From IMG/VR virus record IMGVR_UViG_3300009618_000019: a stretch of 37,089 nucleotides of DNA; one strand, written 5' to 3'. The DNA comes from a virus. A program made the translations under genes and the position numbers. Each line of letters begins with the position of its first letter. Positions within the stretch are counted from its first letter, which is position 1. This document shows, in pieces, positions 1 to 37,089 of this stretch. The notes below the pieces were generated by a model. That model saw only the letters and a program-made list of their open reading frames with translations. It was not told where the DNA came from and made no database searches.

Positions 1-377
1 TATCGCGCCTTAAAGTAGCGCAAGAAGGAATCATTGCGGAAACGCAACAAATAAGTCCCCAAACCAAACTGTCGCCACTTGGACTGTGGATGTGTCTAGC
101 CTTAGTTATGACGGTACGGTTTGCCTCCAGCAAGTTCTGCTAATGACAGGAACAGCGCCCCTGTTTGGGGAAATCTTCTTAAGGGGGTGTCTGCCTTGCT
201 GGAGGTAGAAGTTTATAGCCCAGTTGAAGTCACGCCTCCAAGGATAACTGGTGTCTTGGTATTCTTTGCTTTAGGAAGCTCACTTCTATCCACAGCTGAG
301 CCTAAATTGGTAGATGTATCGTGGATAGGTGCATCTAGCATTCTAAAGGACTGGGCTATAACATTTACAGGAGTAAT

Positions 378-668
378 ATGCCGCAATCTTCGATCTTCTT
401 TCAATCCGCTTGCCTACGCATCGACCTTGTTCCTGACTCGCGGGGCTATGTGTTATTCAAGCTATCAAAGCAAGACCCCAATAACACAGGCAAGTTTACT
501 CCGCTCTATCACACAGATGCTCTCACTTGCGAGTATCTCGTTGATCTAATTGCAATTGCAGTGGATGCTGCAAAATGGATTTCAGTGAATTGCGAGGAAA
601 TCAAAGAAGATAACAGACATCTGTACTTCAAGTTTAAGGAGGCCCTCGATGTACGGTCCGTTTCCTGA
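378..668 (+). CDS. hypothetical protein (96 aa)
   Basis: ORF co-oriented with the downstream early genes and overlapping the next ORF; no recognisable motif. Confidence 0.45.
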   Translation: MPQSSIFFQSACLRIDLVPDSRGYVLFKLSKQDPNNTGKFTPLYHTDALTCEYLVDLIAIAVDAAKWISVNCEEIKEDNRHLYFKFKEALDVRSVS

Positions 669-861
669 GAATCCAGAAGAGGCAATCGCAATCTTAATGG
701 ATACACAAGACGAGCCTCTTGACTGCCACAGGCATTGTTCTCATTGGGATACAGAGGGTGAATGTTGCGGGTGTGGAGACGTTCGCACACCCAATCACAG
801 CTATATTCCCCCCGGTCCTGAAGAGGATGAAGAAGCATCATACGAAATAATTCCGCGCTAA
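649..861 (+). CDS. small acidic Cys/His-rich protein (70 aa), possible Zn-binding
   Basis: CHRHCSH and CCGCG motifs; GGAGG just upstream; stop codon abuts the first inverted-repeat arm. Confidence 0.55.
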   Translation: MYGPFPENPEEAIAILMDTQDEPLDCHRHCSHWDTEGECCGCGDVRTPNHSYIPPGPEEDEEASYEIIPR

Positions 862-975
862 CGAGGGGTTTATAGCCTGGTGGGATAGCGGCTGCGACTG
901 TAAGCCGCTTATCGCTGAAGTTGATCGAGGGTCTGTTCAAGGAGCCCTAACACCAGGCTATAAACCCCTCGTTAG
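858..975. repeat. IR element 1: perfect 25-bp inverted repeat containing the 20-bp motif, 68-bp interior
   Basis: 858-882 CTAACGAGGGGTTTATAGCCTGGTG is the exact reverse complement of 951-975 CACCAGGCTATAAACCCCTCGTTAG. Confidence 0.97.
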
Positions 976-990
976 GGTAAAGGAGAATCT

Positions 991-1140
991 ATGTTCGTTG
1001 AGTTGGTAAAAAAACTCTTGGAAGAGTATGCCCAAGTGTTACAGCGCGGTGGCCTTAGTCCTGAACGTATTCCAGAAGTTCTTCAGCGTGCGCAGTACAC
1101 GCTCGCCAGCCTGCTTGCAAGTGATTTAATTAAGCTCTAG
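991..1140 (+). CDS. small hypothetical protein (49 aa, MFVELVKKLLEEY...), below the ORF-track cutoff
   Basis: ATG at 991 with AAGGAG Shine-Dalgarno; open to TAG at 1138-1140; fills the gap before the next gene. Confidence 0.6.
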   Translation: MFVELVKKLLEEYAQVLQRGGLSPERIPEVLQRAQYTLASLLASDLIKL

Positions 1141-1150
1141 GAGGGACAAA

Positions 1151-2467
1151 ATGAGAACAACGCTTGATTGGAAGGACCTGAAAGAGGGGGATATTTTTAA
1201 GGTTATTATGCCTAGTTTGAAACTAAGAAACATTTTTTGGCGAGGCTCCTCAACTCTTTATACACTTAGAGATCACGTAATCTCTTTAGTGGAAAACCCG
1301 TCGCTTGAGATAACAAAACACCCTTCGCACCCTCAAGCAAACAGCAGCATACAAGGCGCTGTTCAACCAGTAAGGTGTCTTGATTCGCTTCCACCTGTTA
1401 AGATCTTCGAAGCTCTAATGGATCGTGTTAATCGCTATACAGGCAGCGACCCCGAGATTTTCGTTGTGCGCGGTAGCGAACATAAAACACTTCTCCCAGC
1501 TTTTAGGTTCTTGCCGACACAAGAAACACAACAAAAAGCCCATCCACGAGGCGGCGTGATTGGTAATATCGACCAAACATTAACGGCCTATGCTTATCGT
1601 GATGGCTTTGCTGCAGAATGCTTTATTCATCCGGTCCATTGTCACGGTTTTTTAATCAACTACTTACGTGATGGCCTATTGAATGTACTAAAGGCTGCAC
1701 AAACTTTTGATCGTACAGCTAAGCTGACAATCAAGAACACTTTTACCATCCCTGAAATCACCATGCGCAATGCGGCAGAGGAAGACATTGCGCTTGGTTG
1801 TATGCCATCACAGAACGCTTACGATGATTCCCCGAATCTTCCTATTGCAGCACGTAATTTTCATTTGCGCTTCGCAGGTGGGCATATACATTTTGATATT
1901 CTTCCAGCTGGAAGGAACAACTTAATTGAAATGGTTCGCGCATGTGATGTTCTTGCTGCGATTCCCGCAGTTGCAATCTTTGCGTCTATTGACTCACCAA
2001 TACGGCGTCAATTTTATGGACGTGCGGGTGAATATCGTACACCTAAATACGGGTTGGAGTATCGTGTCTTGTCGAATGCCTGGCTTGCAACCCCGGAGGT
2101 TGCACATTTGATCCTCAATCTTACTCGCGTTGGTTTGAAGGTAGGACGAAGTGGTTTTCGACACCTTTTGGACATTGATGAACAAGCAGCACGCGACATC
2201 ATCAACTACTGCGATGTAAAGGCTGCACGTAAGTATGTGCTCGATCACATCAACATGTTCCACGTACTGCTTGCCGGTGACGGTGTTTACAGAGATAAAG
2301 ACACCGACGCCGGATTCAAACGCATAATCGAGGGTGGTATTGAAGCAATCTTCCCTGACTTTGAAGACCTTGCCTCTAATTGGAAACTAAACCAGAATTG
2401 GTTCGGTGAATCGAACAATGGAGCAGCTTTTTGGGGATCATTATGCAGGCGACTTCCAAAGGCGTAA
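1151..2467 (+). CDS. COOH-NH2 ligase type 2 (phiEco32-like amidoligase), paralogue 1
   Basis: Motifs GSDPEIF, DGFAAE, GGHIHF, GEYR, LEYRVLSNAWL; GGAGG RBS. Confidence 0.85.
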   Translation: MRTTLDWKDLKEGDIFKVIMPSLKLRNIFWRGSSTLYTLRDHVISLVENPSLEITKHPSHPQANSSIQGAVQPVRCLDSLPPVKIFEALMDRVNRYTGSDPEIFVVRGSEHKTLLPAFRFLPTQETQQKAHPRGGVIGNIDQTLTAYAYRDGFAAECFIHPVHCHGFLINYLRDGLLNVLKAAQTFDRTAKLTIKNTFTIPEITMRNAAEEDIALGCMPSQNAYDDSPNLPIAARNFHLRFAGGHIHFDILPAGRNNLIEMVRACDVLAAIPAVAIFASIDSPIRRQFYGRAGEYRTPKYGLEYRVLSNAWLATPEVAHLILNLTRVGLKVGRSGFRHLLDIDEQAARDIINYCDVKAARKYVLDHINMFHVLLAGDGVYRDKDTDAGFKRIIEGGIEAIFPDFEDLASNWKLNQNWFGESNNGAAFWGSLCRRLPKA

Positions 2468-2760
2468 CTTATACCGCCGAACGTTGTCCAATGTGTGCGG
2501 AAGGAAAAGTCTTTTCTGAGCATACACAACTCTTTCGAGATTGTACCTTTTGTGCAGGACTTGGGACTGTGTTTCCCAGCCACAAATGTGCCTGTGGTGC
2601 TTCACCAACACAAATTACGTCAGATGGTTTTATGTATTGCGGAAAGAAGGTTTGTCTCGACGACCTGAAACGCGATGCAGCAACGTCTGTTGAATCATTA
2701 GGTTATACAGGCTTTGGTTGGCATAGTCCGAGCGGATATGATTCTCGTTACTCGGAATAA
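2431..2760 (+). CDS. Zn-finger-like protein (start uncertain)
   Basis: CPMC, CTFC, CACG and CxxxxC motifs. Confidence 0.55.
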   Translation: MGIIMQATSKGVTYTAERCPMCAEGKVFSEHTQLFRDCTFCAGLGTVFPSHKCACGASPTQITSDGFMYCGKKVCLDDLKRDAATSVESLGYTGFGWHSPSGYDSRYSE

Positions 2761-3317
2761 GATTGGAGGAGCATCGAAGCGACACGCCAAGGGGTTTCCA
2801 GGGTCAGTGCCTGTTGGGGTCAAACATTGGTAACAATGGGACTGGAAGCTACGCTTGAATGAAAAGATGGTTGCAGCAAGTAAAGTCTCTGTTCGATAAT
2901 ACCTATGTACCCTGTTGTGCTTCGGTACTGACGGCGAAAGGTTATTGTCTACATAACATGCTGCTACTGTTCAACCGGACGTTCATTTAGGGCAACCTTT
3001 GAGGATACGCTTTCGCGAGGCTCCTCCAATAATTTTTGTAAGGTACTGCGGTTGTAGCCGCAGTAGTACGAGTCCACCTGACGCTCATCTTCATTAAAGA
3101 TGAGCACACGTCGCGTGGATTTTCGTTTCTGCGCTTGGGACGCTGTTCCAGGTGTAGACAGAGTTGAGGCCAAAGCGGTGCTAACAAGTACCCCAAGTAG
3201 CTACACTACAGGAACAGGACCGGCCAATCCTGTGCTCTCTGAATAAAAGCGCCTGTACTGCCATGGGAGCTAGAAACCTTCTGTCGGAGAAGGGTGATGC
3301 TCCCGCCAGGATTGAGT
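2761..3317 (+). ncRNA. candidate structured non-coding RNA or leader region
   Basis: No + strand ORF of 60 aa or more between 2761 and 3262 in a gene-dense region; hairpins at 3044-3065 (8 bp), 3083-3105 (9 bp) and 3265-3304 (GGGAGC/GCTCCC plus CCTTCT/AGAAGG). Confidence 0.35.
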
Positions 3318-3431
3318 TACACGAGGGGTTTATAGCCTGGTGCGTAGCCTTTGCGATGTTGCAGTCGCCGGGGTCGGAGGTCTGCTTAAACTGCAACCCG
3401 ACCTCCCACCAGGCTATAAACCCCTCGTGTA
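3318..3431. repeat. IR element 2: perfect 25-bp inverted repeat, 64-bp interior
   Basis: 3318-3342 TACACGAGGGGTTTATAGCCTGGTG pairs exactly with 3407-3431. Confidence 0.97.
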
Positions 3432-3447
3432 TAAATTGGAGTAACGA

Positions 3448-4017
3448 ATGTCCGAGTCTTATAAGGCGTTGAGAGTGCCTGTCGCGTTGTTGCAACAGAA
3501 GGTTTATTCGTATGGACAACGCCTGCCAGCATGGACAGGTATTCTTCTTGATGATAAAGGAAAGACTGTTGTCTCCGATGCTTCGCGTGTAACCAGTCCT
3601 TCGGCAGCTCCACTTGTTGTAGCGCGGAAGGTTGAGCCCGATAGCAACTTATTTACAAACACTCCGTGGTTGCGGCGCTTTTTTTTCTTGGTAGACGATA
3701 AGGAGCGTGTGACATGTCGAAGCTGCTTTGAGATTGCAACAACAGGTGAGGAACGCAAGAAACATACTATTTGTTATAAACCAATTGCGCGAACTCTTGC
3801 TTTGATGGTTAAAGACGGCGCTTGTGCGATTTGTGAACAGAACCTTGATCCTGTTGCAGTTGACAAAGATTTTAATGGCGTTCCTGTTTGTAGTGAGAGT
3901 TGCCTTTTTATATGGGATCGAATGCCCCCGGATTCTTTTGATTTCGAGATGGCTGCCGTAAAAGCAGAGCTTGCAGCCGAAGCTGAGCCTAAGAAGGGGA
4001 TTAGTTATGGCCTATGA
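3448..4017 (+). CDS. hypothetical protein with CxxC motifs (189 aa)
   Basis: GGAG RBS directly after IR element 2; CRSC, CAIC and CSESC motifs. Confidence 0.7.
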   Translation: MSESYKALRVPVALLQQKVYSYGQRLPAWTGILLDDKGKTVVSDASRVTSPSAAPLVVARKVEPDSNLFTNTPWLRRFFFLVDDKERVTCRSCFEIATTGEERKKHTICYKPIARTLALMVKDGACAICEQNLDPVAVDKDFNGVPVCSESCLFIWDRMPPDSFDFEMAAVKAELAAEAEPKKGISYGL

Positions 4018-4870
4018 CAAATTTGAGCGCCTCGGTGTATCCCCGATGCCACGTCCTTTTCCAGGAAAATACCCAACGCGGATGCAGATAAAGGCTATCC
4101 GTGGAGATATACCTTTTCAGTATACAGGGAAACCTGTTTCTGTTTTGAAGATGCTTGTTCGGAAACAGTTCATTTGTTGTGGTGGCAATTGCTTCAACTT
4201 GCGAGTTACGGAGTTCGATCAAAATGGAATAATAAGACGCTCGAATGGTGGTAATCTTGAACTGTCTTGCACCTTCGCTGACTTGTATCATCCTGTTCCA
4301 CAGGCGCTTTGGGAAAATCTTGGGCGCGCAACACGCTTGTTGATGATGTTGGATCGCGTGCTTGTGAAGATTGATGGAATTTCTGTTTATACGAACAAGT
4401 TCTGGTTAAACACACCTTGGCTTGAAGGTATTCATCGAATGGCACGAAACGCCATTCATGCACGTCTTGGGAGACAGTGGTTTACCGAAGCGAATGCGTT
4501 AGAACTTTCTCGGCTTTTGGAGGATGGAGAAAACAATCCAACACAGACATGGACTCGACTCGTGCCCGTAGTACCAACGCCTCCTACACCAACAAGACCT
4601 GTTTTACATCGGCGTCCGCGCAATGTTCCACCACCCGAAGCCCAGATCGAACGCCCACAGATAATACCGACGCTTCCGGGGCATTGGACGCTTGAAGCCG
4701 AGATCGGACGCCCGCAGATAATACGGATACCTCTGGGGCATTGGACGCTTGGGGAACATGCTCAGGCGCAACTTCAACAAAATCAACAAGCGGCAGCCAT
4801 ACTGCAACAGCAAAATGGTAATGTCTTACGTGACACTGACGATGATATGATCCCTGAGTATCCTCTATGA
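4007..4870 (+). CDS. hypothetical protein with Pro/Gln-rich C-terminus (probable start ATG 4007)
   Basis: Long ORF overlapping its neighbours; 19-aa internal duplication near the C-terminus. Confidence 0.7.
   Translation: MAYDKFERLGVSPMPRPFPGKYPTRMQIKAIRGDIPFQYTGKPVSVLKMLVRKQFICCGGNCFNLRVTEFDQNGIIRRSNGGNLELSCTFADLYHPVPQALWENLGRATRLLMMLDRVLVKIDGISVYTNKFWLNTPWLEGIHRMARNAIHARLGRQWFTEANALELSRLLEDGENNPTQTWTRLVPVVPTPPTPTRPVLHRRPRNVPPPEAQIERPQIIPTLPGHWTLEAEIGRPQIIRIPLGHWTLGEHAQAQLQQNQQAAAILQQQNGNVLRDTDDDMIPEYPL
4637..4750 (+). repeat. two tandem 57-bp (19-codon) direct repeats
   Basis: 4637-4693 versus 4694-4750, 49/57 identical; encodes EAQIERPQIIPTLPGHWTL and EAEIGRPQIIRIPLGHWTL. Confidence 0.9.
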
Positions 4871-6321
4871 ATCGACAAGCTGTTTTACGCGCCTCGTTGA
4901 TGGGCGAACATTTCGATGCAGATCAAAAGAAGGTTGACTGGGCCTTAAATCACAAGCCCCTTATGTCTCCTTCGATCTTCACGATTACAGGTCGTTACTT
5001 GAACCATTTTTGTGTTGGTTCTGATCCTGAGTTTTGTTTCCGTGATGAATACAACCATCGCGTTGAGGCTGTTGCTTGTGGCCTTAAAGTAGGACTTGCA
5101 GCAGGTGCAGACCAGAATGAACGTTTGGTAGAACTGCGTCCTTGGCCTTCTGTTTCGGTGGTAGAACACATGGCAGGCATTTTAACTGCATTAAGATGGC
5201 TGCATCGTGTTTTTAATCAGGCAACAAGCCGTTATTTGTGGAGAGCAGGCGCTTATTTTGCCGGAGACGGAATAGGTGGTCACATTCATTTTGGTCGAAA
5301 GCGGCCTACCAGGATCGAAGAGGTTGCGGCTTTAGATGGTCTCGCAAACGTTCTCAAGCTAAGTGGGCTGTTTCCTGTGACAGAGTGGGCTCAACGTATG
5401 CGAGGAGACCACTATCACAATGCCCCTTATGGATTGCCGGGAGATTGGCGCGTTCAACTTCATGGTTATGAATACCGAAGTCTGCCTTCATGGCTTCAGT
5501 CGCCAACCGTTGCCTTTATTGCTGTTGCTTCTTCTAAGCTCGCAATACTTGATCCTGCAATTACAACAACTTGGAAGCAGCTTATTTTGACAGAAACGAC
5601 GGCACGTAATCAACTTCGGGGACTTGCGAAGTTGTATAAAGGGCGCGACGATGACGCATACATCCTTTATTACATCCTAACGAGGAATGGTGATGCGCCC
5701 TTCAACGTTGATTATGCTGGTGATTTTGCGCCTAGTTGGGGCATTCCACGAACCGCTGCTCCATTAGAAGCTGACGGGGGTGTGATTTTACCTAGTTGCA
5801 TACAACCCCTTCCTGAAGAGATTAACGAAATGCGGGACCATCTGTTGTTTGGGGTGCCTTTGACATTTACGCTTCATCCCCCGAACTTCAAGACATCAAT
5901 TCCGAATTGTTATAGGTGGCTTCCTGTTTACGTAAATCCAGGGCGTCGATCTGGGTTTGGTGATTTACTCCACAATCTCGTGGGGCATCGCGACTTTGAT
6001 TTGTATTGGGACTATAACAACGACGGGAACTTTCGTATTACAGGAAAGTTAACAACACTTTGGACAACAGCAGAAAAAGAAATGTTGCGGCGATATTATC
6101 CCGGAGTTATCATATCTTCAAGTAGCCGCGATTCTGGTTCAGGCCTTTTAATTCCAAAATGTTTGTGTCAAACAGCCACCATTGCAGGACTCCGCGCAAT
6201 TTTACTTAATTCAGGACTATTCCCGCTTTGGACCGTTGAGACAGTTGAAGCGGATTCTTTCGCAAAATGGTTCGCAACTAAAAAAGAGCTTGTTGCATCA
6301 CGAGTCTGGAGGACTGTGTAA
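4867..6321 (+). CDS. COOH-NH2 ligase type 2 (amidoligase), paralogue 2
   Basis: GSDPEFCF, VELRP, GGHIHFG, YEYRSLPSWL. Confidence 0.85.
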   Translation: MNRQAVLRASLMGEHFDADQKKVDWALNHKPLMSPSIFTITGRYLNHFCVGSDPEFCFRDEYNHRVEAVACGLKVGLAAGADQNERLVELRPWPSVSVVEHMAGILTALRWLHRVFNQATSRYLWRAGAYFAGDGIGGHIHFGRKRPTRIEEVAALDGLANVLKLSGLFPVTEWAQRMRGDHYHNAPYGLPGDWRVQLHGYEYRSLPSWLQSPTVAFIAVASSKLAILDPAITTTWKQLILTETTARNQLRGLAKLYKGRDDDAYILYYILTRNGDAPFNVDYAGDFAPSWGIPRTAAPLEADGGVILPSCIQPLPEEINEMRDHLLFGVPLTFTLHPPNFKTSIPNCYRWLPVYVNPGRRSGFGDLLHNLVGHRDFDLYWDYNNDGNFRITGKLTTLWTTAEKEMLRRYYPGVIISSSSRDSGSGLLIPKCLCQTATIAGLRAILLNSGLFPLWTVETVEADSFAKWFATKKELVASRVWRTV

Positions 6322-7361
6322 TGTGTGGAATCGCTGGAGTACGTAAATTCGGAGCGACTCCGATAACAGGAGAAGAGCTTATACTGTTGCTCTGTTCCAT
6401 TGAGCATCGTGGACAACACGCAACAGGTATTGCTCTGGAAGGCCCAGACGGTATTTTCGTGTTTAAGGCACCTGAACCTGCATGGAAGTTTACTCGATCA
6501 AAGGAATTTGAAGCCTTCCTGAACGAGCACTTAACAGAAAATACGCGCACAGCACTTCTACACACGCGTTGGTACACCGTTGGCAGCCCAGAGGACAACG
6601 AGAATAACCATCCAATGTGGGACGGTGAAACAGCCGTTGTTCACAATGGTTGTATCTCGAACCATCTTACGCTCTTCTATCAAGGTCACTATGAACGTTC
6701 TTGTGAGACCGATTCGGATATTCTTCGAGCAATCATCTCTGAACATGGTATGAATGAGGCTGGAATTCGCGAGTTGAATAAGGTTCAAGGTTCTGCGGCG
6801 ATTGCAGCTATATCTTCACGCTATCCTGACAAGTTGCTCCTTGCTCGAAGTGGTTCGCCTATTGTTTTTGGCTTCACGGATAACGGTGACAAGCTCTACT
6901 GGGCATCTGAAGCGCAGGCGATCCTACGCGCCTGCAAGCCATTCCATCAGGTAAGAGGCGTTTGGGTACAAGATACACGGGCAAATGTAAGTGTTGGAAG
7001 TATGCCCGATAATACGGCTTGGGTCTTTGGGCCAGAAGAGATCGAATTTCATCACGAATTCAAGCTCTGCACCTTCTATCGACAACCCGACTATAAGAAC
7101 GGACGTGAAAGTTACCACTCGAAGATGCGCACTGCCAAGTGGGAAAAGCGCAAGAAGGCCACAACTGGACCAACAACAATCGTTCATGTTCCAACACCAG
7201 CAGGTGTACACAGTCCGCTGTCAGCCGCACCTACAGTTATTGAGAACTTACGTGGGGCTGTAATCAAGTGCCCTGCTTGCGGTCATGGAAACCAAAACGT
7301 TAAAGGTTTTCCCTGGAATCTCTTAGTATGTCATAAGTGCAAAGGTAGTTTGGGGGCGTAA
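6321..7361 (+). CDS. class II (Ntn) glutamine amidotransferase with C-terminal Zn ribbon
   Basis: N-terminal MCGIAG (Cys2 nucleophile), RGQHATG, HTRW, NHP, HNG, TDSD; CPAC...CHKC at the C-terminus; start overlaps the upstream stop (TAATG). Confidence 0.9.
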   Translation: MCGIAGVRKFGATPITGEELILLLCSIEHRGQHATGIALEGPDGIFVFKAPEPAWKFTRSKEFEAFLNEHLTENTRTALLHTRWYTVGSPEDNENNHPMWDGETAVVHNGCISNHLTLFYQGHYERSCETDSDILRAIISEHGMNEAGIRELNKVQGSAAIAAISSRYPDKLLLARSGSPIVFGFTDNGDKLYWASEAQAILRACKPFHQVRGVWVQDTRANVSVGSMPDNTAWVFGPEEIEFHHEFKLCTFYRQPDYKNGRESYHSKMRTAKWEKRKKATTGPTTIVHVPTPAGVHSPLSAAPTVIENLRGAVIKCPACGHGNQNVKGFPWNLLVCHKCKGSLGA

Positions 7362-7364
7362 CCG

Positions 7365-7523
7365 ATGTATACACCGAACTGTAATCCTTTCTTCATGTTG
7401 GGAGAACGTTGTCCTGATTGCGGAGAAGCTGAAAATTGCTATCCTGATAACGAGCTACCCTGCGACTATCCAGAGACACTTGAACCGCGTATTTGTGAGA
7501 TGTGTGGTCACTGGGTCAGTTAA
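7365..7523 (+). CDS. small Cys-rich protein (52 aa), below the ORF-track cutoff
   Basis: ATG 7365 to TAA 7521-7523; CPDC and CEMC motifs; fills the gap between GATase and ATP-grasp genes. Confidence 0.6.
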   Translation: MYTPNCNPFFMLGERCPDCGEAENCYPDNELPCDYPETLEPRICEMCGHWVS

Positions 7524-7533
7524 CGAGGTTATT

Positions 7534-8301
7534 ATGGAATTTCGTGTGGCGAGAGCAGCAAGAGTAACAGGCGAACTGCTTGAAACACTGGTTCGACAAG
7601 CACTTCGCGCGCAGGACATTCCTGAGCCTGATTGCGTAATCTGCTATGGCGTAGGCTATAGTGGGACAAAACCAGCATTGAATGCCAAGTGTTCGACACT
7701 CAACAAGATGCAACAAGGCATCAAGCTCCATGAAAGGCTTCGTGAAGAAGCCCTTCAGATTATCTTGGCGCAGGATGCTATTATGATGCCAGGAAATCCA
7801 CCGCTAATTGGGAGAAACATTCAACACAGTAAGGGACGTGATATACGATATTGCCGAACCTTACGAATGATGAATAAAGCCATCCGGCTTGGCCGTGCTT
7901 ATTTTACTCCTCTCGTAGATTCCGATACAGAATACAGGGTCTGGGTGTATCGCAAGAGAGTTTTATCGGTCTACGAGAAAAGGTTAACTGAACCAGAAAA
8001 CAACACAAAGTTTGGGCGGAATCGCGCGAATGGTTGGACATTTCACGCACTTGGGACGGAGGAAATCCCTGAGAGCGTGCGTATGGTTGCCAAGAAAGCT
8101 GTTGCTGCATTAAACCTGGACTTTGGCGCAGTAGATATTCTCGGCAAGTGGGAAGACGAGGCACACACAACCCTTCATGCAACAGTCTTGGAGGTTAATT
8201 CAGCTCCTGGCGTTGCAAATGAACATCGCAGTTGTATCGTTCGGCTTACCAATCGCATCGTTTGTTGGATCGCGAACGGGTGTCCAGCACGAACAGAATA
8301 G
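7534..8301 (+). CDS. ATP-grasp fold ligase (RimK/glutathione-synthetase-like); probable start ATG 7534
   Basis: EYRVWV, DFGAVDIL, LEVNSAPG motifs; GAGG RBS before 7534. Confidence 0.85.
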   Translation: MEFRVARAARVTGELLETLVRQALRAQDIPEPDCVICYGVGYSGTKPALNAKCSTLNKMQQGIKLHERLREEALQIILAQDAIMMPGNPPLIGRNIQHSKGRDIRYCRTLRMMNKAIRLGRAYFTPLVDSDTEYRVWVYRKRVLSVYEKRLTEPENNTKFGRNRANGWTFHALGTEEIPESVRMVAKKAVAALNLDFGAVDILGKWEDEAHTTLHATVLEVNSAPGVANEHRSCIVRLTNRIVCWIANGCPARTE

Positions 8302-8703
8302 GGGAGGGGTTTGTGGCCTGGTATGGCATGATCGACTGAATTGTCGAAGCCTGCGGTGTGTCTCCTGCGCCAGGCCACAAATAGGTGATTTATGGGTGTT
8401 AAGAAGCACTTCATTCTTACAACTTCAGATGCGATCTTTGTTGGGCCTGCAGTGCATTATGAGTTGCTGAGGCTTTATGGAATTTGGCGTACAAACTACC
8501 GACTCCCTCAACTTGCAGAAATTCAATGGCCTGTAGGGGGCTGGCGAAAGCGTGTTCCCTTTCTATACCAAATCCTACATGCTGCAGTAAGAGATCGCAT
8601 ATATACCCTACGCGAATTACGCGCCCGAAATCCACGCAAGGAACAAGAATATCGGGATGCACTCGGCTGGATTAAGAACCACCCCAGGCCACAAACCCCT
8701 CCC
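8302..8703. repeat. IR element 3: perfect 20-bp inverted repeat with a covaried motif core (GTG/CAC), plus an internal 12-bp copy of the right-arm core
   Basis: 8302-8321 GGGAGGGGTTTGTGGCCTGG pairs with 8684-8703; CCAGGCCACAAA occurs at both 8370-8381 and 8684-8695. Confidence 0.92.
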
Positions 8704-8715
8704 AGAGGTCGCTAG
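8392..8715 (+). CDS. basic hypothetical protein (107 aa) carried inside IR element 3
   Basis: AGGTGA RBS at 8383-8388; the ORF reads through the right arm. Confidence 0.6.
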   Translation: MGVKKHFILTTSDAIFVGPAVHYELLRLYGIWRTNYRLPQLAEIQWPVGGWRKRVPFLYQILHAAVRDRIYTLRELRARNPRKEQEYRDALGWIKNHPRPQTPPRGR

Positions 8716-9078
8716 ATGAGTTTGCGAACTACGCACTTTGCGAAGATAAATGGAGAAGTTGATATTTTCTCTGGGGGTAAGCAAGAGACGTTTCTTCGCT
8801 GCTATGAACACGGTGTTGTTCCGCCAATTCCTTTTTATTCAATCTATCAGAATGGATATACAGCGAGAGACCCTATCTGGACTTGTTTGCGTTGTTTTGA
8901 AAAGTGGACAGGGTTTGCTGTACAGGCGGCACTTGAGAAGAACTGTTGTCATTGTTGCAAAAGTGTAGAGAACATCAAAGCGTGTGAGATGTGTGGAAAG
9001 TTGGTGTGTTTTAACCACCAGCAAGAAGGAGTTTGTGATGATTGCTTTGAAGGAATTCGAGGAGCCGGAGGTAAGTAA
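8716..9078 (+). CDS. Cys-rich Zn-finger protein (120 aa)
   Basis: CLRC, CCHCC, CEMC, CxxH and CDDC motifs. Confidence 0.65.
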   Translation: MSLRTTHFAKINGEVDIFSGGKQETFLRCYEHGVVPPIPFYSIYQNGYTARDPIWTCLRCFEKWTGFAVQAALEKNCCHCCKSVENIKACEMCGKLVCFNHQQEGVCDDCFEGIRGAGGK

Positions 9079-9607
9079 GTCAATTCGGCGGGAACTTGAA
9101 AATTATCTTTATACGCAGTGGGTTAAAAGTGATGAACCTAAACGCGAACTGATTGAGCGGGAACTGCGAGAGCTTTTGATGAATCATGCACAAGCTGTAA
9201 TGTATATAATTTTGCGAAGGGGAGATCGCGACCTATTAACGGAAGCTGTTGATAAAGTTATGGTTAACCTTCCCACTTTTCGCGGAGACAGTTTGTTTAC
9301 CACATGGGTACATCGCATTTTAATGGGTGTGATGTATGATCAAAGACGTATGGAGCGCAAGAGAAAAGAAGTTTCTTTGGATGTTCCTGGTTTTGATTTA
9401 CCAGGTGACTCAAGTCCAGGTGTTGTAGACCTGCTTTTAACTGTTAAACAGCTGTTAACTCCAGCCGATTTTACTATCTTTGAGGAAGTTGCGATTTGGG
9501 GAAAGTCTCACGGGGAAGCTGCAAAGAGCTTGAACATCCCAAAGGCAACAATTACAAGGAAGTGGGATCGCATTTCGAGGACGTTGCGCCATGCCTTTAC
9601 TAAATGA
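9038..9607 (+). CDS. ECF-type RNA polymerase sigma factor (probable start 9038)
   Basis: Region-2-like FRGDSLFTTWVHRILMGVMYDQRR; region-4 HTH-like GKSHGEAAKSLNIPKATITRKWDR; AAGGAG RBS at 9026-9031. Confidence 0.85.
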   Translation: MIALKEFEEPEVSKSIRRELENYLYTQWVKSDEPKRELIERELRELLMNHAQAVMYIILRRGDRDLLTEAVDKVMVNLPTFRGDSLFTTWVHRILMGVMYDQRRMERKRKEVSLDVPGFDLPGDSSPGVVDLLLTVKQLLTPADFTIFEEVAIWGKSHGEAAKSLNIPKATITRKWDRISRTLRHAFTK

Positions 9608-10814
9608 TTTTCTGGTTGGAGCTGATCCAGAATTTATCATTCTCGAAAACGGCCACATGAAGCAGTTTACGGGGCGCGGAGATGTTTATGCGCCTTGGGG
9701 CCTCGATCATGGGAGGTGGGTCATTGAGCCGCACCCCAAGCCAGACATGTCTGTGAGGCAACTGATTCAACACTTGAAGAGTTCTTTCAATGATTTTGCG
9801 ACTGTTGCGCCGTCAGGTAAATGGAGAGCTGGTGCCCACTTTAGTTCACCTGAACGCTCAATTACGTTAGGTGGGCATGTACACATTGATCGACCTACTT
9901 GTACACCTGCACAACGAGATGGTTTGGATTTGTTTACGCGCCACTTGGAGGCTCTGGATATTCTTCCACAAACAGAATGTGTTGAGCGTAGGAAGAGTTC
10001 TTATGGGCAATATGGAGATGTTCGTTGCGAGCATGGTCATTTTGAGTATCGAACATTGGCTTCGTGGTTGTTTTCGCAGCGCGTAACAAAACTGTGTTTG
10101 ATCGGAGCGAAGCTAATTATGGTGGACCCTGAAGCTCCGAGAGCAGCTCTGGGTGCGCCTGCCCAGGCTGCTGTTCCAAAGTTGAAGGCATTCTTTGAAA
10201 GGTTTCAGAATCGTGATGAAGATGTTGACTGGATTTTAGGTGCCGGAGTGTTGGGGAGAAAACTTAATGTCAAGCCTGATCGAGACTTGCGCGATGTGTG
10301 GAAGGTTGAGCCTGTAAAAGAGAATCCGAGATGGAAAGAAGAAAAGGCAAGACTAGCACCGCCCCCGCAACCACAGGTACGTCGCAATATGGTATATAAC
10401 GTACCCGAACGCAGACCTTATATTTTTGAAGTGGAGGGCTATTACGTTTCCTTCAGAGTTGGTGTTGATAGAATTCCTACACAAGATCAACTTGAGGCTA
10501 TTCGCGAGAATTGCCGTCGAAGAACCGCTGCGCTTGTAGTAGGGGATTGGCAGCCAGGTCGCGATTCGCTTTTTGTTTGGGGTATATTAGGACAGTCTTG
10601 GGGGAGCATATCCATCCCTAACAAAATAATCAGAACAACTGTCGATGGTACACGTTATAAATGGATGGTCATCGAGAACTGGGAGATCGATGATCGTGTA
10701 CGTGAAATTTTAAGAAATTATGTACACGAGGGCAATACAACAGCAACAAACCAAGTTGTTTTACGTGAAGGTTTGCTCTTTCAACCTTTGGGTCCACAAG
10801 GCGAACACGATTAA
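9591..10814 (+). CDS. COOH-NH2 ligase type 2 (amidoligase), paralogue 3, with unrelated C-terminal extension
   Basis: GADPEF, IEPHP, GGHVHID, FEYRTLASWL. Confidence 0.8.
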   Translation: MPLLNDFLVGADPEFIILENGHMKQFTGRGDVYAPWGLDHGRWVIEPHPKPDMSVRQLIQHLKSSFNDFATVAPSGKWRAGAHFSSPERSITLGGHVHIDRPTCTPAQRDGLDLFTRHLEALDILPQTECVERRKSSYGQYGDVRCEHGHFEYRTLASWLFSQRVTKLCLIGAKLIMVDPEAPRAALGAPAQAAVPKLKAFFERFQNRDEDVDWILGAGVLGRKLNVKPDRDLRDVWKVEPVKENPRWKEEKARLAPPPQPQVRRNMVYNVPERRPYIFEVEGYYVSFRVGVDRIPTQDQLEAIRENCRRRTAALVVGDWQPGRDSLFVWGILGQSWGSISIPNKIIRTTVDGTRYKWMVIENWEIDDRVREILRNYVHEGNTTATNQVVLREGLLFQPLGPQGEHD

Positions 10815-10830
10815 ATTGGAGGTTTTTTAT

Positions 10831-10871
10831 CGAAAAGTGAGTCAAAAAGCTCTCTTTTACGTCTAATATAG
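10831..10871 (+). promoter_or_regulatory. candidate ECF-sigma promoter, copy 1
   Basis: CGAAAAGTGAGTCAAAAA-N11-CGTCTAATATAG, intergenic and upstream of the recombination genes; same boxes and spacing at 12913. Confidence 0.7.
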
Positions 10872-10879
10872 GAGAAGCG

Positions 10880-11128
10880 TTGGAAACAATACAAGTTGAA
10901 AAAGGCCAAGTTGTACATTTGACTTGGTACGATTCCTCAAGTCTCCACGGTTGGGTTTATGAAGATGTTGCCGCAACGCCCAAAGAGATTGAATCTGTTG
11001 GGTTTATTGTTGCCGTTGGAGAAGATGCAATTGCCGTTACCTCTGGTCGCTCTGATTCGGGGGGTGTGATTAACCCTTTAACTATTCCTATATGTTGTAT
11101 CCGCAAATATAAAGTCTTGGAAGTATAG
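10880..11128 (+). CDS. small phage hypothetical protein (82 aa)
   Basis: GGAG RBS and TTG start; W-D..W..SVGF..IP pattern resembling a common small phage family. Confidence 0.65.
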   Translation: METIQVEKGQVVHLTWYDSSSLHGWVYEDVAATPKEIESVGFIVAVGEDAIAVTSGRSDSGGVINPLTIPICCIRKYKVLEV

Positions 11129-11131
11129 ATA

Positions 11132-11899
11132 TTGCTTAAATACGATCGTTCCCTCCTCACATTCAATCCCAACAATCATGGTCATTACTTTGATGGGAAG
11201 CGACTCCTCGGAGTTACTACAGCACTTTCTGCCATCTCTAAAGGCGACGGCCTCATTCAATGGGCTGTTAATCAGGCCTGTGATTACGCGCGGGCGAACG
11301 TTAACTTTGATACAAGCGAAGCAGCTCCTGATTATGGCCGCTCTTTTTTGTATGTAGATGATTGGGATACCGTTCTCCTTGGCGCAAAGTATGCTTGGAA
11401 AGCAAGACGTGACGAAGCTGCATCTATTGGTACAGCTGCCCATGATTGGGTGGAACGCTACCTTAAAGGTGAAGACCCTGAATGGCCCACAGACCCCGCT
11501 GCTTGTAAGTCGGCAGAAGCTGCACTAGAGTGGATTAAATCTGTCAAGTGGGAAACAATTGCAATTGAGCATCAAATCTATATTCCAGAGTTGGCTGTTG
11601 GTGGTATCTGCGATTGGTTCGCAAGAATTAACGGCGTACTCGCGGTGCCCGACTGGAAAACTAGCAAATCTCTGCACTCCACTTACGCGTATCAAACCGC
11701 CGCGTATCTGCGAGCCTTGGAGGACGAGTTCGATGAAAAGATTCCTCATCGCTGGCTTGTTCGGATAGACAAAGAAACAGGAATCGTTGAGCCTCGTTTC
11801 CTTCCCGAAGATACAATTGCGAAGGATTACCGCGCCTTTGAGGGTGCTGTAAACATTTATAGACGCGAGGCTGAGGTTAAGCGCGAATGGCAAATGTAA
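11132..11899 (+). CDS. PD-(D/E)xK exonuclease (RecB/Cas4-like)
   Basis: GVTT, GTAAH, IEHQI, GGICD, PDWKTS, YQTAAY motifs. Confidence 0.85.
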   Translation: MLKYDRSLLTFNPNNHGHYFDGKRLLGVTTALSAISKGDGLIQWAVNQACDYARANVNFDTSEAAPDYGRSFLYVDDWDTVLLGAKYAWKARRDEAASIGTAAHDWVERYLKGEDPEWPTDPAACKSAEAALEWIKSVKWETIAIEHQIYIPELAVGGICDWFARINGVLAVPDWKTSKSLHSTYAYQTAAYLRALEDEFDEKIPHRWLVRIDKETGIVEPRFLPEDTIAKDYRAFEGAVNIYRREAEVKREWQM

Positions 11900-12141
11900 A
11901 AGAATGGGTGGTTATCCTTTCGGTTAATACCGATTACATGTATAACGTGCTGGCGCGAACGCCCGAAGAGGCCGAGAATATCGCAGAGGATCGCTTCTGC
12001 GATGGTGAAGAAGGAACGCCAATAGGTGAACCTGAACTTTTATCCTCTGAAGCACTTCCAACCGACAGCCAAACAGAAGCTGAATCTTTCGATCCTGAAT
12101 CAACCTACGGTGGAGTTGACTGGGACCCAATTATAGACTAG
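11887..12141 (+). CDS. small acidic hypothetical protein (84 aa)
   Basis: ORF in the operon, overlapping the upstream stop. Confidence 0.6.
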   Translation: MANVKEWVVILSVNTDYMYNVLARTPEEAENIAEDRFCDGEEGTPIGEPELLSSEALPTDSQTEAESFDPESTYGGVDWDPIID

Positions 12142-12147
12142 AGGAAT

Positions 12148-12900
12148 ATGGCACTAAAAGATTTGTTAGTTAAAGATACAAAACCCAAGGGAATCTTAAT
12201 GTCTGTTGAGGGCTTGCAGAAGTGTGGCAAGACCGAGCTTGGACTAACCATGCCTGGTAACCTGTTCATTCTAAACCTGAACTGGGGCTTGGTCGGCGTT
12301 TACGAGAAACATATCGAAGCCGGTAAGCAGATTTACGTTCAGGACATCCAGATTCCCTACTCAAAAGACCTTCCAGGTGCTCCCTTCACAATTCTGGCGA
12401 CAGCGGCTGCTGAGGCATGGCGTAAGGCAATTCTGTCTTTGTTAGACGCGATTAAGGAGCCTTCCATATCAAGTATCTTTATTGATACTGGAAGCGAGCT
12501 TTGGGATTTGCTAAGAGTCGCACGTTTGGGTAAGCTCAACCAGGTACTACCAATTCAGTACTCGTCTGTTAATGCCGAGTTTCGCCAGTTGCTACAAATC
12601 CTGCTTACTTGTAAGAAGAATGTCCTACTTGCGCACAAGGTAAAGCCTGAGTATGTTAACGACCAAAAGACCAACCGCTTCGAGCGGGCAGGCTTTAGTG
12701 ACATCAGCTTCGACGTACAAGTAGAGCTTCGTGCGGACCGTGATATAAAGAAGGAAGGTCTGGACCAGTTCTCTCTAACAGTTGTGGACTGTCGCGCAAA
12801 CAAGGATTTGAAGGACACTGTGCTAGTGGGAAAGGACTGCAACTTCCTCAAGGTTGTGAGTCTTATGTATCCGAAGACGGTGGAGGGGGATTGGCTTTAG
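12148..12900 (+). CDS. P-loop ATPase, Sak4/AAA_24-like recombination protein
   Basis: Walker A GLQKCGKT, Walker B FIDT; located between an exonuclease and an SSB-like gene. Confidence 0.8.
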   Translation: MALKDLLVKDTKPKGILMSVEGLQKCGKTELGLTMPGNLFILNLNWGLVGVYEKHIEAGKQIYVQDIQIPYSKDLPGAPFTILATAAAEAWRKAILSLLDAIKEPSISSIFIDTGSELWDLLRVARLGKLNQVLPIQYSSVNAEFRQLLQILLTCKKNVLLAHKVKPEYVNDQKTNRFERAGFSDISFDVQVELRADRDIKKEGLDQFSLTVVDCRANKDLKDTVLVGKDCNFLKVVSLMYPKTVEGDWL

Positions 12901-12912
12901 AAAATAAATTCC

Positions 12913-12953
12913 CGAAAAGTGAGTCAAAAACCTGTTTCTAGCGTCTAATATAG
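12913..12953 (+). promoter_or_regulatory. candidate ECF-sigma promoter, copy 2
   Basis: CGAAAAGTGAGTCAAAAA-N11-CGTCTAATATAG, upstream of the non-coding RNA cluster. Confidence 0.7.
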
Positions 12954-13061
12954 TGTAAAACAGGAATAAACCATTTCGCACGAAGTTCCTTCCGTAAGGT
13001 GCAGCCTCAACCACGTTCTCATGGCCGCTGCTTAGATAGGGATAGAGAGGATGCGATACTT

Positions 13062-13183
13062 GAGGGGTTTATAGCCTGGTGGTTATGCTGCGGCGTTAAT
13101 AAATCCGAGCAACGCTTCAGAGGGGTTGCGCCTCGTGTGCCTGGACGCCCCAACAGCGATAACTACCCTGCTATAGACCCCTT
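13062..13183. repeat. IR element 4: perfect left motif, degenerate right arm (15/20), 82-bp interior
   Basis: 13062-13081 perfect motif; 13164-13183 TACCCTGCTATAGACCCCTT; interior ends pair (GTTAT-GCTG / CAGC-G-ATAAC). Confidence 0.85.
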
Positions 13184-13224
13184 TCTGTCTCTAAAGACTC
13201 CAGGTAGCCTGCGCAGGTGAACTT

Positions 13225-13294
13225 GGTTGGGTAGTGGCTCGGCGTAAAGCGTACGTCTATACTAATGTATAGAGCTAAGGAGCCTTTGGCAACC
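13225..13294 (+). ncRNA. candidate structured RNA domain
   Basis: Nested stems GGTTG/CAACC, GGCTC/GAGCC and TCTATAC/GTATAGA. Confidence 0.35.
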
Positions 13295-13332
13295 CATTGA
13301 AAAATGCACACGCCGTTGGAAGACGGCAAAAC

Positions 13333-13417
13333 GGGGTGGTCGTCTAACGATAGGACACGCTCATCATGGATTTGTCTGTGAGATGCGATACATTGGGTTT
13401 AACTCCCAACCACCCCC
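13333..13417 (+). tRNA. tRNA-like gene with an extended anticodon arm and no canonical anticodon loop
   Basis: Acceptor GGGGTGG/CCACCCC, D arm GTCT..GGAC, T arm TTGGG-TTTAACT-CCCAA; 30-nt hairpin in place of the 17-nt anticodon arm; no encoded CCA. Confidence 0.6.
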
Positions 13418-13499
13418 TCTAAGCTTGCATTAGCGTTTGTTGGGGCTATTGCATTTACCAGCCGGGGTTCCCGGCCTAAACTAAAAGGAAAATCAAAGT

Positions 13500-13925
13500 A
13501 TGAGTTGGAATGAAATCGATTTGCAGGGTGTAAGCGCGGATATGGAGTTGGTGCCAGAGGGTAAATATGTTTTCACCCTGCTCCCTGGCGCGAAATATTC
13601 GCAGTGGAACCCTAACAAGATTGAAGTTGGGGCAAAGGTTGACGAGGGCGAGTTCGCCGGACGTGTACTCTATTTCTCGTATGGCGATCCAGAGAAGGTT
13701 CCCACAATGGTTGGGGCTTTCAAGCGCCTTGAGATTGCTTTGACCAAGAACACTGGCGTCGCCATTGAGTCTGGTCAGGACCCGTGTGAGTATCTTAACA
13801 GTGTCGCGGGGGGTAAGTTTATCTCCGACATCAAACATCGCAGCTTCACGAACTCGGAGGGTGAGACTCAGACTAAGGCTGAGGTTGCCATCTTCAAGGT
13901 GAAGGCGATCCCTGCGGAGAAGTAA
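13500..13925 (+). CDS. putative single-stranded DNA-binding protein (DUF669-like)
   Basis: N-terminal LVPEGKYVF pattern; AAGGA RBS; position in the recombination/replication module. Confidence 0.6.
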   Translation: MSWNEIDLQGVSADMELVPEGKYVFTLLPGAKYSQWNPNKIEVGAKVDEGEFAGRVLYFSYGDPEKVPTMVGAFKRLEIALTKNTGVAIESGQDPCEYLNSVAGGKFISDIKHRSFTNSEGETQTKAEVAIFKVKAIPAEK

Positions 13926-13927
13926 GC

Positions 13928-14071
13928 ATGTCTCCGTATAAAAGCAAGGCACAAGCGGCCTATCTGCACATACATGCCAAGGAACTTGGCATCAAGACAA
14001 AGGAATGGGACGAGGCAACTAAGAAGGAAGGCAAGAAGCTTCCAGAGCACGTCTCCGACAAGAAGAAGTAG
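13928..14071 (+). CDS. small basic protein (47 aa, MSPYKSKAQAAYLH...KLPEHV)
   Basis: Translated manually; resembles the common small phage MP(F/Y)KSKAQ family. Confidence 0.65.
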   Translation: MSPYKSKAQAAYLHIHAKELGIKTKEWDEATKKEGKKLPEHVSDKKK

Positions 14072-14078
14072 TTTGCAG

Positions 14079-14152
14079 GTTCTGTTCATCTAATTGTGGC
14101 AAGCCTGGACCCTTCACGGTCCAGAATGCAGGTTCGAGACCTGCACAGAACT
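14079..14152 (+). tRNA. tRNA-like gene (Glu-like) with aberrant anticodon loop
   Basis: Acceptor GTTCTGT/ACAGAAC, T arm GCAGG-TTCGAGA-CCTGC, anticodon arm CTGGACC-CTTCAC-GGTCCAG (6-nt loop, or 8 nt if the inner C-G opens); weak D stem; no CCA. Confidence 0.65.
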
Positions 14153-14173
14153 TGTTTATAGAAAGAGTGCGTC

Positions 14174-14398
14174 ATGTCGAAAATTCTACACAATCGTGCG
14201 CAATGTAAGTTGTGTAAGGATATTGTCGAATCGAAGTTTCGCTGGGATTTTGTAACTTGTTCTTGTGGAGCTTTGTCTGTAGATGGGGGACATGACTATT
14301 TGCGGCGCTGTGGAAACCTGGATGCTATTGAAGAACTTTCCGAATCCACAGATGAACCAGAACCTTCCCAGAAGGGAATTAAACACAAACAGAGGTAA
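14174..14398 (+). CDS. small Zn-ribbon phage protein
   Basis: NRAQCKLC...FVTCSCG..SVDGG motif, common in phages. Confidence 0.75.
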   Translation: MSKILHNRAQCKLCKDIVESKFRWDFVTCSCGALSVDGGHDYLRRCGNLDAIEELSESTDEPEPSQKGIKHKQR

Positions 14399-14402
14399 TT
14401 GG

Positions 14403-14570
14403 ATGGGAACTGCTTTCGCTGTTGTAGTGGCCTTTGTTGTAGGCTTCGTTGTTGATATGTACTTCGGCACCAAGATTCTGTCGAAGCTGGAAACTCTGTT
14501 GAACCAGACAGAAGCGAATGTTATCGCTGCTGTTAAGACCGAGTTGGGCAAGTTGACCGTTAAGCTGTAA
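14403..14570 (+). CDS. small single-pass membrane protein (55 aa; probable start 14403)
   Basis: Hydrophobic AFAVVVAFVVGFVV followed by an amphipathic tail; GAGG upstream. Confidence 0.6.
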   Translation: MGTAFAVVVAFVVGFVVDMYFGTKILSKLETLLNQTEANVIAAVKTELGKLTVKL

Positions 14571-14571
14571 T

Positions 14572-14631
14572 CCCCTTTAGGTGAAAGCCAGCTTCATGCT
14601 GTGCGTTCCGAAAGGAACCTAGCCTATGGGG
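14572..14631 (+). ncRNA. small multi-stem RNA element with a GAAA tetraloop
   Basis: CCCC/GGGG and TAGG/CCTA closing stem, CAGC-TTCAT-GCTG, GTTCC-GAAA-GGAAC. Confidence 0.4.
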
Positions 14632-14638
14632 GCTCATT

Positions 14639-14817
14639 GGAGGGGTTTTATGCCTGGTGTTCTAGTTGCAAAGTGTGCTGAGTGTGGTGTCTGTGTTCCA
14701 ATTCAAGACACAAAGTTCGTCGGTGGGGTGTGGGTTATAAACCACAAGACAGATTGTTCTCAACAGTACATGGCTAGACCGTTCATATACACAGAACACC
14801 AGGCTACAAACCCCTCC
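14639..14817. repeat. IR element 5: 25-bp inverted repeat (22/25), 129-bp interior
   Basis: 14639-14663 GGAGGGGTTTTATGCCTGGTGTTCT versus 14793-14817; all three mismatches fall in the central triplet of the motif. Confidence 0.9.
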
Positions 14818-14837
14818 CACATTGAATTGGAGCTTTG

Positions 14838-15242
14838 ATGTACACAGCTTATTGTGATGGAGGTTCGCGGGGTAATCCTGGACCGTCAGCATATGCTGCG
14901 GTTATTGACGACGAAAATGGTAATCGGACTGTTCGTACGGGTTATTTGGGGATTACAACAAACAACGTTGCAGAGTATCAAGGCTTGTTAGCTGTGTTGT
15001 TGTGGGTTGTATCTCAAAAGTCTCGTGCTGTTTGTGTGTATTCCGATTCAATGCTTCTTGTGCAGCAGATCAAAGGTAATTGGAAGATTAAGAATCCAGC
15101 TTTGAAAAAGCTGTGGGATGCCTGTCAACTTCTAATCGCGCATCTGGATACCTTTGAGATTACACACGTTAGACGGGCACAGAACAGAGATGCTGATGCT
15201 TGGGTGAACTCTGTACTTGATGATCCGGGATTGGCCTTATGA
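14838..15242 (+). CDS. rnhA: ribonuclease HI
   Basis: YCDGGSRGNPG, TNNVAEY, YSDS, HVRRAQNRDADAWVN catalytic motifs. Confidence 0.92.
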   Translation: MYTAYCDGGSRGNPGPSAYAAVIDDENGNRTVRTGYLGITTNNVAEYQGLLAVLLWVVSQKSRAVCVYSDSMLLVQQIKGNWKIKNPALKKLWDACQLLIAHLDTFEITHVRRAQNRDADAWVNSVLDDPGLAL

Positions 15243-15763
15243 CAAATATCTTTGTAATCTCCGACAACCACTTTGGACACGCAAACATCCTGAACTTTAA
15301 GGATAAGGATGAGAAGCCGCTTCGTGTGTTCGATGACGTGAATCACATGAACGAGTACATGATTGAGCGGTGGAACTCTGTTGTTAGACCGCAGGACAAG
15401 ATATACAACCTCGGAGATGTGATTGTTAAGTGTGCAGAGCCTCAGAGAATCTTGGGTCGGCTAAACGGGCATAAGAGACTCGTTCTAGGGAATCATGATT
15501 TGCCGAATATGAAATTTTATGCACCCTTCTTTGAGGCGATCTATTCTACCCGGCTGCTCGATAAGATGTTGTTTTCGCACATTCCAGTGCATCCATTGAG
15601 TTTGGGGAAGGCTATAGCAAACATCCACGGCCATGTTCATAATAATGTGGGCCTGGATCACTTTGGCAAGCAATATATAAATATGAGTGTAGAAGTTATA
15701 GATTACACTCCTGTGGCTTGGGAGGACCTAAAGCAATTAGTCAAGAAAAGATTAGAACAGTAA
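15239..15763 (+). CDS. calcineurin-like metallophosphoesterase
   Basis: SDNHFGH, LGD, GNHD, SHIP, IHGHVH. Confidence 0.88.
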   Translation: MTNIFVISDNHFGHANILNFKDKDEKPLRVFDDVNHMNEYMIERWNSVVRPQDKIYNLGDVIVKCAEPQRILGRLNGHKRLVLGNHDLPNMKFYAPFFEAIYSTRLLDKMLFSHIPVHPLSLGKAIANIHGHVHNNVGLDHFGKQYINMSVEVIDYTPVAWEDLKQLVKKRLEQ

Positions 15764-18171
15764 GTGAGGTTTCTGGTTGTGAAGGCTGTCCGATGCGACA
15801 GCTGTTCCCCGACAACAACTTTGTCGCGCCTTATTTAAGTGACGACCTACGTATTATGGTAGGTGAGGCACCCGGCGCAAGTGAAGCAGAACAAGGCGTT
15901 CCCTTTGTTGGTGGTAGCGGTCGTTGGCTTAAGGTAATCTATGCGAAGGCAGGCATTAAGTTTGAGGGTGTTTCGCGTTGCAACGTAATTAACTGTCAAT
16001 CACCGAACAACATATTTCCAACTGATAGCCAGGCCCGTAGTTATATATCTGATAGTGAAGCCCACCAATCGGTGCAGCAGTGCTTGAAGAATCATGTTGA
16101 ACCGCTTCTAAAGAGCCGTCCTTGGAAGCGTATAGATACCTTCGGAGACAAACCCCTTAAGTTCATCCTTGGAAAATCGGGCGGGGTTACAACGTGGCGG
16201 GGGAGTATTCTGCCCGTCGAATCCCTTGGTCCCGCGCCGATTGCGGTTCCAACTTTTCATCCCGCATATATCGCGCGAGACCAGTCGATGTTGCCGGTCG
16301 TTATAAACGATCTGCGTAAGACATTAACAGTGGAGCCTGAGAATTATGAAATCTATCCGACGCTGGATCAAGTCCGGGCGTTTCACGCAACTAAGTTCGC
16401 TTTTGACCTTGAGTGTAACCGTTGGAATAATGCTGACATCTCCATGGTCGGCCTCAGTGCGTCCCCTTATTGCGCTCTTGTTGTTCCTTTTACTGGTGAG
16501 TACATTCATGAGTTACGCCGTATTTTTGGGGCTGCGGAGGAAGTAATAGGTCAGAACTGCATCCAGTTCGATCTTCCCATTCTCGCGAGACAAGGTATTA
16601 AGATTCGAGGTCCTAAAGAGTGTAAGGTCTGGGACATCATGTTGATGCACCACCTTCGCTTTCCCGTCTTTCCCCACGACCTTGAATTCATCGGCAAACA
16701 ATTTACTAACAAAGGTGCTTGGAAAGCCGATAAGGCTATTTTTGAGGTTTATAACGCGCGTGACGTGGACGTAACCTTTAGGTGTTTTAAGCCTTTGAAG
16801 GACCTCTTAGAGCAGGCAAAGCTTTTAGATATATATACTTACGTCTCATGGCCGTTAGCGTTAATCTGTAAGAACATGACCGACGCAGGCGTAACCATGA
16901 ATGGGAACCGCCTTATGGAATTGCGGAAGGATTATCTTGCAAGAATCGAAGGACTCGAACAACAATTACCGGAGCAGCTTAAGCCTTTCTTTGTTACGAA
17001 GAGGCGAAGAATTCCTGCTCCAGTTGGAGCCCTCAATAAATCAGGTAAGCCTCGTAAATACGATCATGAAGAATATCAACTTAAGATTACCCCCTGGCGA
17101 AGCTCAGATGTAAAGAAAAAGTATCTCTATGAGACGCTTGGATTGCCTGTTCAACGGCAGCTTAAAACCAAAGAGCCAACTGCTGATAAGGGTGCTCTTG
17201 ATAAGCTGTATAACAAGACGAAGCATCCTGCTCTGAAGCTGTTGAAAGAGCTTAGTAAGTATGCAACGCTCTTATCGAACTTCGCAAAAGAAGAATATGA
17301 GGGTATAGGAACAACACTTCATCCACACTTTAACCCACACGGAACGTCAACAGGTCGGCTTTCTTCTTCAGGACCATCCTTTCAGAATCAAGCAATTAGC
17401 ACGCGCTATATGTATGTGTCGCGTTTTGAGGACGGTAGACTTGTAGATGCGGATTTTTCTGGTATTGAAAATCGCATCACAGCCTATCTTGCAAAAGATA
17501 CAGACCGGCTAGGTTGGCTTAAAGACCCTTCGTTTAGTGAGCACAAGTTTCTGGTAGCTATGTTCTTTGGGATTCCTTATGAGGAAGTTCAAAAGAGCCA
17601 CGATCCTGCTTCACCTTATGCAATCTGTAAGCGTATTGTACATGGCACAAATTATTGTATGGGTGCCAGAAAGATTGCAGAACAATATGACCTTGATCTT
17701 ACAACCGTAAAACAATACCAAGCCAAGTGGAAGGCAATGATTCACAAGACCTCCGACTGGCAACGGCGTGTAATGAATGACGCAAAGAGGCTTGGTTATG
17801 TAGAGAATCTTTTTGGTCGGAAGTTGTGGTTGTGGGAGAGTGGGTCTGGTCCACAGGCCGTAGCATTTCATCCACAGTCAAATGCAGCCGAGGTTCTTAT
17901 ACGTGTGATGATTGGGCTTATGTATGAACGCGTAGGTTGGCCGTTGGAATGGACAAAGAAAGTTGTTGATGTTGTTTGTCCATTACCAGAACCTGCTGTT
18001 ATGATTGCGTCTGTGCATGATGAAATTCTTTGTGACAGTCCACCTGATCTTGTAGAAAAAGTTTTAAGTGCAATGACAACAGTTATGAGCCAACCTTGGA
18101 AGCCGCTTGGGAATATGGTATTACCTATTTCAATAGGGGCAGAAAAGTCTTGGGGGGATTTTGAAGGATGA
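15718..18171 (+). CDS. polA: family A DNA polymerase with N-terminal family-4 uracil-DNA-glycosylase-like domain and 3'-5' exonuclease (start uncertain)
   Basis: UDG: CEGCP, GEAPG..E...G.PFVG.SG, FHPAY; Exo: FDLE, NCIQFD, YNARD; Pol: DADFSGIE (motif A), KRIVHGTNY (motif B), VHDE (motif C). Confidence 0.92.
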   Translation: MGGPKAISQEKIRTVSEVSGCEGCPMRQLFPDNNFVAPYLSDDLRIMVGEAPGASEAEQGVPFVGGSGRWLKVIYAKAGIKFEGVSRCNVINCQSPNNIFPTDSQARSYISDSEAHQSVQQCLKNHVEPLLKSRPWKRIDTFGDKPLKFILGKSGGVTTWRGSILPVESLGPAPIAVPTFHPAYIARDQSMLPVVINDLRKTLTVEPENYEIYPTLDQVRAFHATKFAFDLECNRWNNADISMVGLSASPYCALVVPFTGEYIHELRRIFGAAEEVIGQNCIQFDLPILARQGIKIRGPKECKVWDIMLMHHLRFPVFPHDLEFIGKQFTNKGAWKADKAIFEVYNARDVDVTFRCFKPLKDLLEQAKLLDIYTYVSWPLALICKNMTDAGVTMNGNRLMELRKDYLARIEGLEQQLPEQLKPFFVTKRRRIPAPVGALNKSGKPRKYDHEEYQLKITPWRSSDVKKKYLYETLGLPVQRQLKTKEPTADKGALDKLYNKTKHPALKLLKELSKYATLLSNFAKEEYEGIGTTLHPHFNPHGTSTGRLSSSGPSFQNQAISTRYMYVSRFEDGRLVDADFSGIENRITAYLAKDTDRLGWLKDPSFSEHKFLVAMFFGIPYEEVQKSHDPASPYAICKRIVHGTNYCMGARKIAEQYDLDLTTVKQYQAKWKAMIHKTSDWQRRVMNDAKRLGYVENLFGRKLWLWESGSGPQAVAFHPQSNAAEVLIRVMIGLMYERVGWPLEWTKKVVDVVCPLPEPAVMIASVHDEILCDSPPDLVEKVLSAMTTVMSQPWKPLGNMVLPISIGAEKSWGDFEG

Positions 18172-18434
18172 TTGATTATCATTTAATGCTCTATCCTGTC
18201 GCAATCTACGAAGACCGTTACGGCGGTTGCTACTCGAAGGGAAAATGGCTTGCTGTTGCAGAGGCAGATATTCACAACCTTCTGAACATGCAAGGAGGTC
18301 CTTACGGAGACGATACCGACTGTGCTGATTTCTGGGGCAACCCGCCTCAATGGATTGCAGTTGGTGCAACTCCTGAAGAAGCCCTGAACAACCTATACGA
18401 AAAGCATATAGAGGCTGACCTTGACCGAACCTGA
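18168..18434 (+). CDS. hypothetical protein (88 aa)
   Basis: ATGA-type overlap with polA; in operon. Confidence 0.65.
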   Translation: MIDYHLMLYPVAIYEDRYGGCYSKGKWLAVAEADIHNLLNMQGGPYGDDTDCADFWGNPPQWIAVGATPEEALNNLYEKHIEADLDRT

Positions 18435-18801
18435 GCTACAAGAATGTTGTCGTTATTGGCAGAAGGTGCTTCGTCTCAACGATGTTGAAATTGAAGTAAG
18501 CTTTGCGCGTAAACTCGAATTAGACTGTACTGGACAAACACAATTTACGTCCGACAATAACGCTGCACTAATTCAAATCTGTCCAAACACACTCGCGAAT
18601 CTTGATACCCTTTGGATGATCGACGAAGAAGTTATTCTTGTACACGAACTTGTTCATGTACAAGAACGTACTTGGGCTGTTAGCAAAGAGTTTCGCGACC
18701 TTCTACAGAACAAAGCAATTAATGCTGCCCATGAGGCAGGCATTGAAAGAACCGCACAAGCGTTAGTAACGCTCAGACGGCAAACCGAGGAGAAACATTG
18801 A
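18421..18801 (+). CDS. putative zincin-like metallopeptidase
   Basis: HELVH (HExxH) with a downstream E. Confidence 0.55.
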   Translation: MTEPELQECCRYWQKVLRLNDVEIEVSFARKLELDCTGQTQFTSDNNAALIQICPNTLANLDTLWMIDEEVILVHELVHVQERTWAVSKEFRDLLQNKAINAAHEAGIERTAQALVTLRRQTEEKH

Positions 18802-19142
18802 GTAAAGCAAAATACAGAGTTATTCCGGGCGCACTTGCGCAGATTACCTTGACAGGGGAGCCTGTCTTCGTTCATGCGATTGATCCTGAAGTTGAGGGTG
18901 CGGAGCGTTTGGCAGTCATTACACGCCCGGTCGTAACCCAAAATGGCATCGAGTATCGCAGCGAACAGGTTGCATTGGAGTTGCTGGAAACGCGCTTTGA
19001 ACAGGCTAAACGAACTGTGGAGTTCGAGAATTTTGTTCAAGACCTGCGCGAGGAAGCAAACAACAAACGCTATGCTCTTACCCCACCGCAACAGGCTGCC
19101 TTGCTTAACAACGGACAGCAACAGCTTCCTTTTAATAACTAA
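18798..19142 (+). CDS. hypothetical protein ending in QQQLPFNN
   Basis: In-operon ORF with GAGGAG RBS. Confidence 0.65.
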   Translation: MSKAKYRVIPGALAQITLTGEPVFVHAIDPEVEGAERLAVITRPVVTQNGIEYRSEQVALELLETRFEQAKRTVEFENFVQDLREEANNKRYALTPPQQAALLNNGQQQLPFNN

Positions 19143-19170
19143 ACTATACGCCGCCTTTGGAGTATCATAA

Positions 19171-19962
19171 ATGTCTAAAGCACTTTGGGTAGCTTGCTAT
19201 GATTTGCACTACCCCAAAATACACAAGCCGACATGGACCGCCATCTTGGATTTCATCGCTAAGAACAACGACAAGATTGCGGGCTTTATCTTTGGCGGCG
19301 ATATGCACGATAACCAAGAAATATCCCACCACACCACGGGTAAGCCGTTATTGAGGCCACCCGGCTCGTATGCCCTTCATACTGAAGGGTTCGATCGTTT
19401 TATCCTGTCCCCACTCGAAAGTATTCTTCCCGCCGACGCAAAGAAGGTCTGGATCGAAGGCAATCACGAGTTCTGGGTTAATCAGTTAATTGAGAGACAA
19501 CCAGAATTGCAAGGTACGCTTGAACGGCCACTCTTGCTTAATCTAGTCGCGCGTGGTTGGGAAGTTCTCCCGCTTGGTGCTGGAAAGAATCTCGGAAAGC
19601 TCCTTGTCGTTCATGGAGAAGGCTTAACCGGCATCGGCAATCAAGCGTCTATCTATCACGCAAAGCGTGCTGTTGAATCTTTCTGTTGCTCTGTCCTTTA
19701 TGGTCATTTACATTCAGCACAGAGTTATACTAAGGTTCTCCCGCATAACACCCGCGACAAGTGGATCGGGTACAGTTCTCCGGCTGCTTGTAGTACAAAT
19801 CCAGACTACTTACAGAACAGACCGACAGCTTGGGTAAATGGTTTCGTAATTGTTGAACTTCACGAACCTGAAAAGAAGAACAGCAATTTTAACACCTATC
19901 CCATCATTGTCAGTGATGGGGTGTTTAGCTTCGGCGGAAATATCTATGGCAAAAAGGCTTAG
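19171..19962 (+). CDS. calcineurin-like metallophosphoesterase (second family)
   Basis: DLH, GGD, GNHE, VHG, GHLH. Confidence 0.85.
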   Translation: MSKALWVACYDLHYPKIHKPTWTAILDFIAKNNDKIAGFIFGGDMHDNQEISHHTTGKPLLRPPGSYALHTEGFDRFILSPLESILPADAKKVWIEGNHEFWVNQLIERQPELQGTLERPLLLNLVARGWEVLPLGAGKNLGKLLVVHGEGLTGIGNQASIYHAKRAVESFCCSVLYGHLHSAQSYTKVLPHNTRDKWIGYSSPAACSTNPDYLQNRPTAWVNGFVIVELHEPEKKNSNFNTYPIIVSDGVFSFGGNIYGKKA

Positions 19963-20530
19963 AATCGGTGTTGATGTTGATGGTGTACTTGTAGACTTTA
20001 TCTCCGCCTTTCGCAAAGAGGCGGAGATAGTTCTTGAACGTCAGTTTCCACTACCTGATAGTTGGAACTGTGAAAACTGGAATACAACACAAGAAGAAAT
20101 GCAAAAAGTCTGGAAGCTTGTTTGTACAACACCTAATTGGTTCTTGTGGAATTGCCCTGTAAAACCTTTCGTTGCAGAGAACCTGCCCTGGTTAGTAGAA
20201 AACCATGATGTTTATTTCATCACGGCCCGTACTCCGACAGCGGGCTTTTCTGTTCAAGAGCAGATTCAGATGACGCTTAATCAGCTCGGTGTTGATTTTC
20301 CAACTGTGTTAGTTGAACAAAACAAGGGACCTATTGCTGCTGCTCTCCAGCTTACTGCTTTTGTTGACGACAAGATCGATCATTTAATCGAAGTAGATAA
20401 CGCAACAAAGAAAAGTACTCAAAATTTCTTAATGAGCTTGTCACACAATGAAGTGTATAAAATTCCGTCTCGTTGGACTAGAATAAAGGATTTCGGGGAG
20501 TTTGTTGCAAAGATTAAGGAGATGGAATGA
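19946..20530 (+). CDS. HAD-superfamily 5'(3')-deoxyribonucleotidase-like protein (probable start 19946)
   Basis: DVDGVLVD motif I, FITAR motif II, FVDD motif IV. Confidence 0.85.
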   Translation: MAKRLRIGVDVDGVLVDFISAFRKEAEIVLERQFPLPDSWNCENWNTTQEEMQKVWKLVCTTPNWFLWNCPVKPFVAENLPWLVENHDVYFITARTPTAGFSVQEQIQMTLNQLGVDFPTVLVEQNKGPIAAALQLTAFVDDKIDHLIEVDNATKKSTQNFLMSLSHNEVYKIPSRWTRIKDFGEFVAKIKEME

Positions 20531-21006
20531 GTTCACCTGGAGAATATTTACTGGATAAAGCAGGTGTGAAGTATGACAAAGACAAACTACGTTATGACCT
20601 CGTTCCTGCCTATCCAATGGAACAACTTGCGGAAGTTTATACCTTTGGTGCAAGGAAATACTCGGAATGGAATTGGGTTAAAGGTATTAAATACTCTCGG
20701 CTCATTGCTGCTTTGTTTCGGCATTTCTGGGCATTCGTTCGTGGAGAAGACATCGATCCTGAAAGCGGACTCCCACATCTTGCACACGCTCTCTGGAACA
20801 TCACAAGCCTCCTCTATTTCTCAAAGTACCGTCCCGACTTGGATGATCGTCAGTTGGTACGGAAGGAAAGCAGAGGGCCGAACAACAGCTTCGGGCCAAA
20901 GATTCAGATGGAGGACGTTAACTGCTGCATCCAGAACACTCCCGTTCGGGACCCGTCTAAGACTTACCTTCCCGACGACGGGGAAATCCGTGATAGTAAG
21001 TATTAA
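20527..21006 (+). CDS. dATP/dGTP diphosphohydrolase-like (DUF5664) protein with C-terminal extension
   Basis: GVKYDKDKLRYDLVP, GARKY..WNW.KG, RH, DPESGLPHLAHA. Confidence 0.85.
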   Translation: MSSPGEYLLDKAGVKYDKDKLRYDLVPAYPMEQLAEVYTFGARKYSEWNWVKGIKYSRLIAALFRHFWAFVRGEDIDPESGLPHLAHALWNITSLLYFSKYRPDLDDRQLVRKESRGPNNSFGPKIQMEDVNCCIQNTPVRDPSKTYLPDDGEIRDSKY

Positions 21007-21133
21007 CGATAGAGGCCCTCTTAACCAAGCCTGGGGCTTGGACATCTCAGAAGCTGCGGCGATAGCCCTGGGAATGAAGAAAGCAGGTATCGCTAAACTT
21101 GCAGTAGAAGTTCAATGTGAGAGGGGTTTATAG
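20843..21133 (+). CDS. RlpA-like double-psi beta-barrel lytic transglycosylase (probable start ATG 20843)
   Basis: SWYG, TASG, TAASRTLPFG, INDRGP, LDISEAAA; overlaps DUF5664 by 164 nt in another frame; its stop codon lies in a motif copy. Confidence 0.75.
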   Translation: MIVSWYGRKAEGRTTASGQRFRWRTLTAASRTLPFGTRLRLTFPTTGKSVIVSINDRGPLNQAWGLDISEAAAIALGMKKAGIAKLAVEVQCERGL

Positions 21134-21140
21134 CCTGGGG
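21121..21140 (+). repeat. IR element 6, left arm (19/20 motif)
   Basis: GAGGGGTTTATAGCCTGGGG; partner at 22712-22731. Confidence 0.92.
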
Positions 21141-21146
21141 GTTGCT

Positions 21147-21626
21147 GTGAAACAAAGTGAGAAGTGGGATAGACGTTATCTCGAACTGGCTAAGCATGTT
21201 GCCACATGGAGCAAGGACCCATCTACTAAGGTAGGGGCTGTTCTAGTTAACTACGAACAGAAGAAAGAGTTCGTAGGCTATAACGGCTTTCCAGAAGGCG
21301 TTCAGGATTCACCAGAACGCTACAACGACCGCGAGATCAAATACAAGTTTGTTGTCCACGCAGAAGTTAACGCCATCCTTAAAGCAGGCGGCTATGCACG
21401 GGGCGCAACTTTGTATATCTATCCCAGCTTTTCATTGCCCCCGATCTGTAACGAGTGTGCCAAAGTTGCAATACAAAGCGGCATTAAAGAAGTCGTTGGT
21501 TATTCGCCAGATGCGAACGATCCGCGAGTAAAGCGTTGGGCCGAAGCTATTCTAGTTTCTAAGAGTATGTTCGAGGAAGCAGGCGTGTCCTGGAGAGCGA
21601 TTGATGAAACAAACAGAGATTCATAA
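21147..21626 (+). CDS. dCMP deaminase family protein (probable GTG start 21147)
   Basis: SKDPSTKVGA, GYNGFP, HAEVN, PICNEC Zn-binding motifs. Confidence 0.9.
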   Translation: MKQSEKWDRRYLELAKHVATWSKDPSTKVGAVLVNYEQKKEFVGYNGFPEGVQDSPERYNDREIKYKFVVHAEVNAILKAGGYARGATLYIYPSFSLPPICNECAKVAIQSGIKEVVGYSPDANDPRVKRWAEAILVSKSMFEEAGVSWRAIDETNRDS

Positions 21627-22464
21627 GCTGCAGGCTGCGTTCGAGCGTTACTTTACGCTTACTACAACACGCCCAACAGCAGTTCGTTATTGTAAATCAC
21701 TTACGTCTTTCTTTTCCCGCTTCCCCGACAAGGCGCGCCCTGAAGAATTTACACGCCGTGATGTTGAAGACTTTCGCATCCTACGGCTTCGTGAGGGCGT
21801 AAGTCCTCGAACAATCAACTATGAACTTGGAGTCTTACGTCAATTTTGGGCGTGGCTTCAACAGATGGAGCTTGTTACATGGAATCCGGTTACACAAGTC
21901 AAACGGTTGCGCGAGCGGGAGTCCTCCAAGACATCATTAAGCGTACAGCAGCAATTGGAGCTACAGAAGGGGTGTTACTGCTGGGCGGACCGTGCACTGG
22001 TTGGTTTAGCATTGACTACTGGGTTGAGGGGGGAGACCCTTGCTTCCCTAGAGAAATGCGAGATCGACTTCGTGAGGCAGTGTCTAACTATTCCAGCGAC
22101 GAAGATGAAGACGGGAAGGAACCACGAGATACCTCTGCCGCCTTGGGTTCTGAAATTGTTGGAGGAAGCGCCTGATGGTCGAATCTTTGCGGATTACGCA
22201 AAAGACACCAACTCAGTTCGTTATAGATGGGGCTGTATATGCAGACGAGCCGGAGTCCCTACGAAAGGAATCAGGACGGCTCGTAGAACGTTTGCTACAA
22301 CTTTGCTTAGAAGCGGAGCCGACCTTAAACTCGTGCAGGATTTACTTGGTCACAGAAACATTGCGACCACTAGTAGATACCTCACCCCTGCAGATAGCCA
22401 AACAACCAGAGATGCTGTAAACCGCCTACCTATCCCGGAGGAATACCTTGAGCGATCTGCGTGA
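21601..22464 (+). CDS. tyrosine recombinase/integrase (XerC/D-like)
   Basis: N-terminal core-binding region (SPRTIN), TGLR, ARRTFAT, LLGH, TTSRY; the HxxR box reads RTAR. Confidence 0.92.
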   Translation: MMKQTEIHKLQAAFERYFTLTTTRPTAVRYCKSLTSFFSRFPDKARPEEFTRRDVEDFRILRLREGVSPRTINYELGVLRQFWAWLQQMELVTWNPVTQVKRLRERESSKTSLSVQQQLELQKGCYCWADRALVGLALTTGLRGETLASLEKCEIDFVRQCLTIPATKMKTGRNHEIPLPPWVLKLLEEAPDGRIFADYAKDTNSVRYRWGCICRRAGVPTKGIRTARRTFATTLLRSGADLKLVQDLLGHRNIATTSRYLTPADSQTTRDAVNRLPIPEEYLERSA

Positions 22465-22711
22465 AATGATGGATGCAGTCCGTGAAGTCTTCATGGGCGC
22501 GGAGTGTATGGGCTATAATTGCGAGAAGGGTTTTTGCATCTATTGGCCTACTGACATAAGCCCTATCATCGCAACAGGTCAACATCCAAGAAAAGCTTGG
22601 CGCAATGCTTATAAGCTGGTTAAGGGGAAGAACAAAAAAGCCCTAGAGAAACTTAAAAAGTCTCTACTAGAGCAGGAAGTTAAGAAGGGTGGATATGGTC
22701 CAGGTGCATAA
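22448..22711 (+). CDS. hypothetical protein (87 aa)
   Basis: GGAGG RBS and TTG start; stop codon abuts the motif at 22712. Confidence 0.6.
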   Translation: MSDLREMMDAVREVFMGAECMGYNCEKGFCIYWPTDISPIIATGQHPRKAWRNAYKLVKGKNKKALEKLKKSLLEQEVKKGGYGPGA

Positions 22712-22731
22712 CACCAGGCTATAAACCCCTC
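22712..22731 (-). repeat. IR element 6, right arm (perfect motif, reverse orientation)
   Basis: CACCAGGCTATAAACCCCTC. Confidence 0.95.
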
Positions 22732-22732
22732 G

Positions 22733-22760
22733 AAAAAAGGCCCGGCTTTTAGACCGGGCC
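22733..22760 (-). terminator. intrinsic terminator of the virion operon
   Basis: On the minus strand GGCCCGG-TCTAAAAG-CCGGGCC-TTTTTT, directly after the last minus-strand gene at the convergence point. Confidence 0.85.
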
Positions 22761-22764
22761 AGTT

Positions 22765-23145
22765 CTATACAACTTGTAGTTCTCGAAGCGGGGAGTCGTG
22801 TGGACTTCCCGCTATTTTTATCCTTACATACTCGCGCGTGACAGGTCCCATGATTATACAACCATCGCTGGACAACGCAGGATGTTCTACGTTTGCGCCA
22901 TGAATAAAGAAGGAGCCCCGCCCAAACATTTCATTGACAGGATCGGGCGTTAGCGGAAAGGCCTTCGGCCCCAGATGTGTTCCGTCTTCAGGGTCTTCTA
23001 CAATGTACTTTCCTTTTGGCAGCGGCCCCACATCTTTGACATTTTGCATTGCGGGATTGTTGCGCCCTTGCAAATGCCCGGCCCAACCACTGCCAATCAA
23101 CTTGTCTGCGTCATAAAGACGCCCTGTTACCTGTTCATAGTTCAT
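22765..23145 (-). CDS. Tlde1/DUF2778-like L,D-transpeptidase-fold protein
   Basis: GRNNP..Q....GPLP.G.Y, GRGSFFIHG, SSDGCII (His/Cys catalytic pattern). Confidence 0.8.
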   Translation of the reverse strand: MNYEQVTGRLYDADKLIGSGWAGHLQGRNNPAMQNVKDVGPLPKGKYIVEDPEDGTHLGPKAFPLTPDPVNEMFGRGSFFIHGANVEHPALSSDGCIIMGPVTREYVRIKIAGSPHDSPLRELQVV

Positions 23146-26100
23146 TGATTTTCACGCTCCAGTTTAGTAGCAAGGCCTCTTAGTTGTTGAGGGTTAAGAT
23201 TGTCTTTATAATCATTCAATGTTTTGCGCATCTCGTTCTTCTCAGGAGACTCTGGCATTGCTTGAATCTTCTTTGCAAAGAGTGGCGCAAGCTGCTGCTG
23301 TTCTTGTTCGTCAGCGACCTTCCAGACGCGGAAGAAAGGCTCAGGCGTGAGATGCCTGGATTCCTGAACAAGCTGGGAATCGTTGTAGGTTTTCGTCAGA
23401 TAAGGAACCTCAGAGCGCTTTAGGCGAAGCTGTCCAATACCCACAACGTGCTTTCCGTTTCCACGAACCGCATTAACTACGTCGTCCCTGGAAATCCCAC
23501 CTGCCTGAACCTGTTGACGCAGGTATTTGAAAGTATTACGCTGTTCTAGTTCAAGGTCGGTTTGAGGCTCAGCCTTTGGAAGTTTGTCGAACTCGCGGAA
23601 GGCAACTGTCTCTGCTGGAGTTCTATACTTCTTTGTTTGAAGCCCAAAAGAAGATAGTAAGGAACTTATGACTTCATGATTGTCCTGTGGCTGCCGCAAT
23701 CCTTTATCAAGCTTTGCTGCAATTGCCTGTATAGCACCCTGCACAGGAATTGGTAGGCCTGAATTGAAAGCATCAAGCAGCTGTTGATCGCGTGTTGCTC
23801 TATTGCCAAAAGCATCTGTATTGGAAGCAAGTTCAATCGAAGGTCGCAATAAAGGATTCAGTCTGTGTTCTACTGCAAGGTTTCGATCTCCATACTTGAT
23901 TTGATTGCGTGTTCCAAGAGCTAATTCAATCGCGTCACCTTGAGCAGAACGCATACTTACACTGTACTTGCCAACATGAAGCCTGTTCCATTCGCCCCAT
24001 GTATCGGGGTTGTTTGCATGAAAATCTGACTTACCATTGATCGCAAGATTTAAGCCTTGAATAACAGCAAAGGTCGTTGCCATACCGAGACCAAGTGCCC
24101 AACGCGACTCGCTTCCACCGGGACGAAAGGCATCTGCAACAAAGCCAGCACGTGCCGTTAAAAAGTCAGGAGCCAGAAGCAAAAAGCCTAAAGCATCCTG
24201 TCCCGTCTTTCCAAGGCCTAGACGAGCAAAGTTAATTCCACCGAAAGCGAAGTTTGCTTGAGCCACACTTCTACGATAGATATAACCCTGCGCCAGTTGA
24301 CTTGCAATCTTGGTTTGTTCAGCAAGAGGCAAATTTGGTGCTTTGGCTTGTACGTTCTTTAGTTCACGTGCAGTCCACTTATCAAGGTAGATATTCCGAT
24401 TTCGCTTTAGTGCATCTAGATAGGTTCTCATCATTAGGTCTGGTCGGACCTTATTAAAGGTGAGATTATGAATAAGTCTATCTACAGCACCGAGCACAGG
24501 GCTATGTTCCGTTAAGCCACCTTTACCAGACAAACCTTCTGAAACAGATGCACCTGGATCGAGTGGACTTCTCAATTCCAAACCATGAATAATTCCCTGT
24601 TGCTGATCGAGGTCATTAAGGTCAACAACACGCTCTGCATGAAAAGGGTTTAGCGTTTTTAATGTATCAACAGTTAGTGTTTTAGAGACAGCACCCACCA
24701 TTGCATGTTCTGCCGCATGTGTCGTAAGCTGAACGGCGTGAAAACCACTAAGACTTAGCAAAGTAGACTTCGCAGTATTCCGCACATTCACAGCAGCGTT
24801 CAAAGGTGCATACTGCCTGAATAAACTGGGGTCCATCTCCTTGCGGATATAGCCAATCTCATCAGGATGAACCCAAACATCAGACATTCCAAGGATCGGT
24901 TTGCCACCCGTATCGGTTCCCCACCAACGCCAGTCTGTAAAAGCTGGATGCTCATAAGGAACATAAGGACGCCCATCTGCAGCTTGTGCAGCAGGCGGCA
25001 ATCCTGTTTTTAGATAGACTGCACCTTTCCCGCCTTCTGCGGGATCAACATGAGTAAAGGCACGGTTGAAAGCAAGCACAGGTTGACCGTCTGCGCTATT
25101 AGTCTCACGTAGACGTGCTACCATGTCTCTGTTAGCAATAACACGTGCCGATGTTAAGCCACGTTGTGCAATAAGATAAGCGCCATCCATGCTTGTCGGC
25201 TGTAATCCACGCGTAAGACCCTCATAATAAGTCATAGCGTGCCGCATCTTCATGAATGAAGCAGTTGTTTGATAACCAGAGCTTCCGCGAAGCCCCTTAA
25301 TTGCATCACGAAGTGTTGCACCAGGCTTAAAGGCGTGCATCCAATAATCAGAAAGTGCTTGGTATGTTAGACCTTTGTTGTGTTCCCAATCAACAAGGTC
25401 ATCATTATATTTCCGATAACGCTCCGCGAAAGCCTTTTCAGAATCTGTTAAGTTAAGCGCCGCTTGAAAAATCGGATGCGCTTTCTTAAACGCGCGACTA
25501 CTCGCCATAAGCGATTGGATTTGATCGGCTTGGGCCTGAAGGTTAGCTCTAGCTTCTTCATCTGAATACCTATAAATGACGCCGCGACCTTCGGGAGTTC
25601 CTTCAGGTACTGGGCCTTCTGCATGTGCAATATAGGATTCCGCGTGTGCAACAATTGCTGCACGGCGAATTGGATCAGGATGTAATTCCTCGAACGTTCT
25701 TATGAAAGGTTCGTGTTTAGCTGCCAGGCGAAGTTGATCGAAATTGCGTTCACCAAAAGCCTGATATGTTGCAGATAGTTCGTTGGTATCTGCAAACTTC
25801 TGCCAAGCCTGTTGCAACATGGGATAAGTATTCTGTACTGCTGTTGCTAAGCTACTCTTAGCAGCTTCCATAAATGCCGGAACGCGTTGCATCTCACCCT
25901 GCAACCAGCGATTAAACTTTACCTGTAAAGGTTCCTTAACTGTTGGTTGTTGTGCTAAATCCTTTGCAAATGCGTCAATCGGGTGATTCGGGTCTGGTCT
26001 AAGGAATTCATCCATCGACGCTGCACCAGACGCAGGCGTTGCCGCACGCACCGCGCGCCGGTACATCTCAGTAATAGGGTTCGCGTGGAAGGTTGTTTCT

Positions 26101-29100
26101 CCACTCTTCAAACGCTTTAAGGTATTTACTGTACTTTGAAGTGCGTTTTCGTCGCCTGCCTTTAACTTCGAGACGAAGAGTTTAAGCGCACCTACGTAAG
26201 CTTTAGGTAAATCCTCCGAGGATTCCCCAAGACGCTCGCGTAGAACCTGCTTTAACAATGGAAAAGCACCTTCCGTTTGTTTAGGAAAGGCCTCACGTAT
26301 TGCAGCTTCTGCCTTATTTGTTGCAGCTAAAAGGCTAGAACTCGTACCTTCCGTGTTCGGGGCGACAGGACGGACTTCGGCGCTGCTTGCTGCCGGGGTC
26401 GCTTCGGTGGTCGAAACGGGTTTTTGAACGACGGTGGACGCGACGGCGTTGTTGGCTTGGGCTCCAGTATGCTTGGGGTCATATAATTCCTTCGGCAGTT
26501 GCGCCTTTATGGCATCAGGTAAAGCATCAATTTCCTGTGCAAGCTTGCTGGGTTTAGACGTACCACTCCGCTTCGCTTCCCACAAAGGAACTCTATCACG
26601 TAATGCTTGTGTTCCGCGTTCAATTGCAGCTTGCAGAACAGCCTGGTGTCCACGCATCTGCGCTTCATGCCAAGCTTCGTTACGCATTCCAAGACCGGCT
26701 TCATCTGCGGTTACTACACTAAGGCCATTTGTATCTAGTGTAGATGCTAGTCCTGCGCGCGCTTTAGGTGTAGAAAGATTATATTCTGCAGGAACCCCAT
26801 TCGTTCCAACAGCCAAAGCGTTAGGAAGAACAGCGCCTTGATTTTGTTCCTCGCGTTCGACACGCATACGATCTTCGGGAGACATAAGCTCCCGCAAGTT
26901 GCGAGCGTTCTTTAGGCCTGCTGCTGTAGCATTCTCAGGATTGATGTGAGCTAGTGGCTGAACAGCATCTGTGTTCTTGCCTGGTTTCTTTCCAACCTCT
27001 AATTTAGATCGAAGATCATCATACTGCTGCCCAGACAACCTCCACTCACCATCTTCGTTATAAAGAGACTCTGGTACAACCTTAAGCGTTTTCGCTACCG
27101 CATCAACGGTAGCTTTTTCTTTTGTATCTAATGCTTCGTACTTCGCGTTCGTATCCAGAAAAGGATTGTCTGGACCACCTTGCAATTCTGTAGGTGGCGT
27201 CCATTCAGGTGCACGTTTCTTAAACTCCGCAAAATCTTCGTCGGAAAAAAGTTGAGTACCTGCTTTACGGACAGCATTCTCAACATGAAAACGATCCTCA
27301 CCAGCCTGCTTTAGTTGCGTAAGCTTTGCAATCGTCTGAACAACCGGACGAAACTCTCCCTCCATCGCGTTAGCCTGCGCAATGTTGCCACGTGGTTTTA
27401 CTTGGGGCTTAGGCGTTGTGGGCGTTTGCTGGGAGGGGTTTATGGCCTGGGGTTGGGGGGTCTCTGCGGGCGCTCGTTCTGCTTCGGACTTTATCGTAAA
27501 GACCTTGGCAGGAACCTGCTCTCCCTGGCGGGTTGCATACTCTGCTCGATGAGTTCCATCATAGAGATAGTCTCCATGATCTGTACGCAATACCTCAACC
27601 GGAGGCATGTCTTTTACATTGGCTCCAGCCTCCTGCCAATCTGACAGCTTCTTTTCATTCGTCCAATCCTGCACCCGATGCAGCGTCGAAGGATCGATAT
27701 TCTCGTTCCCGACAGAAACTACAGAAGTGTTGGGTTGCTTTTCAAGCCATGCAGATAGAGTATAGCCACTGTTCTTTCCCACCTTAAGCATTTCCAAAGT
27801 CTTTGCATCAGGCTTGGGCTTTGGAACTACAGGCGCAGCCTCCGGAGCTGGTTTATCAAAATCCAAAGGCATCTGCCAAGGATTCTCAGGAAACTGAAAA
27901 GCCGTTTGCGCAGAAGGACCTTCAGGAACACCTGCTGCACGTTCCTCGGGAACCAGACTTAGCTGGCGGGGTTCATTTGGAAACAACCGCAGTTGTCCGT
28001 TCGCTTCAGCCAGTGGAGGCTGTGCAGTAATTTTTTGTTCCGGTAACTGCGACCAATCAAAAGAACCTTGTACAGGCGGTGTCGGTAGGGCATTTCCTTC
28101 AAACGGTAGTTGTAACTGTTCAGGATTCCTCATGGGCGGAACGTTAGGCGGTGGAATATTTATGGTTGGAGCTGAAGAAGGACGCCTTGCAGCATTTTGT
28201 GGAATATCACCCCAAGGCCTTAAAGCCGTAGGTGCACCAATTTCTCTACCGTTCGCATCATACGGACGTAACCAAGGCTCATTTGGATGCTCTGCCATCT
28301 GTCCCCGCAGATAACCAGGAATTATTCCTTCCCAGTAAACAGGGTTGTTTGGATCGACGCGCGGCCCCACAAATGGTTTGGAACCCTTAAAGACACTTCT
28401 TCCAGCTAAAGCAGTCATAACAGCACCAGCAACACCCGACCCTGCTGTTTCGGCCTGCGCTTGAGAAATTCGATCTATTGCTTTTTGGTATTCAGGAATT
28501 TCAGAAGTACGTCCATATGCTTGTGCATCTTGAAGTGCTTGTTGATATGCTTGTTTCTGTTTATGAAGTTCGATTTCCTGTGAGCCTGCTCCAACGACGG
28601 CCTTGCCTCCTTGTGCTGCAAAATAAGCAGGAAGAAGTTTTTCAAGAACAGGTGTTAGTACTGGAGCAACACCACTTGCAGCTTCTCCTACAGGTCCCGC
28701 CATCTTCATTGTAAGAAGGCTGCCCGGTGTTGTCAAACCGCTTACAATCTTCGCTGCTCCTGTTCCAAAAGATCTTACTGCACCAGGCCGTTCTGCACCG
28801 CTTTTACCAACATTCGCCATCTCCTCAAAGGAGAGTGTTTGTCCGTGTTGACGGTCTGCATCTTCAGTCAACGGATTCAGATGCGACTGCATCCAATCAG
28901 GTGCGTTTGGAAAGTTCCTCCGAACAGCATCACCGAGAGATGTATTACGAACCGTGTTTAGTGCAGACTCCCAAAATCCGGGAGTATGTGGGCCAACAGT
29001 ATCAGACGGCTGTGGTAATGCAGCTGGCTGTCTTGTAGGCAAGTCAGTATATTGCGTATTTTTACTAGGCGGAAGGTCCGTATAAGGAGGCATTATTTCC

Positions 29101-29102
29101 AA
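23142..29102 (-). CDS. giant internal virion/ejection (polyvalent-like) protein, 1986 aa
   Basis: Position after two smaller ejection-like genes; Pro/Ala/Gln-rich linkers; ParB/Srx-like segment (PPVEV...YLYDGTHRAEYA). Confidence 0.75.
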   Translation of the reverse strand: MEIMPPYTDLPPSKNTQYTDLPTRQPAALPQPSDTVGPHTPGFWESALNTVRNTSLGDAVRRNFPNAPDWMQSHLNPLTEDADRQHGQTLSFEEMANVGKSGAERPGAVRSFGTGAAKIVSGLTTPGSLLTMKMAGPVGEAASGVAPVLTPVLEKLLPAYFAAQGGKAVVGAGSQEIELHKQKQAYQQALQDAQAYGRTSEIPEYQKAIDRISQAQAETAGSGVAGAVMTALAGRSVFKGSKPFVGPRVDPNNPVYWEGIIPGYLRGQMAEHPNEPWLRPYDANGREIGAPTALRPWGDIPQNAARRPSSAPTINIPPPNVPPMRNPEQLQLPFEGNALPTPPVQGSFDWSQLPEQKITAQPPLAEANGQLRLFPNEPRQLSLVPEERAAGVPEGPSAQTAFQFPENPWQMPLDFDKPAPEAAPVVPKPKPDAKTLEMLKVGKNSGYTLSAWLEKQPNTSVVSVGNENIDPSTLHRVQDWTNEKKLSDWQEAGANVKDMPPVEVLRTDHGDYLYDGTHRAEYATRQGEQVPAKVFTIKSEAERAPAETPQPQAINPSQQTPTTPKPQVKPRGNIAQANAMEGEFRPVVQTIAKLTQLKQAGEDRFHVENAVRKAGTQLFSDEDFAEFKKRAPEWTPPTELQGGPDNPFLDTNAKYEALDTKEKATVDAVAKTLKVVPESLYNEDGEWRLSGQQYDDLRSKLEVGKKPGKNTDAVQPLAHINPENATAAGLKNARNLRELMSPEDRMRVEREEQNQGAVLPNALAVGTNGVPAEYNLSTPKARAGLASTLDTNGLSVVTADEAGLGMRNEAWHEAQMRGHQAVLQAAIERGTQALRDRVPLWEAKRSGTSKPSKLAQEIDALPDAIKAQLPKELYDPKHTGAQANNAVASTVVQKPVSTTEATPAASSAEVRPVAPNTEGTSSSLLAATNKAEAAIREAFPKQTEGAFPLLKQVLRERLGESSEDLPKAYVGALKLFVSKLKAGDENALQSTVNTLKRLKSGETTFHANPITEMYRRAVRAATPASGAASMDEFLRPDPNHPIDAFAKDLAQQPTVKEPLQVKFNRWLQGEMQRVPAFMEAAKSSLATAVQNTYPMLQQAWQKFADTNELSATYQAFGERNFDQLRLAAKHEPFIRTFEELHPDPIRRAAIVAHAESYIAHAEGPVPEGTPEGRGVIYRYSDEEARANLQAQADQIQSLMASSRAFKKAHPIFQAALNLTDSEKAFAERYRKYNDDLVDWEHNKGLTYQALSDYWMHAFKPGATLRDAIKGLRGSSGYQTTASFMKMRHAMTYYEGLTRGLQPTSMDGAYLIAQRGLTSARVIANRDMVARLRETNSADGQPVLAFNRAFTHVDPAEGGKGAVYLKTGLPPAAQAADGRPYVPYEHPAFTDWRWWGTDTGGKPILGMSDVWVHPDEIGYIRKEMDPSLFRQYAPLNAAVNVRNTAKSTLLSLSGFHAVQLTTHAAEHAMVGAVSKTLTVDTLKTLNPFHAERVVDLNDLDQQQGIIHGLELRSPLDPGASVSEGLSGKGGLTEHSPVLGAVDRLIHNLTFNKVRPDLMMRTYLDALKRNRNIYLDKWTARELKNVQAKAPNLPLAEQTKIASQLAQGYIYRRSVAQANFAFGGINFARLGLGKTGQDALGFLLLAPDFLTARAGFVADAFRPGGSESRWALGLGMATTFAVIQGLNLAINGKSDFHANNPDTWGEWNRLHVGKYSVSMRSAQGDAIELALGTRNQIKYGDRNLAVEHRLNPLLRPSIELASNTDAFGNRATRDQQLLDAFNSGLPIPVQGAIQAIAAKLDKGLRQPQDNHEVISSLLSSFGLQTKKYRTPAETVAFREFDKLPKAEPQTDLELEQRNTFKYLRQQVQAGGISRDDVVNAVRGNGKHVVGIGQLRLKRSEVPYLTKTYNDSQLVQESRHLTPEPFFRVWKVADEQEQQQLAPLFAKKIQAMPESPEKNEMRKTLNDYKDNLNPQQLRGLATKLERENQ
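27433..27452 (+). repeat. motif copy inside the giant ORF (18/20), left arm of putative element 7
   Basis: GAGGGGTTTATGGCCTGGGG; encodes PQAINPS on the coding strand. Confidence 0.8.
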
Positions 29103-30412
29103 GTACCATCGGCTTGCTTTGTCAACCCCGACGCTGGATCGCGATAACCGACAGGTGCGGGGTTGTTATTATTCGACTTTGCTTGCTTCTTCGGCTGCAC
29201 GTTGCTACCGGGTGTCGTAAAGGCATCCAGTTTGCGCTTGCTTTCATTCACAGCATTTGTAAGAGCTTGCCGCTTAGTGTTCTCTTCTGCAGTAGTATAT
29301 AGGAACTGATTCTTCGCAACTTCCGATTCAAAGGCTTGGAGCGCCTGAGCAGCCGTCCTATTCTCTTCCTTTGCTGCATTAAGAGCATCTGTATCGGACT
29401 TCGATCCCGCACCAATGTTCGCTACAGTAATTCTGCCACTATTAGCAACCTTAGCAACGTTGAGCTTACTCTGATGCTCTTCGTTAATCTTACGTTGTAA
29501 AGCAGAACTGTGTGCTTCGATATAAACAACAGGGTCCACATTGTATGGATCGCCACCAGCATCTTGAAGCGCCTTGTCTACCTTTGCCTGTTCCTCTGGA
29601 TTAAGCGCCACATCCTTCATCATCTGAACAAGTCCAACATTCTGATGGAAGCGCAGCGTCTGGGCCACAATATTTGCCTGTGTGCGCTTGATGTCGTTAA
29701 GCTCTTCGCGCGTTGCATCCATGTCTCCATAGTGCTTAACAAGGGCATCATCGCGTGCGGCTTGAGCTTGCTCGAACTGCTGCTTAATCTGTTCGCCCTT
29801 CAAACCCGCAACCTGCTGCGCCTGCGCGAAAGGCATCATTAACTGATTGTTGTACTTTTCCGCGCGCGCCGCATTAGAGTTTAACATCCCCTGCGCAACG
29901 TTACTAATCCCTTCGCCCCAGGTTCGACTGCCCTGCGTAAAGGCAGCACCTTCCAAACCACGTTCTATCATCTCCGACAGAACTGGATGGTTCACATGGG
30001 CTGCAGGATTTGTAATGAACATATCCGGGCTGGCACCCTGCACTGTAGACTGTAGTTGTTCCGGCGAGATTCCATACTGGCCCAACAGCTGTTGAACCTC
30101 TGGGTGCATAAGAACATCTGGGCTCATAACGCCAGGCATATTCATACCAGGCTGCCCACCAGGCCCCAAACCCCTCCCACCAGCCGTCGCCTTCGGGGTT
30201 GGATAATGTTGACGCACAGCCATTGAATCCCGCAGCATCTCGGTTCGCGCAGGTGAAACTTCAGGCTTACTAACCTCTTGTTTTGGAGGAGGGGGTAGCT
30301 GGGGTCCAGTAGGATCGCCCCCACTCAGCAAAGGATCAAGCCCAATTGCACTACCGATTGCATGTACAAAAGCGTTGTAGGAGTCGCCTCCCGTACCAAA
30401 TGAGAGTGCCAT
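29093..30412 (-). CDS. probable internal virion/ejection protein (439 aa)
   Basis: Gly/Gln/Ala-rich with coiled-coil character; synteny typical of podovirus ejection genes. Confidence 0.65.
   Translation of the reverse strand: MALSFGTGGDSYNAFVHAIGSAIGLDPLLSGGDPTGPQLPPPPKQEVSKPEVSPARTEMLRDSMAVRQHYPTPKATAGGRGLGPGGQPGMNMPGVMSPDVLMHPEVQQLLGQYGISPEQLQSTVQGASPDMFITNPAAHVNHPVLSEMIERGLEGAAFTQGSRTWGEGISNVAQGMLNSNAARAEKYNNQLMMPFAQAQQVAGLKGEQIKQQFEQAQAARDDALVKHYGDMDATREELNDIKRTQANIVAQTLRFHQNVGLVQMMKDVALNPEEQAKVDKALQDAGGDPYNVDPVVYIEAHSSALQRKINEEHQSKLNVAKVANSGRITVANIGAGSKSDTDALNAAKEENRTAAQALQAFESEVAKNQFLYTTAEENTKRQALTNAVNESKRKLDAFTTPGSNVQPKKQAKSNNNNPAPVGYRDPASGLTKQADGTWK
30157..30176 (-). repeat. motif copy inside the 439-aa ORF (17/20), right arm of putative element 7
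   Basis: CACCAGGCCCCAAACCCCTC; the mismatches are confined to the central triplet. Confidence 0.65.
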
Positions 30413-30421
30413 CTTTTATCC

Positions 30422-31096
30422 TTAATAACTTGGTGCGCCCACTGAGTTTGCAAAACTATTCATCCATTGCCCACTAAACGGATTTGGGGGAGGACCTGAA
30501 TTAAAATTAAGCTGTTGTGGCATCGTGCCCATTGTATTTGCGTAACTTCCTGCACTAGCACCACCGCCCCCGCCACCATAACCTGCACTAAAACCCTGTC
30601 CACCCATCATAGAACCGAGACCAGGCATAAGCATATTCATAGCAGCACCGGCAACCTGTGGAAGCCATGTACCTAAACCACCAGTGGATTGCGTGGTATT
30701 CTGACCAGTCTGCAGCGGCTGATAAGCTTGCATGGACATTGCAGCAAGGCTTCGATTCTGAAGGGCTGAATTCATTGCTGTGTTAAACGCATTGCTTTGT
30801 GTCATCGACCCTTGAATCTGATTGCGGTTAATCAAAGCATTTGTATAACCACCAGAGTTGCTTAAAATACCACCGCCAGTCCGTGCATTCTGAAGGGAAT
30901 TAGCCATACTGCGTTGGTTAACCTGATTTGCGCCAGCTTGCTGCTGAGCTAATTGATTCTGGAAGTAGCTATTCCCCAAGGGATTCTGTACCATCTGCAT
31001 CAACTGCGACGCAACCTGCGGCTGAAACATGTTGTAAGAATTCATTGAATTCGGATTATATTGATTTGTTGCGTTTGTTTGCGTCGTTGTAGGCAT
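30422..31096 (-). CDS. probable small ejection protein (Gln/Asn/Gly-rich, 224 aa)
   Basis: Composition and hydrophobic GGLGTWLPQVAGAA segment; synteny. Confidence 0.65.
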   Translation of the reverse strand: MPTTTQTNATNQYNPNSMNSYNMFQPQVASQLMQMVQNPLGNSYFQNQLAQQQAGANQVNQRSMANSLQNARTGGGILSNSGGYTNALINRNQIQGSMTQSNAFNTAMNSALQNRSLAAMSMQAYQPLQTGQNTTQSTGGLGTWLPQVAGAAMNMLMPGLGSMMGGQGFSAGYGGGGGGASAGSYANTMGTMPQQLNFNSGPPPNPFSGQWMNSFANSVGAPSY

Positions 31097-31434
31097 TAGA
31101 GTACCTTCTTATATCGAATCATTGGTTCAGGACTAATCGGTTCAGCACCAAGTCTTTCAATCACATTTCTATAAACAGTATCCGCGGCGGGAATGTTAAA
31201 GTAAACTTCAGTCACGCCTTGAAGACGAAGTGCCGTTTCCAAGTTGGTTAGAAAGAACAGCTTACGCTTGTCCGAAGTTTCTGGATCAAAAACAAACTGA
31301 TCTAACTCGCGACAAATCCTATGTACAGCAAAATCTTTACCCCCAAAGGTAACAACTGTTGATGTCGGAGTTATATCTAATTTATCCGCAATGGGATTTA
31401 CTTCATCTACAGTAGCGAGTCTTATTACGTCCAT
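31096..31434 (-). CDS. GNAT-like virion-assembly-associated protein
   Basis: IRLATVDE start and YRNVIERLGA near the end resemble GNAT edges; located between tail and ejection genes as in many podoviruses. Confidence 0.5.
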   Translation of the reverse strand: MDVIRLATVDEVNPIADKLDITPTSTVVTFGGKDFAVHRICRELDQFVFDPETSDKRKLFFLTNLETALRLQGVTEVYFNIPAADTVYRNVIERLGAEPISPEPMIRYKKVL

Positions 31435-31444
31435 GAAATCCTTC

Positions 31445-31464
31445 GAGGGGTTTATAGCCTGGTG
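31445..31464 (+). repeat. orphan perfect motif copy
   Basis: GAGGGGTTTATAGCCTGGTG; contains the TAA stop of the 31452-31676 gene on the minus strand. Confidence 0.95.
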
Positions 31465-31676
31465 GTTAGAACGAGGTCGATGTCGAGCTTCTTTGCGATC
31501 TGCTGAAGTGCGCTGTAAATATTTGTTAGGTGTACTTCCTTTAGTTCGTCCAGGAACTCTCGGTCTTCATCGTAGCCTCGAATCAGACGATACAGAAATC
31601 TTACAGCAGTACCAAGAAGTACGGCACCGACTCCTGTATAGTAAACGGTTGCAGCAATATGAGACCACTTTTCCAT
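31452..31676 (-). CDS. small membrane protein, possible holin
   Basis: One hydrophobic helix (VYYTGVGAVLLGTAV) followed by a charged tail. Confidence 0.5.
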   Translation of the reverse strand: MEKWSHIAATVYYTGVGAVLLGTAVRFLYRLIRGYDEDREFLDELKEVHLTNIYSALQQIAKKLDIDLVLTTRL

Positions 31677-31679
31677 TGG

Positions 31680-31847
31680 TTATTTGGGCTTTCCGAGGTC
31701 TGGATTATTTGTTAGGATTGTTTTTAGAATACCTTGAATATGGGCGATGTCTGTGGTGTGATTGTTCAGAACCGCTTCTTTGTCTGTTGCCCATCTCTGA
31801 ATAACAGGTGAATCAGGATGCGAGCTGGGTAAACGAAGTTTAATCAT
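31680..31847 (-). CDS. small hypothetical protein (55 aa, MIKLRLPSSHP...), below the ORF-track cutoff
   Basis: ATG overlaps the upstream stop (TAATG); open to TAA at 31680-31682. Confidence 0.65.
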   Translation of the reverse strand: MIKLRLPSSHPDSPVIQRWATDKEAVLNNHTTDIAHIQGILKTILTNNPDLGKPK

Positions 31848-34699
31848 TAAATCCTCGCCATCGGGTAAAATTCAAGACTGAAGCTTGTAATAGCTTGTGG
31901 AACTATCGGACCATTGCTGGATGATAAAGCAATGGAATAATACTTTGCCGTTGTATTTGCACCCGCACAGTAGAATTTCTTAGAGCCAAGAGAGCTAATG
32001 GGGCCTGTCTGTGTGTTGCCGGTCTTTAGAACGGTGCCACCGTTATTAAAATCGAGTTGCGAAGATGCTCCATAAAGTGTCACAGTAACAGGTGTATCCG
32101 CTGCTATAACCTCAATCTCGTTAATTGTTTTGATTGCCGTAGAATCTCCGCAGTCCTGCCAAGAGGTTTGTATATTCCAAGGAATTGAAGTGGTTGATGT
32201 ATAATCGTAACTCTGCACAGGATTGAAATAATTAACACCAAACAAGTTTCCACCATAAAAGCCGCCTCTTGCTTGTAGCTGGGGAAAGAACAAGTATTTC
32301 GAGCCTGGCGTAAAATCAGGTGCCGCTGTATATGAAGGGAACTGATAAACAAAACAAGCAGAGATGGTAAAACCTGCACCGCTTCCAAGTGTAAGTTCCC
32401 ACCGATACCACTTTTGTAGACGTGACTCCCAAAGCATAAAGATCGGAGCTGTTTGGCTTGTCAGGTAGAGTTCAAAAAAGACAAAGTTGTAAGGTCCTTC
32501 AGTCAACGCCGCAATTTTATGAACATTTACTTTCGCGGGATCGAGTGTCTGAAAGATGGGATAAACCGGCGTTCCAATTTCTCGATATGTCGAGAAATCA
32601 GAGTGCATTACTTTGAAGTCTTGTGTAATCCAAACAAAGCCTGCGGGCATACCTTCGGCATAAATAACAGTCCAAGCATCATTACTTAGAATACCTGTCT
32701 GTGCGAACGCCATGGAAGGAACTGAAAAATCTGAAGGACCAGAGCCATAAACAGTAAAGATGCTTTTATCGGTCCCGATGTGTAGATTAACACCATCAGA
32801 CTTCAAGCCGATAATTCTTTCATTGTTAAGCGCCACTGGAAGTTGATAATCACCAGGCCAACACTCTTCCCATTTGGAAGTGATCAGACCTGTTGCAGTT
32901 GTAACTTCTTCCAGGCTCTTTGAATAAAAAACAGTTTGTCCATCTGTTGCAAAGAGACGCCCTTGATGTTGTACTACATACAAGAAACCATTCGCTATTG
33001 GTGGTGTATTTAAGAGAATTCCGAAGGAGTTACCAGAAGGATCAGTGTAAGCCCACAGATCGGCTTCCAATAACGTATTTGTAATGTTGTAAGTGTTATT
33101 GGAATTATTCCAGGAATCTGGAAGATTGTCGTATACTTGTAACTTGTAAAAACCACCAGCCAACGTAAATGTACTCAGAGGATAAATATTAACCTGGTAT
33201 AGTGTTCCTAAACCGCCACCATCTGAAGAAGCTAAAAGAACAACCGTGTCAACTTGTGGGTCTATATTTGCAGCAGGAATTGAGATAGTTAAGTCGATTT
33301 GTGTAAAGCCTGCGGTTTGGTCAGCTGACGAAATATAAACAGGAATATCGCCAAGCGTCGCATCTACAGCCTGAATTAAGCCGCTTGTTAATGTATCAAA
33401 GACAGTTCCTGAAGTCGGTCCGTAAGGAACATCTTGTATCCATACATCTGAAGTATGGCCTGTCAAACTATTTTGAAGAGCAACTGTCCACTGTCTACCA
33501 CGCACAAAGCTCATAGGTCCCGCAACATCTGCACCTACAATTGTACCCGGTCCATAAGCATTTGTATTGACTTGCGTATAAACAGTAACATAACCCTGTG
33601 TTCCACCTGCAGGGGGTGCCGGAACAGTTACGTATCCTTGTGTATAATTTGCACCAGGAACAGAAACAGCAACCTTAACAATTGCTCCATTGCTGTCGGT
33701 ATAACAAATAACCTGTCCTCCATGCCCAGTGCCACCGGACACGTCTTCTACATTCAAAGTAAAGCTGGTGTTTGCACCGTAGCCTAAACCACTACCGCCT
33801 GTGCCAGTTCCACCTAGACCGCTGGATGGTACTTGTACCAGTTCAAATGTTGCTGGAGGACTTCCACTGGGCGTTGTTAACATGTCAAAAACAGTATATC
33901 CAGAGCCCCAAGAAAGAACGTGGAAGGCACCGATCGCATTTGAATAAGTAATAGAACCTGGACCAGAACCTGAGAAAACAGTATCTATTTGTATATCCAA
34001 ATTGGTTCCACTCCCTCCTAAAAGAGGTAGAACCTGACCTGCATAAAAGCCGCCTCCACGATTAAGTAAAGCCAAAATCCCGTTTACAATAGTGCCAGAA
34101 ACACCCGCAGGAAGAAGAACACATGGATAGTTTTGATAGTTTGTAGAACCGGGCGCAGAAGAAGGAATTGCAATTCCTACAAGGCTATTAGTGTTCTTTG
34201 TTGTATAACTAGGATTTACTTTACTAGGCGCATCAATGTTATTTCCATAATAGAACCAGCCCCGACTTGTACATGCCGATGTATAGCCACCTGAAGTGCT
34301 AAAGTTGGTTGGTTTATAGCCTGTAAATAAACTTCCCGAATCATTATAGACTGCAAAGTATTGATCGTTTGTCATGATCCAAAGATTTGTGTTTGCAGTA
34401 TTTACTACATCAGAACTAAGCTGTGGATAATTGTAAGGAAAAACCCTGGTAATCAATGCGTTCGTTGGTGCTGTAGAGGTTGTCGAAGGTGTAATTGCAG
34501 TTGATAAGCCCCAACGCCTGTTGAAACCTCCGTTGATGGCGGGACAAACATTTGTTAGGTCAAGAAAGGCCTGTGTGTTATTACTCGGGCCTGCTGCAAA
34601 AACATCCATGCCTGCGTCGGACATATACTTCCACACAACACGGTTGTTATGGCGTAAGTACCAACCCCAAAAGTCCGATGTTTGTGTTGTATGAGGCAT
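31847..34699 (-). CDS. probable tail nozzle/tubular-B-like virion protein (950 aa) with a Gly-rich central insert
   Basis: Size, beta-rich composition, and position between adaptor-like and ejection genes. Confidence 0.6.
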   Translation of the reverse strand: MPHTTQTSDFWGWYLRHNNRVVWKYMSDAGMDVFAAGPSNNTQAFLDLTNVCPAINGGFNRRWGLSTAITPSTTSTAPTNALITRVFPYNYPQLSSDVVNTANTNLWIMTNDQYFAVYNDSGSLFTGYKPTNFSTSGGYTSACTSRGWFYYGNNIDAPSKVNPSYTTKNTNSLVGIAIPSSAPGSTNYQNYPCVLLPAGVSGTIVNGILALLNRGGGFYAGQVLPLLGGSGTNLDIQIDTVFSGSGPGSITYSNAIGAFHVLSWGSGYTVFDMLTTPSGSPPATFELVQVPSSGLGGTGTGGSGLGYGANTSFTLNVEDVSGGTGHGGQVICYTDSNGAIVKVAVSVPGANYTQGYVTVPAPPAGGTQGYVTVYTQVNTNAYGPGTIVGADVAGPMSFVRGRQWTVALQNSLTGHTSDVWIQDVPYGPTSGTVFDTLTSGLIQAVDATLGDIPVYISSADQTAGFTQIDLTISIPAANIDPQVDTVVLLASSDGGGLGTLYQVNIYPLSTFTLAGGFYKLQVYDNLPDSWNNSNNTYNITNTLLEADLWAYTDPSGNSFGILLNTPPIANGFLYVVQHQGRLFATDGQTVFYSKSLEEVTTATGLITSKWEECWPGDYQLPVALNNERIIGLKSDGVNLHIGTDKSIFTVYGSGPSDFSVPSMAFAQTGILSNDAWTVIYAEGMPAGFVWITQDFKVMHSDFSTYREIGTPVYPIFQTLDPAKVNVHKIAALTEGPYNFVFFELYLTSQTAPIFMLWESRLQKWYRWELTLGSGAGFTISACFVYQFPSYTAAPDFTPGSKYLFFPQLQARGGFYGGNLFGVNYFNPVQSYDYTSTTSIPWNIQTSWQDCGDSTAIKTINEIEVIAADTPVTVTLYGASSQLDFNNGGTVLKTGNTQTGPISSLGSKKFYCAGANTTAKYYSIALSSSNGPIVPQAITSFSLEFYPMARI

Positions 34700-35346
34700 T
34701 AAACAGTAGCCGTCCCCTTCTTATACGCTTCATATTGCTGCGTCCAGAACTGTGCTTCCTGATCCAGGTGCAAGAACTGCGCAACATACTGATTTACTCC
34801 TGCAACTATCATATCCTCGCCGTCGTTAGGTACTAAAAGTACCTGCGACAGTGTTGTTACATCAGGCGCCTGAATCTCATAATGAACCTCGTAGGTCCCA
34901 TTGAAAGCAGCCTTCTGCGGAGCCGGAAAAAGCTCCAACGTATTTGCGCCTTCCAAGTGATAATACTTGGGATACTGCGCCATCGTCTCTGCGTTCAACA
35001 TCTCAACAGGGAGCTGTGCAGCCTGACGAGGAGAGCTTTGATCCCCGAGATTTGTGGGATATATAATACCTTCGACAGGCAATATAATCCGATCAAACGT
35101 ACGATCATAAACAAGCCCAAGTCGCCGAATCGGTCCTGCTCCATTAGCCAAAGTATACGAAGAAGTTCCGTTTACAACTGAAATTGTTTGTGTCGCGTGT
35201 AGCAGGAAGTTATAAATTCCTGTATGAAGCGCGTCCTTCTGGATACGATCCACCCACGACAGAAACAAAGAAGAATCCGGCGATGTAGGGGCCAGAACAT
35301 TTCTAAAATCAATCGAAGATGCGTTAACTATATCTTGTGCTTGCAT
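34699..35346 (-). CDS. head-tail adaptor/tubular-A-like protein (215 aa)
   Basis: Synteny; clear paralogy with the 35445-36944 protein. Confidence 0.6.
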   Translation of the reverse strand: MQAQDIVNASSIDFRNVLAPTSPDSSLFLSWVDRIQKDALHTGIYNFLLHATQTISVVNGTSSYTLANGAGPIRRLGLVYDRTFDRIILPVEGIIYPTNLGDQSSPRQAAQLPVEMLNAETMAQYPKYYHLEGANTLELFPAPQKAAFNGTYEVHYEIQAPDVTTLSQVLLVPNDGEDMIVAGVNQYVAQFLHLDQEAQFWTQQYEAYKKGTATV

Positions 35347-35361
35347 TTAAGCTCTCTATGG

Positions 35362-35432
35362 GAGGGGTTTATGGCCTGGTGGTTGGGTAAAGTAATTCAA
35401 ACCAAAGCACTCAACCAGGCTGAAAACCCCTC
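35362..35432. repeat. last IR element (8th pair): 19/20 and 17/20 motif arms, 31-bp interior
   Basis: 35362-35381 GAGGGGTTTATGGCCTGGTG and 35413-35432 AACCAGGCTGAAAACCCCTC, intergenic in the virion operon. Confidence 0.9.
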
Positions 35433-35444
35433 GTTTAATTTGTG

Positions 35445-36944
35445 TTACCAACCCATTGTCGGAATTCCTTGCTGGTTTCCAACAACATATTGCGAAACTT
35501 GGTCGGGTGCAATAAAGTCTGTTTTGCGGTAGCTTATGCGAAGGTCTCTGCGTATTTGAGCAAGACCTTGTTCAAAGTCCCGTTTCCACATGCCTATTTT
35601 ATACGGTGGCTCAACAATCTCGTTGCGGTTTGCATAAAGTGCAGCAAGATAGTTAACACCTGCGATTACAATATCCCTATAAGCATAGGGAATTTGTAGA
35701 ATCTGAGTGGGATTCGCACTAGTGATTTGGTTTCGTGTTTGGTAATAACGAAACTGAATTACGTAGGCATTAAGTGGTTGAATCGTAGTCGTTGTAGGTG
35801 GTTGTCCATTTATTGTAGCCGTAGTGGGGGGTGTCGAAAAAACATTTGCTTCAAGTTGACCTGATGTTGTAACTGTAATTTTCCAGGTCGAAACATTCCC
35901 ACTGTCGGTTAGGTAAATTGCTGGAAAGACATTAGTTGTATTGTTTCGATTAACAGGAACACTAACAGTTTCCAACATATAAGGAGGGCTTGTTTGAACC
36001 GTTACTTCCCACCAAGCACCATTACTATCAGAAATTGCCCATAATGCAGGAATATATGGACTGTCTCCGGTTGTGGTTGTAAGCTGTCCTGTTGGAAGAA
36101 TTTCTAAAAAAGTGTTGCTTGTTGCAGGCGGCAACGGACCCATACTTGGAATTTGGAGCGCACCTATGTTGATGCCCAAAACAGATTCAGTCCAATCCGT
36201 TCCGATTGGAATTGAAGTTGTATTTTGTCTGTAGTAGTTGTTGAGTGACATTCCAATGTAGACATTCCACCAACCATAGACAACTTGGTTGCCTGAAATT
36301 CCGCCGAGCGTTGGATTGGGAGAGTGTACTGTTACAAGATAACCGGCAGGAACAGCAATTGTAAAAGGAATCACACATTGTGTAGATTCACCGTTAAGAG
36401 AATCTACAAAGGTAATAATTCCGTAGTAGATACGTGCGGGAAGACTCCCACCTAAAAAGTAGGTAACTTCTGGTGTTTCAGGAACGGGGTAATAAAGATT
36501 CTGTGCATCTGGTACAGGCTTAAGAATGATTGTTCCTGGGCTGCTGATTAGATTTTCGTAAGTTCGTGGACAGCCATAACGAAGCGAGCCGTCACGATAA
36601 ATGAAGTAATTCAGGGTGGTCTGTGAGTCAGAATCTTCCTCAATTTTTGTCCAGGTAGTTAGATCAAATACAGAACCAGGCGCTATGTTCGCAAAATCTG
36701 TAAGCATGTTTTGCGTCTGAAAGGAGCCTGGGGGCGGTGTTCCATCCACTAAAGTATAGGATGCCACTCCTGGCATTGTTACAAACGTTTGTGGATCAGA
36801 AAGCAGAAAGCGCCACTGTGACTCACGCAGAATTCGTTGATGAATGCGATCTAAATAATCGTAGAGTGCCGTACGATTCGTTGTCTGACTTTGCGAATCT
36901 TGAATTACTGAATTAACAACGTCTTGTGCTTGTATTACAGGCAT
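35445..36944 (-). CDS. adaptor-like virion protein with a large internal insertion (499 aa)
   Basis: N- and C-termini align by eye with the 215-aa neighbour; GGAG RBS. Confidence 0.6.
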   Translation of the reverse strand: MPVIQAQDVVNSVIQDSQSQTTNRTALYDYLDRIHQRILRESQWRFLLSDPQTFVTMPGVASYTLVDGTPPPGSFQTQNMLTDFANIAPGSVFDLTTWTKIEEDSDSQTTLNYFIYRDGSLRYGCPRTYENLISSPGTIILKPVPDAQNLYYPVPETPEVTYFLGGSLPARIYYGIITFVDSLNGESTQCVIPFTIAVPAGYLVTVHSPNPTLGGISGNQVVYGWWNVYIGMSLNNYYRQNTTSIPIGTDWTESVLGINIGALQIPSMGPLPPATSNTFLEILPTGQLTTTTGDSPYIPALWAISDSNGAWWEVTVQTSPPYMLETVSVPVNRNNTTNVFPAIYLTDSGNVSTWKITVTTSGQLEANVFSTPPTTATINGQPPTTTTIQPLNAYVIQFRYYQTRNQITSANPTQILQIPYAYRDIVIAGVNYLAALYANRNEIVEPPYKIGMWKRDFEQGLAQIRRDLRISYRKTDFIAPDQVSQYVVGNQQGIPTMGW

Positions 36945-36986
36945 AATTTACTCCACCACTTATTCTGTTCGAAGCGCTGCGTTGGC

Positions 36987-37089
36987 TCAGTGCGTCGATT
37001 TGAATGCCGCTCCGCTGAATGTGCAGTACGCTCCTGTGTTCCCGGTGAGGCTCAAGGATTGACCAGCGGTGCCGTAGCCCCACCCATAA
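36987..37089 (-). CDS. 3' end of an upstream gene truncated by the window edge (YGWGYGTAGQSLSLTG...STH*)
   Basis: Open frame ending at TGA 36987-36989; frame choice uncertain. Confidence 0.35.
   Translation of the reverse strand, partial: YGWGYGTAGQSLSLTGNTGAYCTFSGAAFKSTH

Follow-up and report, generated by a model that had tools for sequence, protein, structure and literature searches.

A near-invariant, asymmetric 20-base repeat occurs in 16 to 33 copies per genome in a group of uncultured phages, mostly in inverted pairs that occupy intergenic gaps but also as single copies, one pair enclosing the gene of an Xer-like tyrosine recombinase. The tentative interpretation (probability about 0.35) is that a phage protein, probably the recombinase, reads the repeats as DNA sites that mark cassette junctions. 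What was observed directly, in the window, the whole 37,089-nt stretch of virus DNA analysed (IMG/VR record IMGVR_UViG_3300009618_000019), and in its relatives, is the family of sites with its layout, its conservation and its co-evolution, the pair around the recombinase gene and the gene-content changes that abut the sites; the family is supported as real and functional.

Repeat sequence and copy number

The window was scanned with the motif GAGGGGTTT-NNN-GCCTGG(TG), which gave 16 matches with up to 3 mismatches and none in 100 shuffles. Seven copies are perfect, and R13164, with 5 mismatches, is a seventeenth (Table 1), in agreement with the 17 copies, 7 perfect, and the coordinates of an earlier note. 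That note had placed the variation in the central triplet; the 15-base core, GAGGGGTTT...GCCTGG, is intact in 16 of 16 window copies, which vary only at positions 10-12 and 19-20, and the same 15 positions are identical across 85 sites in 8 genomes. The motif is an asymmetric site of 20-22 bp in which a short variable centre separates a box GAGGGGTT(T) from a box GCCTGG(TG). A logo of the sites revealed no internal dyad symmetry within a single motif, and the boxes are 1 to 6 nt apart across the family. The 2-bp flank beside the boxes is genome-specific (AC at 30/30 sites of G002 and G004), and centre and flank are homogenised inside each genome. The spread is genome-wide, as claimed: a complete relative has about 22 sites in 64.9 kb.

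Table 1. Copies of the repeat (F, forward form; R, reverse form) and neighbouring genes along the window.
Feature	Position	Strand	Remarks
F copy, pair 1	863..882	+	Perfect; starts 2 nt past stop of ORF 649-861
R copy, pair 1	951..970	-	Perfect; start at 991 is 20 nt on, ribosome site between
F copy, pair 2	3323..3342	+	Perfect
R copy, pair 2	3407..3426	-	Perfect; start at 3448 is 21 nt on
F copy, pair 3	8304..8323	+	Centre GTG; starts 3 nt past stop of ORF 7534-8301
Partial R copy	8370..8381	-	CCAGGCCACAAA on + strand; direct repeat of 8684-8695
107-aa gene	8392..8715	+	Between partial and full R copies; full R copy translated within gene
R copy, pair 3	8682..8701	-	Centre GTG; start at 8716 is 14 nt on
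F copy, pair 4	13062..13081	+	Perfect
R copy, pair 4	13164..13183	-	Decayed, 5 mismatches
F copy, pair 5	14640..14659	+	Centre TAT
R copy, pair 5	14797..14816	-	Centre GTA; RNase H-like gene at 14838 is 21 nt on
F copy, pair 6	21121..21140	+	Own TAG is stop of DPBB-domain ORF
dCMP deaminase gene	21147..21626	+	Inserted between pair 6 F copy and recombinase
Xer-like tyrosine recombinase, 286 aa	21604..22464	+	52-75% conserved in relatives
87-aa ORF	22448..22711	+	Travels with recombinase; TAA stop abuts R copy
R copy, pair 6	22712..22731	-	Perfect; convergent junction
In-frame copy	27433..27452	+	1983-aa virion protein gene; PQAINPS, aa 548; R form on coding strand
In-frame copy	30157..30176	-	439-aa gene; RGLGPG, aa 79; F form on coding strand
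Unpaired copy	31445..31464	+	Perfect; R form, 10 nt ahead of start of minus-strand gene 31096-31434
Pair 9 copy	35362..35381	+	R form on coding (minus) strand; 15 nt before start of gene 34699-35346
Pair 9 copy	35413..35432	-	F form on coding (minus) strand; 12 nt after stop of adaptor gene 35445-36944

Layout of the pairs and matching of their arms

F and R copies alternate in 15 of 16 steps along the window (p = 6e-4, permutation). The exceptionless alternation claimed earlier held there, apart from the orphan F31445, which indeed lacks a partner within 600 nt, and failed in relatives, G001 having at least 5 unpaired copies. Along the reading direction the order is stop codon, F copy, filler of 8-150 nt (unconserved, sometimes holding genes), R copy, ribosome site and start codon. 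The pair interiors in the window measure 68, 64, 358, 82, 137, 1571, 2704 and 31 nt; two lengths given before, 362 and 129, were corrected to 358 and 137, and the other six stood. The interiors are unrelated, as had been stated, also between orthologous elements of different phages.

The pair-specific extensions were recovered, CTAAC and TACAC lying outside pairs 1 and 2 and TTCT inside pair 5; complementarity runs to 25 bp in pair 1 (via CTAAC/GTTAG) and in pair 2 (including TACAC/GTGTA). Partners share the same variable centre in 11/22 cases against 3.7 expected, which upholds the proposed co-variation of the arms, and in an orthologous hairpin ATA was changed to GGG in both arms. Stems of 25-27 bp without mismatch are formed by 11/22 short pairs. 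Late-region pairs contain 3x3 mismatches; the arms of pair 5 mismatch 3x3 because of their differing centres, and the centres of pair 9 also mismatch.

This arrangement suits a role in RNA, the chief rival reading, which is possible but somewhat doubtful. An F and an R copy in one polycistronic mRNA would form a 20-27-bp stem as a target for cutting or binding by host RNase III or by a phage factor, with effects on cistron separation, on mRNA ends and stability or on translation of the downstream gene. Consistent with this, the elements occupy the gap between stop codon and ribosome site in one-directional operons, their predicted folds are much more stable than those of shuffles (z = -8.6 and -10.3) and long enough for a T7-type RNase III processing site, partner arms match in variable centres and flanks, and the loops vary freely. 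GAGGGG looks like a ribosome-binding sequence and CCCCTC like the complement of one. Hairpins that act in this way at the RNA level are known from T7 RNase III sites and from the Correia elements of Neisseria.

Structure alone, however, would not need 15 invariant bases, nor would it account for copies that are conserved without a pairing partner. The unpaired copy at 31445..31464 has a counterpart in the corresponding position of G001, G004 and G006, and there too it stands alone. The copies within genes occupy shared linker positions in three virion protein families and up to seven genomes, and in-frame pairs lie 1.2-2.7 kb apart within translated genes; the position of 27433..27452 is conserved in G001, G003, G004, G006 and L304 and that of 30157..30176 in G001, G003, G004 and G006. 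A new in-frame copy in the G006 DNA polymerase cost three amino-acid changes. The phage sigma promoter is GAGTCAAAA-N11-CGTCTAATA, distinct from the repeat sites, and some copies fall outside its transcript because they lie upstream of it. Wobble pairs number 1 on the sense strand and 4 on the antisense strand, with no sense-strand G:U excess, and the mismatched late-region pairs also argue against an RNA stem. No Rfam family matched at the gathering score; the only hits were two below threshold, pairs 1 and 2 matching mir-28 at 39 bits where 64 are required. The closing stem on RNA put forward earlier is not favoured, with no wobble support and with single, in-frame and extra-transcript copies left unexplained. 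The 20-27-bp doublet stems probably do form in mRNA, since the doublets are co-transcribed; such stems may be incidental or may serve an additional function.

A recombinase gene within a pair

The suspected link to a recombinase proved stronger than claimed: an F..R pair encloses the gene in every genome checked, among them the window, G001, G004, G006 and L304. In G001, G004 and G006 bases 18-20 of the F copy form the GTG start codon of the gene; the F copy there serves as ribosome site and start of the gene, a fact that fits the RNA role as well. In the window and in G001 the 87-aa ORF ends 0-2 nt before the R copy. The result is a compact unit of F copy with start codon, recombinase, 87-aa ORF and R copy abutting the stop; in the window a two-way terminator-like hairpin (22739-22761) follows. 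The dCMP deaminase, which starts 6 nt past the F copy in the window, is missing between F copy and recombinase in G001, G004 and G006, and its G002 homologue is inside a different F..R bracket. The recombinase has Phage_integrase/SAM-like domains, and its closest solved structures, over the full length, are XerA/XerC-like; the match to IntI4 covers 48 residues only, and the protein has 286 aa against 320 residues in the solved IntI4 chain.

The unit resembles an insertion sequence, and the repeats could be selfish or domesticated mobile elements, REPIN- or MITE-like, with the recombinase cassette as the autonomous copy, from which the short, non-autonomous doublets would derive. The 10-30 doublets per genome, the decayed singles, the within-genome homogenisation and the variable presence of hairpins at syntenic places would agree. 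We consider this origin improbable, as the interiors share nothing and range from 8 to 150 nt, the flanks are inverted rather than direct target duplications, the majority of copies are old, and the recombinase gene, present once per genome and passed on vertically, shows the same degree of conservation as core genes.

Relatives and gene turnover

The repeat family is a trait of a phiEco32/SU10-like phage lineage. The motif was found at syntenic places in at least 10 related viral contigs, and most copies, single ones included, are syntenic and old, being kept across phages whose proteins are about 50-60% identical. In more distant relatives the motif takes co-varying forms with a shorter spacer or an altered second box: in G006 (recombinase 52% identical) the spacer is shorter, and in L304 (41%) the motif is GAGGGGCTT-N-GGCTCA, also alternating. 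The motif was absent from two outgroup genomes; in the motif-less outgroup G412 the recombinase is reduced to an N-terminal-domain remnant. One Acidobacteriaceae genome has a small island in which three exact copies mark off segments. The island encodes its own tyrosine recombinase and a serine recombinase, and an AAA_25 helicase-like gene is flanked by sites both there and in the phages. The cargo of one segment is antisense to its neighbours, which speaks against an RNA hairpin.

Where relatives have gained or lost genes, the change is mostly next to a repeat site. Gene 8392-8715 sits between the duplicated 12-bp part of a site, the partial copy directly preceding its ribosome site; G001 has the same layout and a homologue 44% identical. 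The Ro60/methyltransferase and RNA-ligase blocks of G001 adjoin hairpins. Hairpins themselves can be there in one relative and missing from the syntenic place in another: pair 2 has no orthologue at that place in G001, and G002 has additional hairpins. The inversion proposed earlier was not seen: ten collinear relatives displayed no inversion, excision circle, deletion, permuted order or other rearrangement. Interiors had the same orientation in three orthologous hairpins, and three assemblies of the window's own phage were identical through pair 1, without rearrangement.

Tentative reading as DNA sites

Under the favoured reading, a sequence-specific phage-encoded protein would recognise the motif on DNA, the best candidate being the Xer-like tyrosine recombinase. 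Sites would mark boundaries between gene modules; an inverted doublet would be two partner sites, or might refold as a single duplex site in single-stranded DNA, as in integron attC and CTX phage attP; and recombination at the sites could lead to gain, loss or relocation of adjoining cassettes. The invariant core lies in the perfectly paired 25-27-bp stems of the best pairs. Few base-specific contacts are available in a regular RNA duplex, whereas reading through the DNA major groove is usual. The conserved single and in-frame copies, the copies outside the transcript and the missing sense-strand G:U excess count for recognition on DNA, as do the recombinase bracket, the matched centres, the lineage co-evolution, the gene changes at sites and the Acidobacteriaceae island; the shared variable centre and homogenised flank resemble the overlap regions of recombinase sites. 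Against a recombinase acting on DNA stand the lack of a dyad and the box spacing of 1 to 6 nt, unusual for a tyrosine-recombinase core site, the absence of any rearrangement among the relatives, L302 (recombinase 43% identical), in 20 kb of which the motif was not found, and the co-occurrence of motif and intact recombinase, which is essentially a single evolutionary contrast. With 16-33 sites, recombination would destroy the genome unless it were regulated, and the order stop-F...R-ribosome site suits an RNA role too.

Some of this evidence would also fit operator or roadblock sites for a non-recombinase phage regulator, cf. the stoperators of Cluster A mycobacteriophages, with protein on each copy and doublets permitting looping or two-sided blocking. 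The sites are asymmetric and invariant with genome-specific flanks, single copies lie closely upstream of genes, copies within genes are tolerated, the possibly satellite-like Acidobacteriaceae island has the same site, and the sites differ from the phage sigma promoter. We think it unlikely nonetheless: a candidate regulator was not found, the match of partners at variable positions and flanks is left without reason, and stop codons and ribosome sites, not promoters, are where the sites lie, with no sigma-70-like promoter in the interiors. Very improbable is a signal in single-stranded DNA, in which hairpins on the lagging-strand template or entering DNA would start priming or transcription in the manner of plasmid ssi/Frpo elements or N4 hairpin promoters. 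Doublets could rebuild a duplex site there, a primase was not recognised in the window, and the helicase-like gene is site-flanked in phages and island; yet single copies cannot fold, a PDB profile search gave no virion RNA polymerase signal for the giant protein, and sites are present in early and late regions alike.

Comparison with known repeat systems

No described repeat family fits the paired repeat. CRISPR, MITE and REP had been excluded before; CRISPR was excluded again here, and the repeat also failed the tests applied for MITE and REP: the copies are inverted with irregular spacing, 31 to 2704 nt, unlike a CRISPR array; for a MITE, the interiors are unrelated, 8-150 nt, and the flanks prolong the inverted repeat; for REP/REPIN with RAYT, there is no internal dyad and the flanked gene is Phage_integrase/SAM-like rather than Y1 (HUH). 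The tests applied for integron attC failed as well. The flanks are AC/GT or GG/CC, genome-specific, rather than RYYYAAC ... GTTRRRY, the outer-end consensus of which only pair 1 approaches (CTAAC/GTTAG), and 15 invariant bases and perfect stems in 11/22 short pairs replace an imperfect stem with extrahelical bases. A lox/FRT/dif-type core site, with inverted arms and a fixed 6-8 bp spacer, does not agree with unrelated boxes 1 to 6 nt apart. A shufflon (sfx/Rci) is disfavoured, with no long reverse-strand ORF in 27453-30156 and no inverted arrangement in relatives, and an intrinsic terminator or PeSL was rejected, the elements having no T-run after R copies and no sigma-70-like promoter match in the interiors.

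REP/BIME and REPIN with RAYT are alike in their conserved short arms, inverted pairs, less conserved spacers, intergenic position, decayed singles, genome-specific variants and single-copy enzyme gene between inverted copies. The phage arm, in contrast, is not palindromic, lacks a GTAG-type tag and encloses wholly unrelated spacers, and its pair flanks an Xer-like tyrosine recombinase rather than an HUH (Y1) transposase, in a phage rather than a bacterial chromosome. In the R64 shufflon a single tyrosine recombinase, Rci, works on asymmetric sfx sites that are about 19-20 bp long and alternate in orientation, the asymmetry limiting recombination to inverted partners. The phage sites share the asymmetry, length, alternation and a single candidate tyrosine recombinase, but are genome-wide, without alternative frames or seen inversion, whereas shuffling in the shufflon concerns the 3' ends of proteins at a single small locus. 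Correia (NEMIS) and ERIC elements are likewise co-transcribed long hairpins, about 100-150 nt in length and bounded by terminal inverted repeats of 20-26 bp, and Correia hairpins are cut by RNase III; unlike the phage repeat, these elements have shared interiors and target duplications and are chromosomal, with no linked recombinase.

Integron attC sites and phage attC clusters (PMC9892861) are also imperfect, hairpin-capable inverted repeats of about 60-170 nt past gene ends, with variable middles, an Xer/IntI-branch tyrosine recombinase and cassette turnover alongside. They are read by structure, with a weak RYYYAAC/GTTRRRY consensus and extrahelical bases, whereas the phage repeat has 15 invariant bases, its best stems are perfect, it may hold cargo in the loop and its recombinase is 286 aa and XerA-like. 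T4-type PeSL cassettes (PMC2839356) are a repeated regulatory module beside accessory genes with modular shuffling; they consist of a sigma-70 promoter and terminator stem-loop in direct orientation and recombine by homology, while the phage repeat has inverted pairs and neither promoter nor U-tract. The dispersed repeats of mycobacteriophages (Cluster A stoperators, Cluster K SAS/ESAS, PMC3203893, and the Cluster O 17-bp palindrome, PMC4351075) are similar in having 20-35 near-invariant sites per genome, mostly at gene boundaries and some intragenic. The Cluster O site (PMC4351075) also has a variable central triplet but is itself palindromic, stoperators have one orientation, and SAS (PMC3203893) includes the ribosome site; the phage repeat is set apart from all of these mycobacteriophage repeats by its long inverted doublets and by bracketing a recombinase.

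Motif in the window and in related genomes

An earlier note had described a 20-base motif that recurs across the window in two alternating orientations, F and R, as pairs enclosing unrelated segments. The motif scan of the window with the 20-mer GAGGGGTTTATAGCCTGGTG gave 16 matches at ≤3 mismatches, against 0 matches in 100 dinucleotide-preserving shuffles, and a 17th, decayed copy at 13164 with 5 mismatches. Fifteen bases (GAGGGGTTT + GCCTGG) were exact in 16/16 copies and changes fell only at positions 10-12 and 19-20, in keeping with the reported concentration of variation in the central triplet. F and R alternated in 15 of 16 steps (permutation p = 6e-4), and F31445, considered an orphan, had no partner within 600 nt. 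Pair interiors measured 68, 64, 358, 82, 137, 1571, 2704 and 31 nt, so that, on matches, alternation and interiors, the initial description was right except for two spacings, which had been given as 362 (now 358) and 129 (now 137).

Relatives were found by an exact-pattern scan of IMG/VR, in which about 10 related contigs carried many motif copies. G001, a complete 64.9-kb phage genome with terminal repeats and ~22 sites, is syntenic with the window at ~50-80% protein identity. G006 is also a complete genome; its recombinase is 52% identical, and its 33 motif copies are of a form with a shorter spacer, GAGGGGTT-N(1-3)-GCCTGG. Further variants were present on contigs with polymerases 53-61% identical, except L219, where none occurred in 6.3 kb. 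Contig L304, with a recombinase only 41% identical, carries the form GAGGGGCTT-N(2-4)-GGCTCA in five copies within 12.5 kb (order + - + - +); one of them occupies the corresponding position in the giant protein gene, and a pair flanks the recombinase. Two outgroups (polymerase 37-42% identical, one complete) had no such motif family. The logo of 85 sites from eight genomes contained 15 invariant positions and no dyad symmetry, and the -2/-1 flank was genome-specific (AC in 30/30 sites of the related genomes G002 and G004; GG in most G001 sites). From the invariant positions, the genome-specific flank and the lineage variants, we conclude that selection on the motif is very strict and that it co-evolves with the phage lineage. 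The 20-bp repeats are a real, conserved and undescribed family of cis-elements.

Outgroup G413 (L299-L301), without the motif, has repeated 12-13-mers of its own (CGGCCTCGGGCC 9 times, GGCGGTTTTTCATA 7 times), which could be an unrelated punctuation system.

Gene content of the phage

The window represents part of the genome of an uncultured podophage, distant kin of the phiEco32/SU10 group. It had no megablast match in 50,697 phage records, no close relative among deposited phages and no tRNA genes. Annotated features are listed in the table. The ligase/amidotransferase module is bounded by motif pairs 1-3. The MazZ-like and DPBB ORFs overlap in different frames, and the two domains also adjoin each other in outgroup L222. 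The Tlde1-domain protein is kept in G001, in the related genome G003 and in G004. For the N-terminal ~525 residues (window 27858-28118) of the giant virion protein, up to its in-frame motif copy, no homologue was detected in any relative; the protein beyond that copy is conserved.

Table. Coordinates of annotated features, promoter-like motifs, in-frame motif copies and the bacterial island
Feature	Location	Strand	Remark
phiEco32-type COOH-NH2 ligases, three paralogous, and class II glutamine amidotransferase	window 1151-10814
Sigma-like protein	window 9038-9607
Family A DNA polymerase	window
PD-(D/E)XK nuclease	window
AAA_24 protein	window
RNase H-like protein	window
MazZ-like pyrophosphatase (dATP/dGTP diphosphohydrolase N-domain)	window 20527-21006		Pfam match
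DPBB lytic-transglycosylase-like domain ORF	window 20573-21133		Pfam match
dCMP deaminase	window
Tyrosine recombinase	window 21604..22464	+	286 aa
SU10-type adaptor	window
Giant virion protein	window		1983 aa
Tlde1-domain (L,D-transpeptidase-like effector) protein	window 22765-23145	-	just after giant virion protein
GAGTCAAAA-N11-CGTCTAATA	window 10831, 12913; G001 ~53090-53130; G002 ~16960-17000
GAGTCAAAA-N11-CGTCTAATA	G004 ~500-540 and ~1720-1760
In-frame motif copy	440-aa protein family, aa 75-82
In-frame motif copy	giant protein, aa 440-550
In-frame motif copy	210-aa virion protein, midpoint
Island	L106, Acidobacteriaceae MAG CAWJRQ010000007, ~32-40 kb

Placement of sites and recognition as DNA or RNA

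Along the local genes the order is stop codon, 2-13 nt, the F form (GAGGGG...), an interior of 8-150 nt or of one to several genes, the R form (...CCCCTC), 8-20 nt holding the ribosome site, and the start codon. Ten of the 16 window sites are non-coding, compared with 6.5% of the window. The interiors had been called unrelated, and orthologous hairpins of different phages likewise keep their arms and have no interior sequence in common. The proposal that arms evolve as pairs was borne out: the variable centre was identical in both arms of 11/22 short pairs, where 3.7 are expected from each genome's own site pool, and complementarity often extends 2-6 bp past the core on both sides. After the 70-aa gene, for example, both arms of the hairpin have ATA in the window and G001 and GGG in G002. 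Pairs with 55-130-nt interiors all lie in the early region and are nearly always perfect, and the late-region pairs with 8-40-nt interiors have mismatched centres. Predicted RNA folds of pairs 1 and 2 reach -76 and -74 kcal/mol (z ~-9 and ~-10).

This placement and these stems fit RNA hairpins like those of RNase III sites or Correia elements, serving in processing or stability, and we regard such hairpins as possible but somewhat unlikely. Set against them is, first, the strict invariance of the bases within helices that are perfectly regular; on general structural grounds, this would point to reading as DNA. Second, single copies are conserved and new ones have evolved. Those of G001 (1227, 7441, 11190, 61286) and the window (31445) are all R forms relative to the local genes and, with the exception of G001 1227, are found immediately upstream of a gene; a number of them are likewise unpaired at the same place in other genomes. 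In G006 a copy has evolved inside the DNA polymerase, changing EQQLPE to EGLLPG. Third, the in-frame copies, which sit in Pro/Gln/Ala-rich linkers in up to seven genomes, are 1.2-2.7 kb from any partner. Fourth, the copies at G001 53020, G002 16912 and G004 450 are upstream of GAGTCAAAA-N11-CGTCTAATA, and therefore outside the rightward transcript. This bipartite motif recurs upstream of genes in several relatives and probably serves the phage's own sigma-like protein as its promoter (for phiEco32 and 7-11 promoters, see PMC8948821). Fifth, contrary to a companion note, wobble pairs were not in excess on the sense strand, with 1 sense against 4 antisense. Sixth, genes bracketed by the motif in a bacterial island (see below) are antisense to their neighbours. 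On the invariance, the single, in-frame and off-transcript copies, the wobble count and the island, recognition at the DNA level is slightly favoured overall, and recognition at the RNA level is given distinctly lower odds. Operator or roadblock sites are a quite unlikely alternative use of the motif, and signals in single-stranded DNA are scarcely credible.

Several other identities for the motif were considered and rejected. A known RNA family found no support in Rfam, which gave just sub-threshold mir-28 matches. The phage sigma promoter is a different, bipartite motif, and pair interiors contained no sigma-70 promoter or terminator. A virion RNA polymerase with hairpin promoters was dropped, since a profile of the giant protein matched nothing in the PDB. 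For a Y-RNA/Ro reading, the Ro60-like protein and RNA ligase occur in G001 and in no other motif-bearing genome, and so cannot be the general reader of the motif. In the G001 early region, the Ro60-like protein (TROVE + vWA domains; L068:3197-4546, minus strand) and the RNA ligase (L068:7311-8486, minus strand) are a phage-borne RNA repair/quality-control module.

The recombinase and its bracket

Our leading reading, held tentatively at a probability of about 0.35, is that the motif copies mark cassette junctions as DNA sites on which the phage's Xer-like recombinase acts. The enzyme is a simple Xer-type recombinase whose best solved relatives, XerA and XerC-like, match over the full length. 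Its tight family comprises ~80 clusters at ≥41% identity, on contigs up to ~65-69 kb; beyond this family, similarity falls sharply to 31%. The recombinase is as conserved as the core genes. The gene lies inside an F..R bracket in the window, G001, G004, G006 and L304. Its GTG start is formed by positions 18-20 of the F copy in G001, G004 and G006, and in the window and G001 the R copy lies 0-2 nt past the stop of a co-travelling 87-aa ORF, for which informative relatives were not found. The locus is thus a compact architecture, with an enzyme gene between its own putative sites. At the same junction, outgroup G412, without the motif, has only a 235-aa ORF on the other strand, which has the recombinase N-terminal domain in common (36% identity over 85 aa). 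Contig L302 encodes a recombinase 43% identical, yet has no motif in 20 kb, which counts against strict coupling of motif and recombinase; its recombinase gene is isolated between terminators and neighbours a second integrase. L302:10001-12263 belongs to a 69-kb relative of 61% G+C, with the recombinase on the late-gene strand and a second integrase of 377 aa. Sub-lineages differ in the direction in which the recombinase gene points at the convergent junction.

Gene turnover and rearrangement

Gene content changes beside the sites. The window has a dCMP deaminase as an insertion that falls precisely between F21121 and the recombinase; its G002 homologue lies in a different bracket, beside an AAA_25 gene, fused to that bracket's R copy. 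Gene 8392-8715 is located between a partial and a full R copy with 12 bases, CCAGGCCACAAA, in common, and the same arrangement surrounds its homologue in G001, so the event is old. The G001-specific blocks (methyltransferase + Ro60; RNA ligase) are each directly beside a hairpin, one of which is itself only in G001. After pair 5 the window has an RNase H-like gene that is absent there from G001, and G001 has extra genes after the pair-4 site. The left border of the terminase bracket varies between genomes: the bracket contains AAA_25 through TerL in G001 and TerL alone in G006, and in G002 and G004 an additional R copy divides it. By our own count, in a small sample, ~6/8 of the differences in gene content that separate the window from G001 adjoin a site.

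The DNA inversion raised in the earlier note was not seen. All relatives were collinear, with no rearranged gene order; three orthologous hairpins with recognisable interiors had the same orientation; two other assemblies of the window's phage were identical through pair 1; and the 2.7-kb bracket held no reverse-strand reading frames for a shufflon-like switch. Recombination at the sites is therefore inferred and not observed. An independent assembly of the window's phage, L306 (ENA ERZ27250177 contig, 572 bp), breaks off precisely where pair 1 has its outer end, which could be due to low coverage or to a graph branch at the element.

Island in a candidate host

One Acidobacteriaceae assembly contains three exact copies inside an ~8 kb low-G+C island encoding a tyrosine integrase, a Cro/CI-type HTH regulator, an AAA_25 protein and a serine recombinase. 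Elsewhere in that genome the motif was not beyond chance; five single matches, approximately the chance rate, came from 400 further Acidobacteriota genomes; and, among the matches listed, a species-wide genome scan gave scattered single matches as by chance, the island assembly excepted. The island shows that the motif is in use by a second kind of mobile element, which could be a satellite or prophage remnant. Acidobacteriaceae as the host of the phage is a lead only. For the genomes searched, a host REP-like or Chi-like element was rejected, the candidate host genome having the motif in one island only.

Implications and comparison with known systems

Phage genomes are mosaics, and to our knowledge dedicated module-exchange machinery in phages is known only as fragments: PeSLs, phage-carried integron parts and shufflons. 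In this phage lineage one site, conserved very strictly, recurs as punctuation along the entire genome; it co-evolves with the lineage, brackets the lineage's own recombinase and sits at gene-content changes. Extending the leading reading to genome-scale site-specific recombination is unlikely in our judgement. The Xer-like recombinase would read the asymmetric 20-bp site wherever two modules meet, and also between domains within virion proteins; co-infecting relatives could then exchange cassettes and protein domains, or these could be inverted on demand, and chromosomal islands with the same sites would plug into the phage recombination system, as in an integron or shufflon stretched across a whole virus genome. 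If the recombinase reads the sites, they would represent programmable self-rearrangement of a virus and an orthogonal pair of recombinase and site, the centre of the site varying naturally, and proof of that link would have substantial upside; if they act on RNA, they would be sequence-specific mRNA punctuation of a kind not described in phages.

In line with the earlier note, none of the known families tested fits: the 20-bp repeats fail at least one defining feature of each. A selfish repeat of the REPIN/MITE type is very doubtful. The likenesses are to REP/REPIN doublets with a flanked enzyme gene, integron attC sites (examples in phages, PMC9892861), shufflon sfx sites, PeSL cassettes (PMC2839356), Correia/ERIC elements and the dispersed repeats of mycobacteriophages (PMC4351075, PMC3203893), and we rate the 20-bp repeats as belonging in a group with the known dispersed inverted-repeat families at gene junctions.

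Follow-up and report, generated by a model that had tools for sequence, protein, structure and literature searches.

The two copies of a 12-base direct repeat that flank most of a small early gene in an uncultured phage were shown to be two right-arm copies of a phage-wide inverted-repeat motif, and not a target-site duplication. The locus that carries them is very probably not the footprint of a cassette integration. We favor, as the probable explanation, a resident gene lying between the arms of a cis-acting structure, likely formed in the mRNA, whose single left arm can pair with either of two partners.

The DNA analyzed, a stretch of 37,089 nt from the IMG/VR virus record IMGVR_UViG_3300009618_000019 (hereafter, the window), comes from a podophage of the phiEco32-like type. 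Among its products are a sigma factor of its own, three COOH-NH2 ligases, a GATase, and an ATP-grasp enzyme, as well as a UDG-PolA fusion, an SU10-type adaptor, and a 287-aa tyrosine recombinase.

Layout of the locus

The preliminary description of this DNA had started from the direct repeat CCAGGCCACAAA, and the repeat was readily recovered, with two exact copies on the + strand at 8370-8381 and 8684-8695. As had been described, these copies bracket the ribosome-binding site (RBS) AGGTGA (8383-8388) and nearly all of an ORF of 107 aa, and the formal removal of 314 nt recreates a short-class element, for which the coordinates, the left arm, the interior, and the right arm all hold. The complement of CCAGGCCACAAA is found inside the left arm at 8310-8321. 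Both copies carry the central CAC variant that had been pointed out, and the three sites at 8310-8321, 8370-8381, and 8684-8695 are the only ones within the window to do so. The features of the locus are as follows.

8302..8326, + strand: left arm GGGAGGGGTTTGTGGCCTGG with its inner extension (core left arm, 8302-8321), adjoining the TAG stop codon (8299-8301) of the ATP-grasp gene
8322..8369, + strand: interior of 48 nt with two small hairpins, including TCGAC/GTCGA, based on the fold and on alignment A5
8370..8381, + strand: proximal truncated right arm CCAGGCCACAAA, which pairs with 8310-8321 and has the RBS AGGTGA directly 3' of it
8392..8715, + strand: ORF107, coding for a small basic early protein of 107 aa (ATG at 8392), the resident gene between the arms
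8679..8703, + strand: distal full right arm (core 8684-8703), within codons 97-104 of ORF107
8716..9078, + strand: gene for a Cys-rich (Zn-finger) protein of 120 aa (ATG at 8716), with its RBS GAGG (8705-8708) just 3' of the distal arm

The distal arm lies 13 nt 5' of the ATG of the next gene and is complementary to the left arm, the segments 8302-8326 and 8679-8703 showing 25 nt of complementarity at 92%. The gene that follows the Cys-rich gene encodes the phage sigma factor.

The arms belong to a dispersed motif

Searching the window with the CCAGGCCACAAA-type pattern and allowing up to two mismatches gave 16 matches against 3.7 expected, a count reached by none of 100 shuffles. The underlying motif consists of a left arm, GAGGGGTTT-NNN-GCCTGG(TG), and a right arm, (CA)CCAGGC-NNN-AAACCCCTC. 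With at most one mismatch, 16 arms were found in the window and 6 to 23 in each of five related IMG/VR contigs (G001-G005), and a control pattern read backwards returned no arms. Fifteen of the 18 positions are conserved across phages that share only 30-70% protein identity, with some 16-23 uses of the motif in each genome. Because the two CCAGGCCACAAA copies belong to this family of 16 arms, the 12 bases that they share are expected, and only their common CAC triplet is special. The CAC triplet itself recurs in the family, in the distal arm of lineage L035, at 29277 and 61286 in G001, and at 14351 in G002.

Short pairs, with 8-150 nt between the two arms, occupy the gap from the upstream stop codon to the next RBS. 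These short pairs have perfect stems of 20-30 bp and hairpin-rich interiors, and their predicted folds range from -60 to -93 kcal/mol. The interiors of the different copies are mostly unrelated, but some paralogous interiors share a GGTsTGTCTCC box. Other arms are far apart or solitary. Three further features of the window illustrate the family.

858..975, + strand: short-class member 1, with a perfect 25-bp stem, a 68-nt interior, and a fold of -70.7 kcal/mol
3318..3431, + strand: short-class member 2 (element 2), based on the inverted repeat and the fold, with no counterpart at the orthologous site of G001
21119..22733, + strand: long arm pair (left arm 21119-21138, right arm 22714-22733) enclosing a dCMP deaminase, the Xer-like tyrosine recombinase, and a small ORF

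The long pair is also present in G001, where it encloses the recombinase without the deaminase. Solitary sense arms are located just 5' of late genes, and a pair of arms 2.4-2.7 kb apart lies inside late coding regions of the window, G001, G003, and G005. Outside of these phages, an operon flanked by genuine arms was found in a mobile element of Acidobacteriaceae that is otherwise unrelated. A right arm in the sense orientation was followed within 45 nt by an ORF start for 41 of 78 arms, compared with 21 of 78 in the opposite reading.

The pairing between arms is maintained by covariation. The central triplet differs from element to element (TAT, TGT, CCC, CAC, and others), yet in 9 of 14 short pairs the triplets of the two arms are fully complementary, a count that none of 20,000 shuffles reached. 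The stem extensions are likewise element-specific and complementary (for example, CTAAC/GTTAG and TACAC/GTGTA), and the orthologous element 4 carries TAT/ATA in the window and GTG/CAC in G001.

The family appears undescribed, although its kind, repeated intergenic stem-loops of phage operons, is familiar; no published element matches it. No match was obtained in Rfam at gathering thresholds; at E<=1, the sole match was a sub-threshold mir-28 on element 2, with 39.4 bits against a gathering score of 64. A REP-like origin from the host was discarded, candidate host MAGs holding the motif one to four times at most. The TATAAA seen in some arms was likewise rejected as part of a sigma-70 promoter, since the CCC, CAC, and other triplet variants abolish it. 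A promoter and terminator scan of positions 1-15500 returned no promoter-like or U-tract terminator site within the elements, and the seven promoter-like sites detected in this region were fewer than the 18.3 found in shuffles. No systematic target-site duplication was found around 19 short elements; an ATTG(G)AGT repeat around element 2 looks isolated.

ORF107 is a conserved resident gene

A profile search placed 26 representative clusters in the ORF107 family at E<1e-3, and the homologues are syntenic down to about 30% identity. Alignment A3 of the family revealed the motifs MGVK, GPxAY, GGWRKK, LRxLKxRNP, and YR, followed by a tail with the pattern P-R/K-x-Q/K-T-P. ORF107 is a real, conserved, and resident early gene. 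Its AlphaFold (AF2) model has a pLDDT of 90.2, and fold searches with this model gave no convincing PDB match (best Foldseek E-value, 1.1; best VIA-align Z, 5.3). Nothing was found for ORF107 or for the 120-aa gene in Pfam, PHROGs, NCBIfam, or the ESM Atlas, and word-based protein searches retrieved near-identical copies only. We also considered ORF107 as an HUH/RAYT-like protein and rejected this assignment, the HUH motif being absent from the invariant residues.

The cultured phages gave no DNA match to the window and no ORF107 homologue, and their ATP-grasp matches were only distant; they therefore do not provide an outgroup in which an empty site could be defined. An alignment scan with the sigma factor in metagenome_contigs and viral_contigs recovered only G001 or its twin and one truncated contig. 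The predicted empty junction and circle junction had no exact match in viral_contigs, a collection that does not include the phage of the window, so that this negative carries no information.

The locus in divergent lineages

Seven lineages with DNA available were compared: the window, G001/L020, L035, L036, L037, L161, and L163. All seven share the gene order ligase, GATase, ATP-grasp, (sometimes a small ORF), ORF107 homologue, Cys-rich gene of about 120-135 aa, sigma factor, and ligase; two further contigs without DNA showed a matching gene order around the ORF107 homologue. In all seven, a right arm lies within the last codons of the ORF. The AAACCCCT block of this arm is read in a constant frame, as K/Q-T-P. 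The CCAGGC block is read as P-R-P when the centre has 3 nt and as P-Q-A when it has 2 nt, with its bases unchanged. As these bases are constant despite being read in two frames, the constraint acts on the nucleotides.

Six of the seven lineages (the window, G001/L020, L035, L037, L161, and L163) also have a left arm 5' of the ORF107 homologue. It adjoins the ATG in L037, includes the TTG start codon in L161, and stops 8 nt 5' of the GTG in L163, and none of these three lineages has the interior or the proximal copy. The window, G001, and L035 have a hairpin module of 60-110 nt between the left arm and the ORF start, and these are the only lineages with a proximal partner, which is different in each of them. 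The window kept the inner 12 nt of the arm, G001 kept about 14 nt with a bulge, and L035 has a degenerate full-length arm with two G.U pairs. In each case, the centre of the proximal arm matches that of its own left arm: GTG/CAC in the window, GGG/CCC in G001, and TAT/ATA in L035.

The interior box GGTGTGTCTCC, located at 8355-8365 in the window, was also detected in L035, in G001, and in complete short elements elsewhere, and the interiors align (A5) with the complete short elements G001_49554 and G002_9565. The proximal copy therefore represents the right arm, in shortened form, of a hairpin module of the short class. We infer that, in the window and G001, it is a right arm lacking its outer CCCCTC half, situated beside the RBS of the ORF.

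Four lineages (L036, L037, L161, and L163) have the ORF and the distal arm without the proximal duplicate. The ORF probably predates the proximal copy. The ATP-grasp tree resolved only the joining of the window with G001 (92/95) and the outside position of L161 and L163; this tree and the ORF107 tree did not resolve gain from loss of the proximal module. In either case, neither the gene nor its distal arm is a recent arrival.

The distal arm also shows signs of pairing with the left arm across the ORF. L161 has a unique compensatory pair, GCTTGG/CCAAGC, that joins the left and distal arms, and the position changed is invariant in the other arms listed with at most one mismatch. The centre of the left-distal duplex is mismatched in G001, L035, L037, and L163; full distal pairing is not conserved, a point against the RNA reading.

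The locus in near-identical strains

A protein identical to the downstream protein P0027 is encoded on at least 23 contigs from independent samples. Where DNA was available, these strain contigs align colinearly with the window (99.9% identity). Among those extending as far as the ATP-grasp gene, the distance from its stop codon to the gene at 8716 is 414 nt without exception. This count was based on nine contigs and three more (ERZ27249783, ERZ27250039, and SRR7027918), which we state as at least 11 near-identical strain contigs. An empty allele, which would have a spacing of 100 nt, was not found among them.

The preliminary description had proposed that a 314-bp cassette integrated at the motif and duplicated 12 bp of it, and had suggested looking for the empty site in related phages. 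This proposal was not supported. We found no empty site in the seven lineages with DNA or in the strain contigs, and the ORF has the same position in all relatives. The outcome named there as fatal to the idea is, as far as the assemblies allow, the one observed: every relative has the ORF, four of them do so without the proximal duplicate, and no empty-site allele was seen.

Two SNPs bear on the pairing of the arms. The first, 8690 C>T, is present in three of nine strain contigs (L164, L169, and L172) and is confirmed by the longer L175, for a total of three or four strains. It turns the distal triplet into TAC, replaces Pro100 with Leu, and breaks the 12/12 identity of the two copies; on the + strand, a G-C pair with the left arm becomes G.U. 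The second, 13164 T>C, found in three strains, changes a G.U pair of the element 4 stem, again on the + strand, into G-C.

Proposed pairing of one left arm with two partners

The preliminary description had also offered a fallback, namely that one left arm has two mutually exclusive RNA partners, and this is the reading that the comparative data favor. In three lineages, the left arm covaries with its proximal partner; in L161, it has changed together with the distal one; and the two SNPs exchange G-C and G.U pairs. Pairing maintained by covariation and a sense-strand duplex of about two turns between cistrons, two features expected of a cis-acting RNA stem, are both present. In the global minimum free energy fold of 8296-8725, the left arm is paired to its distal partner (-145.6 kcal/mol; z, -2.35). 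Folded locally, 8296-8391 reaches -37.3 kcal/mol, and the local hairpins compare favorably with shuffles in each lineage that has one (z of -2.96 in the window, -3.83 in G001, and -2.73 in L035). Wobble pairs across the divergent elements number about seven on the sense strand versus three on the antisense strand, too small a count to show a strand bias. The antisense wobble pairs at 35362 in the window and 12030 in G002 were counted against a role in RNA.

Based on these data, we propose a cis-acting role for the arms as a structure in nucleic acid, the polycistronic early mRNA being its most likely site. During transcription, the left arm would first pair locally with its proximal partner, over 12-14 bp, leaving the RBS of ORF107 free. 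Alternatively, it could form a long-range duplex of 20-25 bp with the distal arm, in which case the ORF107 cistron would be looped out. Such a duplex would lie 1-2 nt from the RBS of the Zn-finger and sigma genes, and might serve as an RNase III-type processing or translation-coupling signal; its length would make it a plausible substrate of RNase III type. Since the left arm begins directly after the upstream stop codon, a terminating ribosome would be expected to melt it. The equivalent duplex of L037 and L161 would occlude the RBS or start codon of the ORF itself.

That such alternative pairing serves a function at the RNA level is putative, and we consider the case for it to be nearly balanced. 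A fuller proposal can be put forward only tentatively. According to it, the arms would constitute an undescribed family of cis-acting elements in an uncultured phiEco32-like clade, probably with Acidobacteriota hosts; the left arm would alternate between its local and distal partners, the RNA would serve as a switch or processing signal that controls ORF107 and the Zn-finger and sigma regulators, and the hairpin modules would have spread as units. The motif draws attention because its perfect stems sit exactly between stop codons and the next RBS and, at this locus, bracket a conserved regulator-adjacent gene with two competing partners.

Other explanations

A serious rival, though one that we consider unlikely, is a motif acting at the DNA level. 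The arms would be protein-binding or recombination sites, or short homologies that promote module shuffling in the manner of PeSLs; the direct copies would be neighboring sites, and the hairpins a by-product of inverted site pairs. The two conserved blocks are about 10.5 bp, or one helical turn, apart with a free central triplet, as might be expected of such sites, and the solitary arms, the arms conserved in late coding regions, and those around the mobile-element operon are also consistent with this explanation. So are the presence of the whole of element 2 in the window and its absence from G001, and the indels between the window and G001 that adjoin arms at 8302, 14816, and 21138. However, many indels between these two genomes are away from arms, and intergenic breakpoints are expected in any case. 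A protein site alone would leave unexplained both the covariation of the triplets and the complementary stem extensions outside of the core. Moreover, the elements have no sigma-70-like promoters in or near them and no U-tract terminators, so that the anatomy of a PeSL is not matched; they are without flanking target-site duplications, and the arm motif is not a host repeat and has no Rfam match at gathering thresholds. Neither ORF107 nor the recombinase segment changes orientation, so there is no sign of inversion.

It is less probable still that the locus is a decaying remnant. The proximal 12-mer would then be a non-functional right-arm stump left by a deletion near the RBS of ORF107, its identity with the distal arm would be due to coincidence or hitch-hiking, and only a generic short hairpin, or nothing, would be functional. 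The missing outer CCCCTC half in the window and G001 and the degenerate proximal arm of L035 fit with decay, as do the spacing from the arm to the ATG, which is 22 nt here compared with about 38-39 nt in other elements, and the recurrence of CAC as a triplet variant. On the other hand, the part retained has kept its pairing with the left arm in three lineages, where the triplet covaries in a lineage-specific manner, and the local hairpins of the window, G001, and L035 fold better than shuffles.

The explanation that we find hardest to credit is that the tyrosine recombinase of the phage integrated a 314-bp ORF cassette, devoid of a promoter, into the right arm of an already present short-class element, whose 12-bp core was duplicated, the cassette remaining excisable as a circle. 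A perfect 12-nt direct repeat around the RBS and most of the ORF, a canonical short element restored by the deletion, an arm-flanked tyrosine recombinase gene, and a variable content of arm-adjacent genes (G001 lacks both the deaminase at 21147-21626 and the RNase H gene at 14835-15242) speak for it. Against it, the ORF is at the same position in every strain contig and in 7/7 lineages with DNA, the ORF and distal arm occur without the proximal copy in four lineages, and the two right-arm copies of G001 differ in their central triplet. The boundaries do not fit either, as the last seven codons of the ORF, including the stop codon (20 nt, 8696-8715), fall outside of the proposed cassette, and the distal arm consists of the ORF's own codons. 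In contrast to an attC site, the distal arm lacks its own left-arm partner: for the arm at 8684-8703, none was found between 8322 and 8683 with up to four mismatches. In addition, a 3-bp variable centre is too short for the overlap region of a tyrosine recombinase. The 287-aa recombinase (21601-22464) is Xer-like, scoring 51.8 bits on the integron-integrase model TIGR02249 against a cut-off of 265, and its best matches are Xer-like and all below cut-offs. Integron-like cassette capture in a lytic-type phage would have been remarkable, but the evidence says otherwise.

Comparison with known systems

The arms share several traits with integron attC sites, including imperfect inverted repeats, conserved boxes, a variable centre, and a hairpin fold. 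As with integron cassettes, a tyrosine recombinase is encoded nearby, and a direct repeat of core bases is found at both ends of the ORF. However, the recombinase is not of the IntI type, the motif (CCAGGC-NNN-AAACCCCTC) lacks the GTTRRRY core, and no complete attC accompanies the ORF. Unlike integron cassettes, the gene is invariant between relatives, and one arm is inside the coding sequence. The repeat does not resemble a target duplication of a transposon or MITE either, given that the motif is multi-copy and that the ORF-bearing lineages L036, L037, L161, and L163 are without the proximal copy.

REPINs are hairpin-forming inverted doublets of REP sequences that are mobilized by RAYT transposases. 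The arm elements resemble them in size (about 100-130 nt), in having two inverted arms of 20-25 nt with covarying stems, in their intergenic dispersal, and in the presence or absence of whole elements between relatives. They differ from REPINs in that their interiors are mostly unrelated, no HUH/RAYT gene was found, and they are not a repeat of the host genome. They are also set precisely between a stop codon and the next RBS.

The PeSL cassettes of T4-type phages combine a sigma-70 early promoter with a terminator stem-loop, and PeSL-flanked ORFs differ between near-identical phages (Arbiol et al. 2010, PMC2839356; Comeau et al. 2014, PMC4122927). Like PeSLs, the arms form a dispersed conserved motif that is intergenic and found in an early, gene-variable region of the phage; direct copies flank a small ORF, and recombination between them could excise a mini-circle. 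In contrast to PeSLs, the arm elements are without promoter-like hexamers or U-tracts, and ORF107 is fixed in all of the lineages and strains examined.

The closest functional analogues may instead be T7-type RNase III sites, the stems that flank rRNAs, and long-distance pairing of the MS2 type. The R sites of the T7 early mRNA and the flanking stems of 16S and 23S rRNA are long-range or intergenic stems processed by RNase III. As with the T7 R sites, the arms would place related stems repeatedly between the cistrons of a polycistronic phage transcript. Like RNase III stems, they would form duplexes of about 20-25 bp, with a stem just 5' of the next RBS, and some arm pairs would enclose a whole gene, as the rRNA flanking stems do. 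However, the arm stems are perfect, whereas those of T7 contain internal loops; the constraint on the 15 conserved positions goes well beyond what RNase III needs, and, unlike RNase III stems, solitary arms and arms inside coding regions exist. If the arms do act as an mRNA processing or coupling signal, they would represent a T7-R-site-like system in an uncultured phage clade.

In the RNA phages MS2 and Q-beta, long-distance RNA interactions couple translation. The arms would be comparable in that a sequence adjacent to an RBS could pair with a distant coding sequence and be opened by the passage of a ribosome. They differ in belonging to a DNA phage and in being reused many times per genome. 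The likeness to MS2 and Q-beta extends to L037 and L161, in which the left arm holds the RBS or start codon of the ORF107 homologue.

ORF107 family and its surroundings

8392-8715 (+), ORF107, a conserved 107-aa gene
8302-8326, left arm upstream of ORF107
8679-8703, distal right arm

The family represented by ORF107 gave a confident AlphaFold model (pLDDT 90), with a predicted fold order of strand-strand-helix-helix-strand-helix. No convincing match was found in the PDB, and no family was found in Pfam, PHROG or NCBIfam. The neighbours of the gene are constant: as it invariably adjoins the genes for a Cys-rich protein and a phage sigma factor, ORF107 may be a regulator.

On the other side of the gene, a small hydrophobic ORF of about 46-50 aa separates the left arm from the ATP-grasp gene in the related phage contig G001 and in a further contig, L035 (loci: 4823-5185 in L020, the contig paired with G001, and 2727-2867 in L035; tail ...YWxASAVLISxVTF). 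This ORF is missing from the window, which indicates that the outer edge of the ORF107 left arm there is a putative deletion junction.

Short elements in the window and in related phages

3318-3431, short element 2
13062-13183, element 4
14639-14838, element 5
14835-15242, RNase H gene

Element 2, one of the hairpin-forming short elements, is absent from the orthologous G001 site (reverse complement, ~24918-24930), where CAGGATT leads straight into the RBS and ATG of the gene that also follows the element in the window; relatives have therefore either acquired or lost the hairpin module as a whole. Element 2 is flanked, in the window only, by a direct repeat, ATTG(G)AGT.

The right arm of element 4 is degenerate, with G.U pairs on the + strand, and its conserved interior (TAATAAATCC..GCAACGCTT) holds a partial left arm. 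Counterparts occur in G001 (reverse complement, 35614 to ~35750) and in L119 (7172-7448), a contig of 7.5 kb that is assigned to a deltaproteobacterial MAG. The central triplet covaries between the window and G001, from TAT/ATA to GTG/CAC.

Element 5 contains an ORF of 62-64 aa, predicted by gene callers in strain contigs, whose ATG is within the left arm (GGAGGGGTTTTATG), whose reading frame crosses the right arm and whose TGA stop overlaps the ATG of the RNase H gene. In G001 the orthologous element has an interior of just 36 nt, and the RNase H gene is missing.

Arms around and within other genes

21119-22733, arm pair around an Xer-like recombinase gene
27431-27450 and 30159-30178, arms in the coding sequence of minus-strand late genes

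In the window, the recombinase arm pair also takes in a gene for dCMP deaminase. In G001 it does not, the left arm adjoining the recombinase start, and the deaminase gene of another relative (G002) carries a right arm within its own 3' end instead.

Of the two late-gene arms, one is located in the Pro-rich linker of a 1986-aa protein, the other in the 5' part of a 439-aa gene. The pair is kept in G001, G003 and G005 at a spacing of 2.4-2.7 kb, with mismatched central triplets, and is accounted for by none of the explanations so far.

Finally, a genuine left and right arm were found at 4470-4491 and 6605-6628 of an Acidobacteriaceae MAG contig (CAWJRQ010000007.1), enclosing a minus-strand operon (an AAA_25 protein and small ORFs) of a chromosomal mobile element. 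These arms hint at an Acidobacteriota host for the phage, and also at some factor common to more than this phage clade. The mobile element, which has no other relation to the phage, additionally encodes a serine recombinase and a tyrosine integrase.

Follow-up and report, generated by a model that had tools for sequence, protein, structure and literature searches.

A giant protein encoded by an uncultured phage carries, within a proline-rich linker, a cluster of short glutamine-anchored peptides that look like those through which bacterial proteins bind the beta sliding clamp (DnaN). The locus raises the question of whether this cluster is a true array of binding motifs or an accident of composition and, if it is an array, whether the sliding clamp of the host is a plausible partner. 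An earlier note on this DNA had proposed that the peptides form a multivalent clamp-binding segment that is injected with the phage genome. The window referred to below is the whole stretch of DNA that was analyzed, 37,089 nt of IMG/VR record IMGVR_UViG_3300009618_000019.

The Giant Protein and Its Genomic Setting

By its gene content, the window belongs to a phiEco32/SU10-like podophage that has not been cultured. On the plus strand are genes for phiEco32-type COOH-NH2 ligases, a GATase, a PolA-UDG polymerase and a tyrosine recombinase, together with a sigma-like gene and others for nucleotide metabolism. The minus strand runs from an SU10-type adaptor through a 950-aa gene, small genes and a 439-aa gene to the giant gene, followed by a gene with a Tlde1 domain. 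The same order, with genes of ~900 and ~440 aa, is found in four other phages (five with the window), the last gene encoding either Tlde1 or a lysozyme, and in G001, a complete 64.9-kb relative genome with terminal repeats, the terminase, an SU10-type portal and a capsid gene lie upstream of this block. The gene under study is:

23142–29102, minus strand: giant open reading frame, 1986 aa when read from a TTG at 29102; last large gene of the tail/ejection block

The start codon is likely to be the ATG at 29093 (residue 4), directly next to where the upstream gene ends; the Atlas record of the protein begins at the same residue.

The five proteins that SU10 encodes after its tail genes are ejection proteins (PMC9509320). 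Judged by gene order, the giant protein occupies the position in the morphogenesis block where SU10-type phages encode such proteins. Delivery in the virion is suggested by this match to the SU10-type ejection block, and from synteny alone it would be reasonable to suppose that the protein is packaged and injected. The protein and its parts matched no Pfam family (no protease domain was found by this route) and no PHROG, they had no DNA or protein match among 50,697 phage records, and no sequence similarity to characterized ejection proteins was found. A likeness to LPD38 is a language-model lead only, consisting of an Atlas feature similarity of 0.97. The giant protein is best explained as an internal virion (ejection) protein of polyvalent type in a phiEco32/SU10-like podophage.

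Two features of the locus may be recorded in passing. The gene that follows (22765–23145, minus strand) specifies a Tlde1 domain (L,D-transpeptidase-like) in four phages and is replaced in L011 (13563–13985) by a phage lysozyme, two different peptidoglycan enzymes being interchangeable at this position. The giant protein also has a second repeated short motif, at its extreme N-terminus, where residues 5–22 (29037–29090, minus strand) comprise two tandem copies of (P)QYTDLP. There are three copies in L001/G001 and a variant, YPDYADMP / YPQYQDL, in L002.

Effector Modules beside the Linker

The linker that holds the peptides is followed directly by a folded module:

27813–28205, minus strand: Pro-rich linker with the motif array, aa ~300–430; probably disordered
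27486–27806, minus strand: ParB/sulfiredoxin-fold (ParB/Srx) module, aa ~433–539, with a DGTHR motif

The ParB/Srx module was modeled by AF2 with a pLDDT of 79, and its best Foldseek matches are sulfiredoxin and ParB N-domains; a profile search of the PDB with the module gave no sequence match, and the fold search was needed to place it. The module is mobile, recurring in other giant multi-domain proteins, for example P0012 (3393 aa), where it is accompanied by ddrB-ParB and helicase domains. Other relatives of the giant protein differ in the same region. In P0023 (aa 395–490) and P0034, the slot that the motif array takes in the window is filled by a GGDEF diguanylate-cyclase domain (Pfam E=1.4e-8). 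In P0004 (L002:9400–9650, aa ~405–490), an insert of about 85 aa (LYHGS...WFSTS...) splits the array between sites D and E, as defined below; its Atlas features point only to ADP-ribosyltransferase families (PARP, Arr, ART-PolyVal and Tox-ART-HYD1, at 0.82–0.85), which is a lead and nothing firmer. Other homologues have only plain linkers in this slot.

As far as these domain assignments go, the variable N-terminal third of the giant protein is a slot for unrelated effector modules, an architecture characteristic of polyvalent proteins. Since the neighboring modules make use of NTPs, NAD or DNA, the region would be expected to act in the cytoplasm, and cytoplasmic exposure of the array-bearing part may be inferred from synteny together with those domains. 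A GGDEF domain borne by a virion would be notable on its own.

The Peptides in the Linker

I will refer to the six peptides as sites A to F, in order from the N-terminus:

28101–28118, minus strand: site A, QLQLPF, aa 329–334; a hexamer fitting Q-phi-x-[LM]-x-[FL]
28053–28070, minus strand: site B, QGSFDW, of which QGSF is aa 345–348 (28059–28070); conserved as Q-x-S-F-x-[FW], off the published consensus
27981–27995, minus strand: site C, QLRLF, aa 370–374; a consensus pentamer
27951–27965, minus strand: site D, QLSLV, aa 380–384; not conserved, reading QMELR in close relatives
27891–27908, minus strand: site E, QTAFQF, aa 399–404; kept as Q-x-x-F-x-F-P-E in all five lineages
27858–27875, minus strand: site F, QMPLDF, aa 410–415; a near-consensus hexamer kept as Q-x-x-L-D-F (QMSLDF, QGRLDF)

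Translation of 23142–29102 (minus strand) places all six exactly where the earlier note had put them, over 87 aa (residues 329–415). The array-bearing segment contains 23 Pro in 108 residues (21%). AF2 rendered the linker as coil with pLDDT values of 32–44, within a 440-aa model that was poor as a whole (mean 38, from an alignment of 4); the linker may be disordered.

Site A reads QLSLPF, QLSLPL, QLNLPL or QTEFNF in relatives, while site C is present in all five lineages (as QLRLF, QLPLF or QLKLF) and is always followed by P. Site D is probably not functional, to judge from its replacement. The array of six that had been described is thus an array of five conserved sites, QLSLV having dropped out, and two of the five, QGSF(DW) and QTAFQF, fall outside the clamp-binding consensus. 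A likeness of NPW and PWG in this region to colicin TolB boxes was considered and dropped, as the residues are not kept in P0018.

Clustering and Conservation

The clustering of the peptides was compared with that in shuffled sequences. The 108-aa segment contains four matches to a relaxed motif, against a mean of 0.06 in composition-preserving shuffles, none of which (0/20000) reached four. Matches to the strict consensus number two, against a shuffle mean of 0.016 (P=0.00025), and no shuffle of the whole protein put four matches into one 100-aa window. These P values are illustrative, the patterns having been chosen after the sequence was seen. An independent and fairer background is provided by 13 homologous giant proteins without the array (~1900 residues), which contain zero or one match each. 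The array is real, and its clustering exceeds what chance would give.

Conservation was assessed over the only five array lineages known: the window, L001/G001 and L002, which make up a diverged close set, and the distant P0018 and P0022. Searches of metagenomes, IMG/VR and protein databases found none beyond these. In residues 361–420 the window is 83% identical to L001 and 72% identical to L002, as compared to 20–40% in the C-terminal half of the protein. Just 25–35% of the identical residues share the same codon. By the method of Nei and Gojobori, dN in the linker is 0.16–0.23, the lowest in the protein, versus 0.35–0.82 elsewhere, with dS saturated. Recombination was rejected as the source of the high identity because synonymous sites are saturated. 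The substitution pattern indicates that the linker is under strong purifying selection.

What in the linker is being conserved can be read from the distant relatives. I took as anchors the Q, the +3 and the +4/+5 residues of sites A, B, C, E and F (15 positions). Within the close set, 75% of anchors are kept versus 60% of the residues between motifs, a difference that is not significant. P0018, which is about 30% identical elsewhere and whose linker has diverged, reads QTEFNF, QASFGF, QLPLF, QTRFEF and QGRLDF at the aligned sites, and P0022 retains QLKLF and QLGFNF. Between the window and P0018, anchors are identical at 13/15 positions and other linker residues at 26/84 (p=7e-5); taken across the five sequences, anchors are conserved at 15/15 and the remaining linker positions at 20/84 (p=1.5e-8). 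Variation is seen at the x positions (R/P/K, Q/S/N, P/S). Conservation of the motifs against a variable linker, which the earlier note had named as a check, is therefore found both with P0018 and across all five sequences. The comparison supports the view that the linker holds a true array of short linear motifs with selectively conserved anchors.

The anchors are not all that is kept. An island between motifs, AAGVPEGPSA, before site E, is retained even in P0018, and flanks that belong to no clamp-binding definition are conserved as well, namely the F-P that follows sites C and E and the PEGPSA that precedes E.

Likeness to Clamp-Binding Motifs

The clamp-binding motif has been defined as Q-phi-x-[L/M]-[F/L] or Q-phi-x-[L/M]-x-[F/L] (PMC11139829). 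Sites A (QLQLPF) and C (QLRLF) fit this definition, as does F (QMPLDF) if M is accepted as phi; sites B, D and E do not. By lineage, site C conforms in 5/5 and site A in 4/5, the site A of P0018 lying outside. Two of the peptides can be matched to particular ligands: QLSLPL, the reading of site A in L002, has been used as a strong clamp-binding motif (PMC3664792), and QMPLDF resembles a clamp binder obtained by phage display, LQLELDF. Sites B and E (QxxFxF) resemble only the weak epsilon motif, QTSMAF.

As to which clamp might be bound, no DnaN domain was found in the complete genome of G001, and any clamp partner would therefore be that of the host. A phage-encoded clamp or pocket module was considered as the partner and set aside, being absent from G001 and from the open reading frames scanned in the window. 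Two scans of 185,579 species genomes, made in search of the phage's host, gave no relative.

Possible Partners of the Array

The best reading, which I hold tentatively and at a little less than an even call, is that the array binds the DnaN pocket of the host as a multivalent docking array. With the linker in the cytoplasm, its peptides would fit into the hydrophobic pocket through which the clamp binds its partners, the QLxLF and QLxLP[F/L] peptides acting as strong sites and the other three as weaker ones. Avidity would come from the several sites per chain and the two pockets per clamp. The array would tether the giant protein, and with it the adjacent ParB/Srx module (ART-like in relatives), to DNA-loaded clamps, and it would also block the pocket needed by host polymerases and Hda. 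An E. coli cell contains 60–120 clamps, 46 of them on DNA (PMC4284645), and with so few a handful of injected five-site chains would not be negligible; either tethering or partial sequestration is possible. Several points weigh against the clamp. Sites B and E and the site A of P0018 lie outside the consensus, some flanks are conserved, the array is known from just five lineages, and a reader on the lookout for clamp motifs chose the motif class, which is a selection effect.

The principal alternative accepts a true array of short motifs but gives it a different partner (a portal, scaffold or core virion protein engaged for packaging, or some other host protein), the likeness to clamp ligands being a coincidence. 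I consider it a serious contender, if on the doubtful side. It accounts for the high conservation in close relatives of the entire linker rather than of the anchors alone and for that of the flanks just described, and three of the five sites depart from the consensus in an array that is confined to a few lineages of one phage group. The near-equal conservation of inter-motif residues in close relatives and the island kept in P0018 do suggest that the partner, whatever it is, may read more than a clamp-binding core. Yet an invariant Q followed by L/F at +3 and +4/+5 is the signature of sliding-clamp ligands, and in every lineage site C has the form of a textbook pentamer. Furthermore, relatives that lack the array (P0015/P0019-type) keep the same virion neighbors, so the shared architecture requires no role for the array in assembly.

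It is improbable that the peptides instead serve a structural or processing function in ejection, whether as short amphipathic beta strands with hydrophobic residues at i, i+2 and i+4 or as sites of protease cleavage. The hexamers do alternate hydrophobic residues (L-x-L-x-F, F-x-F, M-x-L-x-F), and proteolytic processing has been proposed for polyvalent proteins (PMC5512222), but the segment is 21% proline with no predicted secondary structure, the invariant Q has no obvious role in a strand, and a protease domain was not found in the giant protein. Chance clustering of functionless peptides in a Q/L/P-rich region of low complexity, to which the biased composition of the segment might lend some color, is effectively refuted by the shuffles that never match the observed count, the lowest dN in the protein and the survival of the anchors in an otherwise diverged linker.

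To return to the host clamp as partner, the reading may be extended to a general proposal. Injected giant proteins with host-mimicking arrays of clamp peptides would dock on, and partly occupy, the small clamp pool of the host within seconds, placing effector modules (a ParB/Srx nuclease or NTPase, or an ART) at host forks or on the entering phage DNA. I regard this as possible, though somewhat further from an even call. Were it true, such proteins would be clamp clients of a new class, and early takeover of the host by virion-borne proteins would have a new mode.

Comparison with Known Systems

Bacterial clamp-binding motifs follow the consensus QL[S/D]LF, with examples in Pol II (QLGLF), UmuC (QLNLF), Pol IV (QLVLGL), Hda-type proteins (QLSLPL) and epsilon (QTSMAF). 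The peptides of the giant protein share with them the Q anchor, and the hydrophobic residues at +3 and +4/+5; the x positions vary likewise, and the linker in which they lie may be similarly exposed. They differ in that five sites follow one another along about 90 residues of a single chain, as candidate ligands known from sequence, that the carrier is not a DNA enzyme but would be a virion protein of a phage, and that F occupies position 4 in two of the sites.

Phage Mu offers another parallel, its MuC/Mor docking on the E. coli clamp by means of two motifs, QHDLF and QPDLF (PMC12867686). Here too is a phage protein with clamp-binding peptides of the host type, and more than one of them per protein. 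MuC, however, is a small late transcription factor made in the cell, with its motifs at the termini, whereas the present array is internal to a giant protein. Transposases and a group II intron protein also make use of clamp-binding motifs.

The polyvalent proteins of Iyer et al. (2017, PMC5512222) resemble the giant protein in being giant products of late genes, with a variable effector slot, encoded at the end of the virion block. Unlike them, the giant protein matches no Pfam LPD, ddrB-ParB or ART-PolyVal model, and the clamp is not mentioned in that paper. Ejection proteins (gp14–16 of T7 and gp20–24 of SU10, PMC9509320) are similarly large and similarly encoded after adaptor and nozzle genes and beside a peptidoglycan enzyme; the giant protein differs in having no similarity to any deposited phage and in being known from genes alone. 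Gp168 of phage Twort likewise targets DnaN, which for the giant protein is a proposal, but Gp168 is a small early protein without such a motif and fills the DNA channel, not the partner pocket.

Clamp-binding peptides are known from polymerases, repair proteins and transposases and, very recently, from the late activator of Mu. In the literature I found no report of them in virion, ejection or polyvalent proteins, nor as tandem arrays. If the array is confirmed as clamp-binding, it would present a known class of motif in a setting and a format that are both new, as tandem copies within a virion protein. Binding to DnaN would mean that the phage targets the replication hub through a protein delivered with its DNA, before phage genes are expressed. 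At the clamp numbers of E. coli, a few multivalent molecules could matter, and the peptides would constitute natural high-avidity ligands for an antibiotic target. Should the partner prove to be another, there would still be a well-defined and strongly selected motif array in a class of proteins whose mechanisms are almost unknown.

Other Features of the Phage Genome

One further peptide of the same kind lies outside the giant gene:

19116–19133, plus strand: QQQLPF, a tentative extra motif in the 114-aa open reading frame 18798–19142, just downstream of the DNA polymerase

This open reading frame had been described as ending in QQLPF. The motif is there, two residues before the stop codon, so that the end in fact reads ...QQQLPFNN*. 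The homologue in G001 ends QPTLPFPH*, although the preceding residues differ, and the shorter homologue in L011 is without the motif. QQQLPF may be a further clamp-type motif, on a protein of the replication module. An alternative reading of this C-terminus as an SSB tail was dropped, as F is not the last residue; nor does the L011 homologue have the motif.

Three other groups of genes on the plus strand deserve mention. At 19171–21626 there is a cluster consisting of a metallophosphoesterase, an NT5C-type 5'-nucleotidase, a MazZ-like dATP/dGTP diphosphohydrolase N-domain (PF18909, E=3e-32) and a dCMP deaminase, kept beside the integrase in relatives; the cluster may point to altered nucleotide pools or to a modified base in the DNA. 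The tyrosine recombinase (Phage_integrase, E=3e-21), at 21601–22464, is placed where the two convergent gene arms meet and is conserved in all relatives; phiEco32/SU10-like phages are usually regarded as lytic. The region 1151–10814 contains, beside three paralogous COOH-NH2 ligases of the phiEco32 type, a glutamine amidotransferase of Ntn type and a gene like sigma-70 region 2.
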